The notes below the pieces were generated by a model. It was not told the DNA's origin. It saw nothing but the letters and a program-made list of their open reading frames with translations, and made no database searches. A DNA stretch of 54,096 bases from a virus (Duplodnaviria; Caudoviricetes). The stretch lies in the IMG/VR virus record IMGVR_UViG_3300005613_000081, positions 1 through 54,096 of that record; one strand, given 5' to 3'. The position numbers and the translations under genes are program-made. The first letter of the stretch is position 1, and each line of letters starts with the position of its first letter. Below, in pieces: positions 1-54,096 of the stretch.

Positions 1-1314
1 TCTGAAGAGGCTCATAAAACTGTTCTTGATAAAATAAATAAATTGTATAAATCTGGTGATCTTGAAGGAGCGGCGGAGTTATCGATGACATCTGGCCAAG
101 GTTTAGGAGAAGGTATGGAAGTTTATAAGGTGGCTAAAGAATTGGTGGAGTCTGGTAAGTTGAGCGAGGGGGTTTCTAAATTATCAGCAGCTGGTCCAAT
201 ACAAAAAATAGTTTCAAAAGCTGGCGATAAATCTGCTTTTGATGCTTTTTCAGATTTTATAAAATCCTTTCAGTTTGGTGGTGAGATACCAAAATATAAA
301 GAGGGTATAAATTATGTGCCTAGAGACCAACTAGCTTACTTACATAAAGGTGAAAAAGTGATACCAGCTTTTGGTAATGGTGGTCAAGTGGAAGGTGGCA
401 AATCTATTGATATTAGTACTTTTACAAATAATATAACAAAAGCTGTAGAAAATGGAATAAAGAGGGCTAAGTTGGAAATAGATGTTGATACCAGTGACTT
501 GCCAGACTCAATACCTGTATCATTACCAGATGGCGGATTAGTAGCTACCATTAGTGAGTCAGACAGAAAAATGTTGCCTCCTGAAAATATACCTGCTTTA
601 GTTATTTCTGATGCTAGTATAAGCAGGATAAATGATACTATTAAATCTGCTTTATCTAACCCCATTAAAGTAGAGGGGTCTAATAATAGTGTTGGGGCTG
701 ATAGGATTAATGGTATAAATGAGATAAAAGATTTATTAGAAAACAGGCTATCTGTGTTAGAAAAGGCTCAAATTGAAGATTCTGTGGAATTTTTAGATAT
801 AAATAGAAAAATAAAAGAAATAGATGTTAATAGTATTGTTAGAAAGAATGATTTAGTTAATTTTGTAACACAAACCAATGTTGAAGATATAGTTAGAAAT
901 AATATTCCAGATGATATTGTTAAGAAGGATGATTTAGTTAATTTTGTAACACAGGCTGATGTTGAAGATATAGTTAGAAATAATATTCCATATGATATGG
1001 ACCAGTTTAAAGATAATACTGATATATCCATATCTGATATTAATTATAAGTTGGATAAAATAGGGTCGGATATTAGTGATATATATAGTAATATATATAC
1101 AAAAAGTAATAGTAAATCAGATTTTGTAAAGGCAGAGTCTCAATTATATAAAAGGTTACATGAGTTATTAAATGATTTAGAAAATAATAAATTAACTCCT
1201 ATGGAATTGAAGTTATCTACAATTGACCGTTCTTTAACTGATATGGATATGGATATTAAGGATAATTTTGATAGAATATCTGCTGTTGATATTAGAAGTG
1301 GTTTGAATATATAA
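1..1314 (+). CDS. 3' part of a probable tail tape-measure protein (5'-truncated by the window)
   Basis: Frame 1 is open from base 1. It contains FQFGG...KYKEGINYVPRDQLAYLHKGEKVIP, the YVP.D..A.LH.GE.V.P motif typical of tape-measure C-terminal regions, and lies directly upstream of hub/tail-like genes. Confidence 0.65.
   Translation, partial: SEEAHKTVLDKINKLYKSGDLEGAAELSMTSGQGLGEGMEVYKVAKELVESGKLSEGVSKLSAAGPIQKIVSKAGDKSAFDAFSDFIKSFQFGGEIPKYKEGINYVPRDQLAYLHKGEKVIPAFGNGGQVEGGKSIDISTFTNNITKAVENGIKRAKLEIDVDTSDLPDSIPVSLPDGGLVATISESDRKMLPPENIPALVISDASISRINDTIKSALSNPIKVEGSNNSVGADRINGINEIKDLLENRLSVLEKAQIEDSVEFLDINRKIKEIDVNSIVRKNDLVNFVTQTNVEDIVRNNIPDDIVKKDDLVNFVTQADVEDIVRNNIPYDMDQFKDNTDISISDINYKLDKIGSDISDIYSNIYTKSNSKSDFVKAESQLYKRLHELLNDLENNKLTPMELKLSTIDRSLTDMDMDIKDNFDRISAVDIRSGLNI
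841..996 (+). repeat. In-frame 81-bp (27-aa) tandem duplication
   Basis: gatttagttaattttgtaacaca starts at 850 and at 931; gttgaagatatagttagaaataatattcca also occurs twice. The protein reads KNDLVNFVTQTNVEDIVRNNIPDDIVK / KDDLVNFVTQADVEDIVRNNIPYD. Confidence 0.9.
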
Positions 1315-1326
1315 TATAAGGGGTAT

Positions 1327-3414
1327 ATGATGGCTGAAGATGCTTTACAATTTTATGAATGGAATGGTTTAGGAGAAAATTGGATTACTAGTGAGGAATC
1401 TTTTGATAGTGATTATCCTTCTAGACCGTTTGATCAATTTGGGCAATCAGTAGCTGCGTGGGTAATAGAAACTGTATTTAATTTGGATTTAGAAGGTAGT
1501 AGTTATGGTGGGTCATTGCCGGGATATGATGTTCGTGATAGAGATGCTTACCAAGTAATACAACTATCGTTATCTAGTGAATTAGCAAATGATAAAGTTG
1601 TTGAGTGTTATGCCACTCCGGAAGGCGCAGTCAAATTTTTCGAGATAGGTAATAATAGTAGTTCAATCAGTAGTAGTGTGTTGTATAAGATTGATGGTGG
1701 GGAGTTAAGACCTAAATGTGATAAAGTGCTAGTTACTGGATATGATCCTCCTCCTAAAAGATATACTAAAGAGCCGTCTTTTGATTTATTTACACTTATT
1801 AAAGATAATACTCGTACAATACCTGAAGATGATCTTGATGTAGATTATTATAAATATCCTAGGTATCATGTATATGGAGATGTGTTGGGACCTTCAGCTT
1901 GTGACTATTATAGAGAAGGGTTTATTGAATATGGTAAACTAGATTTTGATATGAGGGAGGTTGTATGTGGTGAAGAGGATTGGAAGATAGAAAAAATATC
2001 CAGTTATATTTATAAAATTACAGTTCCTTTTTATAGTGCTGGTAGTACGGATGTAGAATTTTTGAATACTTCGCCGAGATATATGGAATTATCAAGTTTT
2101 GGTAAATTACAAAAAAGGAATTGGAAAGCTAGAGGTATTTATATGGCTTCTATGTGTCTTCCAGAGACTGATATAGCTTCAGATGTAGGTGTATTTTTGG
2201 AAGAAAGTAATTCAGAAAAGTTTTTGGGAGTTAGGTCTGTTTATATATGGGGATTTCCAGTAAAGAATATAAAGGATGGTGAAACTTCCGATTATAGGCC
2301 TAGTACTGATTTGGAACTCGATGTGGAAACTTTTTTATGTGAACCTTATCAATTAACCGAGGGTGAAGATTATCTTATAAGACGTGTTAGTGAAGACCCG
2401 GAAAGTGGGTATAAAATAATATTTTCTCATAATGTAAGTGAGGATTATGAAGGTCTCTTTGGTTCTAATTCAACTTCTTTTAGGGTGAATGGTAATAATT
2501 CTATTTATAGACTTAATGATGACTCTATTACTAGTCTTAGTTCTATTTCTTCTGAAATGATATCTGGAGTTTTAAGAGATGCTACAACTCAAGTTAATAA
2601 TACTAGTACTTATTATGGTAAGTTTTTTCCTAAAGGAGAAGGTGAGTCTGCGTATGTGTTACCAGTAGAGAATGGGTGCGGTACTAATGATGTAAAACCT
2701 GGTAAAATAATAGTGGTTTATGAATGGGATAATCCGTGTGTGCATATTACTGATTTAAGAAATATTATTACTCAGACTAATTTAGAATCTGTCACAGTGG
2801 ATATGTATCCTATAATTATAAGGGATGAACAACCGCCAAAAGTCATATGTGATGGAGGCGGTAGTAAAGTTTTGGACCAGAGAGAAGTTATTCCAGATTT
2901 TAATTCTAGTACTATTGAAAATTTACAAGAAACCGAATATGCTAGAGCAACTACTATGTTAGAGCAGGGTGATATAAGTGTTGTAATGCCATTTGCTGAT
3001 GAGGAGGAGTGTAAATCTATAGCTAGTTTTATTTATAATCAACAAAATCAAGTTGCTCATTATGTTACTTATACTTGTGATCCTAGCGCTGAACCAGTTT
3101 TAGGTGAGGTTATAGAAGGTAATGTTATTAATGAGATTACGTACTCTTATCAAGATAGTAGTCAGTATTTAATCTCTGTGAGATCTGGATCTATATGGCA
3201 AGGATTAAATTCATTTAGTCAGTCTATTTATAATATGGAAACAGAGGAGATTCAAGAAGAAGGTCTTGTAGTAGGTGTTGCTTCTGATAATATTAAATGT
3301 GTTGTTGATTTGAAGCATATAGGAGTTATGGAATGTGTTAATATATCTAAGGATATTGTAGAAGTTGGAGATAAAGTACAAGTTACTGTACAAAATAATC
3401 CAAAAAGATTATAA
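1327..3414 (+). CDS. Virion protein, possible baseplate hub/tail-tip protein with a C-terminal OB-fold-like segment
   Basis: 695-aa ORF directly after the tape measure. The C-terminus (GLVVGV...CVVDL...VEVGDKVQVTV) resembles an OB-fold, and the preceding EEECKSIASFIY...VINEITYSY segment resembles hub-type domains. Function is inferred. Confidence 0.4.
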   Translation: MMAEDALQFYEWNGLGENWITSEESFDSDYPSRPFDQFGQSVAAWVIETVFNLDLEGSSYGGSLPGYDVRDRDAYQVIQLSLSSELANDKVVECYATPEGAVKFFEIGNNSSSISSSVLYKIDGGELRPKCDKVLVTGYDPPPKRYTKEPSFDLFTLIKDNTRTIPEDDLDVDYYKYPRYHVYGDVLGPSACDYYREGFIEYGKLDFDMREVVCGEEDWKIEKISSYIYKITVPFYSAGSTDVEFLNTSPRYMELSSFGKLQKRNWKARGIYMASMCLPETDIASDVGVFLEESNSEKFLGVRSVYIWGFPVKNIKDGETSDYRPSTDLELDVETFLCEPYQLTEGEDYLIRRVSEDPESGYKIIFSHNVSEDYEGLFGSNSTSFRVNGNNSIYRLNDDSITSLSSISSEMISGVLRDATTQVNNTSTYYGKFFPKGEGESAYVLPVENGCGTNDVKPGKIIVVYEWDNPCVHITDLRNIITQTNLESVTVDMYPIIIRDEQPPKVICDGGGSKVLDQREVIPDFNSSTIENLQETEYARATTMLEQGDISVVMPFADEEECKSIASFIYNQQNQVAHYVTYTCDPSAEPVLGEVIEGNVINEITYSYQDSSQYLISVRSGSIWQGLNSFSQSIYNMETEEIQEEGLVVGVASDNIKCVVDLKHIGVMECVNISKDIVEVGDKVQVTVQNNPKRL

Positions 3415-3429
3415 TGGGAGGAGTAAGTA

Positions 3430-4059
3430 ATGTCTGTATCGTTAGATAATCAACCAGTTAGAGCAGAAGTTTATGTTGGTGATTTAGGTACTATAAGTAC
3501 TCCTTATGTAGTTTCTTTTAATGTTAGGAAATCCAGAGGACAAATGTGTTCAACTTTTCAAGCTAGTTTGAAAATTGATATTGATGAATTAGCCAGTACT
3601 ACTGATGTAATAAATGAAAATATTATTATAAAGGCTGGGCTTAGAGGATCATTAAAAACAATATTTACTGGAAAAGTTTTTAGTTGTGTGATTAATCCAG
3701 TTAGGACTGATGCTTCCAAAGTTATGTTGAATTTAACTGGTAAAGATGTTTTGTGTAGGTTAGAAGGACAAAAGATTAATAGACGTATAAAAACTTATAG
3801 AGATGGCAGTGACCCTCCTGGAAGAGTTGGGTATATTAATAGTGTTTCAAGGAAAAACATTCCTATTAGACAGAAGTTTAAAACAAAGCTTTTTACTGAT
3901 GATCCAACCTGTATTAATACAAATTTAGATGAACGTGTGATTAAGACCTTTAAAGCTTATACTGATTCTGTTGTTGATCAAAAAGTAAGAGAGATAAGTA
4001 GATCTATTATTGGTTCTGATATTCAATCTCAAGTTATAGAAAGGGGTGGTCAAGGATAA
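3430..4059 (+). CDS. Baseplate hub-like protein (Mu gp44/P2 gpD-type N-terminal pattern)
   Basis: VSFNVRKSRGQMCSTFQASL...IIIKAG...KTIFTGKV...LNLTGKDVL follows the hub-family pattern. RBS ggaggag lies upstream. Confidence 0.5.
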   Translation: MSVSLDNQPVRAEVYVGDLGTISTPYVVSFNVRKSRGQMCSTFQASLKIDIDELASTTDVINENIIIKAGLRGSLKTIFTGKVFSCVINPVRTDASKVMLNLTGKDVLCRLEGQKINRRIKTYRDGSDPPGRVGYINSVSRKNIPIRQKFKTKLFTDDPTCINTNLDERVIKTFKAYTDSVVDQKVREISRSIIGSDIQSQVIERGGQG

Positions 4060-4442
4060 TGAAATTAAAGAGTGATAATATAGCTAATATGTCTTGTGGA
4101 GTTGGTGACAAGCTAAAAATATCTAGACCTATTGGGTATAAGCCAACAACTTGGGCGTCTGATTTAAATGAAAAATTTTTTCTTAATGGTTTTAAAGTTA
4201 TATATACAGAAATTGGTGAATTCGAAGGATCACCAGATGATACTGGTAATCATGTTTATTATAGACATAAAAAGAGTGGTCAACAAATTATAGAATTTAT
4301 ATCGAAAGGCTTAGGCACTGTTTATTTTTATTTAGTTTTAGAAGGAGTAATGCCACATGATCATGCAAGTATACCACAAGGTGGTCCAGCCTATGCAACA
4401 TATTTTTCTGAAGCTGCAGAACAAATTGAGGAGGGATCTTAA
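4059..4442 (+). CDS. Hypothetical tail protein with a PHDH motif
   Basis: Translationally coupled (TAATG) on both sides. The C-terminal PHDHAS..GG has an HxH pattern. Confidence 0.6.
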   Translation: MKLKSDNIANMSCGVGDKLKISRPIGYKPTTWASDLNEKFFLNGFKVIYTEIGEFEGSPDDTGNHVYYRHKKSGQQIIEFISKGLGTVYFYLVLEGVMPHDHASIPQGGPAYATYFSEAAEQIEEGS

Positions 4443-5047
4443 TGGCCAGTTGTTCATGTGATTTAGCGGCTGAGTTTCCTATTACTACGCAAAAGTTGGG
4501 CATAACTTCAGCCTCGTTGCGTTCTAATACAAATATAATGTTAACTGAAGATGGTGTTGCTTTACGTGGATTAACACTTGGTGATTTATCTATAACAGCT
4601 TATACTGGTGAATCTACTGAAAGTTTAGCATGTTCAGGTAGAGCTGGTGTTAGTTTTGAATGGGACCAGCGAATAAGCTGTGATGGGATTTTGAAAGTAT
4701 ATTTTATCCCTAGGGGTAAAAGTAAGTCTTTTACAGAAGGTGATACTAGTAGTAATATATCATTAGGCAACGTGATTGACACGTATACTACTTTTAATGC
4801 TTCTGCTGGTAGTGGCCCTGCTACGCCTTATTTTAGTACTTTACATAATGATGGTTGGGGGTTTAGTTACAAAGGCAGTCCGTTAGGTATTAGTGATGTT
4901 AATGGAGAAAGTTCTACTGGGGTTAGTTTTTTAGGGTGTTTACCAGACAATGCTGAGTTGTATTTGACTAGTTTTAATTGGGAGTATACCCCGCCTTCTA
5001 TGCCTACAGTTTCGTATTCATTTATATTTGTTGGTAATGTAGTATAA
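4442..5047 (+). CDS. Hypothetical beta-rich tail protein
   Basis: 201-aa ORF with TAATG coupling and RBS gaggga. Its C-terminal LYLTSFNWEYTP..PTVSYSF resembles MFLMSYSYSKTDP...TESWSF in 5633..6313. Confidence 0.65.
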   Translation: MASCSCDLAAEFPITTQKLGITSASLRSNTNIMLTEDGVALRGLTLGDLSITAYTGESTESLACSGRAGVSFEWDQRISCDGILKVYFIPRGKSKSFTEGDTSSNISLGNVIDTYTTFNASAGSGPATPYFSTLHNDGWGFSYKGSPLGISDVNGESSTGVSFLGCLPDNAELYLTSFNWEYTPPSMPTVSYSFIFVGNVV

Positions 5048-5064
5048 AATTTGGAGGATAAATA

Positions 5065-5358
5065 ATGTTAAATGTTCCCTATGAAACTGATTCTTATACA
5101 TTAAGGTCTGCTGGTCCAATCCCAGTAAGTACTGGTAATTTTATAGTACAAACTTTTGGTGTAAATAAAAGTGTTATAAAAACTTATGAGGCTACTACAA
5201 GTTTGTTAAGGTCTGATGATATGGCTGGTCAAGGTGGGGATTATATTTCAGCTAGTTATAGCAGGCTTCCTTATTTAACTGAAGGTGGCCAGGAGGTTTT
5301 TAGTGGGTCTGAGGTAGTCAAGCCTGTTTTTATAAATAACCATGAATTAGAAATTTAA
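5065..5358 (+). CDS. Hypothetical protein
   Basis: 97-aa ORF with RBS ggagga, in the operon. Confidence 0.7.
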   Translation: MLNVPYETDSYTLRSAGPIPVSTGNFIVQTFGVNKSVIKTYEATTSLLRSDDMAGQGGDYISASYSRLPYLTEGGQEVFSGSEVVKPVFINNHELEI

Positions 5359-5375
5359 TTATTGGGGGTTGTAAT

Positions 5376-5609
5376 ATGGCCGAATTTGTAGAATGCTCTT
5401 CTGTTTCTATCCAGTACGATGCTACTGGTAAAGCCAGTGTTTCATTTAATGTTATAAAAGATAGTAGTAGTGAAGTTACTGGTCATAATAGTTTTAGTTA
5501 TGGAGGGGTTAGTTTTGATGGTGTGGTTATGAAAAAAGAGCAACAATATATAAGAGGGAGTGGTAATTGGTTTCAATGGTCGATACAATGGCAGGGAGTA
5601 GGTAATTAA
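5376..5609 (+). CDS. Hypothetical small beta-rich protein
   Basis: 77-aa ORF with RBS-like ggggg, in the operon. Confidence 0.7.
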   Translation: MAEFVECSSVSIQYDATGKASVSFNVIKDSSSEVTGHNSFSYGGVSFDGVVMKKEQQYIRGSGNWFQWSIQWQGVGN

Positions 5610-5632
5610 AATTAAAAAGGAGATGATATAAT

Positions 5633-6313
5633 ATGTCTATAATAATTGGTAGTATGACTACTGTGAATATCGATGGTTCAGATGGATTTCAGTCTATTAA
5701 TTGGGCAACACAGGTGTCGCCAAACAGATTGTGGGAATTAGGTAGTTGGGATCCATATAAAACACAAGTAACAAAAACGATTACTGTGAATGTTACAACA
5801 TATGCTGATGTACTTAGTCCAGTATCTTTGAGTCCAAGTGTTACGTGTACTAATAGTACTGCTACAAAAGACGTTAGTATTAGTGTAGCTGCTTGTGGGC
5901 CTGGTGGCACTACTGTAAATTTTAATGAGAGTAATATGTTTTTAATGAGTTATTCATATTCAAAGACTGATCCTATAGCTTTTGGTACTGAAAGTTGGTC
6001 TTTCCAAAAATGGGTAAATGCCGATGCTAGTGGATCTGAATTTATAAATGTCACAGCTCCTACTTTTGTTATACAAGGTAGAGCTGAGGGTAATAAGAGT
6101 GGGGATGTTTCTAATTTAGGAATAACCTTGAATGGTGATGGTCAGGTTGTTGGTGAGCAAGGTAGCGTTTCTGCTGGATTTCCTGGAATAGGCAATGCTT
6201 CTGAGACTACTTATGGATTGGCCACTGCTGTTGGTGGAGCTACATTGGAGGAAACTGGTAAAGTTGGAGAATCTAGTGCTAGTGTTCCACATTCGCCGCT
6301 TTATTTAGGATAG
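5633..6313 (+). CDS. Possible tail tube-fold protein
   Basis: RBS aaggag. QSINW...PNRLWELGS..PY resembles the N-terminal pattern of tail-tube proteins; the protein is Thr/Ser/Gly-rich. Confidence 0.4.
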   Translation: MSIIIGSMTTVNIDGSDGFQSINWATQVSPNRLWELGSWDPYKTQVTKTITVNVTTYADVLSPVSLSPSVTCTNSTATKDVSISVAACGPGGTTVNFNESNMFLMSYSYSKTDPIAFGTESWSFQKWVNADASGSEFINVTAPTFVIQGRAEGNKSGDVSNLGITLNGDGQVVGEQGSVSAGFPGIGNASETTYGLATAVGGATLEETGKVGESSASVPHSPLYLG

Positions 6314-6347
6314 TTATTATAAAAGTTATAGAGGTGGTTATATAATT

Positions 6348-6770
6348 ATGTTATTAGGGGAGAAATATAGGTTAGAAATTCATTGGAATAAAATAAGATA
6401 TAATGAAGAAGGTGTAATTTATATTGACGGATGTTATTTTAGTGGACCAGTGTTAAGAGAAATTGAGATTTTGAATGAGAACGATTTTATAAGATTGGAT
6501 TTTATTAATCAATATATTGTTTTTATAAAGAATTATTATATTGCTAAATTGTTTTGGAATGGTGTTAGGTATACACCTACTAAAATATTTTTATATAATG
6601 TTACTTTAAATAATACTAATATAAACAATGTGCCTAAGTTACAAAACAATGACTATATTATAGTGGATACCAAAGACCATGAGGATGATAATCATCAATA
6701 TAATATGACCTATCCAGCTTATTTATTAAGACATGATGGGTTTTTGTATGATTTTAGTGAGAGGAGATAA
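6348..6770 (+). CDS. Hypothetical protein
   Basis: 140-aa ORF with RBS gaggtg; no recognisable motif. Confidence 0.7.
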   Translation: MLLGEKYRLEIHWNKIRYNEEGVIYIDGCYFSGPVLREIEILNENDFIRLDFINQYIVFIKNYYIAKLFWNGVRYTPTKIFLYNVTLNNTNINNVPKLQNNDYIIVDTKDHEDDNHQYNMTYPAYLLRHDGFLYDFSERR

Positions 6771-6772
6771 TA

Positions 6773-7186
6773 ATGCCTAGACATCCGTCAAGTAGATGTA
6801 ATTTAACTTGGGAACAGATATTTGGTACAAGTGCTTCAAATAATTTATCTCAATATAAACGTAATACTTGTATTGAGGAGACTGTAGATATAGAAACTGT
6901 CCAAATTAAAGCTCCTTGGGTTAGTTTAAACGATTTCCATTATTATCATATTAAATGCCCTTATTCGACTGAGGCGTCTATTCATACAGTAAGGAGTGAT
7001 GATGGCGATAGTTGGCAATATACAGATGTATCAAGTGAAGCAGATACTCATACATCTACTAGTGGTATTATGATTAGATATAATAGAGGATCAAAATATG
7101 GATACTTATGTGTTGACCCAAACTGCCCTTATTATAAAGGAACTGTAAGTGGTACTGAAGGTGGTAGTTGGTATTTTTATGTATAA
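6773..7186 (+). CDS. Hypothetical Cys-containing protein
   Basis: 137-aa ORF with RBS gaggag; contains KCPY and CVDPNCPYY, and TVSG. Confidence 0.7.
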   Translation: MPRHPSSRCNLTWEQIFGTSASNNLSQYKRNTCIEETVDIETVQIKAPWVSLNDFHYYHIKCPYSTEASIHTVRSDDGDSWQYTDVSSEADTHTSTSGIMIRYNRGSKYGYLCVDPNCPYYKGTVSGTEGGSWYFYV

Positions 7187-7220
7187 AGATTTATAAAATT
7201 TCATAAGGAGGAATTGAATT

Positions 7221-8207
7221 ATGGCTACAAGTGTAACTGTTTATGATTTAGAGAATTATCCAGATAATTCAAAAACTATTACTCTGGACCACAAAGCTGT
7301 TGTACCGGTTGGGGAAGAAGGAGATGAAAAGTGGGTATTGTCTTTTACAACTACTGCTTATTCTGATAATACTGAGCGTACAGCCATTTCTGATTTATAT
7401 ATTCAAGAGATGAAAGGCGGATGGTTGAAGAGTAGTGGTTTTGCAGGCAGTGGTGGTGGAAAATTTACTATAGGAGATAGTAGCAAGCAATTAAAAGTTA
7501 AATTGGATAATGTTACTGGTGCCGATGGTGAAGGCGGTTATTACGTTATAACTTTAACAACAGGTGTAAATTTAACTGGTGATGCTATTGCTCAAGATAT
7601 GGAAACTCAGTTAAGAGCTTTGCCAGATGATTCTGATTGGGTAACTGCTGATACAACTGCTGGATATGACTTATCTTATAGAAGTTGTACTGTTGAATTT
7701 AAAGATAGTAGGTTTTGGATAATTTCTGGATCTGTATCTGCGTATTATACTGGTGCTTCAAGGTCATCGGTGGATGTTGCTAAGGTTACTGCTGATACTT
7801 GTTATGAAACTTTGGGGTTTGATCTTTCTGTGGATAGTCAAACTATAGCCGGTGTTTCAATCAAAGAAGCTTTGGTAAGTGTGAATTATACTGCTAATAC
7901 TACTCCGTTATCTATAGGGGCTGGCACTGGTGTAGTAGTTGGTGATGCTCTTATGATTACTGATGGGACTAATACTAATTATTTTACAGCAATATCCGGC
8001 ACAACCGATACTAGTGTAGTTGTTGCTACAAGTGGTAATAATAATTATATGGGAATCAGTCATAGTTATGAAGCAGATGTATCTAAGGTTCAGATACTAA
8101 GAGAGCAAGATCCTCAGAATGAACCAGTTAGTTATTATGAAACTGTTGATTCTATTACTAGACGTGGGATTATGGATATCACAAATCAGATTGATTTCAG
8201 TTCTTAA
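7221..8207 (+). CDS. Virion structural protein carrying a sheath/flagellin insertion-like domain
   Basis: RBS aaggagg. The FTIG...L.V.LD...ITL..G..L....IA.D...ISGS...SSV.V...LGF segment is shared with 16931..18511 and 24425..31075. Confidence 0.6.
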   Translation: MATSVTVYDLENYPDNSKTITLDHKAVVPVGEEGDEKWVLSFTTTAYSDNTERTAISDLYIQEMKGGWLKSSGFAGSGGGKFTIGDSSKQLKVKLDNVTGADGEGGYYVITLTTGVNLTGDAIAQDMETQLRALPDDSDWVTADTTAGYDLSYRSCTVEFKDSRFWIISGSVSAYYTGASRSSVDVAKVTADTCYETLGFDLSVDSQTIAGVSIKEALVSVNYTANTTPLSIGAGTGVVVGDALMITDGTNTNYFTAISGTTDTSVVVATSGNNNYMGISHSYEADVSKVQILREQDPQNEPVSYYETVDSITRRGIMDITNQIDFSS

Positions 8208-8265
8208 GTAATTTTAATAAGTTATTAGAAGAGGTATTTTGAAATATAAAAAGAGGTAATTTAAA

Positions 8266-8775
8266 ATCGCTGATATTTATGTAAGAAATTCATTAGGAAA
8301 TTTAACTGTAAAATTCACTATTACTTTACGTTATTTTGTAATAAAAGGTGAGCATGGTGAATATATGTGGTCACTTGAGATAGGAACTACTCATTTGGAT
8401 GCGAATGGTGATGATATTTCGGCTAAAAAAATACATAATATATCTTCTGAGAATTTAGATGATGTTGTAGAATCCGCTCTATCTGATCTTTGTAGTTTAA
8501 TAGATTGGTCACCACTAGCTGAAGATAGGCGTGAGCCTTTTGTTGATTCTTATTCGCCTAGTGGTAGTAGTGTGCCTATTACTTCTAATATAAAAATGAT
8601 GCTTAAAGATAACTTGCCTTCTGGGGGGATAGATATTTCTGATATTAAAGTTGTTTTAAATAATAGTGTCCAAGATTTTGATATAACTGAAGATGTAGAG
8701 TTAGTTGATCAATATTATAATGAATATGAGTTTAAATGGACGCCACCATTAAGAGTGTATGATACATATGATTAA
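8266..8775 (+). CDS. Virion protein with an Ig-like C-terminal domain; probable start at ATC 8266 (ORF track starts at ATG 8365)
   Basis: The frame is open from 8260. RBS aagaggt (8251-8257) lies 8 nt before ATC GCT. The extension (TITL..FVIKGEHGEYMWSLEIGTT) aligns with the N-terminus of 7221..8207 (TITL...VVPVGEEGDEKWVLSFTTT). The C-terminus resembles the Ig-like repeats of 11721..14324. Confidence 0.65.
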   Translation: MADIYVRNSLGNLTVKFTITLRYFVIKGEHGEYMWSLEIGTTHLDANGDDISAKKIHNISSENLDDVVESALSDLCSLIDWSPLAEDRREPFVDSYSPSGSSVPITSNIKMMLKDNLPSGGIDISDIKVVLNNSVQDFDITEDVELVDQYYNEYEFKWTPPLRVYDTYD

Positions 8776-8789
8776 AAGGAGTAAATAAC

Positions 8790-10061
8790 ATGTCCTACGA
8801 GAACTTAAAATTAAGAAAAAGGAATTTTACTGTTGATCAGGGGTATTTTTATACTTTTGATGAAGATCAGGATAGTCTGCTTCAAAAGACAGATGATGGG
8901 AGTACTTCGTTCACATATCCACTTGACACTTTGATGACTCAGGAGGTGTTAAGTACTGAATATACAGATCCATATTTTTGGTCGCTTGAAAGTGTTAGTG
9001 GTTATTATAATATGGCTATTAAGCGGTGGAAGATAGATAATTATATTTGCAAGTTGCAGCAGACGTTTACTATAGCTTCTGGTACTGGTAACGTCCCATA
9101 TAATTATCTGTTTAGTTCTGAGGCTTTTTCAGTAGAGCATTATCATACAACTCTGAATGGAGCTACAGTAAGTGGTAGTAGTACTTTATATTTAAATGAA
9201 TATTCAGATAGTGATTCTATGAATTTTACTACTAGCAATGGAGGGCCTTTAGTTTTACATATTGGTCCTAATTCAAACGGGGAAGAAGAAGATGTAGATG
9301 TTTACACTACTATTTCTGGTGGAGTGACTATTAGTGGTACGATTCAATATAATTATGATTCTGGTGATAAGGTAAATTATTATACTTATTTTTGGTTATT
9401 TAATGATTATGATGGAGATGATAGTTCTACCGGAGCATTATATAAATTTGATGCGCATACTGGTGATTATATATCAAAATATTCTGGTGGAGCTTATAAA
9501 GATGTTTCAGCTGCTACTTTTTATAACGTGGATTCATTTACTGAATATGGAGATGTAGATACTTTAGCTTATGTTAAGGGTACTAATACTTTATTTGTTA
9601 ATGTTGGTTCTGATAGTTTATCATATTATGGGTCTATGGTAATGGATAATGTTGAGGACGACGAAGCTACACTTATTAAGGTTTATGATATGGTGATGGA
9701 TGATCAGAATGTTTATAGATTGCAAAAAAAGGCCACTTATTATGGTGATACTGAGAGTTGGACGTATTATAGTTATCAATTATCTAGTCTAGATTCTTTC
9801 GTCACCTCTATTTCATTAGCTGCTTATCCAGCTATTATAGCCGCTAATTTAGTTAGTAATTCTAGTATAGTTGCTTATGTAAAAGATCAGTTTTTACAAC
9901 CTATAGTTGGTAGGCTTGTTAATTTTACAGACGATAATACCGAGGGTATTATAATAGGGTCTCCTGATAATACTGATTCTGATGGGAAAGCTCAAGTAAC
10001 TTATAGATCTGGAGATGATGCAACAGAGGTTAAAATAACAGCTATTGTGGAACAAACATAA
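8790..10061 (+). CDS. Virion protein, paralog family 'MSYEN' copy 1, C-terminal Big-1 (invasin-type Ig) domain
   Basis: C-terminal SISLAAYPAIIAAN..S.IVAYVKDQF.QPI.G..VNF....TDSDGKAQVTY is a Big-1 pattern. Colinear with the next two genes. Confidence 0.7.
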   Translation: MSYENLKLRKRNFTVDQGYFYTFDEDQDSLLQKTDDGSTSFTYPLDTLMTQEVLSTEYTDPYFWSLESVSGYYNMAIKRWKIDNYICKLQQTFTIASGTGNVPYNYLFSSEAFSVEHYHTTLNGATVSGSSTLYLNEYSDSDSMNFTTSNGGPLVLHIGPNSNGEEEDVDVYTTISGGVTISGTIQYNYDSGDKVNYYTYFWLFNDYDGDDSSTGALYKFDAHTGDYISKYSGGAYKDVSAATFYNVDSFTEYGDVDTLAYVKGTNTLFVNVGSDSLSYYGSMVMDNVEDDEATLIKVYDMVMDDQNVYRLQKKATYYGDTESWTYYSYQLSSLDSFVTSISLAAYPAIIAANLVSNSSIVAYVKDQFLQPIVGRLVNFTDDNTEGIIIGSPDNTDSDGKAQVTYRSGDDATEVKITAIVEQT

Positions 10062-10071
10062 AGGGTAAATT

Positions 10072-11709
10072 ATGAGTTATGAAAATATAAGATTTTCAAA
10101 ATCAAATATGGTTGTTGATAGCGGTTATTTTTATATGTTTGATGAAACCAATGATTTATTGACACAAAAACTTGATGATGGTAGTATATCTTTTATTTAT
10201 CCTTTAGATACTCCTCTTTCTAATACAGTTAAAAGCTGTGAATTTGACGGAATTTACTTTTGGACTTTAGAAAATCCTGGTACTGATAGTATTATTAAAA
10301 GATGGAAAATAGAAAATAATACATGTAATTTAAAAGATACTTTTGTATTTGGTGATTTAACTGATCCTGATGGAATATGTGAGTCTAGAACTGTTTATGG
10401 TTTATCCTATCTTTGTTCTAAAGCTTTTGATAATAATGAAAGCAGTGGATATTATCATTCTGCATCTGGATATCCACATTGGATAGGATATGATTTTGGA
10501 GTAGGTAATCAGAAAAAAATAAATAAAGTAAGAATTAAATTTTATTATAACCATTATTCAGAAACAGTTGTTGTACAAGGATCTAATAGTTTAGATGTTA
10601 ACTGGGAAGATAAAGCATGGACAGATATATATACAATGACAGGCATTGATTCCTCAGGACATCAATGGAATGAAAGGGAATTTACTAATAACATAGCTTA
10701 TAGATTTTATAGATTATATGGAGCGGCAGCTGGCCCAGGAGGAAATACATATTGGTGTATATGGGAAATAGAAATGATGATAATTTCTTTAGATTCAGAA
10801 TCTTTTACTGTTGAACATTACCATACCTCATTGTCTACCACAATATCTGGCGGTGATGGTGTTATACAGGTAAGCAATTATTATGATACAGTTATAAGTG
10901 GTGGTGTAACTTTAACTATAGGACCAAATGGTTTATATCAATATGAAGATGTAGTAGTAAATTCTGTAAGTGGTACTAATATTACTTTAGTGTCTGGAAC
11001 ACAATATGACTATGAAATTGGAGATGATGTTGGTTTTTATTTGTATTTATGGGTTTTTGATAATGATGGTGATGGATCTTTGTGTAAAATCGATGCACGA
11101 ACAGGAACTTTGTTAAATCGATACTATGATTCTGAATATGATGATATTAAATCATGTACGTTTTATAAGGTTACTAATGTGTTTGATAATAATGTAGATG
11201 CCTTGATTTATGTTAAATCTAATAATCTTAAGTTTATCAGTGTAGATGATTTAAGTACTTATGGTACGATGATTATGGATAACTTGAGAGTAGATGGAAT
11301 TACGGTTATTCCTATTTATGACATTAGTATTGATATTAAAAATGTGTATAGATTACAAGGTGAAGCTACTTATTATGGTGTAGATAATGATTGGGGAGAT
11401 TTATATAATTATCAGGTATCTACTACTAGACCTTTTGTTGATTCTATAACTGTTGCCGCTAGCCCATTAATTTTACCAGCTAATGCTAAGAATGTTACAC
11501 AGGTAACTGCTGCCGTTTTTGATCAGTATGGGAATGGTTCTGAAAACAAGCCAGTGTCTTTTACAGATGATGATAGTGTAGGATATATACTCACTAATCC
11601 GGCTTATACAGATTATTTTTTTGGCACAGGTCAAGCAAAGACTGCATATAGGGCTGGGGTAGTAGAACATACAGTTAATATAGAGGGGACTGTTACACAA
11701 TATGATTAA
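10072..11709 (+). CDS. Virion protein, 'MSYEN' copy 2, with an inserted F5/8-type C-like domain and a C-terminal Big-1 domain
   Basis: Aligns with copy 1 except for an insert at about 10351-10785 (KAFD...HWIGYDFG...INKVRI...VQGS...W...YRFYRL...EIEM), a discoidin/CBM32 pattern. Confidence 0.7.
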   Translation: MSYENIRFSKSNMVVDSGYFYMFDETNDLLTQKLDDGSISFIYPLDTPLSNTVKSCEFDGIYFWTLENPGTDSIIKRWKIENNTCNLKDTFVFGDLTDPDGICESRTVYGLSYLCSKAFDNNESSGYYHSASGYPHWIGYDFGVGNQKKINKVRIKFYYNHYSETVVVQGSNSLDVNWEDKAWTDIYTMTGIDSSGHQWNEREFTNNIAYRFYRLYGAAAGPGGNTYWCIWEIEMMIISLDSESFTVEHYHTSLSTTISGGDGVIQVSNYYDTVISGGVTLTIGPNGLYQYEDVVVNSVSGTNITLVSGTQYDYEIGDDVGFYLYLWVFDNDGDGSLCKIDARTGTLLNRYYDSEYDDIKSCTFYKVTNVFDNNVDALIYVKSNNLKFISVDDLSTYGTMIMDNLRVDGITVIPIYDISIDIKNVYRLQGEATYYGVDNDWGDLYNYQVSTTRPFVDSITVAASPLILPANAKNVTQVTAAVFDQYGNGSENKPVSFTDDDSVGYILTNPAYTDYFFGTGQAKTAYRAGVVEHTVNIEGTVTQYD

Positions 11710-11720
11710 GGTGTTTATTT

Positions 11721-14324
11721 ATGGCATATGAAAATGTTCAATTCCCATGTAAAAATTTTTGTATATTTCCCATAGTTGGTAATTTTTGTAGTATTGACTA
11801 TGATAATAGTTTGATGCAAGTAAAAAATTCGAGCGGGGATTTGATAAAAATATATAATTTAGATAATAGTGTTAATGAAATTGTATCTATAGAGTATGTT
11901 GGTCCAAGAGATGTTGGGGTATCATTAAGCCAGTTGGGGGAATGTTTACCTTTTTTTAGTTTAGATAGAGACGACGATGTTTATTTTATTAGAGAATGGC
12001 GATTAAATGCATCGAATTCGCAATTAGAATTGTATAATACCATAAGTGGGTCAGTTAATGACATTGATTGTTATGATATGTCTGTTGAATATTATTCTAC
12101 AGAATTTGCGGATGCTACAGTAACTGGTACTGGTCGAATAAAAATAGATGACTACAGTAATATATCTATTGGTGATCAGTTGTTGTTGGGTCCAAGTAGT
12201 GATATGGATAATCAATACGCATTTGAATGGGCGGAAGTAACAACTGTCAGTGGTGAATGGGTTTATATTACTTCGGAAGGAGTTACTCCACCACATTATG
12301 AATATGATGATGGGGATAAAATCACTTATTATAAAGATATTTTTCTTTTTAGTGATAATGATCAATATGGTAATACTACTAAAGGGTCTTTGTATAGGAT
12401 AGATTCTAGTGATGGGTCTATTTTGAATGTAGAAGATAGTGGTATTTATTCTGGTGTAAGAGCTTCTGCGTGGAGTTCTGTTTATCAGTGTATAGGAATG
12501 GTTAATGGGTCAAATTTGTTATATATTGATCCTGGTAATGAGTATGATGTACAAAAATCACATGTATTAACTAATATAGAGAGTGATTATGTAACAACTA
12601 TTCCAGTTTATGATTTAATTTTTGATTCAAATACTATTTATAGGTTACAACAAAAGATAACATTAAAAGATGATGATGGTGATAGGTCTACTACAGATTG
12701 GTCACCTTATTACAATTACCACCAAGATACTATAGCGCCTTATACTAGTAGTATATCGCTATCTGTAGATCCAGATGGCGTGGTGTTAAATGATGATCAG
12801 GTAACTATAACAGCTGTAGTTAGAGATCAATATGGGGTTGGGTTATTAAGTAAATTACTTTATTTTACTAAGACCGGTGGAGATATGGGTGGTAGTTTTG
12901 ATCCCATAAATGGTCAGGTATATACAAATGCTAGTGGTATAGCTACTATTATATATAATACTGGGGATTATGATTTGGGTGGTACTAATTCAGAAATAGA
13001 TATAAAAGCAAAAACCGATGGATCTTCTACTTTGACTGGAAGTTCATATGTTTGGGATAATGTTTCTTTATTTTTATACAGTAATTTTACTATTAATTTA
13101 ATAAATTTTACACAAAAACCAACTTTAAGTGGTGTTTGGCCCACTTATGGGTCTGATTTATATAATCAAATATATATGACTCAGATAAGTGGGATGGAAA
13201 GTGAATTTAATGTTAAACAATTAAATAAATTTCAATTTCCTGGTGGTCCCTGGAGTATAAATTCAGCACCTAACGATAATACAACTGTTATAAGGCAATT
13301 GTTAGATAGAGAGGACAAGTTAAAACTTGACCAATTGGTTAATCCATTTGAGAAGGTAGTATATGCTTTTCAGGATGAGGGGCAATCTAATGATTTACAA
13401 ATAAGTCAAACCTATGTTAGTAGACATTTAAGTTCTGGACATCAAGATGATGTGGATATAGACCAATTTAGATTTGTAGAAGATGCTATCCCAGCATTTT
13501 GGTCAGAAAAAAATTCTAAGGATACTGATATATGGATAAGATTAAGACCATTTGCCTATGATTTAAATGGTAGTACATTAATTTTCAGGGTAAGAGAAAT
13601 TTCCTACGCTGGTGATACTGGTTATGTAAATGTTACATCGTCTTGTGTAGTAACTCCGTTTGATGCTGGTGGTAGTTTACAAGGGCTAGATATACTTTAT
13701 AATCCAAACAATGATTTTCATCACAATGCTGTTGTGTATGTTAGTATAGAAGTATACGATAACGCTCCTGTTCCAAATATTATATTAACTGACTATTGGT
13801 TTAGAATAATACCAGATTATACTACTCCTTATATAACTAATGAGGACCCATCAAGGGAGGAGGAAGATGTTGTAGTTAATACTAATATATCTTTTGATAT
13901 TATAGATGTTGGTGTTGGTGTAGATATTGATACACTAGAGTTTTATGTAAATGCTAGAAAGGTTAATACATATTCTGTTTCGAATATATCTGGGGGGTAT
14001 CATGTAAGTTATAATCCTAGTAATAATTTTTATTACGGTGAAAATGTGGAAGTTACGGTTAAAGTAAAGGATGCTTCAGATAATGAAAATATGCTATATG
14101 ACATGTGGAGGTTTTATGTAATAGGTAGTACTGGACCATGGATTGATAGAGGTAGTTTTAATCCAAAAAATTGCTCTTATGGTGTTTATAGAAAACAGAC
14201 TGGTATATATTTTAATGTTTATAGTATTGATGATACAGGTGTTGATAGGGAAAGTATATTAGTTACTATTGGTGGTAAGGAAAGACAGGTTGTTATTACT
14301 CCTATAATTTATAGGCAGGAATAA
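11721..14324 (+). CDS. Virion protein, 'MAYEN' copy 3, Big-1 plus further Ig-like domains
   Basis: Shares the VEYY/VEHY, LGP, GD.I.YY and YRLQ blocks and the Big-1 pattern (ITAVVRDQYG...TNASGIAT). C-terminal PYITNEDP...NISFDI.D...GVD..T domains are Ig-like. Confidence 0.7.
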   Translation: MAYENVQFPCKNFCIFPIVGNFCSIDYDNSLMQVKNSSGDLIKIYNLDNSVNEIVSIEYVGPRDVGVSLSQLGECLPFFSLDRDDDVYFIREWRLNASNSQLELYNTISGSVNDIDCYDMSVEYYSTEFADATVTGTGRIKIDDYSNISIGDQLLLGPSSDMDNQYAFEWAEVTTVSGEWVYITSEGVTPPHYEYDDGDKITYYKDIFLFSDNDQYGNTTKGSLYRIDSSDGSILNVEDSGIYSGVRASAWSSVYQCIGMVNGSNLLYIDPGNEYDVQKSHVLTNIESDYVTTIPVYDLIFDSNTIYRLQQKITLKDDDGDRSTTDWSPYYNYHQDTIAPYTSSISLSVDPDGVVLNDDQVTITAVVRDQYGVGLLSKLLYFTKTGGDMGGSFDPINGQVYTNASGIATIIYNTGDYDLGGTNSEIDIKAKTDGSSTLTGSSYVWDNVSLFLYSNFTINLINFTQKPTLSGVWPTYGSDLYNQIYMTQISGMESEFNVKQLNKFQFPGGPWSINSAPNDNTTVIRQLLDREDKLKLDQLVNPFEKVVYAFQDEGQSNDLQISQTYVSRHLSSGHQDDVDIDQFRFVEDAIPAFWSEKNSKDTDIWIRLRPFAYDLNGSTLIFRVREISYAGDTGYVNVTSSCVVTPFDAGGSLQGLDILYNPNNDFHHNAVVYVSIEVYDNAPVPNIILTDYWFRIIPDYTTPYITNEDPSREEEDVVVNTNISFDIIDVGVGVDIDTLEFYVNARKVNTYSVSNISGGYHVSYNPSNNFYYGENVEVTVKVKDASDNENMLYDMWRFYVIGSTGPWIDRGSFNPKNCSYGVYRKQTGIYFNVYSIDDTGVDRESILVTIGGKERQVVITPIIYRQE

Positions 14325-14398
14325 TCTAACTAATATATATAGAGGACATTATTAAGTAGTAAATTGTAATTTATAAAATAATATTGTGTTGAGATAAA

Positions 14399-15826
14399 AT
14401 GGATAAATTAACAATTAGTGCAGCTTATTATACATCTACAGATACTGATGGTCAATCTAATTTAGATGTGTCAGCATCTCATTTTATAGATGGTGATGTT
14501 GGGTCTTACACAAATTTAGGTCCTGGACGTACTGCAGCAAGTATTGGTGGAGATTTAGGTTCTGCAAAGCCTGTTTCTAGAATTGAAACTTCTACGGATG
14601 CTGATTCATGGTCTAATTTTAAGGTTTTTTATAATTCTACTAATGGATCTTCTGGTTGGACTGAGGTTAGTAATTTAAGTGTTGATAAATATAATGCTGC
14701 TGGTGAAGGAGTTGGCGGACAATACCTTAATCAGTGGAATTTTACAGAAGTAAGTGCTAGATGGTGGAAAGTATGGGGAGATGACGGTAGTTCTACTGGT
14801 GCTCAGTCCGTTAGAGAGTTAGAAATATACGGTGTTACACCTAGTAGTAGTAGTTCTAGTTCTGAGTCTAGTTCTTCTAGCTCAGAGTCCAGTTCTTCAT
14901 CTAGTTCAAGTGAGTCTAGTTCTAGTTCAAGTGAGTCTAGCTCTAGTTCAGAATCTAGCTCAAGTAGTTCAAGTGAATCAAGTTCAAGTAGTTCAAGTGA
15001 ATCTAGTTCTAGTAGTTCTAGTTCAAGTGAGTCTAGTTCTAGTTCAAGTGAGTCTAGTTCTAGTTCAAGTGAGTATAGTTCTAGTTCAAGTGAGTCTAGT
15101 TCTAGTTCAAGTGAGTCTAGTTCAAGTAGTTCAAGCGAATCTAGTTCTAGTAGTTCTAGTTCAGAATCTAGTTCTAGTTCAAGTGAATCAAGTTCTAGTT
15201 CTAGTTCAGCTGATCAGACTTTAGTTATAGACAATTTTTCTATGAATGTCGGTGAATGGTTGTCAATTGTAGATTTGGATTCGTTTAGTGTAGATGTGGT
15301 AGACCATAAGTATAATGTTAGTGTGTCTGGTACTTATTTTTTGTGTGATGGGTATGTTGTACCCACAAGTTATTCTGGAATAAATGATGGTTACAAATTT
15401 TATTATTCTCCTACCACAATTAGTGGTGAATTAGATTTAACTATTCATGCTAAGAATGATAATAATGAGGTTAAAGAAGAGGATTATCATATATTATATG
15501 GATATAATGTATCATTTAATCAAATAATAGATTGGGGAGTTAATACAGATGTTGTTGTAACTATAGATGTAAAAAATGAGGTTTCATGTCCTAACACTGA
15601 GGGGGATGCTTTTTATTTTAGAACGGCTGATTTTCATTCATATGATTTGAATGCTGTTGTTAGGGCTGTAGAATCTACTGATTTAAACGCTGTTATTTAT
15701 CCTCAAAATACATTTTTCTTTTACGGAAGGACTTATAGTGTTACTATATCTGGAGTTAGGGATTATGCTGGGAATGATATGGAGAATTTTAATTTTACTT
15801 TTACGATTGAGAACCCAAATAATTAG
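14399..15826 (+). CDS. Adhesin-like virion protein: F5/8-type C-like domain, poly-Ser/Glu linker, Ig-like C-terminus
   Basis: N-terminal IDG...GGDLGSAK.VSRI...W...ARWWKV...ELEIYG. About 122 aa of S/E linker. C-terminal TYSVTISGVRDYAGN..FTFT is a Big-5/SbsA-type pattern. Confidence 0.7.
   Translation: MDKLTISAAYYTSTDTDGQSNLDVSASHFIDGDVGSYTNLGPGRTAASIGGDLGSAKPVSRIETSTDADSWSNFKVFYNSTNGSSGWTEVSNLSVDKYNAAGEGVGGQYLNQWNFTEVSARWWKVWGDDGSSTGAQSVRELEIYGVTPSSSSSSSESSSSSSESSSSSSSSESSSSSSESSSSSESSSSSSSESSSSSSSESSSSSSSSSESSSSSSESSSSSSEYSSSSSESSSSSSESSSSSSSESSSSSSSSESSSSSSESSSSSSSADQTLVIDNFSMNVGEWLSIVDLDSFSVDVVDHKYNVSVSGTYFLCDGYVVPTSYSGINDGYKFYYSPTTISGELDLTIHAKNDNNEVKEEDYHILYGYNVSFNQIIDWGVNTDVVVTIDVKNEVSCPNTEGDAFYFRTADFHSYDLNAVVRAVESTDLNAVIYPQNTFFFYGRTYSVTISGVRDYAGNDMENFNFTFTIENPNN
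14843..15208 (+). repeat. Coding low-complexity repeat (S5-9E)n, including 21-bp units
   Basis: gagtctagttctagttcaagt occurs at 15029, 15050, 15071 (one mismatch) and 15092, within a degenerate TCTAGT array. Confidence 0.95.
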
Positions 15827-15835
15827 GGAGGAAGT

Positions 15836-16915
15836 ATGAAAAGGCTTACATATGAATTTGTTAAGGAACAGTTTGAAAAGGAAGGGTATGAGTTATTGAG
15901 TAAGGAATATGTAAATGCTAAAACTAAATTAGAATATAGATGTCCTAAAGGGCATAGGCATAATATTAAATTTAGTGATTGGAGACAAAATAGGAGGTGT
16001 CCTATTTGTTCAAGAGAAAAGGGAGTTGCTAAGAGGCGAGTACCCTTAGAGTTTATTAAAGCATCTTTTAAAGAAGAAGGTTATATTCTTTTAAGCACGG
16101 AATATAAAAATTGTGATTATAAATTAGATTACATTTGTCCGGAAGGGCATAAACACAGTATTTCATGGCATAATTGGAAAAGTGGTTGGCGTTGCCCTTA
16201 TTGTTATGATGAGTTTAGGAGAGGTCAAGCAACTAAAAAGACAATTGAATTTATTAGAGAACAGTTCAAAAATGAAAATTATAAACTTTTGACTGAAAAG
16301 TATGCCGATGCTCATCAGAAATTAGAGTATATTTGTCCTAATGGTCATAAGAGTGATATTAATTGGAATGTTTGGCAACAAGGGCATAGGTGTTTTTATT
16401 GTGCTATTGATAGAACTGCTGATAAAAATAGATTAAATATAGAATTTATAAGAACCGAGTTTGTTAAAGAAAACTATCAGCTTTTAACTAACAAATATAA
16501 AAACGCTCATCAAAAATTAGAGTATGTCTGCCCAGAAGGGCATAAACATAAAATAAGTTGGAGTGATTGGAAACAGGGTAATAGGTGTCCTTATTGTGCT
16601 ATTGTAGCTTCAAAAGGCGAAATCGAAGTAAGAAATTTTATTGAATCTTTAGAAATTAAAGTTTCGCCGAATGATCGAAGCCAAATTTTTAACCCGGAAA
16701 CTAGAAATGGTTTAGAATTAGATATTTTCATACCAGTCCTAAACAAAGCCATCGAATATAATGGTGAATATTGGCATCAAAACAAAAATAAAGATTTGCT
16801 TAAACAGGAATTGTGTAAGTTAAAAAATATAGAATTATTAACGGTGTGGGAGAATGATTGGAAAAAAGAAAAAAATATTTGTGAGAATAAAATAAAAGAA
16901 TTCATATTTAATTAA
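15836..16915 (+). CDS. Zn-binding repeat (4x) + Vsr/DUF559-like PD-(D/E)XK endonuclease, copy 1 (homing-endonuclease-like)
   Basis: Four EF..E.Y.LL...Y.....KL.Y.CP.GH.....W..W....RC..C repeats, then SKGE...ELDIF...AIEYNGEYWH...D..K. Confidence 0.8.
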   Translation: MKRLTYEFVKEQFEKEGYELLSKEYVNAKTKLEYRCPKGHRHNIKFSDWRQNRRCPICSREKGVAKRRVPLEFIKASFKEEGYILLSTEYKNCDYKLDYICPEGHKHSISWHNWKSGWRCPYCYDEFRRGQATKKTIEFIREQFKNENYKLLTEKYADAHQKLEYICPNGHKSDINWNVWQQGHRCFYCAIDRTADKNRLNIEFIRTEFVKENYQLLTNKYKNAHQKLEYVCPEGHKHKISWSDWKQGNRCPYCAIVASKGEIEVRNFIESLEIKVSPNDRSQIFNPETRNGLELDIFIPVLNKAIEYNGEYWHQNKNKDLLKQELCKLKNIELLTVWENDWKKEKNICENKIKEFIFN

Positions 16916-16930
16916 AGGAGGTTTTTAATT

Positions 16931-18511
16931 ATGGCGAGCGTTACGCGATGGACAAAATACGAAATAGATGCTATCGGATCTGCTGGTGATGGCGATGGGG
17001 AAGGATGTAAAGGTACTAGAGGATACTCAATTGGTACTGCTAGTGTTGGAGATACATTTACTATTGGTCCAACAACGAATAGACTACATCTTGCCATTGA
17101 TGGTGAGGCTGCTTCATATATTACTCTAGTTTCTGGTACTGATTTAGACCCAAGATTTGTAGCTAGAGATATAACGGAAAAATTACATCTTCTTAGTGGC
17201 CAAACTGAAGAATACTGGAGCCATGCTGTTTGTAGATGGGAGAATATACCAGATAAAGGTAATAGATTAAAAATTTATTCTGGTAGTTTAGGTAGTGGTT
17301 CTAGTGTTACTGTATCTAGCGGTACAAACGATGCTAAAACAGTGCTAGGTTTTGGAACTACGTCAGAAGTTGGTGGGTCTGCTACTGGTAATACTTTTGA
17401 TGGTACAGCTTCTGTTTCTGGTACATATTACGGATTTTTCGACGAAATGTATAAAGTAGTGATTGCTTGTGATAATGGTGGTTATGTAAGAGGGGTAGAT
17501 ACTCCTAGTCATACTGGCGGTACTTATGCTGGCACATTAACTACTGGTGGGATGTATAATGCTAGTCAAGATACTACTTATACAATTACGATAGATACTA
17601 CTAATGGTTCTACTATGGGTGCTGGCACTGGTAATGTTCCTCAAATGAGCTGGACTGATACTGGAACTGATACTGAGTCTACTGTTGATACTGAGTTATT
17701 ATATCCAAATTATTGGTATAAGGTAGGGACTAGGGGTCTAATGGTTAAGTTTACAGATGCTGCTTTTAGTAGTGATACTTGGACTGTTGCTTGTTATCAA
17801 CCTGATTATGCTCAGGGTACTAATGCAAGTGCACCGATAGGAGTTGCTAAATATACTTGGTCTTCTGATCGTGGGGATATGAGTAGTTCACCAATTACAA
17901 CAGTGTCTGGTGAGTATACAAGATTAGGGTCTAGAGGGCTGAATATAGAATTTGATGGTACTAATAATTTGTATGCTGGCGATGAGTTTTATGTTATAGT
18001 TGCTGCCCCACTACCATGTGATAAGGGTGAAGAAAGTTCTCATTATGATATTTCAAGTTTAAACTATGGCAATGTCACTGTATCAACAGAATCTGATGTT
18101 AAGTGTGTAATGTTTGAAATTGAAAGTGGCGCTGTTGAGATGAGTACGGTTAAATTTGGATTACAAAGCCATGGAAGTTTTAGTCATCATAACGAAGGTA
18201 ATAGTGATACATATTTTAGATTTGGTACAGTTGGTCCTGATAATACAGCTGGTACTTCTCCAACTAATGGTATTGAGTGGTATCCAGATATAGTGGCTGC
18301 AGATATAGATAGTGATGTTCCACCATCATATTTATATGCCACAGAAGATAATTTATCTGTTGTGGCTACGGCTGATCTTTCTGAAGCTGTTGGTAATTAT
18401 CCTTTATGTGGATTAACTAGTGACCCTCTGTGGTTAAATATTCATTTAGGGGCGAGTGAAACCGGTGCTAATAGTACTATTAATTACCGATGTTACTTTG
18501 ATTATAGTTAA
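16931..18511 (+). CDS. Gly/Thr-rich virion structural protein with sheath/flagellin-like accessory domains
   Basis: RBS aaggaggt. Carries the domain shared with 7221 and 24425, plus SGTY.G...YKVVI and GLNIEF....AGDEFYV beta-sandwich patterns. Confidence 0.55.
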   Translation: MASVTRWTKYEIDAIGSAGDGDGEGCKGTRGYSIGTASVGDTFTIGPTTNRLHLAIDGEAASYITLVSGTDLDPRFVARDITEKLHLLSGQTEEYWSHAVCRWENIPDKGNRLKIYSGSLGSGSSVTVSSGTNDAKTVLGFGTTSEVGGSATGNTFDGTASVSGTYYGFFDEMYKVVIACDNGGYVRGVDTPSHTGGTYAGTLTTGGMYNASQDTTYTITIDTTNGSTMGAGTGNVPQMSWTDTGTDTESTVDTELLYPNYWYKVGTRGLMVKFTDAAFSSDTWTVACYQPDYAQGTNASAPIGVAKYTWSSDRGDMSSSPITTVSGEYTRLGSRGLNIEFDGTNNLYAGDEFYVIVAAPLPCDKGEESSHYDISSLNYGNVTVSTESDVKCVMFEIESGAVEMSTVKFGLQSHGSFSHHNEGNSDTYFRFGTVGPDNTAGTSPTNGIEWYPDIVAADIDSDVPPSYLYATEDNLSVVATADLSEAVGNYPLCGLTSDPLWLNIHLGASETGANSTINYRCYFDYS

Positions 18512-18517
18512 TGGGTA

Positions 18518-18577
18518 TTTGATTTTATTATATAGTAAAATCAAAAAAATGGTTTATAATATATTAGATATTATAAA
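18518..18577. repeat. Two adjacent perfect 10-bp inverted repeats
   Basis: tttgatttta (18518-27) / taaaatcaaa (18536-45) and tttataatat (18553-62) / atattataaa (18568-77). Confidence 0.7.
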
Positions 18578-18694
18578 TAATTGTAGTATTAGATAAATAA
18601 ATATAAAATATAGATAATGAGTTTTATAAATAATTAAAAGGAAAAAACGACGATTTAATAGAATTACAGGCAAGGCAGTTTTTTATATAAAGGT

Positions 18695-18745
18695 AAGGAT
18701 AGATTGAATGGGAGTAGTGTCATTTGTCTATCCTTTTTTATTTTT
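18695..18745 (+). terminator. Probable intrinsic terminator
   Basis: aaggatagat-tgaatg ... cattt-gtctatcctt forms a stem with G-U pairs and runs into a T-rich tail (tttttta-ttttt). Confidence 0.6.
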
Positions 18746-18784
18746 ACAATAAATTTAACGAATTAGGAGAAGGAGGGTTAATAT

Positions 18785-19090
18785 ATGAATAGGTATTGGG
18801 AAGTCCAGTTAAAAGATGGGACTATTATACGTGAAGGACAAATGGAGTGGAGAAAAGTGCCTAAGAGGCATATTACCCGTTTGTCCTTATTTTTTGATCA
18901 TAAAAATTGGAATATTACTGGAAAAGAATCTTATTTTATTAAAAACAGAGCTTCTGTAGTGCCTGGTATCACAGAGTCTTTTAAAATTGAATCTAGGACA
19001 ATAGGTTTTTATGAAGGTGCTAAGAAAGTATGTTATACTGTTGATGAAAATACAGGTAAATTTAGTATGGAGGTTATAGATAATTCATAA
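18785..19090 (+). CDS. Hypothetical protein
   Basis: 101-aa ORF with RBS aggagg, coupled (TAATG) to the next gene. Confidence 0.75.
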   Translation: MNRYWEVQLKDGTIIREGQMEWRKVPKRHITRLSLFFDHKNWNITGKESYFIKNRASVVPGITESFKIESRTIGFYEGAKKVCYTVDENTGKFSMEVIDNS

Positions 19091-22000
19091 TGGTAGCTAC
19101 ACTAACACCAAATGTATGTCAGTATTGGATAACAGATGAACCTGTACAGTGTGAGTATTGGGACGATGTTAATAAGACATGTACTTTTGAACCTTCATCA
19201 GATGGTATTGAGGCTACACGTGCTCCTTATTGTAATAAAATAGGTACGGCTGTTGATTGTAATCATTATAGTGGTACTGGTATTAAGGCTAGATGTATTC
19301 TGCCAGATCCAAGTAGACATGTAGTTAATAGAACAACTGGTAAGAAGTGGGAGATTGATGATATTACTGGTTATAATGATGGTGATTGTGATGGCAGTGG
19401 TACTGATACTACTTGTGCTGGGTATTCGCCGTACCATATGGCTTTTAGTAAATTACAACCTACTTCGGATGAAAGCATAGATGATACTGGATTTTCTACT
19501 ATTGATGAGATTGGTTATAGACTTCCTATGAATTATGAAGTATATAATAAAAGAGCGAAACTAGGTAGATGTTATTGGTGGAAAGATGAGACTACGGATT
19601 TTTATATAGATAATGATCCTTCTAGTTTATCTTATGGTATGGTAATGACTTATATATCTAAATGCACTAATCCAGATGAAGTTACTTTTAAGTATAGGCA
19701 ATACAATTTTGATGAAGATACTGGTACTATAAATCCTCCTTGTAATGGAGCTAACCCAAGTTGTCCTCGTTATACTAGCAATGTTTGTTGGCAGTATTGT
19801 ATTGATGAAAAAATGAGACAGGGTAATAGAGTTTTAGCAGAACAAATTTTAGAATTAAGATATTATATAAAAAAAGATAAATGGACTGAATCTTTATATG
19901 AAAAGTCTTTTAAAGACCCTTATATTTTTGCTGGTACAAAAGCGTGGAAGGAATCATTGTATCAGGAAGAAGATAAATATTTAATAGTAGCAGCTCGTAC
20001 TTATATATCAGATTTTGAAGTATTTGATATTGATTATAATGAATCTCTTTTAACTGATGGTACTTCTGATTCAACATATAAAAAAGAGTACCCTACGTTA
20101 GTTAGAGACTTAAATAACTTTACTTTAACTCCAATTATTAGGAATACATTTGATGAGAATAGTGATGGTAAGTTTGTTTTTGAGGTGCCTAAACTACAAC
20201 ATAAGTATATTAAGATTGTTGGTGATGTTTTTTATTATGGTAGTACTTCTTATGGAGTTAATTTAAGTGATCCTGATTTATATTTTTTACCTCGTGAGTT
20301 ATTATATTTTGATAGTATGTCCGAAATAGAAAATAATTATATAGCGGCTGGTGCTTCGGATGGGTATACTAGTTTTTATAATAATTTAGAATGTTTATTA
20401 GAAAATTTAATTCATTATTGTCCGGATAAAGTAGCTGAGTCAGAAATCACAGGTGAGAACTCTTTTTATATGGATGTGGAGACGTTTTTTGGTAATAATG
20501 ATATTTTTGTTTTTGATAAAGGCAGTGGTGTTTGGGAATATGATAAAATCTCTGTGAAAAAGAATTTATGTAACGGGGTGGTTGGTCAAACTAGTTTTTC
20601 TGTTGATAATAGTGGTGGTACTATAAGTTATTTAGCATCGTATGAGAATAGTTTTTCTGGATTTGTAAATAAATCAGGTGAGGCTACTTTTTGTTTTTTT
20701 CCATTTATGTCAGAGGATGGTGGTGCTCAAGTAGATTATATTTATAATGATGGGGTAAGAAAAAGATTGAATTCTAATTATTCCTCTTTATCTGATATTG
20801 ACACTTATGAAATGTGTTATAAATTATACAAGGTGAAAGTGTTTGATAGATTATCGTTAGATCAGGAGAATTTTAGACTTTTTGGAAACGCTGGGTGGGT
20901 TTTAGTGACTATTCCGGATGGAAATATATTAAGCAATGTTATTAAGCCTTGGGAAGTATCTGGAGATATTACTATAACTGTTGTAGATGCCTTGAACGTA
21001 TCTCATAGTATTAAAATGGAAGTGGTTGATAGAGAATCAAACGTAGAGAAATTAGAGGTTAATCAAATAATAATAAAACCGGAAGATGTTGAAGATTTTA
21101 GACAGCCCTGTAGTGCTAAATTAAATATTGGTCCTATATATAATTATGAGAAGAGTAGTTTTGAAGATTATGAGGGAAGTGAAAGTCGTGAATTAGTAAG
21201 GGAATCCTTTTTAGATGATGATGATGTGATTGATTATAGAGTTGTTACTGAATTAAAAGAAGAGAATGGTCAGTATACTCTTACAAAATTTGGTACTGAG
21301 ACATTAATGATATCTGTTGTTTTTAAAGGGTCTAGTGGTAGACCTAAAGGTCAAATTAAGACCAAAATATTAACGTGGGTTAGACAGCCTTATTGTAGAG
21401 ATGTTGAAATATATTATAAGTGGTATGCTGAATATCAGAAATGTGTTTTATTACCAGAAATGAGGTGTTATGGTACCACAGGTTTAAGATGTGAAATAGG
21501 ATTAAATAAAATTACTATGGTTCCCCCTTGTGGAGATCATGATTTATCCTTGTGGAGTGGTAAAGGTTCTATGTGGTATCCTTATGAAGAATGTGATAGT
21601 GTTGCTAGATGGAATATAGTTGGTAATTTAACTGAATGGGATATTAATATTATGGATTGTTTTTGGGAGGGTGTAGATCCGCCGCACGGTTCTTGGGATA
21701 TGCGTATGTTAGGTCCAGACCAAGAAGAAGCTCGTACATGTGGTACACATGCTCAGTTATGGGCTTGTACTTGTGATTGGAGTTTTTGTAATTATAATAA
21801 AGTAACAGAAAATATATTTTGTGGTACAGGTATGTATAGAGGTGGTATAGATGGGGATGATTACTATAGGTGCATAAGAAATGATGGTGATGCACCTAAA
21901 TTTGGAAATGTTATAAGAGATTTTCTAAGAAGTTTTAGGTCTATAGATAATATAGATTATTATTATTTTGATGGTAGGTCTTTTTATAGAAATAGAAAAT

Positions 22001-24408
22001 GGGTACCTATGCCTGAGTTTTATACAACTGTTGATGTAACTAGTGATACTAGTGAGTACCCATTTCTTTTGTATTCTAGTAATGATTTTTATGATGATGG
22101 TGGATCCTTTATACATCCTATGGGGTTGTTATTAGCTAGTTATAACATTGAAGGAGTAGATATTGAGGAGGAATTATATAAAGATGATAGTGGATTGGAG
22201 ACATTGCGTCATAGATTTGATGATGTTTTTGAAACACATTCAACTGTTGCTGGTATATATTACCCATATCCTAAAGATCTTTATTGTAAAATGGTAGGTG
22301 GAGATCTTAAACCTGTTATGAGTTGGTATACTTATAAGGATTTTCCTGGTGATGGTGGTGGTGCGGATAAATCTATACAATGGGCATGGCAAGAAATTTG
22401 GGTAGATTTAGAAAGAAGCAAAGATTTGTTTAATAATATAACTACTTTAGAGTGTAGTAGTTCAGATGATAGTATATTATGTTGTCCAGAAATAGATATT
22501 GATGATAGTGGTGAATTACATGGTCCGTATTTTTTCCAAGATGAGGTTGTTTATGGAAAACATTGTTTTATAGAAGTAGAGTACCCTGATTATAGATATG
22601 ATGTTGAATTAAAAGAACATAGATTGGTTTGTGATGAGGGTGACCATGTTATTAAATTAATACCACCAGATTTTTCGGCTAATGATGATGGTGATATTAA
22701 TGTGTTTTTTGAAATTCAGTTAGATAGTGGTCCATCTAGGTTGTTTGATATTAATGGTGAGTGGGATCCTGATGATTCGCACGAATATTATGATTTATAC
22801 ACTACTTGTACTAATAGCCCATGGGTAGAGACTGTTACACTTTTTGGTACCGGATACACCAGTTCTTCGGAGGAAGACGCCGAAAGTGATGGTAGGATGA
22901 TTTTAACTTATGATAGTATTGGTGAAGAAGTTAAAGAGTATTATCAAAGAGGTTTAGATGTTGCACTTGTGCCAAGTAAATTGGTTTATTTACCATTGAA
23001 TACTGAATTACTTTCTTCGGAGAATTATGAAGTTAAATTTAGTGTTATACCAGATGAGGCTGGGGAAGAAGTTGAAGTTGATGAATGGTATTCATTACCA
23101 AATTGTTTTTATGTTATGTATTATTGCGGTGATCATAATGAAATAGAAATTGAATTTAATGTTACTAAAGAAGAAGGTAGTGATGTAGGTATAATAAGTA
23201 AATTAAAATGTGAATTTGAATTTGGAGCTGTGGACTCTGAAGAAGAAGCTCCAAAAGGAGCATGGTTTGGTGAATTATATCATTTACCAGCTGTGGAAAT
23301 ATATATTGATAATGTGGTAAAATATCAATGTGATGATATGTATTTATCAGATAATAAAGAAGGTATTACTACTAAAAGTTGTGTTTATGATTTTAATTTA
23401 AGTCCTGAAGATATACTTAATTCTAAGGAAAGTGAAGCTGGGAAAAGAAGGGATGGTCACGATACAAATGTAAATGTTAAAATTAAGTTTAGAATAGCTC
23501 CTACAGATGGTGAAATAACTGAATATGGATTAGATAAATATTATATTTCTGCTTACAATAAAGTGAAAGTAAATTGTATTTATTTATACCATGTAAATTT
23601 TATAGAGGCTACTGAGAATATAACCACTTGGGAACGTAAATATCATATTTCATACGGTAAACATGGGGATTTTCCACCACATGGGTATGATAGTACTGGA
23701 TCTTTGCTTTATCTTCTTAATAAAGATAGGTCTACAGTGTATCAATATGATTCAATAGGTGGTGTTGCCGGTATGCCTAATAGTAATAATTCTTGTAAAA
23801 CTATGAACAAATGTAGAGGTAGAATAATGAATTCGTGCCATGCTGATAAGGAACCTTTGCCAGGTAGTGATTTATATACATGGGAAGCTGAGCAGAAGAA
23901 AATATACGATGCTGTGGTAGATAGTGGTGCTGTTAGTTTTCAAATGACAGCTGTTTGTCCGCCAGGGTTACAAACATATTTAGATTTATCTGGATCGACA
24001 TTTCAGCCATGGTCTTGTGCTTTTGTAAATACAGCGTTAATGAAGCTATCTCCTGTTATACCAAGAGCAAAATTTAATGCTGATGGCCATCGTTTTGATT
24101 GGGATTTTAGTAATATTGGTAAAGCAACGCTGTGCGGCGGTTTATTTTCACATTTTTATAGATATGATGTTTTTGAGTATGTTTATAGAAGAGCTGCAGA
24201 GCCAGATAACATGTTGTGGGATAGTATGGACGCTCTTATAGCTTATTATAGAGGTACTGGATCTTTTCTTGTTCATCCATTGAAATATTTGTCAAATCTT
24301 ATGAATAAGACTGATGAATATCAAAACAATGTTAGGTCATTAGCAATTCAATACGCTTTGTTTGATCGTCAAGATTGTCAATTACCCCCAGCGCCGCCTA
24401 TTATGTAA
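19090..24408 (+). CDS. Very large Cys/Tyr/Asp-rich protein of unknown function (probably virion-associated)
   Basis: 1772-aa uninterrupted ORF within the structural module; no family recognised. Confidence 0.75.
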   Translation: MVATLTPNVCQYWITDEPVQCEYWDDVNKTCTFEPSSDGIEATRAPYCNKIGTAVDCNHYSGTGIKARCILPDPSRHVVNRTTGKKWEIDDITGYNDGDCDGSGTDTTCAGYSPYHMAFSKLQPTSDESIDDTGFSTIDEIGYRLPMNYEVYNKRAKLGRCYWWKDETTDFYIDNDPSSLSYGMVMTYISKCTNPDEVTFKYRQYNFDEDTGTINPPCNGANPSCPRYTSNVCWQYCIDEKMRQGNRVLAEQILELRYYIKKDKWTESLYEKSFKDPYIFAGTKAWKESLYQEEDKYLIVAARTYISDFEVFDIDYNESLLTDGTSDSTYKKEYPTLVRDLNNFTLTPIIRNTFDENSDGKFVFEVPKLQHKYIKIVGDVFYYGSTSYGVNLSDPDLYFLPRELLYFDSMSEIENNYIAAGASDGYTSFYNNLECLLENLIHYCPDKVAESEITGENSFYMDVETFFGNNDIFVFDKGSGVWEYDKISVKKNLCNGVVGQTSFSVDNSGGTISYLASYENSFSGFVNKSGEATFCFFPFMSEDGGAQVDYIYNDGVRKRLNSNYSSLSDIDTYEMCYKLYKVKVFDRLSLDQENFRLFGNAGWVLVTIPDGNILSNVIKPWEVSGDITITVVDALNVSHSIKMEVVDRESNVEKLEVNQIIIKPEDVEDFRQPCSAKLNIGPIYNYEKSSFEDYEGSESRELVRESFLDDDDVIDYRVVTELKEENGQYTLTKFGTETLMISVVFKGSSGRPKGQIKTKILTWVRQPYCRDVEIYYKWYAEYQKCVLLPEMRCYGTTGLRCEIGLNKITMVPPCGDHDLSLWSGKGSMWYPYEECDSVARWNIVGNLTEWDINIMDCFWEGVDPPHGSWDMRMLGPDQEEARTCGTHAQLWACTCDWSFCNYNKVTENIFCGTGMYRGGIDGDDYYRCIRNDGDAPKFGNVIRDFLRSFRSIDNIDYYYFDGRSFYRNRKWVPMPEFYTTVDVTSDTSEYPFLLYSSNDFYDDGGSFIHPMGLLLASYNIEGVDIEEELYKDDSGLETLRHRFDDVFETHSTVAGIYYPYPKDLYCKMVGGDLKPVMSWYTYKDFPGDGGGADKSIQWAWQEIWVDLERSKDLFNNITTLECSSSDDSILCCPEIDIDDSGELHGPYFFQDEVVYGKHCFIEVEYPDYRYDVELKEHRLVCDEGDHVIKLIPPDFSANDDGDINVFFEIQLDSGPSRLFDINGEWDPDDSHEYYDLYTTCTNSPWVETVTLFGTGYTSSSEEDAESDGRMILTYDSIGEEVKEYYQRGLDVALVPSKLVYLPLNTELLSSENYEVKFSVIPDEAGEEVEVDEWYSLPNCFYVMYYCGDHNEIEIEFNVTKEEGSDVGIISKLKCEFEFGAVDSEEEAPKGAWFGELYHLPAVEIYIDNVVKYQCDDMYLSDNKEGITTKSCVYDFNLSPEDILNSKESEAGKRRDGHDTNVNVKIKFRIAPTDGEITEYGLDKYYISAYNKVKVNCIYLYHVNFIEATENITTWERKYHISYGKHGDFPPHGYDSTGSLLYLLNKDRSTVYQYDSIGGVAGMPNSNNSCKTMNKCRGRIMNSCHADKEPLPGSDLYTWEAEQKKIYDAVVDSGAVSFQMTAVCPPGLQTYLDLSGSTFQPWSCAFVNTALMKLSPVIPRAKFNADGHRFDWDFSNIGKATLCGGLFSHFYRYDVFEYVYRRAAEPDNMLWDSMDALIAYYRGTGSFLVHPLKYLSNLMNKTDEYQNNVRSLAIQYALFDRQDCQLPPAPPIM

Positions 24409-24424
24409 TAGAGGAAGGAAATAA

Positions 24425-27400
24425 ATGTCATATAATTTTTTAAGAGATGCCAGACATATACAAAACTCATTTTTATGTAAATATGATAGTTTAGATGGGT
24501 ATGCTTCTGATTTCCATATAAATGGAAATGTAGACGGGTGGGATGTCTATAATAATATTTATTTATATGGTTGTTGGGGTAGTGTGCTTTTTGGTACTAG
24601 TTACGATAGAGATTGTTATATAAGTAGGTCCAATGTTTTTGAATATGTTGAAGCTGAAAGTTATTATTATATTAAACTTATGATGAAAGTTACTAATAAT
24701 AATAGTGGTAAAGTTGTTCAGGGGCTTACTACTGGTAGGATAAGATGGATAACGATTACCGATTCTACTTGGGATGAAGACAAACAATTAGATTTTGATA
24801 TAATAGCTGACGATAAATGGCGTTTGTATACAATAAACATGGGACCTGAGCAGTTATGGCAGGGAGATGTTAATAATTTAAGAATTTATCCTTTTATTGA
24901 TGGATGGGAAGGGGATGAGTTTGCTATTAAATTTATTAAAGTATCTTCTTTAAATAATTGGTCATGTTCAAATACACAATGCTCATATTATACTCAGTAT
25001 AATCATCCATGTGCTGGAGCTGGGAGTAGAGGAAGTTGTGAAGCTGGTATAGATAAATCTTCTTATACTACTGTATCTGGAGTTAGTGATAATCTTATAA
25101 TTAATATAGATGGGTATGGTGATGAAGAGTTTTCATTAGGAAATAATGTAAATGTTACTGGTATAGAAATGGCTAGGATTATAGGAGATAAAGTATCTAC
25201 TGTAGGAATTGGTGGGTATGCGTTTGTTGATGTAGAATACCTAGAAACTAATAAACTGAAAATAAAATCTGGTAGTATTGGATCAGATAGTTATGTAGAA
25301 GTTAAATATTCAACAGCATCTGAGGCTTTGGGATTTTATGATAATGGTATTAATGTATCTAATCATACTAGTGGGCTAGATCCAGCTGATAAATTTGATT
25401 ATACTTCGTCTAGATTACTACAATCATTTGAAATTAATAAATTAATAGATGGTGATAAAGAAAATGTAGCTTATATACATAACCCTAATCAATATAATGT
25501 TGAGGGTGGTAGAAAGGATTTTAATGAAATTGGAGTTTCTAAATTAATTTCAGAAATAGGTGGTGTTGATTACTATGAATCTCTTGGTAATAATAATAAA
25601 ACTTTAATAGACTTATCACATCCTATTAATAATAATGGTAGAATTAAAGCTATTTATTTGTATGGTAGAATATCTACTTTGTCTAAAGTTAAAATATGTA
25701 GGCCTAAGAAGGACGGTACTTTGGAAGTTGTTTGTAGTTTGGATTTACCATTAGAAGATGACAGTAAATTATATACTTATCTTCCGATTAATTATAGGTT
25801 AGATTGTAGTGTTTTGGTTAATAAAGGCGATTTAATTGGTATTTATAATGCTGATTTATATGTTGGTTTGACACTAAGAGGATATCCAGATGCTAGTTTT
25901 TACCATGTTAGTGGTGAAGTTAGTGGTACATTTGATCCTGGTAAAGTGTATTCGTTTGGTGTGGCTGGATTTGCTATATATGCTAGAGGAGATAGATATC
26001 AAAATAATTTATTATTAGATATAGATTTTGGTAATAGGATTAATATAGAGGAAGTTAATTTGTATGGTGAGGAAAACGCTGAATATTTAGAATTTAATAT
26101 AGCTTCTTGTTTAGATGTTAGTTGGCAGGTGGATTTATTTAGTGAATCTCATTATCATAGTGGCACTAATTGGTTAAACGGTGATCCTTGGACTGATGTT
26201 CACCAAAATATAGCTTATGGCGAAGATTGTTTGGATGATTGTATAGTTACTGCTGATAACGGTCAAGCTGGAGATACTTATGGTAATGATTCTAATGGAT
26301 TATGGACATCCGGAGACCATTCATATTTTTATGTAAATGGTGATGCTGAATGGTTATATTCAGATGAATGTACTGGTAAGACTGAATATTGTTGGCCTTA
26401 CGTTCCTGGGTCTGCTTTAGGTATAAGAACTGAAAGGGTGGGTGGTTTTACTTATGACCCTATAGCATTTACATTAATTTTTCCTCACGGGTTTAGAACT
26501 AGTATTCACAAAAGTATAATGTATTTTAAAGAGAGGGATAATTTTAGAAGTGTAGCTTTATCTTATTATTTAGGGCCCTATAATTTTACTGGTGATGCTG
26601 ATACCACATCCTTCAAATTGATACCAAGTTATAATTCAATTGGTTTAGATGGGTCTTTATATACTTATGAAAATAGTGGGGAAATTAGAGATTATATATT
26701 TAAAAATCCAACTAATCAAAGAATTATATATGCTAATGGTGCAGCTTCAAATTGGCGGGAATACCAAGCAGCTTTATGGGCTGATTGGGTTATACTAGAA
26801 CATAATTTCGATCCAGTAGAGTGTTATGGTTTTAGGATATATACTGATCATCATTATAGTACAAAAATAATGGAGTTAGAGGTTTATAGTAAAATAGAAA
26901 CTGATCCGTCTCTTTTAGATAATATTAGTTTATCTTTTTCGGATTATGATGATATTTGGAAAACAGCTAGTTTTGTTGAGGAATCATCTAATAAAGTCTC
27001 TGCTTTTATAGGAGGTTCTCCAAGGTATGTTTCTATAGAAATAGAATCTGCAAATGAATTTAGTGTTAACGAAATTGAATTTTTAGTCGGTGACCAATTA
27101 AAATTAGAGAGTTGTGAAGATACAATATTACTTAGTGAATCTGGGATAAATAAAGTAAATAAAGCCATGTCTATTGGTATAGAAAATATTTATGATATAC
27201 CATTGGATTTAACTGTTGATATACCAAAAGAAATATCTGATACAGATGGTATTATATTTTGGAGTAAGCTAGGATCTCAAGATGAGATTGATAATCCTGA
27301 AATAGGCCCTGGGTGTATATTACACAAAAATGATGATTATGATATACGAAATGATAATTGTCAATGTGCCATTAATATTCCGTGCTACGGTTTAAAAAAT

Positions 27401-30400
27401 TTAGTTGATGGTAAAGAATCTTATGTATTTGAAAATGAATATAGTTGGTATTATTATGGTACATTGAGTAGTGGTACTTCTGTAGATTATTGTAATTCTG
27501 AAGCTGGGCATAGAAAAGATATAGTTTTTGACGCAGTTTCTAGTAAATATTGGAAAGTAAGCGGATATTATCCAGAAGATTATGTTATTTCAAATGTTGA
27601 TGCTTTTTATAATGGAAACTCTGTGAATATAATTAGTACATTATCTGGTACAATGACATATGAATCGCCTTTTTTTATAGAGTTAGAAAGTAATGAACCT
27701 TTGGATACTATTATATTATATGCTACTGGTGATCTTACTTTACCATCTATTTTTTTGAGTGTTGATAATATTACTTATGGTTTGTGGGCTAGAGATATAG
27801 GTTCTACTAGTGATGCTACTGAGATTGATGGTACATGTGATTCTAAAGATTGTTATGATGATGATTGTGATTATTTTGGCTGCAGAAAGGCTTTTAATAA
27901 TGATGAAAGTGATTATTATCATTCAAAAGCAGGAGATGCTTTAGATCCCGAAAAATGGTTAGGGTACGATTTTGGTGAGGAAGTAGTAATTCAAAGAGTT
28001 AGATTTAAACAGTATAGTGCTACTGGTCATTACTTAAAAAATTATATTGTGGAAGGTACTACTGATGCTAATGCTGATTGGGATTCTAGATCTTGGACTA
28101 CATTAGCTAATGGTACTGGATCTATGGGTTGGAATGATATTACATTTAGTAATAGTACTGGATATAAGGCAATTAGAGTTAGAGGAGATTCACATTCGCC
28201 ATATTATTTTGTTGTTAAGGAAATGGAAATGTATGGCAGTGTTTTAGATAGTCCAAACAATCTGTCATTAAACATTTATGATTATTATAAATATTTTGTT
28301 ATAGATTTGGAAAGAAGGCATAATTTAGATATAATTAGAAATTATGGTGATGATACTAATAAATTATTTATAAGTACTAATGTTGTTACTGATTTTTCTA
28401 ATAGTATGACATCTAATGTAGATGATGTTATATGGAATAATAGTACTAATGAGGATGTTAGGTGGTTGAGGATCAAGATTTTATGTGAGGAAAGTAATAC
28501 TAAATGTTTGAGAAAGTTGGGTATTTATTCAGATATTTCTCAAGCTTATTGTATTGGCGGTGGATATAACTGTGAATGGGAATCTTTAGGTACTATTTTG
28601 TCATCATACCCAGCTCCGATAAATATTGCTTATGGTGCCACTGTTACTGGTACTAATTATTGGTTTAGAAATTATTATCCAGATAATGCTGTAGATGGTA
28701 TTTATGATAGTTATAAAACTGAAGATAGTTGGGGATTTCAAAAAGTTGATGGTATTGATCCATATTTAGAGATAGATTTTGATGATATTTATACAATTAA
28801 TAAAATAAAATTATACCATGGACATAATCCTAAAGATACTACATATATAAATAAAGATTATACACTCAGTGTATTAACAACTGTTTCTGGTATTTTTGAG
28901 GAAGTGCTAAGTGTAACTAGTAATGATGAGTATGAAGTAACACATCAATTTGATCCTGTTGATGCTCAGATTGTAAGATTGACAATTACTGATTATGATT
29001 CTAGTAGATATTTAGTTTATAACGAATCTACCCAAAGATATGAAGAATTTAAAGGTAGTTTTTTAAGAGAAGTGGAGATTTATACTTATGTAGATGAGGG
29101 GTATGTAGATAGTGAAACATGGCCTGTTGTGTGTATGAACTTGAAGGACCAGTTTAATATTATTGATCATGAATTAATTAATAAGGACATTACTGATTCT
29201 GATACTGATTGGGATAACAATGAAGATTTTTTTAAGTATTCCGATAATATTTGGAGTGATCCAGAAAAGGTTTCTTTTACTGAAGGTGGTGAATATGTAA
29301 CATCCTACGTAAGCGATGATAATTCAGGTGATGTAAGAGGATCTACTGAATATTTGTTTGATACAAATGTTTATTTTGAAGAGGGTAGGTATAATATTGA
29401 GTGGAGTGCTTATAAAGCTGTTTATAATGAAGAAATAAGTTTGAGGTTAGAGGGTAACAATGTTATAGATAGTTTTGCTGATGTTTTGTATGATGGATGG
29501 TCAGGTCAAAAAAGTATTATAGATATTTCTGAAAGTGGTTTTTATGATATAAAAGGTGTTCAGCATATAAGTCCTGAGTATAGGTGGGGGACGAAAGATC
29601 CGTATATATATAGATCTAGTGGTTATGTTAAATGGGTATCTGTAAAGAGAGATACTGCTGAAAATTATTCTTATGATGATGATTCGGATAAATATGGTAA
29701 GGATTATTTGTCATTATTTAAGGTTTTTGGCGATACTAAATATAATCCTTCAGAGTATAGTTGGTGGTGGTCATCAACTTTAAGTAGTTTAGATAATGAT
29801 GGGTTTAATGTACAAGTTGGGTCTCGTTCACTGAAAATTAGTTATCCAACATCATCTGGTACTGATATTGTTTCTTTTATAGAAGGTGATGATTTTGGCG
29901 AGGATATTTATTATTCGCCTGAGGATGCATTATCTTTTTGGTGGTATATTAGTGATGTGAGTAAATTAGATGTGGTTTTTGGAGATGTATCTTTTGGTAT
30001 TATAAATGGTGAAGAACCTATTTATTATAAATGGTATATTAATAGTTTATCTTTAACATCTAATTGGAATTATATTAGATTAAAGTTTAATGAATATGAT
30101 ATTGTTAGTCCTTCTACTGATTTATATAGTATGTATAGTTTTTTAGACGAAAAGTTAGATTTTCGTACAAACGGTAAAAGTTTTACTTCTTTTAAAATTA
30201 GATATAGAGGCAAAGGTCAATCATTTATTATGAATATCGATAGTTTAAAAATAGAAAGAAATAAATTTTTAGATTTTGTAAAATTTGAAAATGGATTATG
30301 CTTGACTAATGACGATTTTTTAGAAACGCCAATTTCTAATTTAAGTTTAAGAAAAGGGTCTATAGAGTTTTATCTGAAATTATATTATGATTCTTATGGT

Positions 30401-31075
30401 AGAGATATTTTTGGTAAAATGAAATCTAGAACTTTATTTACTCTTACTAATAATAATAATAATATAATAGCTTTAAATGTAAAAAGTGGTAATTGGTTTG
30501 AACCAGTAGTTGGTCAGATTAGAAAAAATTTAAATTTATTAAATATAGATGTAGATAATTTGTCTACTTCTAGTTTTTTAGATATTGGATCTGTAGTTCA
30601 TATTGCTTTAGTTTGGGATAATAGTGGTAGTTATATGGACGATAGAAGTACTATAAGATTTTATATTAATAATGAGTTGATAGTTAATTCTAGCATCACT
30701 TGGGATGTAGATAGTTCTAATAATGTTAATTTTAGACTTGGTGGTATAAACACTGAAATGGCTGGTAATAGGGATTTTTGGGGGTCTGGGATTTTTGAAA
30801 ATTTAAAGATATATAATTATCCAAAAACATCTTTTGATATAAATAACCAAAGTGTTGATAAAGATGTTGTTTATTTACCGAATGATTTTGTGGAGATATC
30901 TGATAATAATATTGATTTTTATGGTATAAATTCTGAAAATTTACCATTAGTGTTTCAACAGGTTTCTCCAAATAAAAGTCGCACAATTTATATTAGGTCT
31001 AATAAAGATAATACTTTTAAACAAACTAATATTAAGACGGGTACAGTTATTGTTGATTGGTTAGTTAGTGTGTAA
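24425..31075 (+). CDS. Giant multi-domain adhesin-like virion protein (several F5/8-type C/CBM-like domains, C-terminal LamG/ConA-like domain)
   Basis: WLGYDFG...VKEMEMYG and NIAYGATVT...NAVDG...YLEIDF...LREVEIY are discoidin patterns. GSIEFY...HIALVWD...IRFYINNEL...LGG...FENLKIYN is a LamG pattern. Confidence 0.75.
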   Translation: MSYNFLRDARHIQNSFLCKYDSLDGYASDFHINGNVDGWDVYNNIYLYGCWGSVLFGTSYDRDCYISRSNVFEYVEAESYYYIKLMMKVTNNNSGKVVQGLTTGRIRWITITDSTWDEDKQLDFDIIADDKWRLYTINMGPEQLWQGDVNNLRIYPFIDGWEGDEFAIKFIKVSSLNNWSCSNTQCSYYTQYNHPCAGAGSRGSCEAGIDKSSYTTVSGVSDNLIINIDGYGDEEFSLGNNVNVTGIEMARIIGDKVSTVGIGGYAFVDVEYLETNKLKIKSGSIGSDSYVEVKYSTASEALGFYDNGINVSNHTSGLDPADKFDYTSSRLLQSFEINKLIDGDKENVAYIHNPNQYNVEGGRKDFNEIGVSKLISEIGGVDYYESLGNNNKTLIDLSHPINNNGRIKAIYLYGRISTLSKVKICRPKKDGTLEVVCSLDLPLEDDSKLYTYLPINYRLDCSVLVNKGDLIGIYNADLYVGLTLRGYPDASFYHVSGEVSGTFDPGKVYSFGVAGFAIYARGDRYQNNLLLDIDFGNRINIEEVNLYGEENAEYLEFNIASCLDVSWQVDLFSESHYHSGTNWLNGDPWTDVHQNIAYGEDCLDDCIVTADNGQAGDTYGNDSNGLWTSGDHSYFYVNGDAEWLYSDECTGKTEYCWPYVPGSALGIRTERVGGFTYDPIAFTLIFPHGFRTSIHKSIMYFKERDNFRSVALSYYLGPYNFTGDADTTSFKLIPSYNSIGLDGSLYTYENSGEIRDYIFKNPTNQRIIYANGAASNWREYQAALWADWVILEHNFDPVECYGFRIYTDHHYSTKIMELEVYSKIETDPSLLDNISLSFSDYDDIWKTASFVEESSNKVSAFIGGSPRYVSIEIESANEFSVNEIEFLVGDQLKLESCEDTILLSESGINKVNKAMSIGIENIYDIPLDLTVDIPKEISDTDGIIFWSKLGSQDEIDNPEIGPGCILHKNDDYDIRNDNCQCAINIPCYGLKNLVDGKESYVFENEYSWYYYGTLSSGTSVDYCNSEAGHRKDIVFDAVSSKYWKVSGYYPEDYVISNVDAFYNGNSVNIISTLSGTMTYESPFFIELESNEPLDTIILYATGDLTLPSIFLSVDNITYGLWARDIGSTSDATEIDGTCDSKDCYDDDCDYFGCRKAFNNDESDYYHSKAGDALDPEKWLGYDFGEEVVIQRVRFKQYSATGHYLKNYIVEGTTDANADWDSRSWTTLANGTGSMGWNDITFSNSTGYKAIRVRGDSHSPYYFVVKEMEMYGSVLDSPNNLSLNIYDYYKYFVIDLERRHNLDIIRNYGDDTNKLFISTNVVTDFSNSMTSNVDDVIWNNSTNEDVRWLRIKILCEESNTKCLRKLGIYSDISQAYCIGGGYNCEWESLGTILSSYPAPINIAYGATVTGTNYWFRNYYPDNAVDGIYDSYKTEDSWGFQKVDGIDPYLEIDFDDIYTINKIKLYHGHNPKDTTYINKDYTLSVLTTVSGIFEEVLSVTSNDEYEVTHQFDPVDAQIVRLTITDYDSSRYLVYNESTQRYEEFKGSFLREVEIYTYVDEGYVDSETWPVVCMNLKDQFNIIDHELINKDITDSDTDWDNNEDFFKYSDNIWSDPEKVSFTEGGEYVTSYVSDDNSGDVRGSTEYLFDTNVYFEEGRYNIEWSAYKAVYNEEISLRLEGNNVIDSFADVLYDGWSGQKSIIDISESGFYDIKGVQHISPEYRWGTKDPYIYRSSGYVKWVSVKRDTAENYSYDDDSDKYGKDYLSLFKVFGDTKYNPSEYSWWWSSTLSSLDNDGFNVQVGSRSLKISYPTSSGTDIVSFIEGDDFGEDIYYSPEDALSFWWYISDVSKLDVVFGDVSFGIINGEEPIYYKWYINSLSLTSNWNYIRLKFNEYDIVSPSTDLYSMYSFLDEKLDFRTNGKSFTSFKIRYRGKGQSFIMNIDSLKIERNKFLDFVKFENGLCLTNDDFLETPISNLSLRKGSIEFYLKLYYDSYGRDIFGKMKSRTLFTLTNNNNNIIALNVKSGNWFEPVVGQIRKNLNLLNIDVDNLSTSSFLDIGSVVHIALVWDNSGSYMDDRSTIRFYINNELIVNSSITWDVDSSNNVNFRLGGINTEMAGNRDFWGSGIFENLKIYNYPKTSFDINNQSVDKDVVYLPNDFVEISDNNIDFYGINSENLPLVFQQVSPNKSRTIYIRSNKDNTFKQTNIKTGTVIVDWLVSV

Positions 31076-31087
31076 AGAGTGGATATT

Positions 31088-32125
31088 ATGGTTAAAAAGA
31101 TTACATATGAATTTGTAAAAGAACAATTTGAGAAAGAAAAGTATAAGTTATTAAGCAAAGAATACATTAATGCTCATACAAAATTGGAATATGTTTGCCC
31201 TCAAGGACACAGGCATAGTATTATTTGGAATAGTTGGCAGCGAGGACATAGATGCCCTTTTTGTGTTGGACTCGGTAAGCCTTCTATAGAATTTATTAAA
31301 TCTGAATTTGAAAAAGAAGGATATCAACTTTTAACAGATAGATATATAAATAGCAGACAAAAATTAGTTTACATTTGTCCAGAGGGTCATAAGCATAATA
31401 TTACATGGTCTTCTTGGTGGTTTCAGAAATGTAGATGCCCATATTGTGTTGGAAAGGCTAAGCCGATTACTGAATTTATCAGGTCGGAATTTAAAAAAGA
31501 GGGTTATGAATTATTAACTAAGGAATATGTGAATAGTAGGCAAAAGTTAGATTATATCTGTCCTAATGGGCATAAACATGATATTTCATGGCATGATTGG
31601 CAACAGGGCCGACGCTGTTATTATTGTTTTGGTAATATAAAACCGCCTATAGAATTTATTAAATCTGAGTTTGCTAAAGAGGGTTATATTCTTTTAATTA
31701 CTGAGTATGTAAATAGTCAGCAGAAATTAGATTATATTTGTCCTAGAGGGCACAAGCATAATATTAGTTGGAATAGATGGAAACGAGGGCAAAGATGCCC
31801 ATATTGTATTGGGAGAATTTCTAATGAAGAGGTAGAAGTAAGAAATTTTATTGAATCTTTGGGCATTAAAATTTCACCAAACGATAGGAAACAAATATTT
31901 AATCCATATACTGGGAATGGGTTTGAATTAGATATTTTCATGTTAGATTTTGATAAAGCTGTGGAATATAATGGGACTTATTGGCATAAAGATGAGGGTA
32001 GGGACTTACTCAAACAGCAGCTTTGTAGAGCAAAAGGAATAGATTTATTAACTATTTGGGATAAGGAATGGTTAAATGATAATGATAAATGTAAAGATAA
32101 AATAACAGAATTTATATTTAATTGA
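31088..32125 (+). CDS. Zn-binding repeat (4x) + Vsr/DUF559-like endonuclease, copy 2
   Basis: Same architecture as 15836..16915, with ELDIF...AVEYNGTYWH...D..K. ATG 31088 is preferred over GTG 31079 because it matches the paralog N-termini. Confidence 0.8.
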   Translation: MVKKITYEFVKEQFEKEKYKLLSKEYINAHTKLEYVCPQGHRHSIIWNSWQRGHRCPFCVGLGKPSIEFIKSEFEKEGYQLLTDRYINSRQKLVYICPEGHKHNITWSSWWFQKCRCPYCVGKAKPITEFIRSEFKKEGYELLTKEYVNSRQKLDYICPNGHKHDISWHDWQQGRRCYYCFGNIKPPIEFIKSEFAKEGYILLITEYVNSQQKLDYICPRGHKHNISWNRWKRGQRCPYCIGRISNEEVEVRNFIESLGIKISPNDRKQIFNPYTGNGFELDIFMLDFDKAVEYNGTYWHKDEGRDLLKQQLCRAKGIDLLTIWDKEWLNDNDKCKDKITEFIFN

Positions 32126-32152
32126 ATAATGAAATAAAAAGGGGTTTAATAA

Positions 32153-35100
32153 ATGGCAAAATACAATTTGATTCGAAATGGAAGTCTCCAACCACTTTTA
32201 GTAAGTGGCACTGGCAATAGGAATTTAAGCTGGCTTCAATTAGAAAGTTTAATGGATGGGACAACTACTTCAGGAGGAGTTACTTTAACATCTGATGATG
32301 TTTTGTATTTGGAAGCTGATATGTCCAATCGGGTTAAATTAGATTCAGTAAGACTTTATGCTAGTGATTTAACTAAATCATCCAACATTAATTTTTATTA
32401 TAAAAACTATGATAGTGATAATTATACTTTGTGTTCTAAAAGTGTGGGTGATTACTATTATCCCACATTACCAAGTCCACAAGCTCCTAGGTTTATTTTA
32501 ACTACTATTTCAGGTATTAGTATACAAATATATGAATACATGATAATTAACAATGATACTATAGTGGCTTATGGGGAAGACGGTAGTGAATATGCTAAAT
32601 ATCTGGATGATTGCCCTGTTGGTGAAACAGGCGATGCTACAACTGTATCAATTTATAATAATTCTACAAACGCTATGCCTGCAAATGCTTATGTGTGTGT
32701 GGATTGGACAGATGATGAGGCTGATAATTATGTGAAAATATCATCGAGTGAAAATGGTACTTATTATGGTATTGAAGATGGTATATTAGTTGAGGATAAT
32801 AATGAATCATCAACTTATATGTGGGATATGGGTGAGTATAGTAATATGGAGGTTTCTGGTGACAGTGTTGTTATAAGCTCAATTGCGGATGGTTTAGTTA
32901 TAAAAATGTTGGATGAGTTGCCTTTAATAGATAATTCCAATGCATTTGGTACAGGAAGTAACACATGGGATTATGATAGTGTTAATAAAAAAATGTATGT
33001 TATTGGTAGGGATTCTTCAACGTTAAAATTATGGGAATATAATTATAGTGATGATGAGTGGGACTATATAGGAGAGATAGATAGTGTTGGCAGTGATAGT
33101 GACGCTAATTTTCCAGTAATGTCTTATTGTTCTGTATCTGGTACTAATAGGATATATGTAATGACTAAATTTGATGGCACGTTCGGTTATTATGACTTAG
33201 ATGGTATTCAAGATAATTGGACTACGTGTGTTAATCCAAATTGGAGCTTTAGTTTAGATTCAAGTGACAGAGTTTCTATGTGTAGTGATGGCGTAAAATA
33301 TATATATGCTTTAACTTCTGAATATGGGGAAGATTTTAATGATAGAAATTTCAAAAGGTTTGATACTATATCTGGTACATGGACTACTTTGAGTGGATCA
33401 TACCGTCAATATCCATATGAAAGTGGAAGTGGAAGTTATTATCCAAATAGAACTTGTATGACTTATGATAAAGACAGAGATTATATTTATTTGGCACAAG
33501 GTTCTGAGGGACATGCCACTAATAATTATATACAAAAATATGTTGTGGATTCTAATGTGTGGAATAATCAATATATAGATGTTGATGAATTAACAGGATA
33601 CGAGTCAAATATATTTTATTCAATATCATATTGTAATAATTATTTGTATTTAAGTTGTGACGAAAACTGGGAGTCTTATTTTTATTCGTACAATCTATCC
33701 ACAGCTGAGGTCGAAAAAATTTATTTGGGATACAAACATGAAACTGTAAATCAAAATGGGCCAAGTTGTTATATATTAGCTATTAATCCTTCTGATAGTG
33801 GTAATAGTGTATATTTTGCACAAATTGATGATTATAGTGAATATTTAATTTCCTATGGGGTTGTATTTAGTAGTGTTGGTATTTATACATCTCCAATTTT
33901 TTATTTTGAAGATGTTGATAGCGTAAGTTATTTTATAACTGATGGTACTACTGAAAGTGGTAGTAATAGTATAAGCTATAATGAGAATGTATATAATGGT
34001 ACTATTAGAGTGAGAAGTAGTAATACTACTCCTTTAACTATTGATGAAGTTTATTGGGGAATAGAAACATCTAGTAGTGATGTGTATATAAAAAATGCTG
34101 TTATATACAATGGTGATTTTAGTGATTTGGTTAGTGTGGGCAGTAATTATTGGACACCTTTATTTATAGCAGTTGATAAAAGAACTGGTTATATTTATTT
34201 TGCTTATACTTATTATTATAACTGGAACAATAAGGGTGCTGGATTTTATGTATATGATTATAATGGTACTTTAATATATGATATAGGAGGAGGCTTTTAT
34301 TATAACGAATCTGTTATTACTAATGTTGAAATAGATAAGTTTGGTAATATTTGGTGTTATGCAGTATCTGCTAAAACCTTATTTCATAGAGATGCTTCAA
34401 ATGATAGTAGTTTGTATTCATATAATGATGGTACTGATTTTCTTTACGATTTGGCTGTTGAGATGGGTGGTACTGGTGTATGGTATACTGATAAGTTAAA
34501 TGATTTAATAGTTCATTTAGATACAGATGGTAATGTTTTGCATCAATTACCATCAAATGAACCTAGAGCTATTTGTGGTACTACAGATAATGGTTGTTGG
34601 ATTACTGATAATACTGATGAAAAGGCATATAAGTATAGTTCTACTGGTACCTTGTTGCAAACAGTAGATATTGGGAGAACAGCTACTCGTATGTGTAGTG
34701 ATATGGTGGATGGTTTTTGGTATATTAGTAGTGACCATGTTTATCATGTTGACAGTAATGGTACTGAAGATGTAGATGTTTCTGTTGGTAATGTTTCCAG
34801 AATTAAAGGTGGGTATAATGGGTGTGTTGTATGGCCTAGCGATAATGATTGGGTAAAATATATAAATAATAATGGAAATATTACTAGGACTTTTACAATA
34901 CCCGGTATAACTAATACAGCTTGTCCAGCATTATTTTCTTTTAGACATGAAGATTTTGTCGAATTTCAAGATACTGCCAACTTAATTCCAGTTAGTTATG
35001 ATCCTATTTGGGGAACAGGTGGATCTCTTGAATGGAAAGAAGTTAGAAAAGATGGATATTTTTTACCAAAAGTTAGATATCACCAAACTGAAACAACTTT

Positions 35101-35281
35101 GAGATGTGAAAGTTATAGTAGTCCTTCTTTGGATAAAATAATTGTTCCAAGATCTATCAAGGTTCAAGATATTGCCAAACAATCAAGTAAAAATATTTAT
35201 ATAAAAACTGTTATACCTCATGATGCGTCGATTCAAGATTATTCTGCTTGCCTTAAAGCTTGGTGGGGATGTGAAGTATGA
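32153..35281 (+). CDS. Virion protein with Kelch-like and NHL/Vgb-like beta-propeller regions
   Basis: Repeated (K/R/Y)(M/I)Y.....(LWEY/FKRF/IQKY)....W blades, then GVWYTD, GCWITD and GFWYI blades. Confidence 0.6.
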   Translation: MAKYNLIRNGSLQPLLVSGTGNRNLSWLQLESLMDGTTTSGGVTLTSDDVLYLEADMSNRVKLDSVRLYASDLTKSSNINFYYKNYDSDNYTLCSKSVGDYYYPTLPSPQAPRFILTTISGISIQIYEYMIINNDTIVAYGEDGSEYAKYLDDCPVGETGDATTVSIYNNSTNAMPANAYVCVDWTDDEADNYVKISSSENGTYYGIEDGILVEDNNESSTYMWDMGEYSNMEVSGDSVVISSIADGLVIKMLDELPLIDNSNAFGTGSNTWDYDSVNKKMYVIGRDSSTLKLWEYNYSDDEWDYIGEIDSVGSDSDANFPVMSYCSVSGTNRIYVMTKFDGTFGYYDLDGIQDNWTTCVNPNWSFSLDSSDRVSMCSDGVKYIYALTSEYGEDFNDRNFKRFDTISGTWTTLSGSYRQYPYESGSGSYYPNRTCMTYDKDRDYIYLAQGSEGHATNNYIQKYVVDSNVWNNQYIDVDELTGYESNIFYSISYCNNYLYLSCDENWESYFYSYNLSTAEVEKIYLGYKHETVNQNGPSCYILAINPSDSGNSVYFAQIDDYSEYLISYGVVFSSVGIYTSPIFYFEDVDSVSYFITDGTTESGSNSISYNENVYNGTIRVRSSNTTPLTIDEVYWGIETSSSDVYIKNAVIYNGDFSDLVSVGSNYWTPLFIAVDKRTGYIYFAYTYYYNWNNKGAGFYVYDYNGTLIYDIGGGFYYNESVITNVEIDKFGNIWCYAVSAKTLFHRDASNDSSLYSYNDGTDFLYDLAVEMGGTGVWYTDKLNDLIVHLDTDGNVLHQLPSNEPRAICGTTDNGCWITDNTDEKAYKYSSTGTLLQTVDIGRTATRMCSDMVDGFWYISSDHVYHVDSNGTEDVDVSVGNVSRIKGGYNGCVVWPSDNDWVKYINNNGNITRTFTIPGITNTACPALFSFRHEDFVEFQDTANLIPVSYDPIWGTGGSLEWKEVRKDGYFLPKVRYHQTETTLRCESYSSPSLDKIIVPRSIKVQDIAKQSSKNIYIKTVIPHDASIQDYSACLKAWWGCEV

Positions 35282-36309
35282 AAAGAAAAAGATACACAAT
35301 AAATGATGTTAGAGAAGCTTTTGAAAAAGAAGGATATCAACTTCTTACCAAGGAATATGTAAATAGTAAGCAAAAGTTAGATTATATTTGCCCAAAAGGA
35401 CATAGACATAGTGTTAGGCGGACTAGTTGGCAACAAGGACATAGATGTCCTTATTGTGATGGCCAAGGTAAACCGACCATTGAATTTATTAGATCGGAGT
35501 TTGCTAAGGAAGGATATATTCTTTTAACAGATAAATATATTAATACAAAATCCAAATTAGATTATATTTGCCCCAAAGGTCATAAACATAGTATTTGTTG
35601 GGCAAATTGGCAACAAGGACAACGATGTTATTATTGTAAGCATAACGTGCCTACTATAGAATTTATTAAGAAACAGTTTGAAAAAGAAAATTATAAACTT
35701 TTAACTGTTGAATATAAAAATTGTTATCAAAAATTAGATTATATTTGTTTAAATGGGCACAAGCATAGTATTTGTTGGAATGACTGGAAAAATGGAAATA
35801 GGTGCCCTTATTGTGCTGGTCAGGGTAAGCCAACTATAGAATTTATTAAGTCGGAATTTGCTAAGGAAGGTTATAGACTTTTAACTACTGAATATAAAAA
35901 TGCTCATCGAAAATTAAGTTATATTTGTTCAAAGTGGCATAAACATAATACTAGTTGGAATAATTGGCAGCGTGGAAAAAGATGTCCGTATTGTGCTGGT
36001 AATATTTCAAAGGGAGAAATAGAGGTAAGAAATTTCATCAAATCCTTAGGAATTGAAGTTTCATCTAATGATAGGAGCCAGATATTCAATCCAGAAACTG
36101 GCTATGGATTTGAACTAGATATTTTTATGCCATATCTTAATAAAGCTGTAGAGTATAACGGTGAATACTGGCATCAGGATAAAACTAGAGATTTACTTAA
36201 ACAACAACTTTGTGAATCGAAAAACATTGATTTGTTAACTATTTGGGATAGAGGGTGGGAGACTAATAGTGAAAAGTGCAAGAAAAAAATAATTGAATTT
36301 ATATTTTAG
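35278..36309 (+). CDS. Zn-binding repeat (4x) + Vsr/DUF559-like endonuclease, copy 3
   Basis: Same architecture; SKGE...ELDIF...AVEYNGEYWH...D..K. ATGA overlap with the upstream gene. Confidence 0.8.
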   Translation: MKRKRYTINDVREAFEKEGYQLLTKEYVNSKQKLDYICPKGHRHSVRRTSWQQGHRCPYCDGQGKPTIEFIRSEFAKEGYILLTDKYINTKSKLDYICPKGHKHSICWANWQQGQRCYYCKHNVPTIEFIKKQFEKENYKLLTVEYKNCYQKLDYICLNGHKHSICWNDWKNGNRCPYCAGQGKPTIEFIKSEFAKEGYRLLTTEYKNAHRKLSYICSKWHKHNTSWNNWQRGKRCPYCAGNISKGEIEVRNFIKSLGIEVSSNDRSQIFNPETGYGFELDIFMPYLNKAVEYNGEYWHQDKTRDLLKQQLCESKNIDLLTIWDRGWETNSEKCKKKIIEFIF

Positions 36310-36408
36310 TAAAAAGTAAGATTTAAGGGAATTATATTAAAGGGTTTAGAAAAACTTGGTGGGGAATTAATAGTTAATTAAATAGGAGTGGTATTATTAT
36401 AAATACTA

Positions 36409-39400
36409 ATGACTAAATTTACAATAAGTGCAGCATATTATACTTCTAGTGATTCTGACGGTCAAACAGCACTAGCAAATGATGCTTCTCATTTGATAGA
36501 TGGTGGTACTAGTGGTTATACTAATTTAGGTCCTGGTTATAATCAAGCTATAGGTGGTGATTTAGGCTCTGCGAAGTCTGTTTCTAGAATTGAAACCTCG
36601 ACTGATTCTGAGAGTTGGTCTGGTTTTAAAATTTTTTATAATTCTACTAATGGATCTTCTGGTTGGACTGAGGTCAGTAATTTAAGTGTTGATGTTTATG
36701 AAGGGTCTGGTCAAGGAGTTGGTGGTAAGTATTTAAATCAATGGAATTTTACAGCCGCTAGTGCAAGATGGTGGAAAGTTCTTGCTACAGATGGATCTGG
36801 TGTTCAATCTACTTATGAATTGGAGATATCTGGAGAGGAAGAGTCTTCAAGTAGTTCTTCCTCAGAGTCTAGTTCATCAAGTTCTGAAGCAGGTATAAGT
36901 TCATCAAGTTCTAGTGAATCTAGTTCTAGTAGTAGTGAATCTAGTTCTAGTTCTGCAGCTGAACCAAGTAAATTAACAATTAATGCGGCATATTATACTT
37001 CTAGTGATTCTGACGGTCAATCTAATTTAGATGTTTCAGCATCTCATCTTATAGATGGTGGTACTAGTGGTTATACTAATTTAGGTCCTGGACGTACTGC
37101 AGCAAGTATTGGTGGAGATTTAGGTTCTGCAAAGCTTGTTTCTAGAATTGAAACTTCTACGGATTCTGATTCATGGTCTAATTTTAAGGTTTTTTATAAT
37201 TCTACTAATGAATCTTCTGGTTGGACTGAGGTCAGTAATTTAAGTGTTGATAAATATAATTCTTCTGGTGAAGGAGTTGGTGGAAAATCCCTTAATCAGT
37301 GGAATTTTACAGAAGTAAGTGCTAGATGGTGGAAAGTATGGGGAACTTATGGCAGTTCTACTGGCGTTCAATCTGTTTATGAGTTAGAAATATTTGGAAC
37401 TGTTAGTGTTAGTAGTTCGAGCAGTTATAGTTCAGAATCTAGTTCCAGTTCAAGTGAATCTAGTTCAAGCAGTTCTAGTGAGTCTAGTTCCTCAAGTTCT
37501 AGTTCAGAATCATCAAGTTCTAGCGAGTCTAGTTCTAGCTCAAGTAGTTCGGAGTCTAGTTCTAGCAGTTCAAGTGAATCCAGTTCTAGCTCAAGTTATA
37601 GTTCTGAATCTAGTTCGAGTAGTAGTGAATCTAGCTCTAGTTCAAGTAGTTCAGAATCTAGTTCTTCGTCTAGTGAATCTAGTTCAAGTTCGTCCGCAGA
37701 GATTGTTGAATTTTCTGGTGATGGTTTGTGTGATGTTCCAGTTGAGTCCACTGATAAAACCCCTTTTGCCTTAACTCAGTGTTTAGAAATGACTGATGGG
37801 GATTGTGATAATGTTGATTGTATAACTGGATATCAGTATATGATTGGAATTGACCTTGGCAGTGCTAAAGGAATAAGCCGTCTTGTACTAGATCTCAGCA
37901 GTGGTAGTGCCGCTGCTTATATTGCCTCAGGGCCAAATGTAAGGTATTCAGATGATAATAGTACCTGGACTAGCGCTACTAGTCAAATTTTTAGTTCTAC
38001 TTCAGGACCCTGTAGTTACCAAATTACTGTTAATTTTAATTTGGCAACACACAGATATTGGAGAGTATGGTGTACATATAGACCTTTTTTACTTAATATT
38101 TCAGCTTTTGGTCCACAAGTTGAATCGAGTTCATCTAGTAGTTCTAGTGAATCATCAAGTTCTAGTGAGTCTAGTTCTACCAGTTCTAGTTCAGAATCTA
38201 GCTCCAGTTCAAGTGAATCTAGTTCTTCGTCTAGTTCAAGTGAATCTAGCTCAAGTAGTTCTAGTGAATCTAGTTCAAGTAGTGAATCTAGTTCTTCATC
38301 TAGTAAATCTAGTTCTAGTTCTAGTGAATCAAGTTCATCCTCAAGTTCTAGTGAATCTAGTTCTAGTAGTTCTAGTTCAGAGTCCAGCTCGTCATCTAGT
38401 TCTAGTGAATCTAGTTCTAGTAGCTCTAGCTCAGAATCAAGTTCTAGTTCAAGTTCTAGTGAATCTAGTTCTAGTTCAAGTTCTAGTGAATCCAGTTCTA
38501 GTTCTAGCTCAAGTATGTCAAGTTCAAGTAGTTCAAGCGAATCTAGTTCTAGTTCGAGTTCTAGTTCTGAATCTAGTTCTAGTTCTAGTGAATCAAGTTC
38601 AAGTTCTAGTGAATCTAGTTCTAGCTCTAGTTCTAGCGAGTCTAGTTCTAGTAGTTCAGAATCATCAAGTTCTAGTAAATCTAGTTCTAGTAGTTCTAAA
38701 TCTAGTTCTAGTTCTAGCAGTTCTGCGACTTTTTTTGATTTAGATGCTTCGTTAAATATAATTGATTATAAGGATTTGTATAGTTATGTACATAGTTTTA
38801 GTACATCTACACAAGATTTATCAGCTTATTTAACTCCTTTTTGTACATCTGATTTATCTGCATTTGTGGATGTTTATAAAGAGTTAGAAGTTGAGTCAAA
38901 TTTACCAGCCAGTGTGTTGGGAAGTTATGGTCCTGGTGACATAAGAGCGTCTATTTATGCGATTCCACCAAAAGATCTGTCTGCTTATATAAAATCATTT
39001 AAAGGATTACAAGTTCCTGTTGATTTAATTGCTTTGTCTGAAAGCTATGCTACTAGTAATTTGCAAGCTATGATAAATGCTGTTACTTATTATAATTTAT
39101 CTGCTTTTATAAATTCTATTGGTAAATCTGTGGATTTGAGTGCTACTATTATACCAAAAGTAATACATTTTAAGAAAGCTATTAATATTGCTTTACTTGA
39201 ACATAAAGATTTAAAAGCATTGGTTAATTTCATGTGTTTTTATTCGGAATATACAGATTTATCTTCGTATTTGAAGTGTATCTATAAACTTGATTTAAAA
39301 GGCATTGTTTTTGGAGCTGACCCTGTATCTAGTAATATAATAGATTTTAAGTTTTATATAAATACATCTATTTATAATGTTGAAGATACACTTAGTGTTA

Positions 39401-40113
39401 AATTTATAGCAGAATCAGGTATTACTGATTATACGTTATTAAAAGTAAAATTTAGTTCTATAGATAGATATATTGTTTTTAATACATTACCTGTGTTATT
39501 CGGTAGTTATTATTATAGAAATTTATCTGCTAGTATTACTGGTGTTTTAACTTCTTATGATTTAGGGGCTGAGTTAACTCCAGTTTTTGATTATAACTAT
39601 ACAGAGTTGCCTGCATGGGTTAGTCCCAAAACCCATGAGGCTGTTATTAATTTAAGTAGATTTGAATATCAATGGCAGAGATTTGTTGAATTGATGTTTG
39701 AAACTAATAGTGATGATAATTTTCATTATTTTTATGTTGGTGGGGAAAATAAGGTCTATAGGATTGATAGAAATAGGCATTGGACTATTTGGGCTAAATC
39801 CTATTTAGAAGATAGTGATAATTTTATAGAACGTAGGAGTGTTAGATATAAGTATATTTTTAAAATGTCTGATTATAATAATATAGATGAAGCTATTAGA
39901 GATTTGATAGATAGAGTTTCTACATATAGACAGTCTGATTTAGAGGCGTATATAAATGGTGGTTTGCCACCACATTTGAATTTAGGAGCTATTTTGATTC
40001 CAGATGTGAAATATACTTGGCAGAAACATATACATTCTTCTATTATAGGACGTCTTAGAGGGTATATTGGTACTCAAACAAAAGATTTAGGTGCATTAAT
40101 CAATGGGGTTTAA
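36409..40113 (+). CDS. Adhesin-like virion protein: three F5/8-type C-like domains separated by poly-Ser/Glu linkers, with a C-terminal [DN]LxAx[IVL] repeat region
   Basis: Domains at about 36409-36834 and 36967-37398 are close copies of the 14399 N-terminal domain. A third, divergent domain (GIDLGSAK...YSDDNSTW...RYWRV) lies at about 37696-38124. Confidence 0.75.
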   Translation: MTKFTISAAYYTSSDSDGQTALANDASHLIDGGTSGYTNLGPGYNQAIGGDLGSAKSVSRIETSTDSESWSGFKIFYNSTNGSSGWTEVSNLSVDVYEGSGQGVGGKYLNQWNFTAASARWWKVLATDGSGVQSTYELEISGEEESSSSSSSESSSSSSEAGISSSSSSESSSSSSESSSSSAAEPSKLTINAAYYTSSDSDGQSNLDVSASHLIDGGTSGYTNLGPGRTAASIGGDLGSAKLVSRIETSTDSDSWSNFKVFYNSTNESSGWTEVSNLSVDKYNSSGEGVGGKSLNQWNFTEVSARWWKVWGTYGSSTGVQSVYELEIFGTVSVSSSSSYSSESSSSSSESSSSSSSESSSSSSSSESSSSSESSSSSSSSESSSSSSSESSSSSSYSSESSSSSSESSSSSSSSESSSSSSESSSSSSAEIVEFSGDGLCDVPVESTDKTPFALTQCLEMTDGDCDNVDCITGYQYMIGIDLGSAKGISRLVLDLSSGSAAAYIASGPNVRYSDDNSTWTSATSQIFSSTSGPCSYQITVNFNLATHRYWRVWCTYRPFLLNISAFGPQVESSSSSSSSESSSSSESSSTSSSSESSSSSSESSSSSSSSESSSSSSSESSSSSESSSSSSKSSSSSSESSSSSSSSESSSSSSSSESSSSSSSSESSSSSSSSESSSSSSSSESSSSSSSSESSSSSSSSMSSSSSSSESSSSSSSSSESSSSSSESSSSSSESSSSSSSSESSSSSSESSSSSKSSSSSSKSSSSSSSSATFFDLDASLNIIDYKDLYSYVHSFSTSTQDLSAYLTPFCTSDLSAFVDVYKELEVESNLPASVLGSYGPGDIRASIYAIPPKDLSAYIKSFKGLQVPVDLIALSESYATSNLQAMINAVTYYNLSAFINSIGKSVDLSATIIPKVIHFKKAINIALLEHKDLKALVNFMCFYSEYTDLSSYLKCIYKLDLKGIVFGADPVSSNIIDFKFYINTSIYNVEDTLSVKFIAESGITDYTLLKVKFSSIDRYIVFNTLPVLFGSYYYRNLSASITGVLTSYDLGAELTPVFDYNYTELPAWVSPKTHEAVINLSRFEYQWQRFVELMFETNSDDNFHYFYVGGENKVYRIDRNRHWTIWAKSYLEDSDNFIERRSVRYKYIFKMSDYNNIDEAIRDLIDRVSTYRQSDLEAYINGGLPPHLNLGAILIPDVKYTWQKHIHSSIIGRLRGYIGTQTKDLGALINGV
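36844..36954 (+). repeat. Poly-Ser/Glu linker 1
   Basis: Degenerate TCN-AGT array, about 37 codons. Confidence 0.9.
37411..37695 (+). repeat. Poly-Ser/Glu linker 2
   Basis: Degenerate TCN-AGT array, about 95 codons. Confidence 0.95.
38125..38724 (+). repeat. Poly-Ser/Glu linker 3
   Basis: Degenerate TCN-AGT array, about 200 codons. Confidence 0.95.
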
Positions 40114-40144
40114 AGTTTTTGAAAAAAAAATTAAGTAGGTGTAT

Positions 40145-40180
40145 TTTTTATCTAGCAAAATTTAGATTTTATTCTATAAT
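40145..40180 (+). promoter_or_regulatory. Putative sigma70-like promoter P1
   Basis: T-tract, then CTAGCA (40152-57), 17 nt, TATAAT (40175-80). The layout repeats 92 bp downstream. Confidence 0.6.
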
Positions 40181-40235
40181 AAAGTCATAAAGACGAAATT
40201 AATATTAAATTGTGATTTATTTATATATTTTTTAA

Positions 40236-40272
40236 TTTTTTATTTAGCAAAACTACAAAAATATTCTATAAC
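40236..40272 (+). promoter_or_regulatory. Putative sigma70-like promoter P2
   Basis: T-tract, then TTAGCA (40244-49), 17 nt, TATAAC (40267-72). Shares tagcaaaa and tattctataa with P1. Confidence 0.6.
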
Positions 40273-40303
40273 TATATTTAAGTAAAGATGATGGGAGAAA
40301 TGT

Positions 40304-40957
40304 ATGAATTTAGAGTTTATTAAGGCAACTACAATTAGTGATAGTTGGTTTTTATGTTTAAATAAAATTTTTAAAGTTGGTAGAAAATATAAAATAGATA
40401 GAGGTAGTTATGCTGGTCAAAGCAGGTTGGAGTTTGACCATATAACTATTCATATTAAATACCCCAGTGTTCGTCCTTTATTACCGGAATGCCCAATTTC
40501 TTCTGGTATCCCAAACCCTGCCTCAAACGAATATCTTGAAGAATATCTTTCTTATTTAATGACATCAGCTAAAAAACCTAATGAATTTTATACTTATGGA
40601 ATTGACGTGGAGCCTCAAATGAAAGAAGTTATAAAAATGTTTAAGGAAGGAGGTCCAAATACCAACCAAGCTTGCATGACTATTGGGAATGTTAATTCTA
40701 TTAAATTAGAAGACCCGCAATGTTTAAAGATTTTAGATTTTAGGATTTCTAATAATAAATTACACGTTGTTATTTATTTTAGAAGCAATGATTTGTGGGG
40801 CGGTTACCCAGTAAATATTGCATCTATACAAGTACTTAAGGAATATATATCTGATGAGGTAGGTGTAGAAGATGGGGAAATTATTTATTCTGGAAAAGGT
40901 CTTCATTTGTATGATCATTGTTTGGATATAGCTAAAAAAGTGATAGGTAAGAAATGA
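40304..40957 (+). CDS. thyA: Thymidylate synthase family protein (short, archaeal-like form)
   Basis: YTYG, DPQCL (catalytic Cys), FRSNDL.GG.PVNIA (Asn indicating dUMP specificity), GLHLYD. Confidence 0.8.
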   Translation: MNLEFIKATTISDSWFLCLNKIFKVGRKYKIDRGSYAGQSRLEFDHITIHIKYPSVRPLLPECPISSGIPNPASNEYLEEYLSYLMTSAKKPNEFYTYGIDVEPQMKEVIKMFKEGGPNTNQACMTIGNVNSIKLEDPQCLKILDFRISNNKLHVVIYFRSNDLWGGYPVNIASIQVLKEYISDEVGVEDGEIIYSGKGLHLYDHCLDIAKKVIGKK

Positions 40958-41481
40958 TAGAAATTTGGAAAGAAATAAAAAATTGGCCTGGATACGAAGT
41001 TTCTGATGTGGGAAGGGTTAGATGTTGGAATCCTAGAAATAGAAATGCTAAAATACCGATTGAGCCGAGGATTGTTGGTGGCTGGGTTTGTCCTACTAAT
41101 GGATATCCTTTTGTGGCATTGAGTAAAAATGGTGAGGCTATACAGTTTCCAGTGCATTTTTTGGTACTTACTAATTTTATTTCTGAAAGACCTAAAGATA
41201 TGGAAGCTAGGCATTTAGATGGTGATAAATTGAATTGCAGATTATCTAATTTAAAATGGGGAACTCCTAAAGAAAATCAGGCAGATAGATTTATACATCT
41301 AACGGATAATAGGGGTGAACGGCATAGTTTGAGTAAGCTTTCTAAAGGAAAAGTTTTAGAAATAAAACAAATGTTGGCAAACGGGGTATCTCAGAGTAAA
41401 ATATCAAGAAAATTTTGTGTGTCTAGATCAGCTATAAGTGAAATAAATAGAGGAAAAAATTGGGGATGGTTAAAATTATAG
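40954..41481 (+). CDS. Free-standing NUMOD4-HNH homing endonuclease with C-terminal HTH
   Basis: EIWKEI..WPGYEVSDVGRVR (NUMOD4); VH.LV...F.....ARHLDGDK.N.RLSNLKWGT.KEN (HNH); RGE....SKL...SQ..I...F.VSRSAIS.I..GK.W. Confidence 0.9.
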   Translation: MIEIWKEIKNWPGYEVSDVGRVRCWNPRNRNAKIPIEPRIVGGWVCPTNGYPFVALSKNGEAIQFPVHFLVLTNFISERPKDMEARHLDGDKLNCRLSNLKWGTPKENQADRFIHLTDNRGERHSLSKLSKGKVLEIKQMLANGVSQSKISRKFCVSRSAISEINRGKNWGWLKL

Positions 41482-41530
41482 CAAAGAAAAGAAAATTAGT
41501 AATTTGTAAAAAATAAAGGAGTAAAAAATA

Positions 41531-41758
41531 ATGGTAAAATTAGAGGCAAAAAAAGATGGAAAAGGCAATGTAGTTATTTCAGAAAATAGTTTTGAGCATC
41601 TATTGAATTGTTTAGACAACCAAAAATTTGTTGGTGAGGTACCGCCAAACGGCGATGCTATGGATATGGATAGAGATGAATATAACAATGTACAGATAGA
41701 TATACAAAATGCTATAGATGATTTTAATAGACAATGTAGAAATTTATTACACGATTAA
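41531..41758 (+). CDS. Hypothetical protein
   Basis: 75-aa ORF with RBS aaggag. Confidence 0.7.
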   Translation: MVKLEAKKDGKGNVVISENSFEHLLNCLDNQKFVGEVPPNGDAMDMDRDEYNNVQIDIQNAIDDFNRQCRNLLHD

Positions 41759-41769
41759 AGGAGTAAGCA

Positions 41770-41985
41770 ATGTTAGAGGTAAAAATAGTTCATGACGATG
41801 AATATTATTGTAGTTATTTAGTAGTATTACATAATGGAAAAGAAATTAGACGTCATAGTGATGAAATGGAGCCTGAAGATGTAATGTTTTATAGAGATCT
41901 ATCATGGGTAGGAGATGCAATTTTAGAATCTTATGAATTAGGTAAAAAGGACAGTAAATGTAAGGAGGAGAGGGATGGAATTTAA
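41770..41985 (+). CDS. Hypothetical protein
   Basis: 71-aa ORF with RBS aaggag. Confidence 0.7.
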   Translation: MLEVKIVHDDEYYCSYLVVLHNGKEIRRHSDEMEPEDVMFYRDLSWVGDAILESYELGKKDSKCKEERDGI

Positions 41986-43099
41986 AATACCGGTTAAAGA
42001 ATTACAGATCATAGTTTCAAAATTATCTAATGTAATAAAAATGAATGCTGATGATATTTCTAGTATGATTTATATTGAAGCTGCTAATAATGAGTTAAAA
42101 TTTAAAGGATCGTCTGGATTTGTACATGTTATTATTTCTGCTAATGATTTTGAAATTATAGAGAGTGGAAAACTGTTATGTAAATTAATAGATATAAAGG
42201 GATATATATCAAAATTTTTGCCTTTAAGTGAAGGATATGGTACTGACTTTTTTCATTTTATTTCCAATGACAGTGAAGGTACGATTAAAGCTAAGACTTT
42301 ATTTAGGGATGGTAGATTTGCTAATAGGAAACTTGTATTTGATTTATATAATTATGAAGAAAGACCAATTAAACCTTTTGGTGAACCTCAGTTTATAGTT
42401 AATAGTAATATTCTTAAGCAGGGAATAGAAAAAGTTTTTCATTGTGTGGATCCGAATGAAGTTAGATCTGCTCTTAAAGGTATAAGTATTACTATAGATG
42501 ATGGTAAAGTTACTTTTGCAGGCACTAATGGTGTAAAACTTGTGGAAAGTATTGTAAGTACTGATATTGAAATATCTAAATTATCTAAACTTTTTAGGTA
42601 TGATTTATCTAATGTGTTATATCTTTTGTTAGAAAATGATAGTCAAGTGTTTATTAATATTGAAGGTAGTATTGTGTACGTAAAGTCTGATAATATGTAT
42701 ATAGCTGGACAATTAATTATTGATAGCACCTATCCTGATTATACTAAGCTTTTTGAATGTAAGGAAACTATTGTTGTTCCTAGAACAGATTTTGTGGATA
42801 GTATTTTTACATTATTAGAAGTTTTAGATTCTGAAGATAATAATAGGTTAACATTATGTTTTGATGGGAATAAATTCATAGTTAAAAATAATAAAGCTGA
42901 ATCTGAGCATATTTTTGATAGGGTTTTTAAAACTAAGTTAGATATTGATGTTAACGGAATTATTTTAGCATCATTATTAAAGGATATTACTGGAGAATAT
43001 CTTGAAATTAATTTTACTAAAGGTGATAATTGTGTTATATTTAAAACCAAGGATTCAGATGATCATAGAGCTTTGATAACTGTTGTTAATCGTCGATAA
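41975..43099 (+). CDS. dnaN: DNA polymerase III beta-type sliding clamp
   Basis: 374 aa; MEFKI...L, EVRSALKGI, FAGTNGVKL, IDSTYPDY..L and I.VN...L patterns of beta clamps. Confidence 0.85.
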   Translation: MEFKIPVKELQIIVSKLSNVIKMNADDISSMIYIEAANNELKFKGSSGFVHVIISANDFEIIESGKLLCKLIDIKGYISKFLPLSEGYGTDFFHFISNDSEGTIKAKTLFRDGRFANRKLVFDLYNYEERPIKPFGEPQFIVNSNILKQGIEKVFHCVDPNEVRSALKGISITIDDGKVTFAGTNGVKLVESIVSTDIEISKLSKLFRYDLSNVLYLLLENDSQVFINIEGSIVYVKSDNMYIAGQLIIDSTYPDYTKLFECKETIVVPRTDFVDSIFTLLEVLDSEDNNRLTLCFDGNKFIVKNNKAESEHIFDRVFKTKLDIDVNGIILASLLKDITGEYLEINFTKGDNCVIFKTKDSDDHRALITVVNRR

Positions 43100-43130
43100 T
43101 TAGGTTTTATAATATATGTTATAGGAATAT

Positions 43131-43691
43131 GTGAATATGACACGTCAATCTGATATATTTATTAAGAATAAGTCACAAGAAGAGATTAAGATTTTGGAAT
43201 CTAAAAAGATTTTAATGAGTTATGGATATAAAGTTATAGATCCTTTGGAAGTAAATAAATCAGTGACTAATATACCAGAATTAAGAAAGTATTTTTATGC
43301 GAGGCTTTGGAATAAATACCCAGTTAGGATGCAATATTATACCCAACATCCTAAAGAAGAGATGAGAGTTTTAAGGGAATTTGTGGAGTCTAGAGAATTT
43401 AATACTAATAGAAATTCAGCTATTCAAGAATGTGTTGCTATAATAGATACGCTATTTGATTATGAAGATAATTTTAGATTAGAAAAGCCAATAACAGATG
43501 TTATGATTTTTAGAATAGGTTGGATTATTAGTCTTGCTATTTCCATTATGAATTTAAATAAAGAGCGTGATAATGAGGTTATATTAAATAAAATTATGGA
43601 GAAATTTGAGGATGAGTATATGGAAAAAGAGTACACAAGTGTTTTAAAAGATAAATCCAAGAAATTAGGTAAGATGTTAAATGAAGAGTAA
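43131..43691 (+). CDS. Hypothetical protein
   Basis: 186-aa ORF; start uncertain (GTG 43131 or ATG 43137). Confidence 0.7.
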   Translation: MNMTRQSDIFIKNKSQEEIKILESKKILMSYGYKVIDPLEVNKSVTNIPELRKYFYARLWNKYPVRMQYYTQHPKEEMRVLREFVESREFNTNRNSAIQECVAIIDTLFDYEDNFRLEKPITDVMIFRIGWIISLAISIMNLNKERDNEVILNKIMEKFEDEYMEKEYTSVLKDKSKKLGKMLNEE

Positions 43692-43875
43692 TAAAATTGT
43701 GTGTAAACATGAAAATTGGGCATTGGCTGGATATCCTTATGAAATAGATGGTGAAGGAATTGTGAGAGTATCTAGTATATATGAAGTGTATTGTAAAGAT
43801 TGTAAAAATTTTGTAAATCTTCTTAGTAAAGAAATTATAAATGATAAAGGACTGTTAAAAATTGGAGGACTATAA
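43681..43875 (+). CDS. Small hypothetical protein, possible Zn-binding (CxH...CxxC)
   Basis: CKH and CKDC motifs; coupled to recA. Confidence 0.65.
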   Translation: MKSNKIVCKHENWALAGYPYEIDGEGIVRVSSIYEVYCKDCKNFVNLLSKEIINDKGLLKIGGL

Positions 43876-44918
43876 TGCCAAAAAAGAAAACATCTAAGGA
43901 TGAAGTGGTTGTTAAAGGAGCAAATACTTTAGATATAGCTAGGAAATCTATAATTAAGAAATATGGTGAAGGAATAATTAGTTTTTTAGGCGAACATGAG
44001 GATTTAGAGATAGATGCTATTTCTACTGGTTGTTTATCTCTAGACTCTGCAACTGGTATAGGAGGGTTTGCTAGGGGAAGGCTTTATGAAGTATTTGGTC
44101 CTAATAGTAGTGGTAAGTCTACATTAGCTTTAAGTGTTGTTATGCAGGCATTAAAAAGAGATATGCATATAGCGTATATAGATGCTGAACACTCTTTAGA
44201 CCCTAAACTTGCGAGGAATATGGGTAAAGAAGTTGGAGTTGGGGATAAAGTGGATAAAATCGAACTAGTACAAGCATATACTGGTGATGATAATTTAGAA
44301 GCTGCTGAAATATTGATGAAAAGTAATAGTATTGATGTATTAGTTGTTGATAGTGTGTCTTCGTTGTTACCTAAAGCAATGGCTGAGGGTGAAATAGGAG
44401 ATAATTATATGGGTTTATTAGCTAAACTAATGAGCAAAGCATGTATTAAATTAACACCTATAGCTAATGAAACTAATACATTGTTAATTTTTATTAATCA
44501 AATACGTCATGCTATTGGTAAGTGGGGAGATAGTAGAGTACCTACTGGTGGAGAAGCTTTGGGTTTTTATACTACTGGTAGAATACGTGTTGAAGGTGGT
44601 GAAAGTAAAAAATCACATATAGTAAATGATGAGGGTGTTGTTATAGGACATGTGTGTGATTTTAATATAATTAAAAACAAACTAGCTGCACCTTGGAGAG
44701 ATGCATCAATAAATTTAATATATGGACATGGATATGATTTTGTTATGGAGGTTATAGATCTTGCTGTACAGTTTGGAGTAGTAGAACAAGTTGGATCTTG
44801 GTTTAATTATAATGGTGAAAAATACAAAGGTAAACAAAATTTGGTTAAACTATTTAGAGAAGACAATACAGTTTATGAAAATGTTAGATCTTTAGTTAAA
44901 GAAATGTTAGGACTATAA
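43875..44918 (+). CDS. recA: RecA/UvsX recombinase
   Basis: ISTG.L.LD.A.GIGG..RGR..EVFGP.SSGKSTL, YIDAEHSLDP, VVDSV, IFINQIR, KNKLAAP. Confidence 0.97.
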   Translation: MPKKKTSKDEVVVKGANTLDIARKSIIKKYGEGIISFLGEHEDLEIDAISTGCLSLDSATGIGGFARGRLYEVFGPNSSGKSTLALSVVMQALKRDMHIAYIDAEHSLDPKLARNMGKEVGVGDKVDKIELVQAYTGDDNLEAAEILMKSNSIDVLVVDSVSSLLPKAMAEGEIGDNYMGLLAKLMSKACIKLTPIANETNTLLIFINQIRHAIGKWGDSRVPTGGEALGFYTTGRIRVEGGESKKSHIVNDEGVVIGHVCDFNIIKNKLAAPWRDASINLIYGHGYDFVMEVIDLAVQFGVVEQVGSWFNYNGEKYKGKQNLVKLFREDNTVYENVRSLVKEMLGL

Positions 44919-45292
44919 TGAGTGTATTGTCAGATAAAGTTTATGATTTATTAAATGATTTATTTAAGTACAATATTATAGTACCTGAGTATTATATAAA
45001 TTATAAAGGTAGTAAATTATTTTTTGATTTTTATATAAAAGATCTTTCTATACTTTTTGAAGTACAGGGTAGGCAGCATAGTGAATTTACTAAACATTTT
45101 CATAAAGACAGTTCGGGTTTTATTAATTCTAAAAAGAGAGATAATTTAAAGTTAAGGTATGTTGAAGAAAATAAAATACCTTTTGTAGTTGTAAATTACA
45201 ATGAAAGAATAAGTAAGGGTTTGTTATTAGGAAAAATAATTGAAGCACAAAGCGAGGTTTTAAATAATGACAGAAATAATAATGTTGGATAA
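44918..45292 (+). CDS. Small DUF559/Vsr-like PD-(D/E)XK nuclease
   Basis: FDFYI.....FEVQGRQH...F...RD..K motif. Confidence 0.7.
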   Translation: MSVLSDKVYDLLNDLFKYNIIVPEYYINYKGSKLFFDFYIKDLSILFEVQGRQHSEFTKHFHKDSSGFINSKKRDNLKLRYVEENKIPFVVVNYNERISKGLLLGKIIEAQSEVLNNDRNNNVG

Positions 45293-45527
45293 AAAAGATG
45301 ATATTTTGGATAAAGATTGTCCAGATTTTGTTCCATTGGAAGATGGTACTATTCATGGTGAAAAAAAATATTGTAATTTATCTTTACATTGTAGACAAAT
45401 TGGTATGAAATCTGATTATGTTCAGTTTTTTGACCCTAAAACCGGCGAACTTGTAGGATATGATTATTTTTGTACTGGTAAACGTCCTATTTTTGAAGAG
45501 AGGTTTTTAGATGAGGGAGTAAGTTAG
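45267..45527 (+). CDS. Hypothetical Cys-containing protein
   Basis: 86-aa ORF with RBS gaggt and four Cys. Confidence 0.7.
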   Translation: MTEIIMLDKKDDILDKDCPDFVPLEDGTIHGEKKYCNLSLHCRQIGMKSDYVQFFDPKTGELVGYDYFCTGKRPIFEERFLDEGVS

Positions 45528-45529
45528 AT

Positions 45530-46009
45530 ATGAATGAGGTAAATGAATATTTAAATACTAAAGCAGAAAAATTAATGATTTATAAAGTTGGTAAAAATGA
45601 GGATTTAATGAATGAAGTGTTTAAGTATGACCCTAGAACATTAGAATCAACTAGTAGTGTTGATATTAGTAGGTATGCTATAGGTATATCACAATTCTTG
45701 ATTTATTTTGCATCGGAGGTAAATAGAAGTAAGGTTTTATTGATACAGAAACGCCGTTTTTTAGATACATCTGTTGAAGAATCTGACATTGTTAAAGGTA
45801 AGTTGACTAAAGTTGAGTATAGAAAGAAAGTTATTAATTCTAGTGAGGAACTTAAGAAAGTTAAATTAGACGCGGATGCTTTAGAACAGGAAGTTGTTAT
45901 GACTGAAAATTTAGAAAAATATTATATTGAACTTATAAATGCTTTTAAGCGTGAGTTAAGTCGTAGAGATAAAGAATTGACTTTTGTGCGTGATGAGCGG
46001 AGGTTTTAG
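45530..46009 (+). CDS. Helical protein, possibly a UvsY-like recombination mediator
   Basis: 159-aa coiled-coil-like ORF between recA and the helicase. The function is a positional and compositional guess. Confidence 0.4.
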   Translation: MNEVNEYLNTKAEKLMIYKVGKNEDLMNEVFKYDPRTLESTSSVDISRYAIGISQFLIYFASEVNRSKVLLIQKRRFLDTSVEESDIVKGKLTKVEYRKKVINSSEELKKVKLDADALEQEVVMTENLEKYYIELINAFKRELSRRDKELTFVRDERRF

Positions 46010-46018
46010 TATAAAGTA

Positions 46019-47431
46019 ATGAGTGAATCTACTAAAGAGTTGTTTTGTCAACCAGTATATGAAAGGGCTTTGTTATCTTATTGTTTTAAAAGTGTAAATA
46101 ATTATTATACTGTATTTTCTCAGGTATCTGAGGATGATTTTTTAAGAATAGACCATAGACTGTTGTATATGATATTGGGTGTGTTGGCTAATGGTGTGGT
46201 TGGTAGATTTGACAGTTCTATGGTGTTAAATGAAGCTAAGAAAAATGGTATTTTAGACCAAATAGGTGGTTATGGGTATATAAATGCTATAATAGGTTTA
46301 GAATTAGATTTAAATAATTTATCATTTTACATTTCAAGGGTGCTTGATAATAGTACTAAGTATCAATTGTATTGCCAGTTAGGTACTAATTTAGAAATGT
46401 TAAAAGATAGGTCAAAAGATGATGATGTTACGTCATTAGATTTATTAGGTAAAGTTGGTAATGATGTAATGGATTTGTCTATGAAATCTAAAGCTGTTAA
46501 GGAAGCTACAAATTTAGCAGATGGTATTGACGAATATATAGAAGAGCGTAGAGGAAGTCCCATAGAATACTGTGGAATGAGCACTGGGTTTAGTATTCTG
46601 GATAAAAGAATTGATGGGTTAATACCAGGTACTTTACAAATTGTATGTGCTAGGCCTAAAAACGGTAAAAGTACTTTTTTGTCAGTTGTTTCTACATATG
46701 TAGCATATGAATTACATGAACCAGTTTTGTATATTGATACAGAAATGTCATTTGACCAATGGCGTAGTAGAATTTTATCTATGTTGTCTGGTGTTGAAGA
46801 AAGACGTATTAAACATGGTGGGTATAGTGACCAAGAGTATCATAATATTAAACAAGCATCGAAAGTTATAAAGAGTGGTAAATTATTTCATGAATATATG
46901 CCTGGATATAGTATAGATAAGCTTGTCACTGTTTATAAAAAATACAAACATTCAGAAGATATAAAATTAGGTGTATTTGATTACATTAAATCACCATCTA
47001 ATGCTGATTTTAAGAATAAGAAGGAATATCAATTACTTGGTGATGTAACCACTGCTTTGAAAGATTTAGCTGGTGAATTAGATTTACCAATTTTTGCTGC
47101 TAATCAGATAAATAGGCAACAAGATATTGCTGACAGTGATAGGATATTAAGATATGCTGATGTTTTAATGTTACTTAAACCAAAAACACCTGATGAGATA
47201 CAACAAGCCGGAATAAGTGGTGGTACTTATAAGTTACAGATTACAGATAGTAGGCGTGGAGGTACCACTCCTGAGGAAGGCATAGGTTTTAATTTTTATA
47301 AAAGATCTTTACAAATGACTGAAGCTAAAGTGCAAGTAATAGATTATGATAGTGGGGAGTACAAAGAACAAGAAAATTTTATGTATGATGATGATACTTC
47401 GGATAATTTTAATGATGATAAAATGTTTTAA
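46019..47431 (+). CDS. dnaB: DnaB-like replicative helicase
   Basis: N-terminal ERALL...F....HR; G.STGF..LD..IDGL; Walker A ARPKNGKST; DTEM; FDY; LKDLA.EL..PI....QINR. Confidence 0.95.
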   Translation: MSESTKELFCQPVYERALLSYCFKSVNNYYTVFSQVSEDDFLRIDHRLLYMILGVLANGVVGRFDSSMVLNEAKKNGILDQIGGYGYINAIIGLELDLNNLSFYISRVLDNSTKYQLYCQLGTNLEMLKDRSKDDDVTSLDLLGKVGNDVMDLSMKSKAVKEATNLADGIDEYIEERRGSPIEYCGMSTGFSILDKRIDGLIPGTLQIVCARPKNGKSTFLSVVSTYVAYELHEPVLYIDTEMSFDQWRSRILSMLSGVEERRIKHGGYSDQEYHNIKQASKVIKSGKLFHEYMPGYSIDKLVTVYKKYKHSEDIKLGVFDYIKSPSNADFKNKKEYQLLGDVTTALKDLAGELDLPIFAANQINRQQDIADSDRILRYADVLMLLKPKTPDEIQQAGISGGTYKLQITDSRRGGTTPEEGIGFNFYKRSLQMTEAKVQVIDYDSGEYKEQENFMYDDDTSDNFNDDKMF

Positions 47432-47445
47432 TAGGATTTGGGATT

Positions 47446-48480
47446 ATGTTAAATAATTACAATACAGAAGGCATTAGTTTGTCAGATAAAGAGAAGTTTA
47501 GATATAGGATACAAGTATTAAAGGATTCTATAGATGCTGATACTTTACTTAGATCGTTGGGGTTTAATATATCTAAGAGCACGTCAAAGGAAGTAAGAGC
47601 TGCTTGTAAGGTTCATGGTGGTGATAACAAAACTTCTTTTAAAATGGATAAACAAACTAAGAATTGGGTATGTTTTTCACATGGTTGTCATGAGGAAATA
47701 GGGTATGATGTTATAAGTCTTGTAATGCATTTGCTGAATTTGAATTTTCTTAGTGCTGTAGAATATTTAGAAAGTATAACTGGTATTAATATACATAGTG
47801 ATTCTAGTTATGTAGAGTTTCAAAGGGAAAAGGATAGGCAAGAAGTTATACAACATAATAATGTTGGCAAATTTATACCAAAACACGTCACTGAAGAATA
47901 TTTAAAGCATTTTATGAAGTTTAGATCTAATTATTTTGAAAAAGAGGGGTTTACTAAGGAGGTTTTAGATGAGTTTGAAGTTGGTGGTGGGTATGTAGAT
48001 AGATATAATTTTCAACGAGATGTTATTCCTATAAGAGATAAAGATGGTAAATTAGTTGCATATAGCTGTAGGGATATTACTGGAAGAGCTGATACTGATT
48101 ATAAATATTTATTAACTGAGGGTTTTGAAAAAGATTTAGTTCTTTATAATTTAAATAAAGCTAAAAATTATATGGATGAGTCTAAAACAATTATTGTAGT
48201 AGAGGGATTTAAATCTGTTTGGAAATTATATATGGCTGGATATAAAAATTCTGTTGCGTGTATGGGTAGTAATATAACCAATGGGCAACAAAATTTATTA
48301 TATAGTACATGTTTTAAAATAATAGTGTTGTTTGATGGTGATGAAGCAGGTGTGAGAGGGACATTGAATGTTGTAAAAAACATGCGTGGTAAAATAGATA
48401 TAATACCCTTATTTTTACCGTATTATGGAAAAGATCCTTCTGATTGTACTATTGTTGAATTAAGAGATATTATAAAATAA
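47446..48480 (+). CDS. dnaG: DnaG-type DNA primase
   Basis: CHC2 Zn finger (CKVH...SF......CFSHGC), IPIRD..G...YS.R, KY, and TOPRIM motifs VVEG and FDGDEAG. Confidence 0.92.
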   Translation: MLNNYNTEGISLSDKEKFRYRIQVLKDSIDADTLLRSLGFNISKSTSKEVRAACKVHGGDNKTSFKMDKQTKNWVCFSHGCHEEIGYDVISLVMHLLNLNFLSAVEYLESITGINIHSDSSYVEFQREKDRQEVIQHNNVGKFIPKHVTEEYLKHFMKFRSNYFEKEGFTKEVLDEFEVGGGYVDRYNFQRDVIPIRDKDGKLVAYSCRDITGRADTDYKYLLTEGFEKDLVLYNLNKAKNYMDESKTIIVVEGFKSVWKLYMAGYKNSVACMGSNITNGQQNLLYSTCFKIIVLFDGDEAGVRGTLNVVKNMRGKIDIIPLFLPYYGKDPSDCTIVELRDIIK

Positions 48481-48491
48481 AGGAGATAGTT

Positions 48492-48869
48492 ATGTCAGGT
48501 AAAAAAACTAAAGATAAAGATGTTAAAAGTAAAACTTTGTTGAAAGTTGTTGGAACACCTACAATGATGTTGTTGCCAGCTAGAAATTATAAATTTAAGG
48601 TTTATTCTGAAGATCATGTTATTACGATTCCTAGAAGGGGTGTATATAAGGATTTTGATAAAGAGTTGTATTCTGATGAAGACGGTGAGTTTAATATATT
48701 AGAAGAGAATATATTGTATATCCCATCTTTATCTAAGGTATTGTTTGCAACATCTCAGTATCCAAAATTAAAAAGTAACCAAGCTTTTACTCCAATTGCG
48801 TTGGTTATAGAGGAAGATAAAGTTCAAATTATTGGAAATATTATTGAAATGTTGAAAGAAAGTGTGTAA
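48492..48869 (+). CDS. Hypothetical protein
   Basis: 125-aa ORF with RBS aggag. Confidence 0.75.
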   Translation: MSGKKTKDKDVKSKTLLKVVGTPTMMLLPARNYKFKVYSEDHVITIPRRGVYKDFDKELYSDEDGEFNILEENILYIPSLSKVLFATSQYPKLKSNQAFTPIALVIEEDKVQIIGNIIEMLKESV

Positions 48870-48908
48870 TTTTGAATAATATATATTTTTATTTAAAGGG
48901 GGGTTGTT

Positions 48909-49307
48909 ATGAATTGTCCTAAATGTAATAATGATTCTGGTGGTATTGTGTACCAAGATTGTATTACATGTGATAAATGTGGTAATCATATAGTTGTTGA
49001 TTATTATGTGTGCCATGTATGTGGGTATAGCTGGAGATTAAATAATGGGGAGTTTTTGGATGTCCAAAATATAGATCATGAAGGATTAGACCAAATGTTA
49101 GATGAGATTGAAGTTTTAATTAAAGAAGAGTTCGGTGATGAATCTTTAGAAGTTGATATTAAAAGTGAAAGTAATACAAATTCTAGTATGTTTGATATAT
49201 TACATAAATGCATTAGATGTGGTCAAATTGCATATGATAATGGTAATAATAGTTTTACGTGTGAATCATGTGGATTTCAATGGGAAGTTTTGGAGGGGGT
49301 TCAATAA
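48909..49307 (+). CDS. Zn-ribbon protein
   Basis: CPKC, CDKCG, CHVCG.SW, CIRCG and CESCG.QW motifs. Confidence 0.75.
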   Translation: MNCPKCNNDSGGIVYQDCITCDKCGNHIVVDYYVCHVCGYSWRLNNGEFLDVQNIDHEGLDQMLDEIEVLIKEEFGDESLEVDIKSESNTNSSMFDILHKCIRCGQIAYDNGNNSFTCESCGFQWEVLEGVQ

Positions 49308-50084
49308 ATGCCAGATGACTATTATCGTATATTAGAGGTAGATAAGGGTGCTACGAAAGAGGAAATAAAGAAATCTTTTAGAAAGTTATCTAAAAAGTAT
49401 CATCCAGATTTAGGAGGTAATGAAGAGCAGTTTAAGAAATTAAACGCGGCTTATAATATTTTGTCAGATGATAACAAAAGGAGAGAATATGATAACCCAT
49501 TAGATGATGTTTTTAGAGGTTTTTCTAATTTTTTTAGGGGTGGGTTTCCTTTTGGTAGTAATAATAAGTTTAATAATGTACCTATCAAAGGTAGAAATGT
49601 ACAATATACATTAGTAATTTCTTTATATGAGTCTATATGTGGATGTAATAAAAAGATTAAGTATAATTTCAAAGATGTGTGTGATAAATGTAATGGTGTT
49701 GGAGGTACTGATAAAGTAGAATGTAAGATTTGTAATGGTAGTGGTGTAATTGTTAATGTAAGTGAATCAAATGGTGTAAAAATGGTCAATAAAACTATTT
49801 GTAGAGCGTGTGGTGGTAGTGGATTTGTTGTTAGTAATGTATGTGAAAAATGTAATGGTAATGGGGTGATTAAGAAAGATGGGGAAATAGACATTGAGTT
49901 ACATCCAGATACTCCGGATGGATTGTCTTTACGTAGTGTTGGTCGAGGGTCTATGGGTATTAATGGAGGACCTAGTGGAGACCTTATTGTAAATATAAGA
50001 GTGAAAATGCCAAAGAAAACGGATTTTACTGATGATCAGTTAGAAATATTAAAGAATGTTTTTGGAGGTAGTGAAGATGAGTGA
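49308..50084 (+). CDS. dnaJ: DnaJ-type co-chaperone (J domain + Zn-binding domain, short C-terminus)
   Basis: DYY.IL.V...A...EIKK.FR.L...YHPD and four CxxCxGxG motifs, then G.NGGP.GDL. Confidence 0.93.
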   Translation: MPDDYYRILEVDKGATKEEIKKSFRKLSKKYHPDLGGNEEQFKKLNAAYNILSDDNKRREYDNPLDDVFRGFSNFFRGGFPFGSNNKFNNVPIKGRNVQYTLVISLYESICGCNKKIKYNFKDVCDKCNGVGGTDKVECKICNGSGVIVNVSESNGVKMVNKTICRACGGSGFVVSNVCEKCNGNGVIKKDGEIDIELHPDTPDGLSLRSVGRGSMGINGGPSGDLIVNIRVKMPKKTDFTDDQLEILKNVFGGSEDE

Positions 50085-50559
50085 TGGTTTAAAAAGTGTT
50101 GGAATAGTGTCCTTTGATGTATCATCTGTATCTAGTGGATGGTGTAATTTAGTTGATGGAAATATATACAAATTTGGTGTGGTGCAACCACCAAAAAAGT
50201 TTTCTGTATCTCAAAAATTGTATTTTTTTGACAATGTAATAAGAGATATATTAGTTATGTCTAATCCACAATATGTTATTGTTGAAGACACATATTTAAA
50301 GAATGTAAAAACTTTAAAGACACTTATGCAGTTTATAGGTGTGGTGAATTTGGAATGTATTAATGTTTTAAAAAGAGAAGTTATTTTTATATCAACTATG
50401 AAAGTGAGAAGTAGTTTTGGTTTGAGGAGTAAGGACCAAGTATTTGAATTTGTTAAAGATTTATATAAACCAATGTTAGATAGTTATGTATTTAAAGATG
50501 GTAATGATATTACTGATTCTATATTACAAGCGTTGTATTATTATAAATTTGTATTATAA
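50077..50559 (+). CDS. RuvC-like Holliday junction resolvase
   Basis: FDVSS..SGW, VIVED, DITDS acidic residues in RuvC order. The start is moved to ATG 50077 because RBS ggaggt lies at 50064-69. Confidence 0.75.
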   Translation: MSDGLKSVGIVSFDVSSVSSGWCNLVDGNIYKFGVVQPPKKFSVSQKLYFFDNVIRDILVMSNPQYVIVEDTYLKNVKTLKTLMQFIGVVNLECINVLKREVIFISTMKVRSSFGLRSKDQVFEFVKDLYKPMLDSYVFKDGNDITDSILQALYYYKFVL

Positions 50560-50597
50560 GTTACATAGTTAAATATTTATATTAAAAAGGAGATATT

Positions 50598-51737
50598 ATG
50601 AATAATGGTAAGATAATGTTATCTGCAACTAGGGTATCTATGTTTTTACAATGTAAATATAGATACTGGTTGAATTATGTTTTACATAGGCCCAAGTTAC
50701 CATCTACTGCTTTTAAATTAGGTATTTCAGTGCATAAAGCCTTGGAGATTGCTGGTAAGATATGGCAAAAGAAAGAAAAATTCACGGCATATGATATTGG
50801 TAAAATAAAAAAGGCTTATATAGATAAGGCTGTAGAAGAAGGTATAGATGATTTGGCAATATATAACGAAGGTCTTTTTTTAGTTTTGGAAAAATTGAAA
50901 GAGTTCGAAGTTGGTAGGATTTTAAGTGCAGAAACTAGGTTTGAAATATCTACTAATGACGGTATTCCTATAATAGGTGCTATGGATAAAGTTGTAGAAT
51001 TAGATAGTGATACTATATTAATTGTTGATTATAAGACAAATAAGTTTGTGTATACGGCTGAAGAGATGAAGAATGATATACAGTTGTCTATGTATGATTT
51101 AGTTGCTAGTATTAAATTTCCTAATTACAAGCGTATTATTTTATGTTTAGATTTTTTAAGGTCTGAGCCTATGTATGCTTATAGAACTAATAGAGCTAGA
51201 AAGGAGTTTTCTCAATATTTAGTAGCTATATATAATGAAATGTTAAATTTTGAAGAAAAAGATGCTAAACCTTCTTTTAATGATATGTGTTCTTGGTGTG
51301 ATTTCAGAGGTGAATGCCCTACATATATAGAAGCGTCAAGAAAAGACAAATTGTTTAAAAAAAATTTAGAAGATTTTGAAGAAGGGGAACTTGTAAGTGA
51401 ATATTTAGATATTAAAAGCCGTAAACGGGCTTTAGATAATTATGAAAGAAGGTTGAAAAATCATATAATTAAAAAGATTGATGTTGATAGTAGGGATTTA
51501 TCTAGTGAAAATAAATCTTTATATGTACGACAAAATCCGTTGGTGGTCTATGACCCAAAAACAGTTTATAGTAACGTACCATTGGAAGAGTTTTTTAAGA
51601 TGGTAACTGTGTCGAAAAGATCTGTTGATGAGTTTTTGGAGAATGATCAGATGGGGAAAAATAAAGTTGTAGAGACAGCAACTAGGAATTATACTAATCC
51701 TTTTTTAGCTGTCAGGAATATAAAAAAAAATAGTTGA
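50598..51737 (+). CDS. RecB/AddB/Cas4-like PD-(D/E)XK exonuclease with a 1+3 Cys cluster
   Basis: LSAT....F.QC.Y.Y, G...H..LE, G.MD.V...IVDYKT, QL..Y, CSWCDF...C. Confidence 0.85.
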   Translation: MNNGKIMLSATRVSMFLQCKYRYWLNYVLHRPKLPSTAFKLGISVHKALEIAGKIWQKKEKFTAYDIGKIKKAYIDKAVEEGIDDLAIYNEGLFLVLEKLKEFEVGRILSAETRFEISTNDGIPIIGAMDKVVELDSDTILIVDYKTNKFVYTAEEMKNDIQLSMYDLVASIKFPNYKRIILCLDFLRSEPMYAYRTNRARKEFSQYLVAIYNEMLNFEEKDAKPSFNDMCSWCDFRGECPTYIEASRKDKLFKKNLEDFEEGELVSEYLDIKSRKRALDNYERRLKNHIIKKIDVDSRDLSSENKSLYVRQNPLVVYDPKTVYSNVPLEEFFKMVTVSKRSVDEFLENDQMGKNKVVETATRNYTNPFLAVRNIKKNS

Positions 51738-51755
51738 GATATGGAGGATGTGATT

Positions 51756-53114
51756 ATGGGTAAACAAAGACGTAAAGCTGTTAAGAAAAATATAGATAAG
51801 TACCAATGGAGCGGAAAAAATGTTGTTAATAATAGTAAACAAAAAATCAAAGTTTTAGCATATTGTGATTCACCCACTTGTGCTACTGGGTTTGGTACAG
51901 TGTCCCGTAATATTTTTGAAGCTTTATATAAGACAGGTCGATATGATATTGATATTCTTGGTATTAATTATTGGGGTGATCCACATAATTTTCCTTATAG
52001 GATATGGCCTACTGGCACAGGGACTAATGATCCTTACGGTAGACAAAAAATTGTTAATATGGTACCACAAATGGATTTTGATATATTGTTTTTCTTACAG
52101 GATACTTTTATAGTTGATTTTTTACCTGTTTTAATACCACATTTGCAATCTAATATGCCAAGGAATTTCAAATCAATTATGTATTATCCAATAGATAGTG
52201 TATTGAAGCCCGAGTGGTCTAAAAATATAGAGGTTATAGATCATTTAGTTGCTTATTGTGAATTTGGTAAAAATGAATCGTTGAAGACATTGCCAGATAG
52301 AGATATTGATATAATAAACCACGGTGTTAATACAAAGGAATATTTTCCACTTTCTAAATCTAAAATAGATTCGTTTAAGGACCAATATTTTGGACCTGCA
52401 GCTGGTAAATTTATAATAACTAATTTAAATCGTAATCAACAACGAAAAGATATTCCTAGAACAATGTTAGCTTTTAAGGAATTTAAAGAAATAGTTCCGG
52501 ATTCATTACTTTATTTACATTGTGCTATGAAAGATCAGGGTTGGGATTTAGTTGAAGTTTGTAAAAGTATGGAGTTGGATATAAATAACGATGTTATATT
52601 TCCAAGAAATTTTGGGCCTAATCAGGGATATCCAAAAGAAATAGTGAATGCTATATATAATGCTAGTGATGTTGTTGTGAGTACTACTTTGGCGGAGGGT
52701 ATGGGTTTAGCTTGGTTAGAAGCTATGGCTACTAAGACTCCTGTTATTATGCCGAATAATACAGCTATGACTGAATTTATAACAGAGGATAGGGGATATT
52801 TGGCTGAAAGTGGTAGTAATGGTAGTTTGTTTACTGTTTTGCCACACGATAATGAGGTACTACGTGAATTGACAGATGTTAATGATTTTGTTAAAAAGTT
52901 AACACATATTTATAACAATAGAGAAGAGGCTGCTGAAAAAGCAGAAAATGCTTATAAATGGGTAGTTAATGATATGGAGTGGCAGGGTAAAATTGCTGAT
53001 CAGTGGGTAGAATTATTTGATAATGTTTATAATGAAATTAGTAAAGATCAAACGAAATTGGAAAAAGAGGCTGATAGTAGTATTGAAAAAATAATTAAAG
53101 CTGAGGAGATATAG
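51756..53114 (+). CDS. GT4-family (GT-B) glycosyltransferase 1
   Basis: DSP...TGFG.V, INHGVN, NRNQ.RKD, YNASDV....T.AEGMGL..LEAMA...PVI. ATG 51756 follows RBS ggagg. Confidence 0.9.
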   Translation: MGKQRRKAVKKNIDKYQWSGKNVVNNSKQKIKVLAYCDSPTCATGFGTVSRNIFEALYKTGRYDIDILGINYWGDPHNFPYRIWPTGTGTNDPYGRQKIVNMVPQMDFDILFFLQDTFIVDFLPVLIPHLQSNMPRNFKSIMYYPIDSVLKPEWSKNIEVIDHLVAYCEFGKNESLKTLPDRDIDIINHGVNTKEYFPLSKSKIDSFKDQYFGPAAGKFIITNLNRNQQRKDIPRTMLAFKEFKEIVPDSLLYLHCAMKDQGWDLVEVCKSMELDINNDVIFPRNFGPNQGYPKEIVNAIYNASDVVVSTTLAEGMGLAWLEAMATKTPVIMPNNTAMTEFITEDRGYLAESGSNGSLFTVLPHDNEVLRELTDVNDFVKKLTHIYNNREEAAEKAENAYKWVVNDMEWQGKIADQWVELFDNVYNEISKDQTKLEKEADSSIEKIIKAEEI

Positions 53115-53116
53115 TT

Positions 53117-54096
53117 ATGAAGATAAAAGGTATAAAATATTTTTCACCTATGTTTGATGGTAGTGGTTATGGGGAAGCTAGCAGAGGTTATATTTTAGCT
53201 TTACATAAGTTAGGGGTGCCTATAACTTTAAAACCGATAACGTTTGAAAAAACCCTACCTGATCTCGGAGAGAGAGGTAAAATTTTGTCTAGTCTTGTAG
53301 ATAAAGATATAGATTACAATGTAGTTATTTTACATACTACTCCAGAGTTTTGGAATGATAATAAAGAATATGGTAAAACTAATATTGGTTATACTGTTTG
53401 GGAAACTACAAGATTACACCAGGATTGGCCTGGATTTATAAATAACAGTGCTGATGGTGTGTTGGTTAGTTCTAATTGGACTGTTGATGTATTTAAGGAG
53501 TCTGGTGTTAAAGTACCAGTTTTTAGTGTCCCTCATGGTATGGACCCCAATGAGTATTCTAATGTAAATTCCTATAATGTTAATGGTATTAAAGAAGGTG
53601 CTTATAAATTTTATAGTATGTTTCAGTTTACTGAAAGAAAACATCCTACAGCTCTTATCAAATCTTATTGGGCAGCGTTCAGAAATAATGAGAATGTAGC
53701 TTTAATTTTAAAAACTTATCGTAGTAATTTTTCTGATGAAGAAAAACAAGCTGTGAGAAATACTGTAATAAGATTAAAAGATGTTACAAGAATGTCCAAT
53801 TACCCACCAATTTATTTAGTGTTGGACATGTTAAGTAGGGAGGAGGTTTTGGGTTTACATAAATCTGGTGATTGTTTTATAAGTTTGGATAGAGGCGAAG
53901 GTTTTGGTCTTTGTGGGTTTGAAAGTGGATCATCAGGAAATCCAGTTATTGTTACTGGTTTTGGCGGATCTTTAGAATATGCTAAGCCAGATAATAGTTA
54001 TTTAGTAGATTATTCGTTAACGCCTGTGTTTGGTATGAATTGGAGTCCATGGTATAATCATGGGACTGATGAGGCCCAAATGTGGGCAGAGCCTGA
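53117..54096 (+). CDS. GT4-family glycosyltransferase 2 (3'-truncated, absent from the ORF track)
   Basis: Translated by eye from ATG 53117 (RBS gaggag): MKIKGIKY...SGYGEASRGY...GYTVWETT...VPHG.D...ERKH...LILKT...DCFISLDRGEGFGLCGFE...GNPVIVTG.GG..EY. Open to the window end. Confidence 0.9.
   Translation, partial: MKIKGIKYFSPMFDGSGYGEASRGYILALHKLGVPITLKPITFEKTLPDLGERGKILSSLVDKDIDYNVVILHTTPEFWNDNKEYGKTNIGYTVWETTRLHQDWPGFINNSADGVLVSSNWTVDVFKESGVKVPVFSVPHGMDPNEYSNVNSYNVNGIKEGAYKFYSMFQFTERKHPTALIKSYWAAFRNNENVALILKTYRSNFSDEEKQAVRNTVIRLKDVTRMSNYPPIYLVLDMLSREEVLGLHKSGDCFISLDRGEGFGLCGFESGSSGNPVIVTGFGGSLEYAKPDNSYLVDYSLTPVFGMNWSPWYNHGTDEAQMWAEP

What the first reader, a model, noticed from the sequence alone, without database searches (positions are those of the whole stretch)
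7140..33397. Recurrent T-T-[IVL]-S-G motif across unrelated virion proteins: candidate sequon for a phage-encoded O-glycosylation system
Seen: the exact pentapeptide TT[IVL]SG occurs nine times in seven structural ORFs (nt 9306, 10837, 12240, 15413, 17897, 25067, 28877, 32501, 33383). By hand count T[IVL]SG occurs 17 times and SVSG 5 more, with near variants such as LVSGT, TTSGG, ATVTGT and TAISGT. Most sit in non-homologous contexts (Ig-like, propeller, discoidin and sheath-like domains), so paralogy does not explain them. I found none in the 40.3-54.1 kb replication proteins or in the three inserted nucleases. A rough composition-based expectation for T[IVL]SG is about one. Established: some actinobacteriophages O-glycosylate virion proteins on Ser using their own glycosyltransferases, and Ser-Gly is a known glycan acceptor context in other systems. 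Inference: this is a convergently selected acceptor motif read by phage enzymes such as the GT4 pair at 51.7-54.1 kb, giving a sequon-directed glycan coat over the tail apparatus.
Basis: partly seen in the sequence, partly recalled or inferred. Interest (0 to 1): 0.85.

Follow-up and report, generated by a model that had tools for sequence, protein, structure and literature searches.

The report
Recurrent Thr-x-Ser-Gly motif in virion proteins
A five-residue peptide, Thr-Thr-(Ile/Val/Leu)-Ser-Gly, recurs far more often than chance in the particle proteins of an uncultured group of very large phages, usually where a beta-strand ends in a tight turn; it may be a tag read by a modifying enzyme, but sugar attachment is not shown.

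Summary
TT[IVL]SG occurs 9 times (0.10 expected) and T[IVL]SG 17 times (1.55 expected), all in ORFs between 6.8 and 35.3 kb. The signal is at peptide level: Ser uses TCT 11, AGT 10 and TCA 1, and the DNA pattern occurs in frame only.

The enrichment holds across the clade. In 59 related viral loci T[IVL]SG is 328 against 40.5 expected. In two complete relatives of about 270-296 kb it is confined to structural and fibre genes. It is absent from crAss001, T4 and T5 virion regions, 3 against 3.43. The motif is cooperative: the full tetrapeptide is 8.2x enriched, any three of four positions 1.0-2.5x.

In two AlphaFold models the Ser is the first or second residue after a beta-strand at 5 of 6 sites.

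The glycosylation reading is neither shown nor refuted. A GT4 pair is core to the clade, found in 30 of 40 records and 3 of 3 complete ones. It is a generic GT4, BshA-like, lying beside a nuclease and replication genes, with a ThyA homologue in the window. That matches published phage DNA-glycosylation clusters.

My estimates: trans-acting reader or modification 0.45, structural hairpin idiom 0.35.

The parts
7142..7153 (+). TVSG, ORF 6773-7186, residue 124
   Evidence: conserved in relative L001, lost in L013
8991..9002 (+). SVSG, ORF 8790 residue 68; end of strand 62-69, Ser-Gly open a 4-residue loop of a propeller blade
9165..9176 (+). TVSG, ORF 8790 residue 126; coil before strand 132-135
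   Evidence: family hot region 121-127
9306..9320 (+). TTISG, ORF 8790 residues 173-177; Ser-Gly form the two-residue turn of a hairpin (strands 167-175 and 178-181)
9327..9338 (+). TISG, ORF 8790 residue 180; strand end then coil
10837..10851 (+). TTISG, ORF 10072 residues 256-260 (paralogous to 8790 site 126)
10963..10974 (+). SVSG, ORF 10072 residue 298
12039..12050 (+). TISG, ORF 11721 residue 107
12240..12254 (+). TTVSG, ORF 11721 residues 174-178
13122..13133 (+). TLSG, ORF 11721 residue 468
15320..15331 (+). SVSG, ORF 14399 residue 308 (conserved C-terminal domain 273-475)
15413..15427 (+). TTISG, ORF 14399 residues 339-343
15743..15754 (+). TISG, ORF 14399 residue 449. 21 of 55 homologues keep the motif. 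Where it is lost, Thr and Ser are replaced together by Glu or Arg while the middle residue stays Val/Ile/Leu.
17411..17422 (+). SVSG, ORF 16931 residue 161; last residues of strand 159-164. Gly is invariant in 59 of 59 homologues; the site is kept even in distant 494-498-aa relatives.
17897..17911 (+). TTVSG, ORF 16931 residues 323-327; coil before strand 330-332
25067..25081 (+). TTVSG, ORF 24425 residues 215-219, in a domain remotely related to 16931 N-term and 7221
27638..27649 (+). TLSG, ORF 24425 residue 1072
28877..28891 (+). TTVSG, ORF 24425 residues 1485-1489, inside the F5/8 type C (discoidin) match 1421-1519
32501..32515 (+). TTISG, ORF 32153 residues 117-121
33131..33142 (+). SVSG, ORF 32153 residue 327
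33365..33376 (+). TISG, ORF 32153 residue 405
33383..33397 (+). TTLSG, ORF 32153 residues 411-415
8790..14324 (+). Three paralogous virion proteins (8790-10061, 10072-11709, 11721-14324). Each has a beta-propeller plus a Big_1 Ig-like domain; 10072 also has a discoidin domain.
16931..18511 (+). 526-aa clade marker protein, upstream of a 101-aa ORF and the 1772-aa tape-measure-like ORF. That position suggests a major tail protein; the fold is unassigned.
51741..53114 (+). GT4 glycosyltransferase, 457 aa (Glycos_transf_1 2.3e-12; GT4-conflict 4.1e-8; best NCBIfam BshA 2e-12, far below cut-off)
53117..54094 (+). Second, weaker GT4-like gene, cut by the contig end (Glycos_transf_1 7.9e-5, below cut-off). 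Orthologues of about 375-380 aa in relatives pass the cut-off.
50598..51737 (+). PD-(D/E)XK nuclease directly upstream of the GT4 pair. This order is kept in the complete relatives G007 and G030.
40304..40957 (+). Thymidylate-synthase-family protein, 217 aa. Relevant only as a possible base-modifying partner of the glycosyltransferases.

Best explanation
[TV]-T-[VI, less often L/A/C/T/Y]-S-G is a short peptide signal that this clade of about 270-300 kb uncultured phages has created and kept repeatedly on its particle proteins. Thr and the hydrophobic residue close a beta-strand, with Thr and Ser on the same outward face. Ser-Gly start the following tight turn.

The signal is cooperative, specific to the clade, and occurs in unrelated folds. 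I therefore think it is most likely read in trans, by an enzyme that modifies the exposed Ser (or the Thr/Ser pair) of folded virion proteins in the cytoplasm before or during assembly. Ser O-glycosylation by phage-encoded glycosyltransferases is the leading candidate for that enzyme.

Shown: the enrichment, its peptide-level nature, its specificity per position, its restriction to structural genes, its spread across the clade, and its strand-end/turn location in two models.

Inferred: exposure of the Ser, the existence of a reader, and the chemical nature of any modification. I put about 0.25 on O-glycosylation by the GT4 pair specifically, within 0.45 for any trans-acting reader.
For: - Cooperativity over 753 proteins and 378,530 aa of the clade. 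The full T[IVL]SG is 345 against 42.1 expected (8.2x). With any one position wrong the ratio is 1.57x, 2.51x, 0.98x and 1.13x. The reversed motif is 1.12x.
- Position specificity. Ser is 8.2x, while Thr is 1.9x, Asn 1.1x and Asp 1.0x at the turn position. This is not the usual preference of tight turns.
- No general enrichment in other phages. 44,717 aa of crAss001, T4 (including the long tail fibres) and T5 virion regions give 3 against 3.43.
- Restriction to structural genes in complete relatives. In G030, 20-200 kb gives 2 against 2.2 expected, the structural block at 200-260 kb gives 13 against 2.3, and one fibre gene holds 10. G007 gives 27 against 6.5 overall.
- No shared descent visible around the 22 window sites. 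DNA flanks are 0.316 identical against 0.325 for controls; protein flanks 0.079 against 0.067. Ser codons are TCT 11, AGT 10, TCA 1.
- Turnover within families. In the 8790 family there are 22 motifs against 2.4 expected, in 10 alignment columns clustered at residues 121-127 and 170-180. Other sequences occupy the same turns in members without the motif. Gains and slides between close relatives are seen.
- Different contexts: propeller hairpins, a discoidin domain, fibre repeats, and Thr/Ser/Gly-rich variable inserts with 4-7 copies, 52 against 1.71 expected in 14 proteins.
- A candidate enzyme set exists. The GT4 pair is found in 30 of 40 relatives' records and 3 of 3 complete ones. GT2 genes are found in 3 of 5. 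In G030 a 4,6-dehydratase, a DegT aminotransferase and a PglD-like acetyltransferase lie next to the GT4 pair. No Pkinase was found in 5 of 5 records.
Against: - No modification is shown, and no enzyme is linked to protein.
- The GT4 pair is generic. It sits beside a PD-(D/E)XK nuclease in the replication block with a ThyA homologue in the window. This resembles published phage DNA-glycosylation clusters, whose GT-B enzymes look like BshA, MshA and PglH and pair with ThyS or 5mYOX.
- Motif enrichment is the same in relatives with the DegT pathway (53 against 6.7) and in relatives at least 55% complete without it (67 against 8.08). These are hand sums.
- G007 keeps both GT4 orthologues (64% and 57% identity), but its orthologues of 8790, 11721, 14399 and 32153 have no motif.
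- All six modelled sites share one local structure, strand end plus turn. A purely structural motif would show the same.
- In the G030 fibre the motif sits at a fixed place in a repeat of about 57 aa, where the commonest variant is SASG.
- The site at 16931:161 is kept even in distant relatives, as a structural residue would be.
- Some sites are paralogous.
- Counts over relatives include orthologous, non-independent sites.
Confidence: 0.45

Rival explanations
1. A purely structural 'box' motif. T-hydrophobic-S-G would be a favoured way in these protein families to end a beta-strand and make a tight turn or a strand-to-helix switch. It would be kept by folding or stability needs and spread by blade, hairpin and repeat duplication plus convergence, as the Asp-box hairpin is in propellers and other folds. 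Nothing reads it.
For: - 5 of 6 modelled sites have Ser as the first or second residue after a strand, and the sixth ends a strand.
- 9 of the 22 window sites lie in three paralogous propeller proteins, at roughly blade-spaced positions 68, 126 and 174/180.
- In family alignments Gly is the best-kept position: 33 of 45 at 8790:129 and 59 of 59 at 16931:164.
- The motif has a fixed place in a fibre repeat of about 57 aa.
- Site 161 of the 526-aa protein is kept in distant relatives.
- Deep domain kinship exists between 16931, 7221 and 24425.
- Precedent: the Asp-box is described as a short motif that folds as a defined beta-hairpin, is present in different folds, and is most prominent as repeats in propellers (PMC2716378, abstract seen in the listing).
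Against: - A physically favoured turn should be general, but crAss001, T4 and T5 virion proteins show 3 against 3.43.
- Asn-Gly and Asp-Gly after T-[IVL] are not enriched.
- The same turns in the 8790 family accept many other sequences.
- Nothing beyond the core is shared between sites.
- There is no BNR/Asp-box Pfam match.
- The strong preference for Thr over Ser and Val at the first position is hard to derive from strand propensity alone.
Confidence: 0.35
2. Another kind of reader or function: a site for a host enzyme, a docking element for assembly or chaperone factors, a contact for binding host surface sugars, or a protease site.
For: The clade-specific, cooperative enrichment needs some lineage-specific cause. 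The phage encodes its own DnaJ. The motif-bearing proteins carry lectin-like domains (discoidin, ConA-like).
Against: No specific evidence for any of these. Cutting inside propeller hairpins and a conserved tail protein would be destructive. DnaJ-type chaperones are not known to read such motifs (recalled). The host is unknown.
Confidence: 0.15
3. Chance, composition, a DNA-level signal, or simple paralogy.
For: Three paralogues hold 9 of 22 sites. The structural proteins are rich in Thr, Ser, Gly and Val.
Against: - 0 of 1000 shuffles reach the observed counts.
- 13 against 0.79 remain after dropping the paralogues.
- Reversed and permuted motifs are at about 1x.
- The DNA pattern occurs 17 times in frame, 0 in the other two frames and 2 on the opposite strand.
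- Ser uses two codon families.
Confidence: 0.02

Closest known systems
O-glycosylation of mycobacteriophage virions by phage-encoded glycosyltransferases (Freeman et al. 2023, Cell Host Microbe). The paper itself was not available. I know it only as cited in PMC12619734 (passage read) and from recall.
   Same: The phage carries its own glycosyltransferases, and particle proteins are the proposed acceptors.
   Different: There, as cited, the glycans sit at the C-termini of capsid and tail-tube subunits; no short sequon was mentioned in the passage I read. Here a defined pentapeptide is scattered through many tail-side proteins, and no modification is shown.
Sequon-directed bacterial protein glycosylation: Campylobacter D/E-X-N-X-S/T with a diNAcBac-based glycan, and Bacteroidetes D-(S/T)-(A/I/L/V/M/T). 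Both motifs are recalled, not from a call.
   Same: A short motif marks acceptor proteins. The hydrophobic or methyl-bearing residue set next to a hydroxyl residue resembles position 2 here (V, I, A, C, T, L, Y). Some relatives encode the dehydratase/aminotransferase/acetyltransferase trio typical of diNAcBac-type sugars.
   Different: Those systems work outside the cytoplasm on lipid-linked glycans with an oligosaccharyltransferase. No Asp or Asn is part of this motif, and no oligosaccharyltransferase was sought or seen. The amino-sugar trio is in only 9 of 40 relatives' records, and the window ends before that region.
Asp-box (BNR) beta-hairpin motif (PMC2716378, abstract seen in the listing)
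   Same: A short motif at a beta-hairpin, found in different folds and as repeats in beta-propellers, with only the core conserved.
   Different: The consensus differs (S-x-D-x-G-x-T-W, recalled) and there is no BNR Pfam match. The Asp-box is widespread in cellular life, whereas this motif is not enriched in three unrelated phages.
Phage DNA sugar-hypermodification gene clusters (Pyle et al., bioRxiv 10.1101/2023.12.21.572611; passages read)
   Same: GT-B enzymes resembling BshA, MshA and PglH, often two per cluster, with epimerases, linked to ThyS-type or 5mYOX enzymes. The window has a BshA-like GT4 pair, a ThyA homologue, and a replication-gene setting.
   Different: This concerns the glycosyltransferases only and does not explain the peptide motif. 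The ThyA homologue is 11 kb from the GT4 pair and was not found beside it in G007. No base modification can be tested here.

Membership tests
Phage virion protein O-glycosylation system | Glycan covalently attached to virion proteins | not testable with these tools
   Needs mass spectrometry or glycan staining of particles
Phage virion protein O-glycosylation system | Phage-encoded glycosyltransferases present | tested here: met
   GT4 at 51741-53114, weaker GT4-like at 53117-54094. Found in 30 of 40 relatives' records and 3 of 3 complete ones.
Phage virion protein O-glycosylation system | The glycosyltransferases act on protein rather than on DNA, lipid or small molecules | tested here: inconclusive
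   Only generic GT4 matches (BshA, glycogen synthase, trehalose synthase, PBCV-1 B736L; SdgA 1.1e-5 on the C-terminal part only). Gene context is nuclease and replication.
Sequon-directed protein modification | Short motif enriched in the substrate class and not in other proteins of the same genome | tested here: met
   Window: 17 against 0.91 in ORFs 6773-35281, and 0 against 0.64 elsewhere. G030: 20-200 kb gives 2 against 2.2; structural block 13 against 2.3.
Sequon-directed protein modification | Acceptor residue exposed | tested here: inconclusive
   Ser at a strand end or turn in 6 of 6 modelled sites. Where the motif is lost at 14399:449, Thr and Ser are replaced by Glu or Arg. No coordinates were available to measure accessibility. 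16 of the 22 sites were not modelled.
Sequon-directed protein modification | Motif presence follows presence of the enzyme across relatives | tested here: inconclusive
   The GT4 pair never varies among complete genomes. The DegT pathway varies, 9 of 40, but enrichment is equal with and without it (hand sums). The single outgroup locus of 7.7 kb has 0 against 0.4 and its enzyme content is unknown.
Asp-box-like structural hairpin motif | Folds as a beta-hairpin or strand-end turn | tested here: met
   Two AlphaFold models, 6 sites. These are predictions only.
Asp-box-like structural hairpin motif | Asp-box consensus or BNR profile match | tested here: not met
   No BNR family among the Pfam matches of the ten structural proteins at E <= 0.01. 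The Gly position differs from the recalled consensus.
Asp-box-like structural hairpin motif | Occurs generally, wherever the fold allows | tested here: not met
   3 against 3.43 in 44,717 aa of crAss001, T4 and T5 virion regions
Phage DNA sugar-hypermodification cluster (for the GT4 pair) | GT-A or GT-B transferase together with a ThyS-type or 5mYOX base-modifying enzyme | tested here: inconclusive
   A GT-B/GT4 pair and a ThyA-family gene are both present in the window, but 11 kb apart. No 5mYOX was sought. The paper's criteria were read in passages only.
Phage DNA sugar-hypermodification cluster (for the GT4 pair) | Glycosylated bases in virion DNA | not testable with these tools
   Needs nucleoside mass spectrometry

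The most novel reading that the evidence does not exclude
A widespread clade of uncultured jumbo phages marks the hairpin tips and strand ends of its tail, fibre and decoration proteins with a defined pentapeptide sequon, [TV]-T-[VI]-S-G. A conserved pair of phage GT4 enzymes reads it in the cytoplasm, supplemented in some lineages by a diNAcBac-type amino-sugar pathway and GT2 extenders. The result is a glycan coat that varies between lineages. This would be the first sequon-directed protein glycosylation system of a bacterial virus.
Probability: 0.25. Interest if true: 0.85.

Novelty: new variant of a known kind. Interest (0 to 1): 0.66.

Why it matters
If the motif is a modification sequon, acceptor sites on phage particles could be predicted from sequence alone. 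That would give a handle on how large environmental phages shield or tune their surfaces, and a compact tag-plus-enzyme pair for protein engineering.

If it is a structural box, it is a new short hairpin motif. Its lineage-restricted, convergent spread would need explaining, and it would be useful for fold annotation of the many unannotated proteins of this clade.

In either case the statistics are strong and extend to 59 related loci and two complete genomes. The clade has no cultured member and almost no annotated structural genes.

Tried and rejected
**Alternatives tested and rejected**
- DNA-level signal. The degenerate 12-nt pattern occurs 17 times in frame, 0 in the other two frames and 2 on the minus strand. 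Ser uses TCT and AGT about equally.
- Chance or composition. Rejected by shuffles and by reversed and permuted motifs.
- Simple paralogy. It reduces the count of independent sites but does not remove the signal.
- General strand/turn preference. Rejected for three unrelated phages. This is only three phages.
- Avoidance of deamidation-prone Asn-Gly or Asp-Gly. T[IVL]NG and T[IVL]DG are at 1.1x and 1.0x, so they are not depleted.
No Pkinase match in 5 of 5 records.

**Searches that gave nothing usable**
- Identity of the 526-aa protein. No PDB sequence match, no Foldseek match with E <= 0.001 in the PDB or BFVD. The atlas gave only unnamed viral clusters.
- No match of ORFs 1327 or 16931 in GenBank phages.
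- No relative of ORF 7221 by single-protein scan.
- PHROGs gave no family for 18 of the 20 proteins searched. The exceptions are a tail-protein family for 10072 and endonuclease families for 15836.
- Outgroup test. Distant homologues P0156, P0158 and P0160 gave no viral locus and one 7.7-kb metagenome locus with 0 motifs against 0.4 expected. This is too little to decide.
- Host. Only four hits in metagenome bins, labelled Woesearchaeota, WOR-3 and Altiarchaeales, whereas the replication genes are of bacterial type. No conclusion.
- Literature. Searches 'bacteriophage + virion glycosylation + glycosyltransferase' and 'phage + O-glycosylation + sequon + virion' returned no paper describing a phage protein sequon. 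This covers only the held library, and supplements were not consulted.
- ThyA homologue. Best PDB matches are ordinary thymidylate synthases, which does not separate a synthase from a hydroxymethylase.

**Not attempted**
- Complex prediction was not used. An enzyme with its substrate is a poor case for that test, and I do not claim binding.
- Sequencing-run tools were not used.

Full report
**1. The observation**

- TT[IVL]SG occurs nine times at the stated coordinates, in ORFs 8790, 10072, 11721, 14399, 16931, 24425 and 32153.
- T[IVL]SG occurs 17 times and SVSG five times.
- There are none in ORFs 1-6770, in the tape-measure-like ORF 19090 (1772 aa), in the three HNH/CapR endonucleases, in ORF 36409, or in the 40.3-54.1 kb block.

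In 1000 shuffles that keep each protein's composition, TT[IVL]SG reached at most 2 (mean 0.10) and T[IVL]SG at most 8 (mean 1.55). Permuted or substituted controls (T[IVL]GS, G[IVL]ST, GS[IVL]T, T[IVL]SN, T[IVL]SD) were at or below expectation.

The signal is in the peptide, not the DNA:
- The motif Ser is encoded by TCT 11 times, AGT 10 times and TCA once.
- The degenerate DNA pattern occurs 17 times in frame, never in the other two frames, and twice on the opposite strand.

**2. How independent are the sites?**

ORFs 8790, 10072 and 11721 are paralogues and hold 9 of the 22 [ST][IVL]SG sites. Profile comparison adds deeper kinship:
- 16931 (residues 25-144) with 7221 (63-203), probability 98.6.
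- 16931 with 24425 (197-280), probability 96.7.
- 14399 C-terminal domain with 11721 (about 704-785), probability 90.7.

Without 10072 and 11721, however, the counts are still 13 against 0.79 and 7 against 0.064. The 22 sites also share nothing beyond the core. Their 60-nt flanks are 0.316 identical against 0.325 for random codon-aligned positions, and 8+8-aa flanks are 0.079 against 0.067.

**3. The clade**

ORF 16931 (526 aa) has more than 668 metagenomic homologues at 60-87% identity. It has no match among GenBank phages, no PDB sequence match, and no Foldseek match with E <= 0.001. It brought in 59 related viral loci with conserved gene order. CheckV estimates quoted put complete genomes at about 269-298 kb, so the window is roughly a fifth of a jumbo phage genome. 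The replication genes are of bacterial type: RecA, DnaB, DnaG, pol III beta, RuvC and DnaJ.

Over the 59 loci:
- T[IVL]SG is 328 against 40.5 expected.
- TT[IVL]SG is 97 against 3.8.
- Six permuted or substituted controls lie between 0.84x and 1.92x.

These counts include orthologous sites and are not independent events.

By family, the enrichment is seen in:
- homologues of 7221 (13 against 1.2);
- 8790 (31 against 4.1);
- 10072 (25 against 1.4);
- 11721 (30 against 4.6);
- 14399 (67 against 3.7);
- 16931 (31 against 7.1);
- 24425 (25 against 4.0).

It is weak in the tape-measure protein (12 against 6.1) and absent from the endonucleases.

One family absent from the window has conserved ends and a variable Thr/Ser/Gly-rich middle. 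It carries 52 motifs against 1.71 expected in 14 members.

**4. Genome-wide test in two complete relatives**

- G007 (268.8 kb): 27 against 6.5. The motifs are concentrated in a fibre-like ORF (6), a member of the variable-insert family (3), a ConA-like protein (3) and the structural block.
- G030 (295.8 kb, terminal repeats): 25 against 5.9. One 1152-aa fibre holds 10 and the structural block at 200-260 kb holds 13, against 2 observed for 2.2 expected across 20-200 kb, about 51,000 aa.

Genes crossing 20-kb borders were split in these scripts.

**5. Controls outside the clade**

Virion-rich regions of crAss001, T4 (baseplate-to-head region and long tail fibres) and T5 total 44,717 aa. They give T[IVL]SG 3 against 3.43, TT[IVL]SG 0 against 0.27, and [IVL]SG 42 against 47.25. 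The motif is therefore not a general habit of phage particle proteins. Only three phages were sampled.

**6. Anatomy of the motif**

Pooled over 753 clade proteins:
- Position 1 is Thr (8.2x; Ser 2.8, Val 2.6).
- Position 2 is Val 11x, Cys 10.8x, Ile 8.9x, Ala 6.4x, Thr 4.6x, Tyr 4.4x, Leu 4.3x. Charged residues are at or below 1x.
- Position 3 is Ser (8.2x; Thr 1.9, Asn 1.1, Asp 1.0).
- Position 4 is Gly (8.2x; Thr 2.0).
- The residue before the motif is Thr 3.7x or Val 2.6x.

The motif is all-or-none. With any one position wrong the ratios are 1.57, 2.51, 0.98 and 1.13, and the reversed motif is 1.12.

**7. Structure**

The AlphaFold model of ORF 8790 was built from 45 aligned family members and has mean pLDDT 91.1. 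It is a beta-propeller followed by a Big_1 domain. The Foldseek matches are BtuG-type, WD40, YjiK and LRP6 propellers. The model of ORF 16931 (pLDDT 69.7, good for residues 8-367) is all-beta.

In the six strict sites of these two models, Thr and the hydrophobic residue end a strand. Ser is the first or second coil residue in five sites, and in the sixth (16931:161) Ser-Gly are the last two strand residues. At 8790:176-177 Ser-Gly are the whole two-residue turn of a hairpin.

Exposure of the Ser is an inference, because no coordinates could be read. In the 14399 family, where the motif at residue 449 is lost, Thr and Ser are replaced by Glu or Arg while the middle residue stays Val/Ile/Leu. 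This fits an outward-facing Thr/Ser pair.

**8. Evolution of the sites**

- Some sites are old. At 16931:161 Gly is invariant in 59 of 59, Ser is present in 48 and Thr in 10. The site is still recognisable in distant 494-498-aa relatives.
- Others turn over. In the 8790 family, 22 motifs (2.4 expected) fall in 10 alignment columns clustered at residues 121-127 and 170-180. Members without the motif have many other sequences there.
- Close relatives show losses, gains at new places, and one- or two-residue slides.
- In G007 the orthologues of 8790, 11721, 14399 and 32153 have no motif at all.

**9. The glycosyltransferases**

ORF 51741 is a GT4 (Glycos_transf_1 2.3e-12). ORF 53117 is a weaker GT4-like gene cut by the contig end. 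PF00534 matches occur in 30 of 40 relatives' records and in 3 of 3 complete ones. The ten records without a match are 19-55% complete. The pair follows a PD-(D/E)XK nuclease in the window, in G007 and in G030.

Other glycan genes in relatives:
- GT2 genes are present in 3 of 5 records, including all three complete ones.
- In G030 the GT4 pair is followed by a GT2, a 4,6-dehydratase, a DegT aminotransferase, a PglD-like acetyltransferase, an unknown ORF, another GT2 and a second epimerase.
- DegT occurs in 9 of 40 records.

These phages therefore make glycans, and the glycan genes vary.

The acceptor is open:
- The GT4 has only generic matches: BshA, glycogen synthase, trehalose synthase, PBCV-1 B736L.
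- Pyle et al. (bioRxiv 10.1101/2023.12.21.572611; passages read) showed that phage GT-A and GT-B enzymes resembling BshA, MshA and PglH put mono- to trisaccharides on hydroxymethylated cytosine in DNA. Those enzymes are often paired with epimerases and linked to ThyS-type or 5mYOX enzymes.
- The window has a ThyA-family gene at 40304, and the GT4 pair lies in the replication block.

DNA is thus at least as plausible a target as protein.

Motif enrichment is the same in DegT-positive loci (53 against 6.7) and in DegT-negative records at least 55% complete (67 against 8.08). These are hand sums.

**10. Weighing the readings**

Any explanation must cover four things: a four-to-five-residue, all-or-none, Ser-specific motif; its creation many times in unrelated contexts; its restriction to particle proteins; and its restriction to this clade.

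- A lineage-specific reader explains the clade restriction most simply. The strand-end Ser-Gly would give an enzyme an accessible hydroxyl next to a residue with no side chain.
- A structural box in the manner of the Asp-box (PMC2716378, abstract in the listing) explains the uniform local structure, the propeller and repeat settings, and the old conserved sites. It does not explain why unrelated phages lack the enrichment, or why Asn-Gly and Asp-Gly are not used alongside.

My estimates are 0.45 for a trans-acting reader (0.25 for O-glycosylation by the GT4 pair), 0.35 for the structural box, 0.15 for other functions, and 0.02 for artefact.

**11. Limits**

- No modification, exposure measurement or enzyme-substrate link was obtained.
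- Only two proteins were modelled.
- The outgroup test failed for lack of sequence.
- The search of earlier findings, the listing of cluster members and the wide structural library were unavailable.
- The key paper on mycobacteriophage glycosylation was not held.
- Supplementary files were not consulted.

Noticed in passing
window 15836-16915, 31079-32125, 35278-36309: Three paralogous HNH/CapR-type homing endonuclease genes (56-65% identical to each other) sit between structural genes. Relatives carry homologues at other places in the same module, which suggests mobile insertions.
   Followed up: partly
window 14399-14833 versus 36409-37400: The first 145 residues of ORF 14399 are 86% and 72% identical to two tandem N-terminal segments of ORF 36409. 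In close relatives (L001, L013) the 14399 homologue is only its 205-aa C-terminal domain. The window's gene therefore looks like a recent fusion with a copied N-terminal module.
   Followed up: partly
window 40304-41481: A short (217 aa) thymidylate-synthase-family gene, best matched by the methanogen-type model below cut-off, is followed directly by an HNH/NUMOD4 endonuclease gene. Whether it makes dTMP or a hydroxymethylated base is open.
   Followed up: partly
window 16931-18511 and relatives: The 526-aa protein is very conserved (mean column identity 69% over 32 sequences). Its C-terminal 160 residues are predicted with pLDDT under 50, and no fold match was found in the PDB or BFVD. Its place before a 101-aa ORF and the tape-measure-like gene suggests a major tail protein of a new type.
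   Followed up: partly
window 7221-8207, 16931-17362, 25013-25264: A shared domain with the pattern Y-I-T-L-x-[ST]-G followed by a helix links ORFs 7221, 16931 and 24425 (hhalign probabilities 81-99). This could be the shared tail-tube-like module of tube, adaptor and tip proteins.
   Followed up: no
L090 (G030 180-200 kb): A complete relative encodes a ribonucleotide reductase large subunit interrupted by an intein with a LAGLIDADG domain. Next to its GT4 pair it has a full dehydratase/DegT/PglD-like amino-sugar pathway with two GT2 genes.
   Followed up: partly
L062-L065: Relatives of this phage sit in metagenome bins labelled Woesearchaeota, WOR-3 and Altiarchaeales, although the phage's replication genes are of bacterial type. 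This is probably binning by composition and gives no reliable host.
   Followed up: no
window 49308-50084: A full-length DnaJ (J domain, zinc-finger domain and C-terminal domain) is encoded in the replication block and is conserved in G007.
   Followed up: no
L081 7444-10899 (G030) and G007 4034-6232: Long fibre proteins are built of repeats of about 57 aa, each containing ...[ST]-[AVI]-S-G-[SH]-L-Q-x-Q-I-D... Only the C-terminal 137 residues of the G030 fibre match anything in GenBank phages (cyanophage proteins, 33% identity).
   Followed up: partly

Follow-up and report, generated by a model that had tools for sequence, protein, structure and literature searches.

Three paralogous genes in a stretch of phage DNA of 54,096 nucleotides (the window) encode tandem zinc modules followed by a nuclease domain, and the residues that vary between the modules raise the question of whether the arrays select a DNA target and, if so, whether they read it letter by letter. 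The genes, here named A, B and C, are flanked by late structural (fibre-like) genes in a large uncultured phage. Probably all three are intact and free-standing genes for homing endonucleases of the Hef-like/EDxHD kind, whose CapR-type arrays carry a putative specificity patch. Two observations go beyond the initial annotation of this DNA: relatives are polymorphic at the insertion site of copy A, and endonucleases at the same site share patch signatures.

The three genes and their neighbours

All three genes are on the + strand, and each contains four C-x-x-[GW]-H ... C-x-x-C units, as the initial annotation had it (Table 1). The spacers around A, B and C range from -4 to 99 nt. The three copies share 56-65% protein identity and 67-71% DNA identity with one another.

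Table 1. Coordinates of the three homing endonuclease genes (HEG), their domains and the genes flanking copy A. Residue numbers refer to the respective protein and L numbers to related loci.
Feature	Position	Strand	Evidence
HEG A, predicted Hef-like/EDxHD free-standing homing endonuclease gene, 359 aa	15836..16915	+	Open reading frame; Pfam CapR 46.2 bits, 4 stretches; PHROG 559, E 5e-79; polymorphic site
HEG A array, four CapR-like zinc repeats, residues 3-59, 68-124, 134-190, 199-255	15842..16600	+	hmmsearch with repeat profile; zinc-ligand anchors
HEG A EDxHD/Vsr-like nuclease domain, residues 259-359	16610..16912	+	Nuclease profile match; invariant catalytic columns
HEG B, 345 aa from ATG at 31088, alternative GTG at 31079	31088..32125	+	Open reading frame; Pfam CapR 51.7 bits, 4 stretches; PDB 3r3p, E 4.3e-4
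HEG B array, four CapR-like zinc repeats, residues 4-60, 64-121, 125-181, 185-241	31097..31810	+	Repeat profile; zinc-ligand anchors
HEG B EDxHD/Vsr-like nuclease domain, residues 244-345	31817..32122	+	phmmer against 3r3p; nuclease profile
HEG C, 343 aa; start overlaps stop of upstream 1042-aa gene (ATGA)	35278..36309	+	Open reading frame; Pfam CapR 57.0 bits, 4 stretches; AF2 model, pLDDT 85
HEG C array, four CapR-like zinc repeats, residues 5-61, 65-121, 125-180, 184-240	35290..35997	+	Repeat profile; zinc-ligand anchors; AF2 model
HEG C EDxHD/Vsr-like nuclease domain, residues 243-343	36004..36306	+	Foldseek 3r3p, target TM 0.73, prob 1.00; 1vsr and 1cw0, prob 1.00
Upstream flank of HEG A, 475-aa putative fibre/structural gene; ~205 aa in relatives	14399..15826	+	Synteny with L075, L076 and L077
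Downstream flank of HEG A, conserved 526-aa gene	16931..18511	+	41 distinct junctions in relatives without a HEG before the homolog

No group I or group II intron is found around A, B or C. The whole window has zero Rfam matches at the gathering threshold and no intron RNA is detected, and the short spacers are as given above. In the thymidylate-synthase/HNH region, no Rfam matches appear at E values up to 1. A tRNA search found none.

For the 1042-aa gene between B and C, a search of viral contigs and of four records that carry related endonucleases found no relatives. A shared segment (14399/36409) lies upstream of A but downstream of C, and on this ground a joint duplication of the endonuclease gene with a paralogous fibre gene is rejected.

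Zinc modules and nuclease domain

In each protein, four stretches match the Pfam CapR homology domain (PF21817), with scores above the gathering cut-off of 24.2 bits. The spacing between repeat anchors is 65, 66 and 65 aa in A, 60, 61 and 60 aa in B, and 60, 59 and 60 aa in C. The 12 repeats are 45-72% identical in pairwise comparisons. In a survey of 525 repeats from 121 homologs, C34, C53 and C56 (repeat numbering) never vary, and 520 of the repeats have H38. These four residues are the putative zinc ligands. The predicted pattern, C-x3-H ... CxxC, differs in its first pair from that of CapR (PF21817), which has CxxC ... CxC. DNA binding by CapR domains requires the zinc cysteines, as experiments described in PMC8096241 and the CasPR preprint show.

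In the AF2 model of protein C, each repeat consists of a helix, two longer strands and a short helix. The model of a single repeat has a pLDDT of 90. Its best match among 48,161 solved chains has a Z of 3.8, and no solved relative is found, which is not proof of a new fold. The Foldseek search of the PDB with the whole-protein model matches the nuclease and returns nothing for the repeats. Each protein is probably an N-terminal string of four CapR-type, treble-clef-like zinc modules with short linkers between them and a nuclease of the Vsr fold after them.

The nuclease domain aligns with I-Bth0305I (3r3p) by phmmer and, in the Foldseek comparison, with an rmsd of 3.0 over 99 columns. Residues E279, D281, E292, H299 and D305 (C numbering) are shared by all 48 aligned sequences, A, B and C included. 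HMMER places this E/D/E/H/D stretch opposite the D196/H213/D222 region of the I-Bth0305I construct. The C-terminal nuclease is Vsr-like, as first proposed, by sequence and fold for 3r3p and by fold for 1vsr.

Relatives are found by several routes. PHROG homing/HNH endonuclease families match at E values of 1e-57 to 1e-79. Relatives occur in 482 phage records in tblastn searches, many of them annotated as Hef-like homing endonucleases, at 10-12 places per Campylobacter phage. Identity to the Campylobacter phage Hef-like genes is 28-29% over more than 90% of the protein. The Hef-like relatives in the phage collection are distant, all with less than 60% identity. The Pfam, PHROG, tblastn, 3r3p and Foldseek results together support the proposed pairing of a zinc-module array with a homing-type, Vsr-like nuclease.

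Among the 121 close homologs, the number of repeats varies from 3 to 7. The C-terminal tail is of the EDxHD type in 88, of another, mostly HNH-like type in 32, and missing in one. In its variable length and its joining to nucleases of different types, the array behaves like a portable module. Nearly all full-length homolog pairs share 50-65% protein identity. Given this range and the 67-71% DNA identity of the paralogs, synonymous sites are saturated.

Occupied and empty alleles at the site of copy A

A total of 59 distinct junctions precede homologs of the 526-aa gene, of which 41 are empty, 14 are occupied and four are left unassigned. One of the 14 occupied junctions is that of the window itself, and another comes from a duplicated contig. 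When the duplicated contig is removed, the occupants contain 2-4 repeats and carry an HNH nuclease in ten cases and an EDxHD nuclease in three. Nine occupied loci are listed with their two flanks; in these, the insert is placed between the stop codon of the upstream gene and the ribosome-binding site or start codon of the 526-aa gene, or overlaps them. The 3' end of the upstream gene is alike across the listed loci up to the stop codon that adjoins the insertion point. Occupied and empty alleles of the same site therefore exist for copy A. Presence and absence at this site, together with an insertion point that in the listed loci falls within one and the same spacer between genes, form the classic homing signature. 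A single relative, L078, has a different gene where copy C would stand.

The signature argues against the reading that these genes no longer home and have been domesticated, as CapR/CasPR-like repressors or as nucleases that exclude competing phages or satellites. CapR-type domains elsewhere are described as co-opted repressors and anti-CRISPR silencers (PMC8096241; CasPR preprint), and A, B and C are all intact, mutually diverged and tightly packed in a late operon, which is in keeping with such a role. The invariance of the catalytic residues, however, makes a pure repressor role unlikely, and keeping out co-infecting phages does not conflict with homing and is no real rival to it. Overall, domestication is very unlikely.

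Variable columns of the repeats

The dipeptides before the invariant Trp are SD, HN, NV and SD in A, NS, SS, HD and NR in B, and TS, AN, ND and NN in C. There are 11 distinct pairs in the 12 repeats, exactly as reported initially. The triplets within Y-x-[ND]-xxx-K-L (AKT, CDY, AHQ, AHT, SRQ, SQQ, SKQ, TKS, CYQ, AHR) also agree with the earlier list. Within these 12 repeats, each dipeptide column contains five residue types. Columns 43 and 51 contain seven, and columns 21 and 27 contain six.

The initial annotation called the dipeptide hypervariable and proposed per-column entropy in homologs as a check. Across the 57 columns of the 525 repeats, entropy in the dipeptide columns is high (3rd and 11th), but the variation is spread over 22 columns that exceed 2 bits. 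The dipeptide is variable but not uniquely so. Columns 51, 27 and 49 are equally or more variable, and column 46 covaries with columns 51 and 43, so the dipeptide is part of a larger surface.

These values bear on a strict code, in which each repeat would read a fixed DNA word and the dipeptide would serve as an RVD-like letter. Dipeptide residues across the family are mostly N, S, H, D or G, as such a code might lead one to expect. However, the number of distinct dipeptides in the 525 repeats is 97, near the 108 that independence of the two columns would give, and the scaffold is itself divergent between repeats, at the pairwise identities given above. The comparison with a TALE array, a single hypervariable dipeptide on a constant scaffold, does not hold.

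The high-entropy columns differ in their content of acidic residues. Columns 9, 10, 22 and 31 are acid-rich (22-54% D/E). Columns 26, 27, 41, 43, 45, 48, 49 and 51 are polar or basic and acid-poor (8% D/E or less), and column 46 contains 16%. By composition, the dipeptide (columns 45-46) belongs to an acid-poor polar patch of approximately nine columns (26, 27, 41, 43, 45, 46, 48, 49 and 51). The covarying pairs 33-39 and 32-40 suggest the strand register. Together with the composition, this register suggests that the patch faces DNA.

A second reading of the variation is that the arrays are low-specificity DNA clamps, that the nuclease picks the site and that the variable residues drift neutrally on an unconstrained surface. 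I-Bth0305I provides the precedent. Most of its specificity resides in the central 14 bp, which are read by the nuclease dimer, and outside these its differently folded N-terminal region makes largely non-specific contacts, as described in PMC3239194. The spread of variation over 22 columns is consistent with a clamp. The narrow range of identity among homolog pairs is also what saturation of a fixed set of free positions would produce. The avoidance of acidic residues in the patch columns, which is not shared by the other variable columns, is difficult to reconcile with neutral drift.

Patch signatures at the shared site

When repeats are compared across 11 same-site proteins, 6 of the 378 cross-protein pairs agree at seven or more of the nine patch columns, compared with 118 of 135,064 pairs in the family background. 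The odds ratio is 18. The Fisher p value, 1.5e-6, overstates the significance, given the lack of phylogenetic independence among same-site pairs. No such excess is seen in control variable columns (2 of 378 same-site pairs and 877 of 135,064 background pairs). The patch is thus hypervariable across the family and conserved as a block among same-site endonucleases. This sharing fits a patch that sets target specificity, and the sequence comparison supports the earlier proposal that the variable residues are specificity determinants.

The second repeats of A and L119 match in eight of nine patch columns and in only four of ten control columns. In the patch half of this pair, 7 of 18 identical residues are encoded by different codons, including a TCA/AGT serine, so the likeness is not the result of recent DNA transfer. 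The HN-KS-[WY] signature is present in one of the 525 background repeats, which is the second repeat of A itself.

The first-repeat dipeptide at the A site is SD in four of five proteins (A, L075, L119 and L121) and RD in L137. The second-repeat dipeptide is HN in all four (A, L119, L121 and L137). Conservation of the dipeptide in orthologous repeats would also be expected under a strict code; weighed against the column statistics, that code is most improbable.

Two orders of signatures recur at the A site. One is an SD-type module followed by an HN-KS-W type, and the other is an AK-type followed by an NN-QQ-K type and then an ND-KN-S type. Both are found in proteins that differ in repeat number and have unrelated nucleases (HNH or EDxHD). 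At least two or three unrelated signature sets exist among the endonucleases of this site, and therefore one site does not imply one signature. The shared NN-QQ-K type is close to the family consensus, where chance matches are easier.

At this one site, the same repeat signatures precede two unrelated nuclease types, and the patch is kept as a block while the other variable columns remain at background. Both observations argue against non-specific clamps, and this reading is unlikely.

Comparison with known systems

The architecture of A, B and C has already been published (Merk & Eddy 2025; Hef-like homing endonucleases; Barth 2023). The enzymes described by Merk & Eddy (NAR 2025; PMC12350094) share the same plan of a CapR-like array and an EDxHD/Vsr-like nuclease, with 3-5 domains of ~60 aa related to Pfam CapR/DUF4379/DUF723 and a nuclease of ~100 aa, and thousands of unannotated relatives are noted there. 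The examples described in that paper lie within phage genes, in group I or group II introns, whereas A, B and C are free-standing. In this respect A, B and C resemble Hef and Hef-like genes (T-even phage U5 Hef; Dickeya phage LIMEstone1 F-LimIII/VII/VIII/X; Campylobacter phage Hef), which likewise stand alone between genes for structural proteins (PMC3296691). The EDxHD family includes the Hef-type enzymes, according to PMC3239194.

I-Bth0305I, the prototype EDxHD homing endonuclease, has the same nuclease fold and catalytic motif as A, B and C. Its DNA-binding region consists of two NUMOD/HTH-like motifs instead of zinc modules, and it is encoded by an intron in recA. The T5orf172 homing endonucleases of ICP1 and the CapR of PLE, as described in PMC10448857 and PMC8096241, contain the same type of zinc DNA-binding module, repeated and shuffled. 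The ICP1 enzymes have a T5orf172 (GIY-YIG-like) nuclease, unlike the Vsr-like nuclease of A, B and C. Their modularity has been proposed as a route to new target specificity (PMC10448857), and PMC10448857 and PMC12350094 already put forward the idea that the CapR-type DNA-binding repeats of homing endonucleases are modular and exchangeable.

Engineered zinc-finger nucleases and TALENs are alike in outline only, with tandem small DNA-binding modules and a nuclease that probably needs to dimerise. There is no homology. The modules of A, B and C are ~60 aa long with many variable positions, and the nuclease may itself contribute specificity.

Proposed mechanism and implications

From knowledge of the family, the array would dock the enzyme on DNA adjoining an unoccupied allele during co-infection. 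The nuclease would cut, probably as a dimer like I-Bth0305I, and repair of the break by recombination would copy the gene in. The DNA preference of a module is most likely set by the patch, which would be formed by the loop leading into strand 2, a face of strand 3 and the short helix after it. The invariant residues K29 and R52 probably hold the DNA backbone. If the patch sets DNA preference module by module, several routes to a changed target would follow: mutation of the patch; gain, loss or shuffling of modules; and exchange of the nuclease.

Genes A, B and C themselves are ordinary selfish elements of large phages. It is distinctly unlikely that the nine-column patch is a portable recognition surface with signatures that can be read like letters. 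If it were, a recognition table could be drawn up by matching signature types to the DNA that flanks many such polymorphic sites, and this could lead to a new programmable scaffold for DNA targeting. The A site is a useful natural test set. It is mostly empty in relatives and is otherwise occupied by genes with 2-4 modules and two nuclease types, with signatures conserved across occupants. How CapR-type domains choose their targets is stated as an open question in a 2026 preprint on CapR/AP2 anti-CRISPR repressors. For this question, the A site offers concrete proteins, candidate specificity residues and, in the empty alleles, candidate target DNA.

Genomic setting and identity of the nuclease genes

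The source, a 54-kb piece of a record from an uncultured virus, has a completeness estimate of approximately 20%. GC content in the window is about 31%, and the + strand carries all long ORFs. Large fibre-like genes (domains Big_1, F5/8 type C and the concanavalin A-like lectin Laminin_G_3) are followed by a replication block of thymidylate-synthase-like gene, sliding clamp, UvsX-like recombinase, DnaB-like helicase, primase and exonuclease. The three paralogous ORFs of the initial annotation, A, B and C, are real. Their repeat anatomy and ligand pattern (C-x-x-[GW]-H ... C-x-x-C) agree with it exactly, as do the twelve dipeptides before the invariant Trp and the second variable triplet (xxx in Y-x-[ND]-xxx-K-L).

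Each protein scores above the gathering threshold for the CapR homology domain (Pfam PF21817) in four stretches, with weaker matches to DUF4379, a related treble-clef family. The nuclease occupies the C-terminal ~100 residues and matches I-Bth0305I (PDB 3r3p) in sequence (E 4.3e-4); its fold matches both 3r3p and Vsr (Foldseek probability 1.00). The EDxHD (Vsr-like) homing endonucleases have I-Bth0305I as their prototype. PMC3239194 describes the EDxHD family as taking in Hef-type phage endonucleases, and I-Bth0305I as a dimer with specificity mainly in the central 14 bp. Since the acidic and His residues of the catalytic motif (E279, D281, E292, H299 and D305 in C) are invariant across an alignment of 48 four-repeat homologs, A, B and C look catalytically intact. 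PHROGs groups them with homing/HNH endonucleases. Relatives are present in 482 phage records (tblastn), including the Campylobacter phage "Hef-like homing endonucleases", which number 10-12 per genome.

Pairwise identity among A, B and C is 56-65% for protein and 67-71% for DNA, and the paralogs are old. Their 12 repeats are 45-72% identical, with only partial positional correspondence. No Rfam family was found in the window, hence no intron RNA was detected around the three genes, and their flanking spacers are -4 to 99 nt. They are free-standing genes and are not intron-encoded. The best explanation from sequence is that they are putatively active, free-standing Hef-like/EDxHD homing endonuclease genes, in which arrays of CapR-type Zn modules would aim a Vsr-fold nuclease. 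This explanation is ordinary and the architecture is of a known kind. PMC12350094 reports the same arrangement, three to five ~60-aa CapR/DUF4379/DUF723-like domains with a ~100-aa EDxHD/Vsr-like domain, and places its unannotated relatives in the thousands.

Features of the window and its relatives, in window coordinates unless a locus is named
Feature	Position	Strand	Description
Tandem repeat in first ORF	834-998		direct, ~84 bp, 90% identity
Part of 475-aa gene	14399-15208		upstream of A
A	15836-16915	+	ORF confirmed; A-site occupant, four repeats + EDxHD
526-aa gene	16931-18511		downstream of A
Gap after 526-aa gene	18512-18784		AT-rich, non-coding, 273 nt
B	31088-32125	+	ORF confirmed
C	35278-36309	+	ORF confirmed
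Part of 1234-aa gene	36409-38717		downstream of C
Thymidylate-synthase-like gene	40304-40957		217 aa
HNH_3/NUMOD4 endonuclease	40954-41481		175 aa
Endonuclease remnant	L123:2629-2783		untranslated
CapR + Vsr-like + Mom-like protein	L076:6671-8599		642 aa
L075, L132			A-site occupants, three repeats + EDxHD
L137, L119, L121, L123, L116, L125, L146, L129; cut copies L117, L118			A-site occupants, two, three or four repeats + HNH

Other features of the window

The HNH_3/NUMOD4 endonuclease is a fourth selfish gene and overlaps the stop of the thymidylate-synthase-like gene; no intron RNA was detected in this region (40304-41481) with Rfam. In the related contig L078, a 230-aa homolog of the thymidylate-synthase-like gene is followed by a nucleoside diphosphate kinase gene, and the HNH_3/NUMOD4 gene has no match among the L078 ORFs. 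The gap after the 526-aa gene is filled in relatives by a 285-aa protein with Phage_endo_I/TnsA-like matches (L075), the 642-aa protein (L076) or a 305-aa ORF (L077), and resembles a second hot spot left unoccupied in the window. The 475-aa and 1234-aa genes, both with internal tandem repeats, share ~82% nucleotide identity over ~735 bp (protein, 86% over 143 aa), which may reflect recombination between fibre-gene paralogs. The first ORF contains a short direct repeat.

Modularity of the repeat arrays

The family sample consists of the window's proteins and the 120 best-scoring of 1,287 homologs found at E <= 1e-5, 121 proteins in all, from which 525 near-full-length repeats were taken. The arrays are modular: proteins contain 3 to 7 repeats, and arrays are portable between nucleases. 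The C-terminal domain is EDxHD in 88 proteins, absent in one and another tail in 32; 25 of these tails carry the motif of the Pfam-HNH tails (P0093, P0048) and 5 a second motif of the H-x-D-H type. Some close relatives (P0016, P0034 and the L076 protein) add a Mom-family domain (Pfam PF25680) to the Vsr-like nuclease.

In four-repeat proteins, a repeat and its nearest neighbour share their array position in 39/57 cases for position 1, 24/57 for position 2, 25/56 for position 3 and 27/57 for position 4. These fractions exceed the chance value of 25% and fall well short of strict positional homology. Most full-length pairs (1,447/1,865) are 50-65% identical; only 6 exceed 70%, one of them B against itself. 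Judged by these identities, the family is nearly equidistant, an apparent star-like radiation in which the scaffold is fixed and the free positions are saturated.

Variable columns of the repeat

In the 57-column alignment of the 525 repeats, the dipeptide is highly variable, but not uniquely so. Its columns 45 and 46 (3.14 and 2.75 bits of entropy) rank 3rd and 11th, and columns 51 (3.56), 27 (3.44), 9, 49, 57, 31, 17, 43 and 48 are comparable. Because 22 of the 57 columns exceed 2 bits, and the 97 different dipeptides are close to the 108 +/- 3 expected under column independence, a TALE-like arrangement, in which only two residues vary on a constant scaffold, does not apply.

The variable columns differ in composition. 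Columns 9, 10, 22 and 31 are 22-54% acidic, and ordinary solvent-exposed positions are often acidic to that degree. Acidic residues make up no more than 8% of columns 26, 27, 41, 43, 45, 48, 49 and 51, in which N, S, T, Q, H, K and R are abundant, and 16% of column 46. This acid-poor set includes both variable patches of the initial annotation. In the AlphaFold models (pLDDT 85 for the whole protein, 90 for a single repeat), the repeat opens with a helix and a short strand; next comes a beta hairpin bearing the C34/H38 knuckle, and a second, short helix leads to C53-x-x-C56. The acid-poor set maps to the loop that precedes strand 2, to every other residue of strand 3, and to the short helix with its following loop. 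Covarying pairs 33-39 and 32-40 are consistent with the hairpin register; pairs 46-51, 43-46 and 45-48 fall inside the patch. We infer that these nine columns form one DNA-facing surface.

The polymorphic site of copy A

Relatives of the 526-aa gene occur in viral and metagenome contigs. Among 59 distinct junctions before this gene (the A site), 41 are empty and 14 carry an endonuclease, while the sequence of the other 4 is too short for a call. The occupied 14 take in the junction of the window itself (L080) and count one contig twice (L077 = L137). In the nine occupied loci with both flanks listed, the insert sits between, or overlaps, the upstream stop codon and the RBS/start codon of the 526-aa gene. 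All occupants are CapR-array endonucleases that differ in repeat number and nuclease. Homing, with repeated independent invasions, would be expected to leave this pattern. In L123, where a two-repeat HNH endonuclease occupies the site, the spacer in front of that gene contains a remnant resembling an L121-type first repeat, which suggests a decaying or truncated endonuclease copy.

The question of whether A-site endonucleases share the family-hypervariable patch was addressed with 11 distinct proteins, L140 being dropped as a duplicate of L121. Patch columns were chosen from family data that include A but no other same-site protein. At least 7/9 patch matches occur in 6/378 same-site cross-protein repeat pairs versus 118/135,064 background pairs (odds ratio 18, Fisher p 1.5e-6, with pairs that are not independent). 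Ten control variable columns show no excess (2/378 versus 877/135,064). Repeat 2 of A (A2; CD SSHNKSW) matches repeat 2 of L119 (VD SSHNKSW) and of L121 (CD SSHNKSY) at 8/9 patch columns and 4/10 control columns, with scaffold identity of 69%, approximately the family mean. L146 repeat 3 and L129 repeat 4 match at 9/9 and 2/10, respectively.

Recent DNA transfer between A2 and L119 repeat 2 is ruled out by their C-terminal halves, in which codons differ at 7/18 identical residues; the column 43 serine is TCA against AGT. The HN-KS-[WY] signature occurs in 1/525 background repeats, which is A2 itself. An SD/RD-type module followed by an HN-type module is common to A, L119, L121 and L137, and A keeps this order although its array is two repeats longer and its nuclease differs. 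The NN-QQ-K signature type, also shared, lies close to the family consensus. At least two or three unrelated signature sets are present at the A site as well, which means that either the endonucleases read different sub-sites or no simple rule applies. The initial proposal is partly borne out. In these comparisons the variable patch residues, with the dipeptide among them, show the behaviour of specificity determinants; the candidate unit is a patch of about nine residues, not the dipeptide alone, on a scaffold that is not constant.

Significance

DNA binding by CapR, with a requirement for its Zn cysteines, is described in PMC8096241. PMC10448857 describes T5orf172 homing endonucleases with repeated CapR/DUF723/DUF4379 modules and proposes that such modularity leads to faster diversification of target recognition. 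A 2026 preprint on CapR/AP2 anti-CRISPR repressors states that the relation between CapR domain and target sequence needs further study. A full-text literature search of main texts found no module-on-DNA structure or recognition table. The added value here is modest: a polymorphic A site with natural array variants and empty alleles, a set that makes DNA reading by CapR-type modules directly testable.
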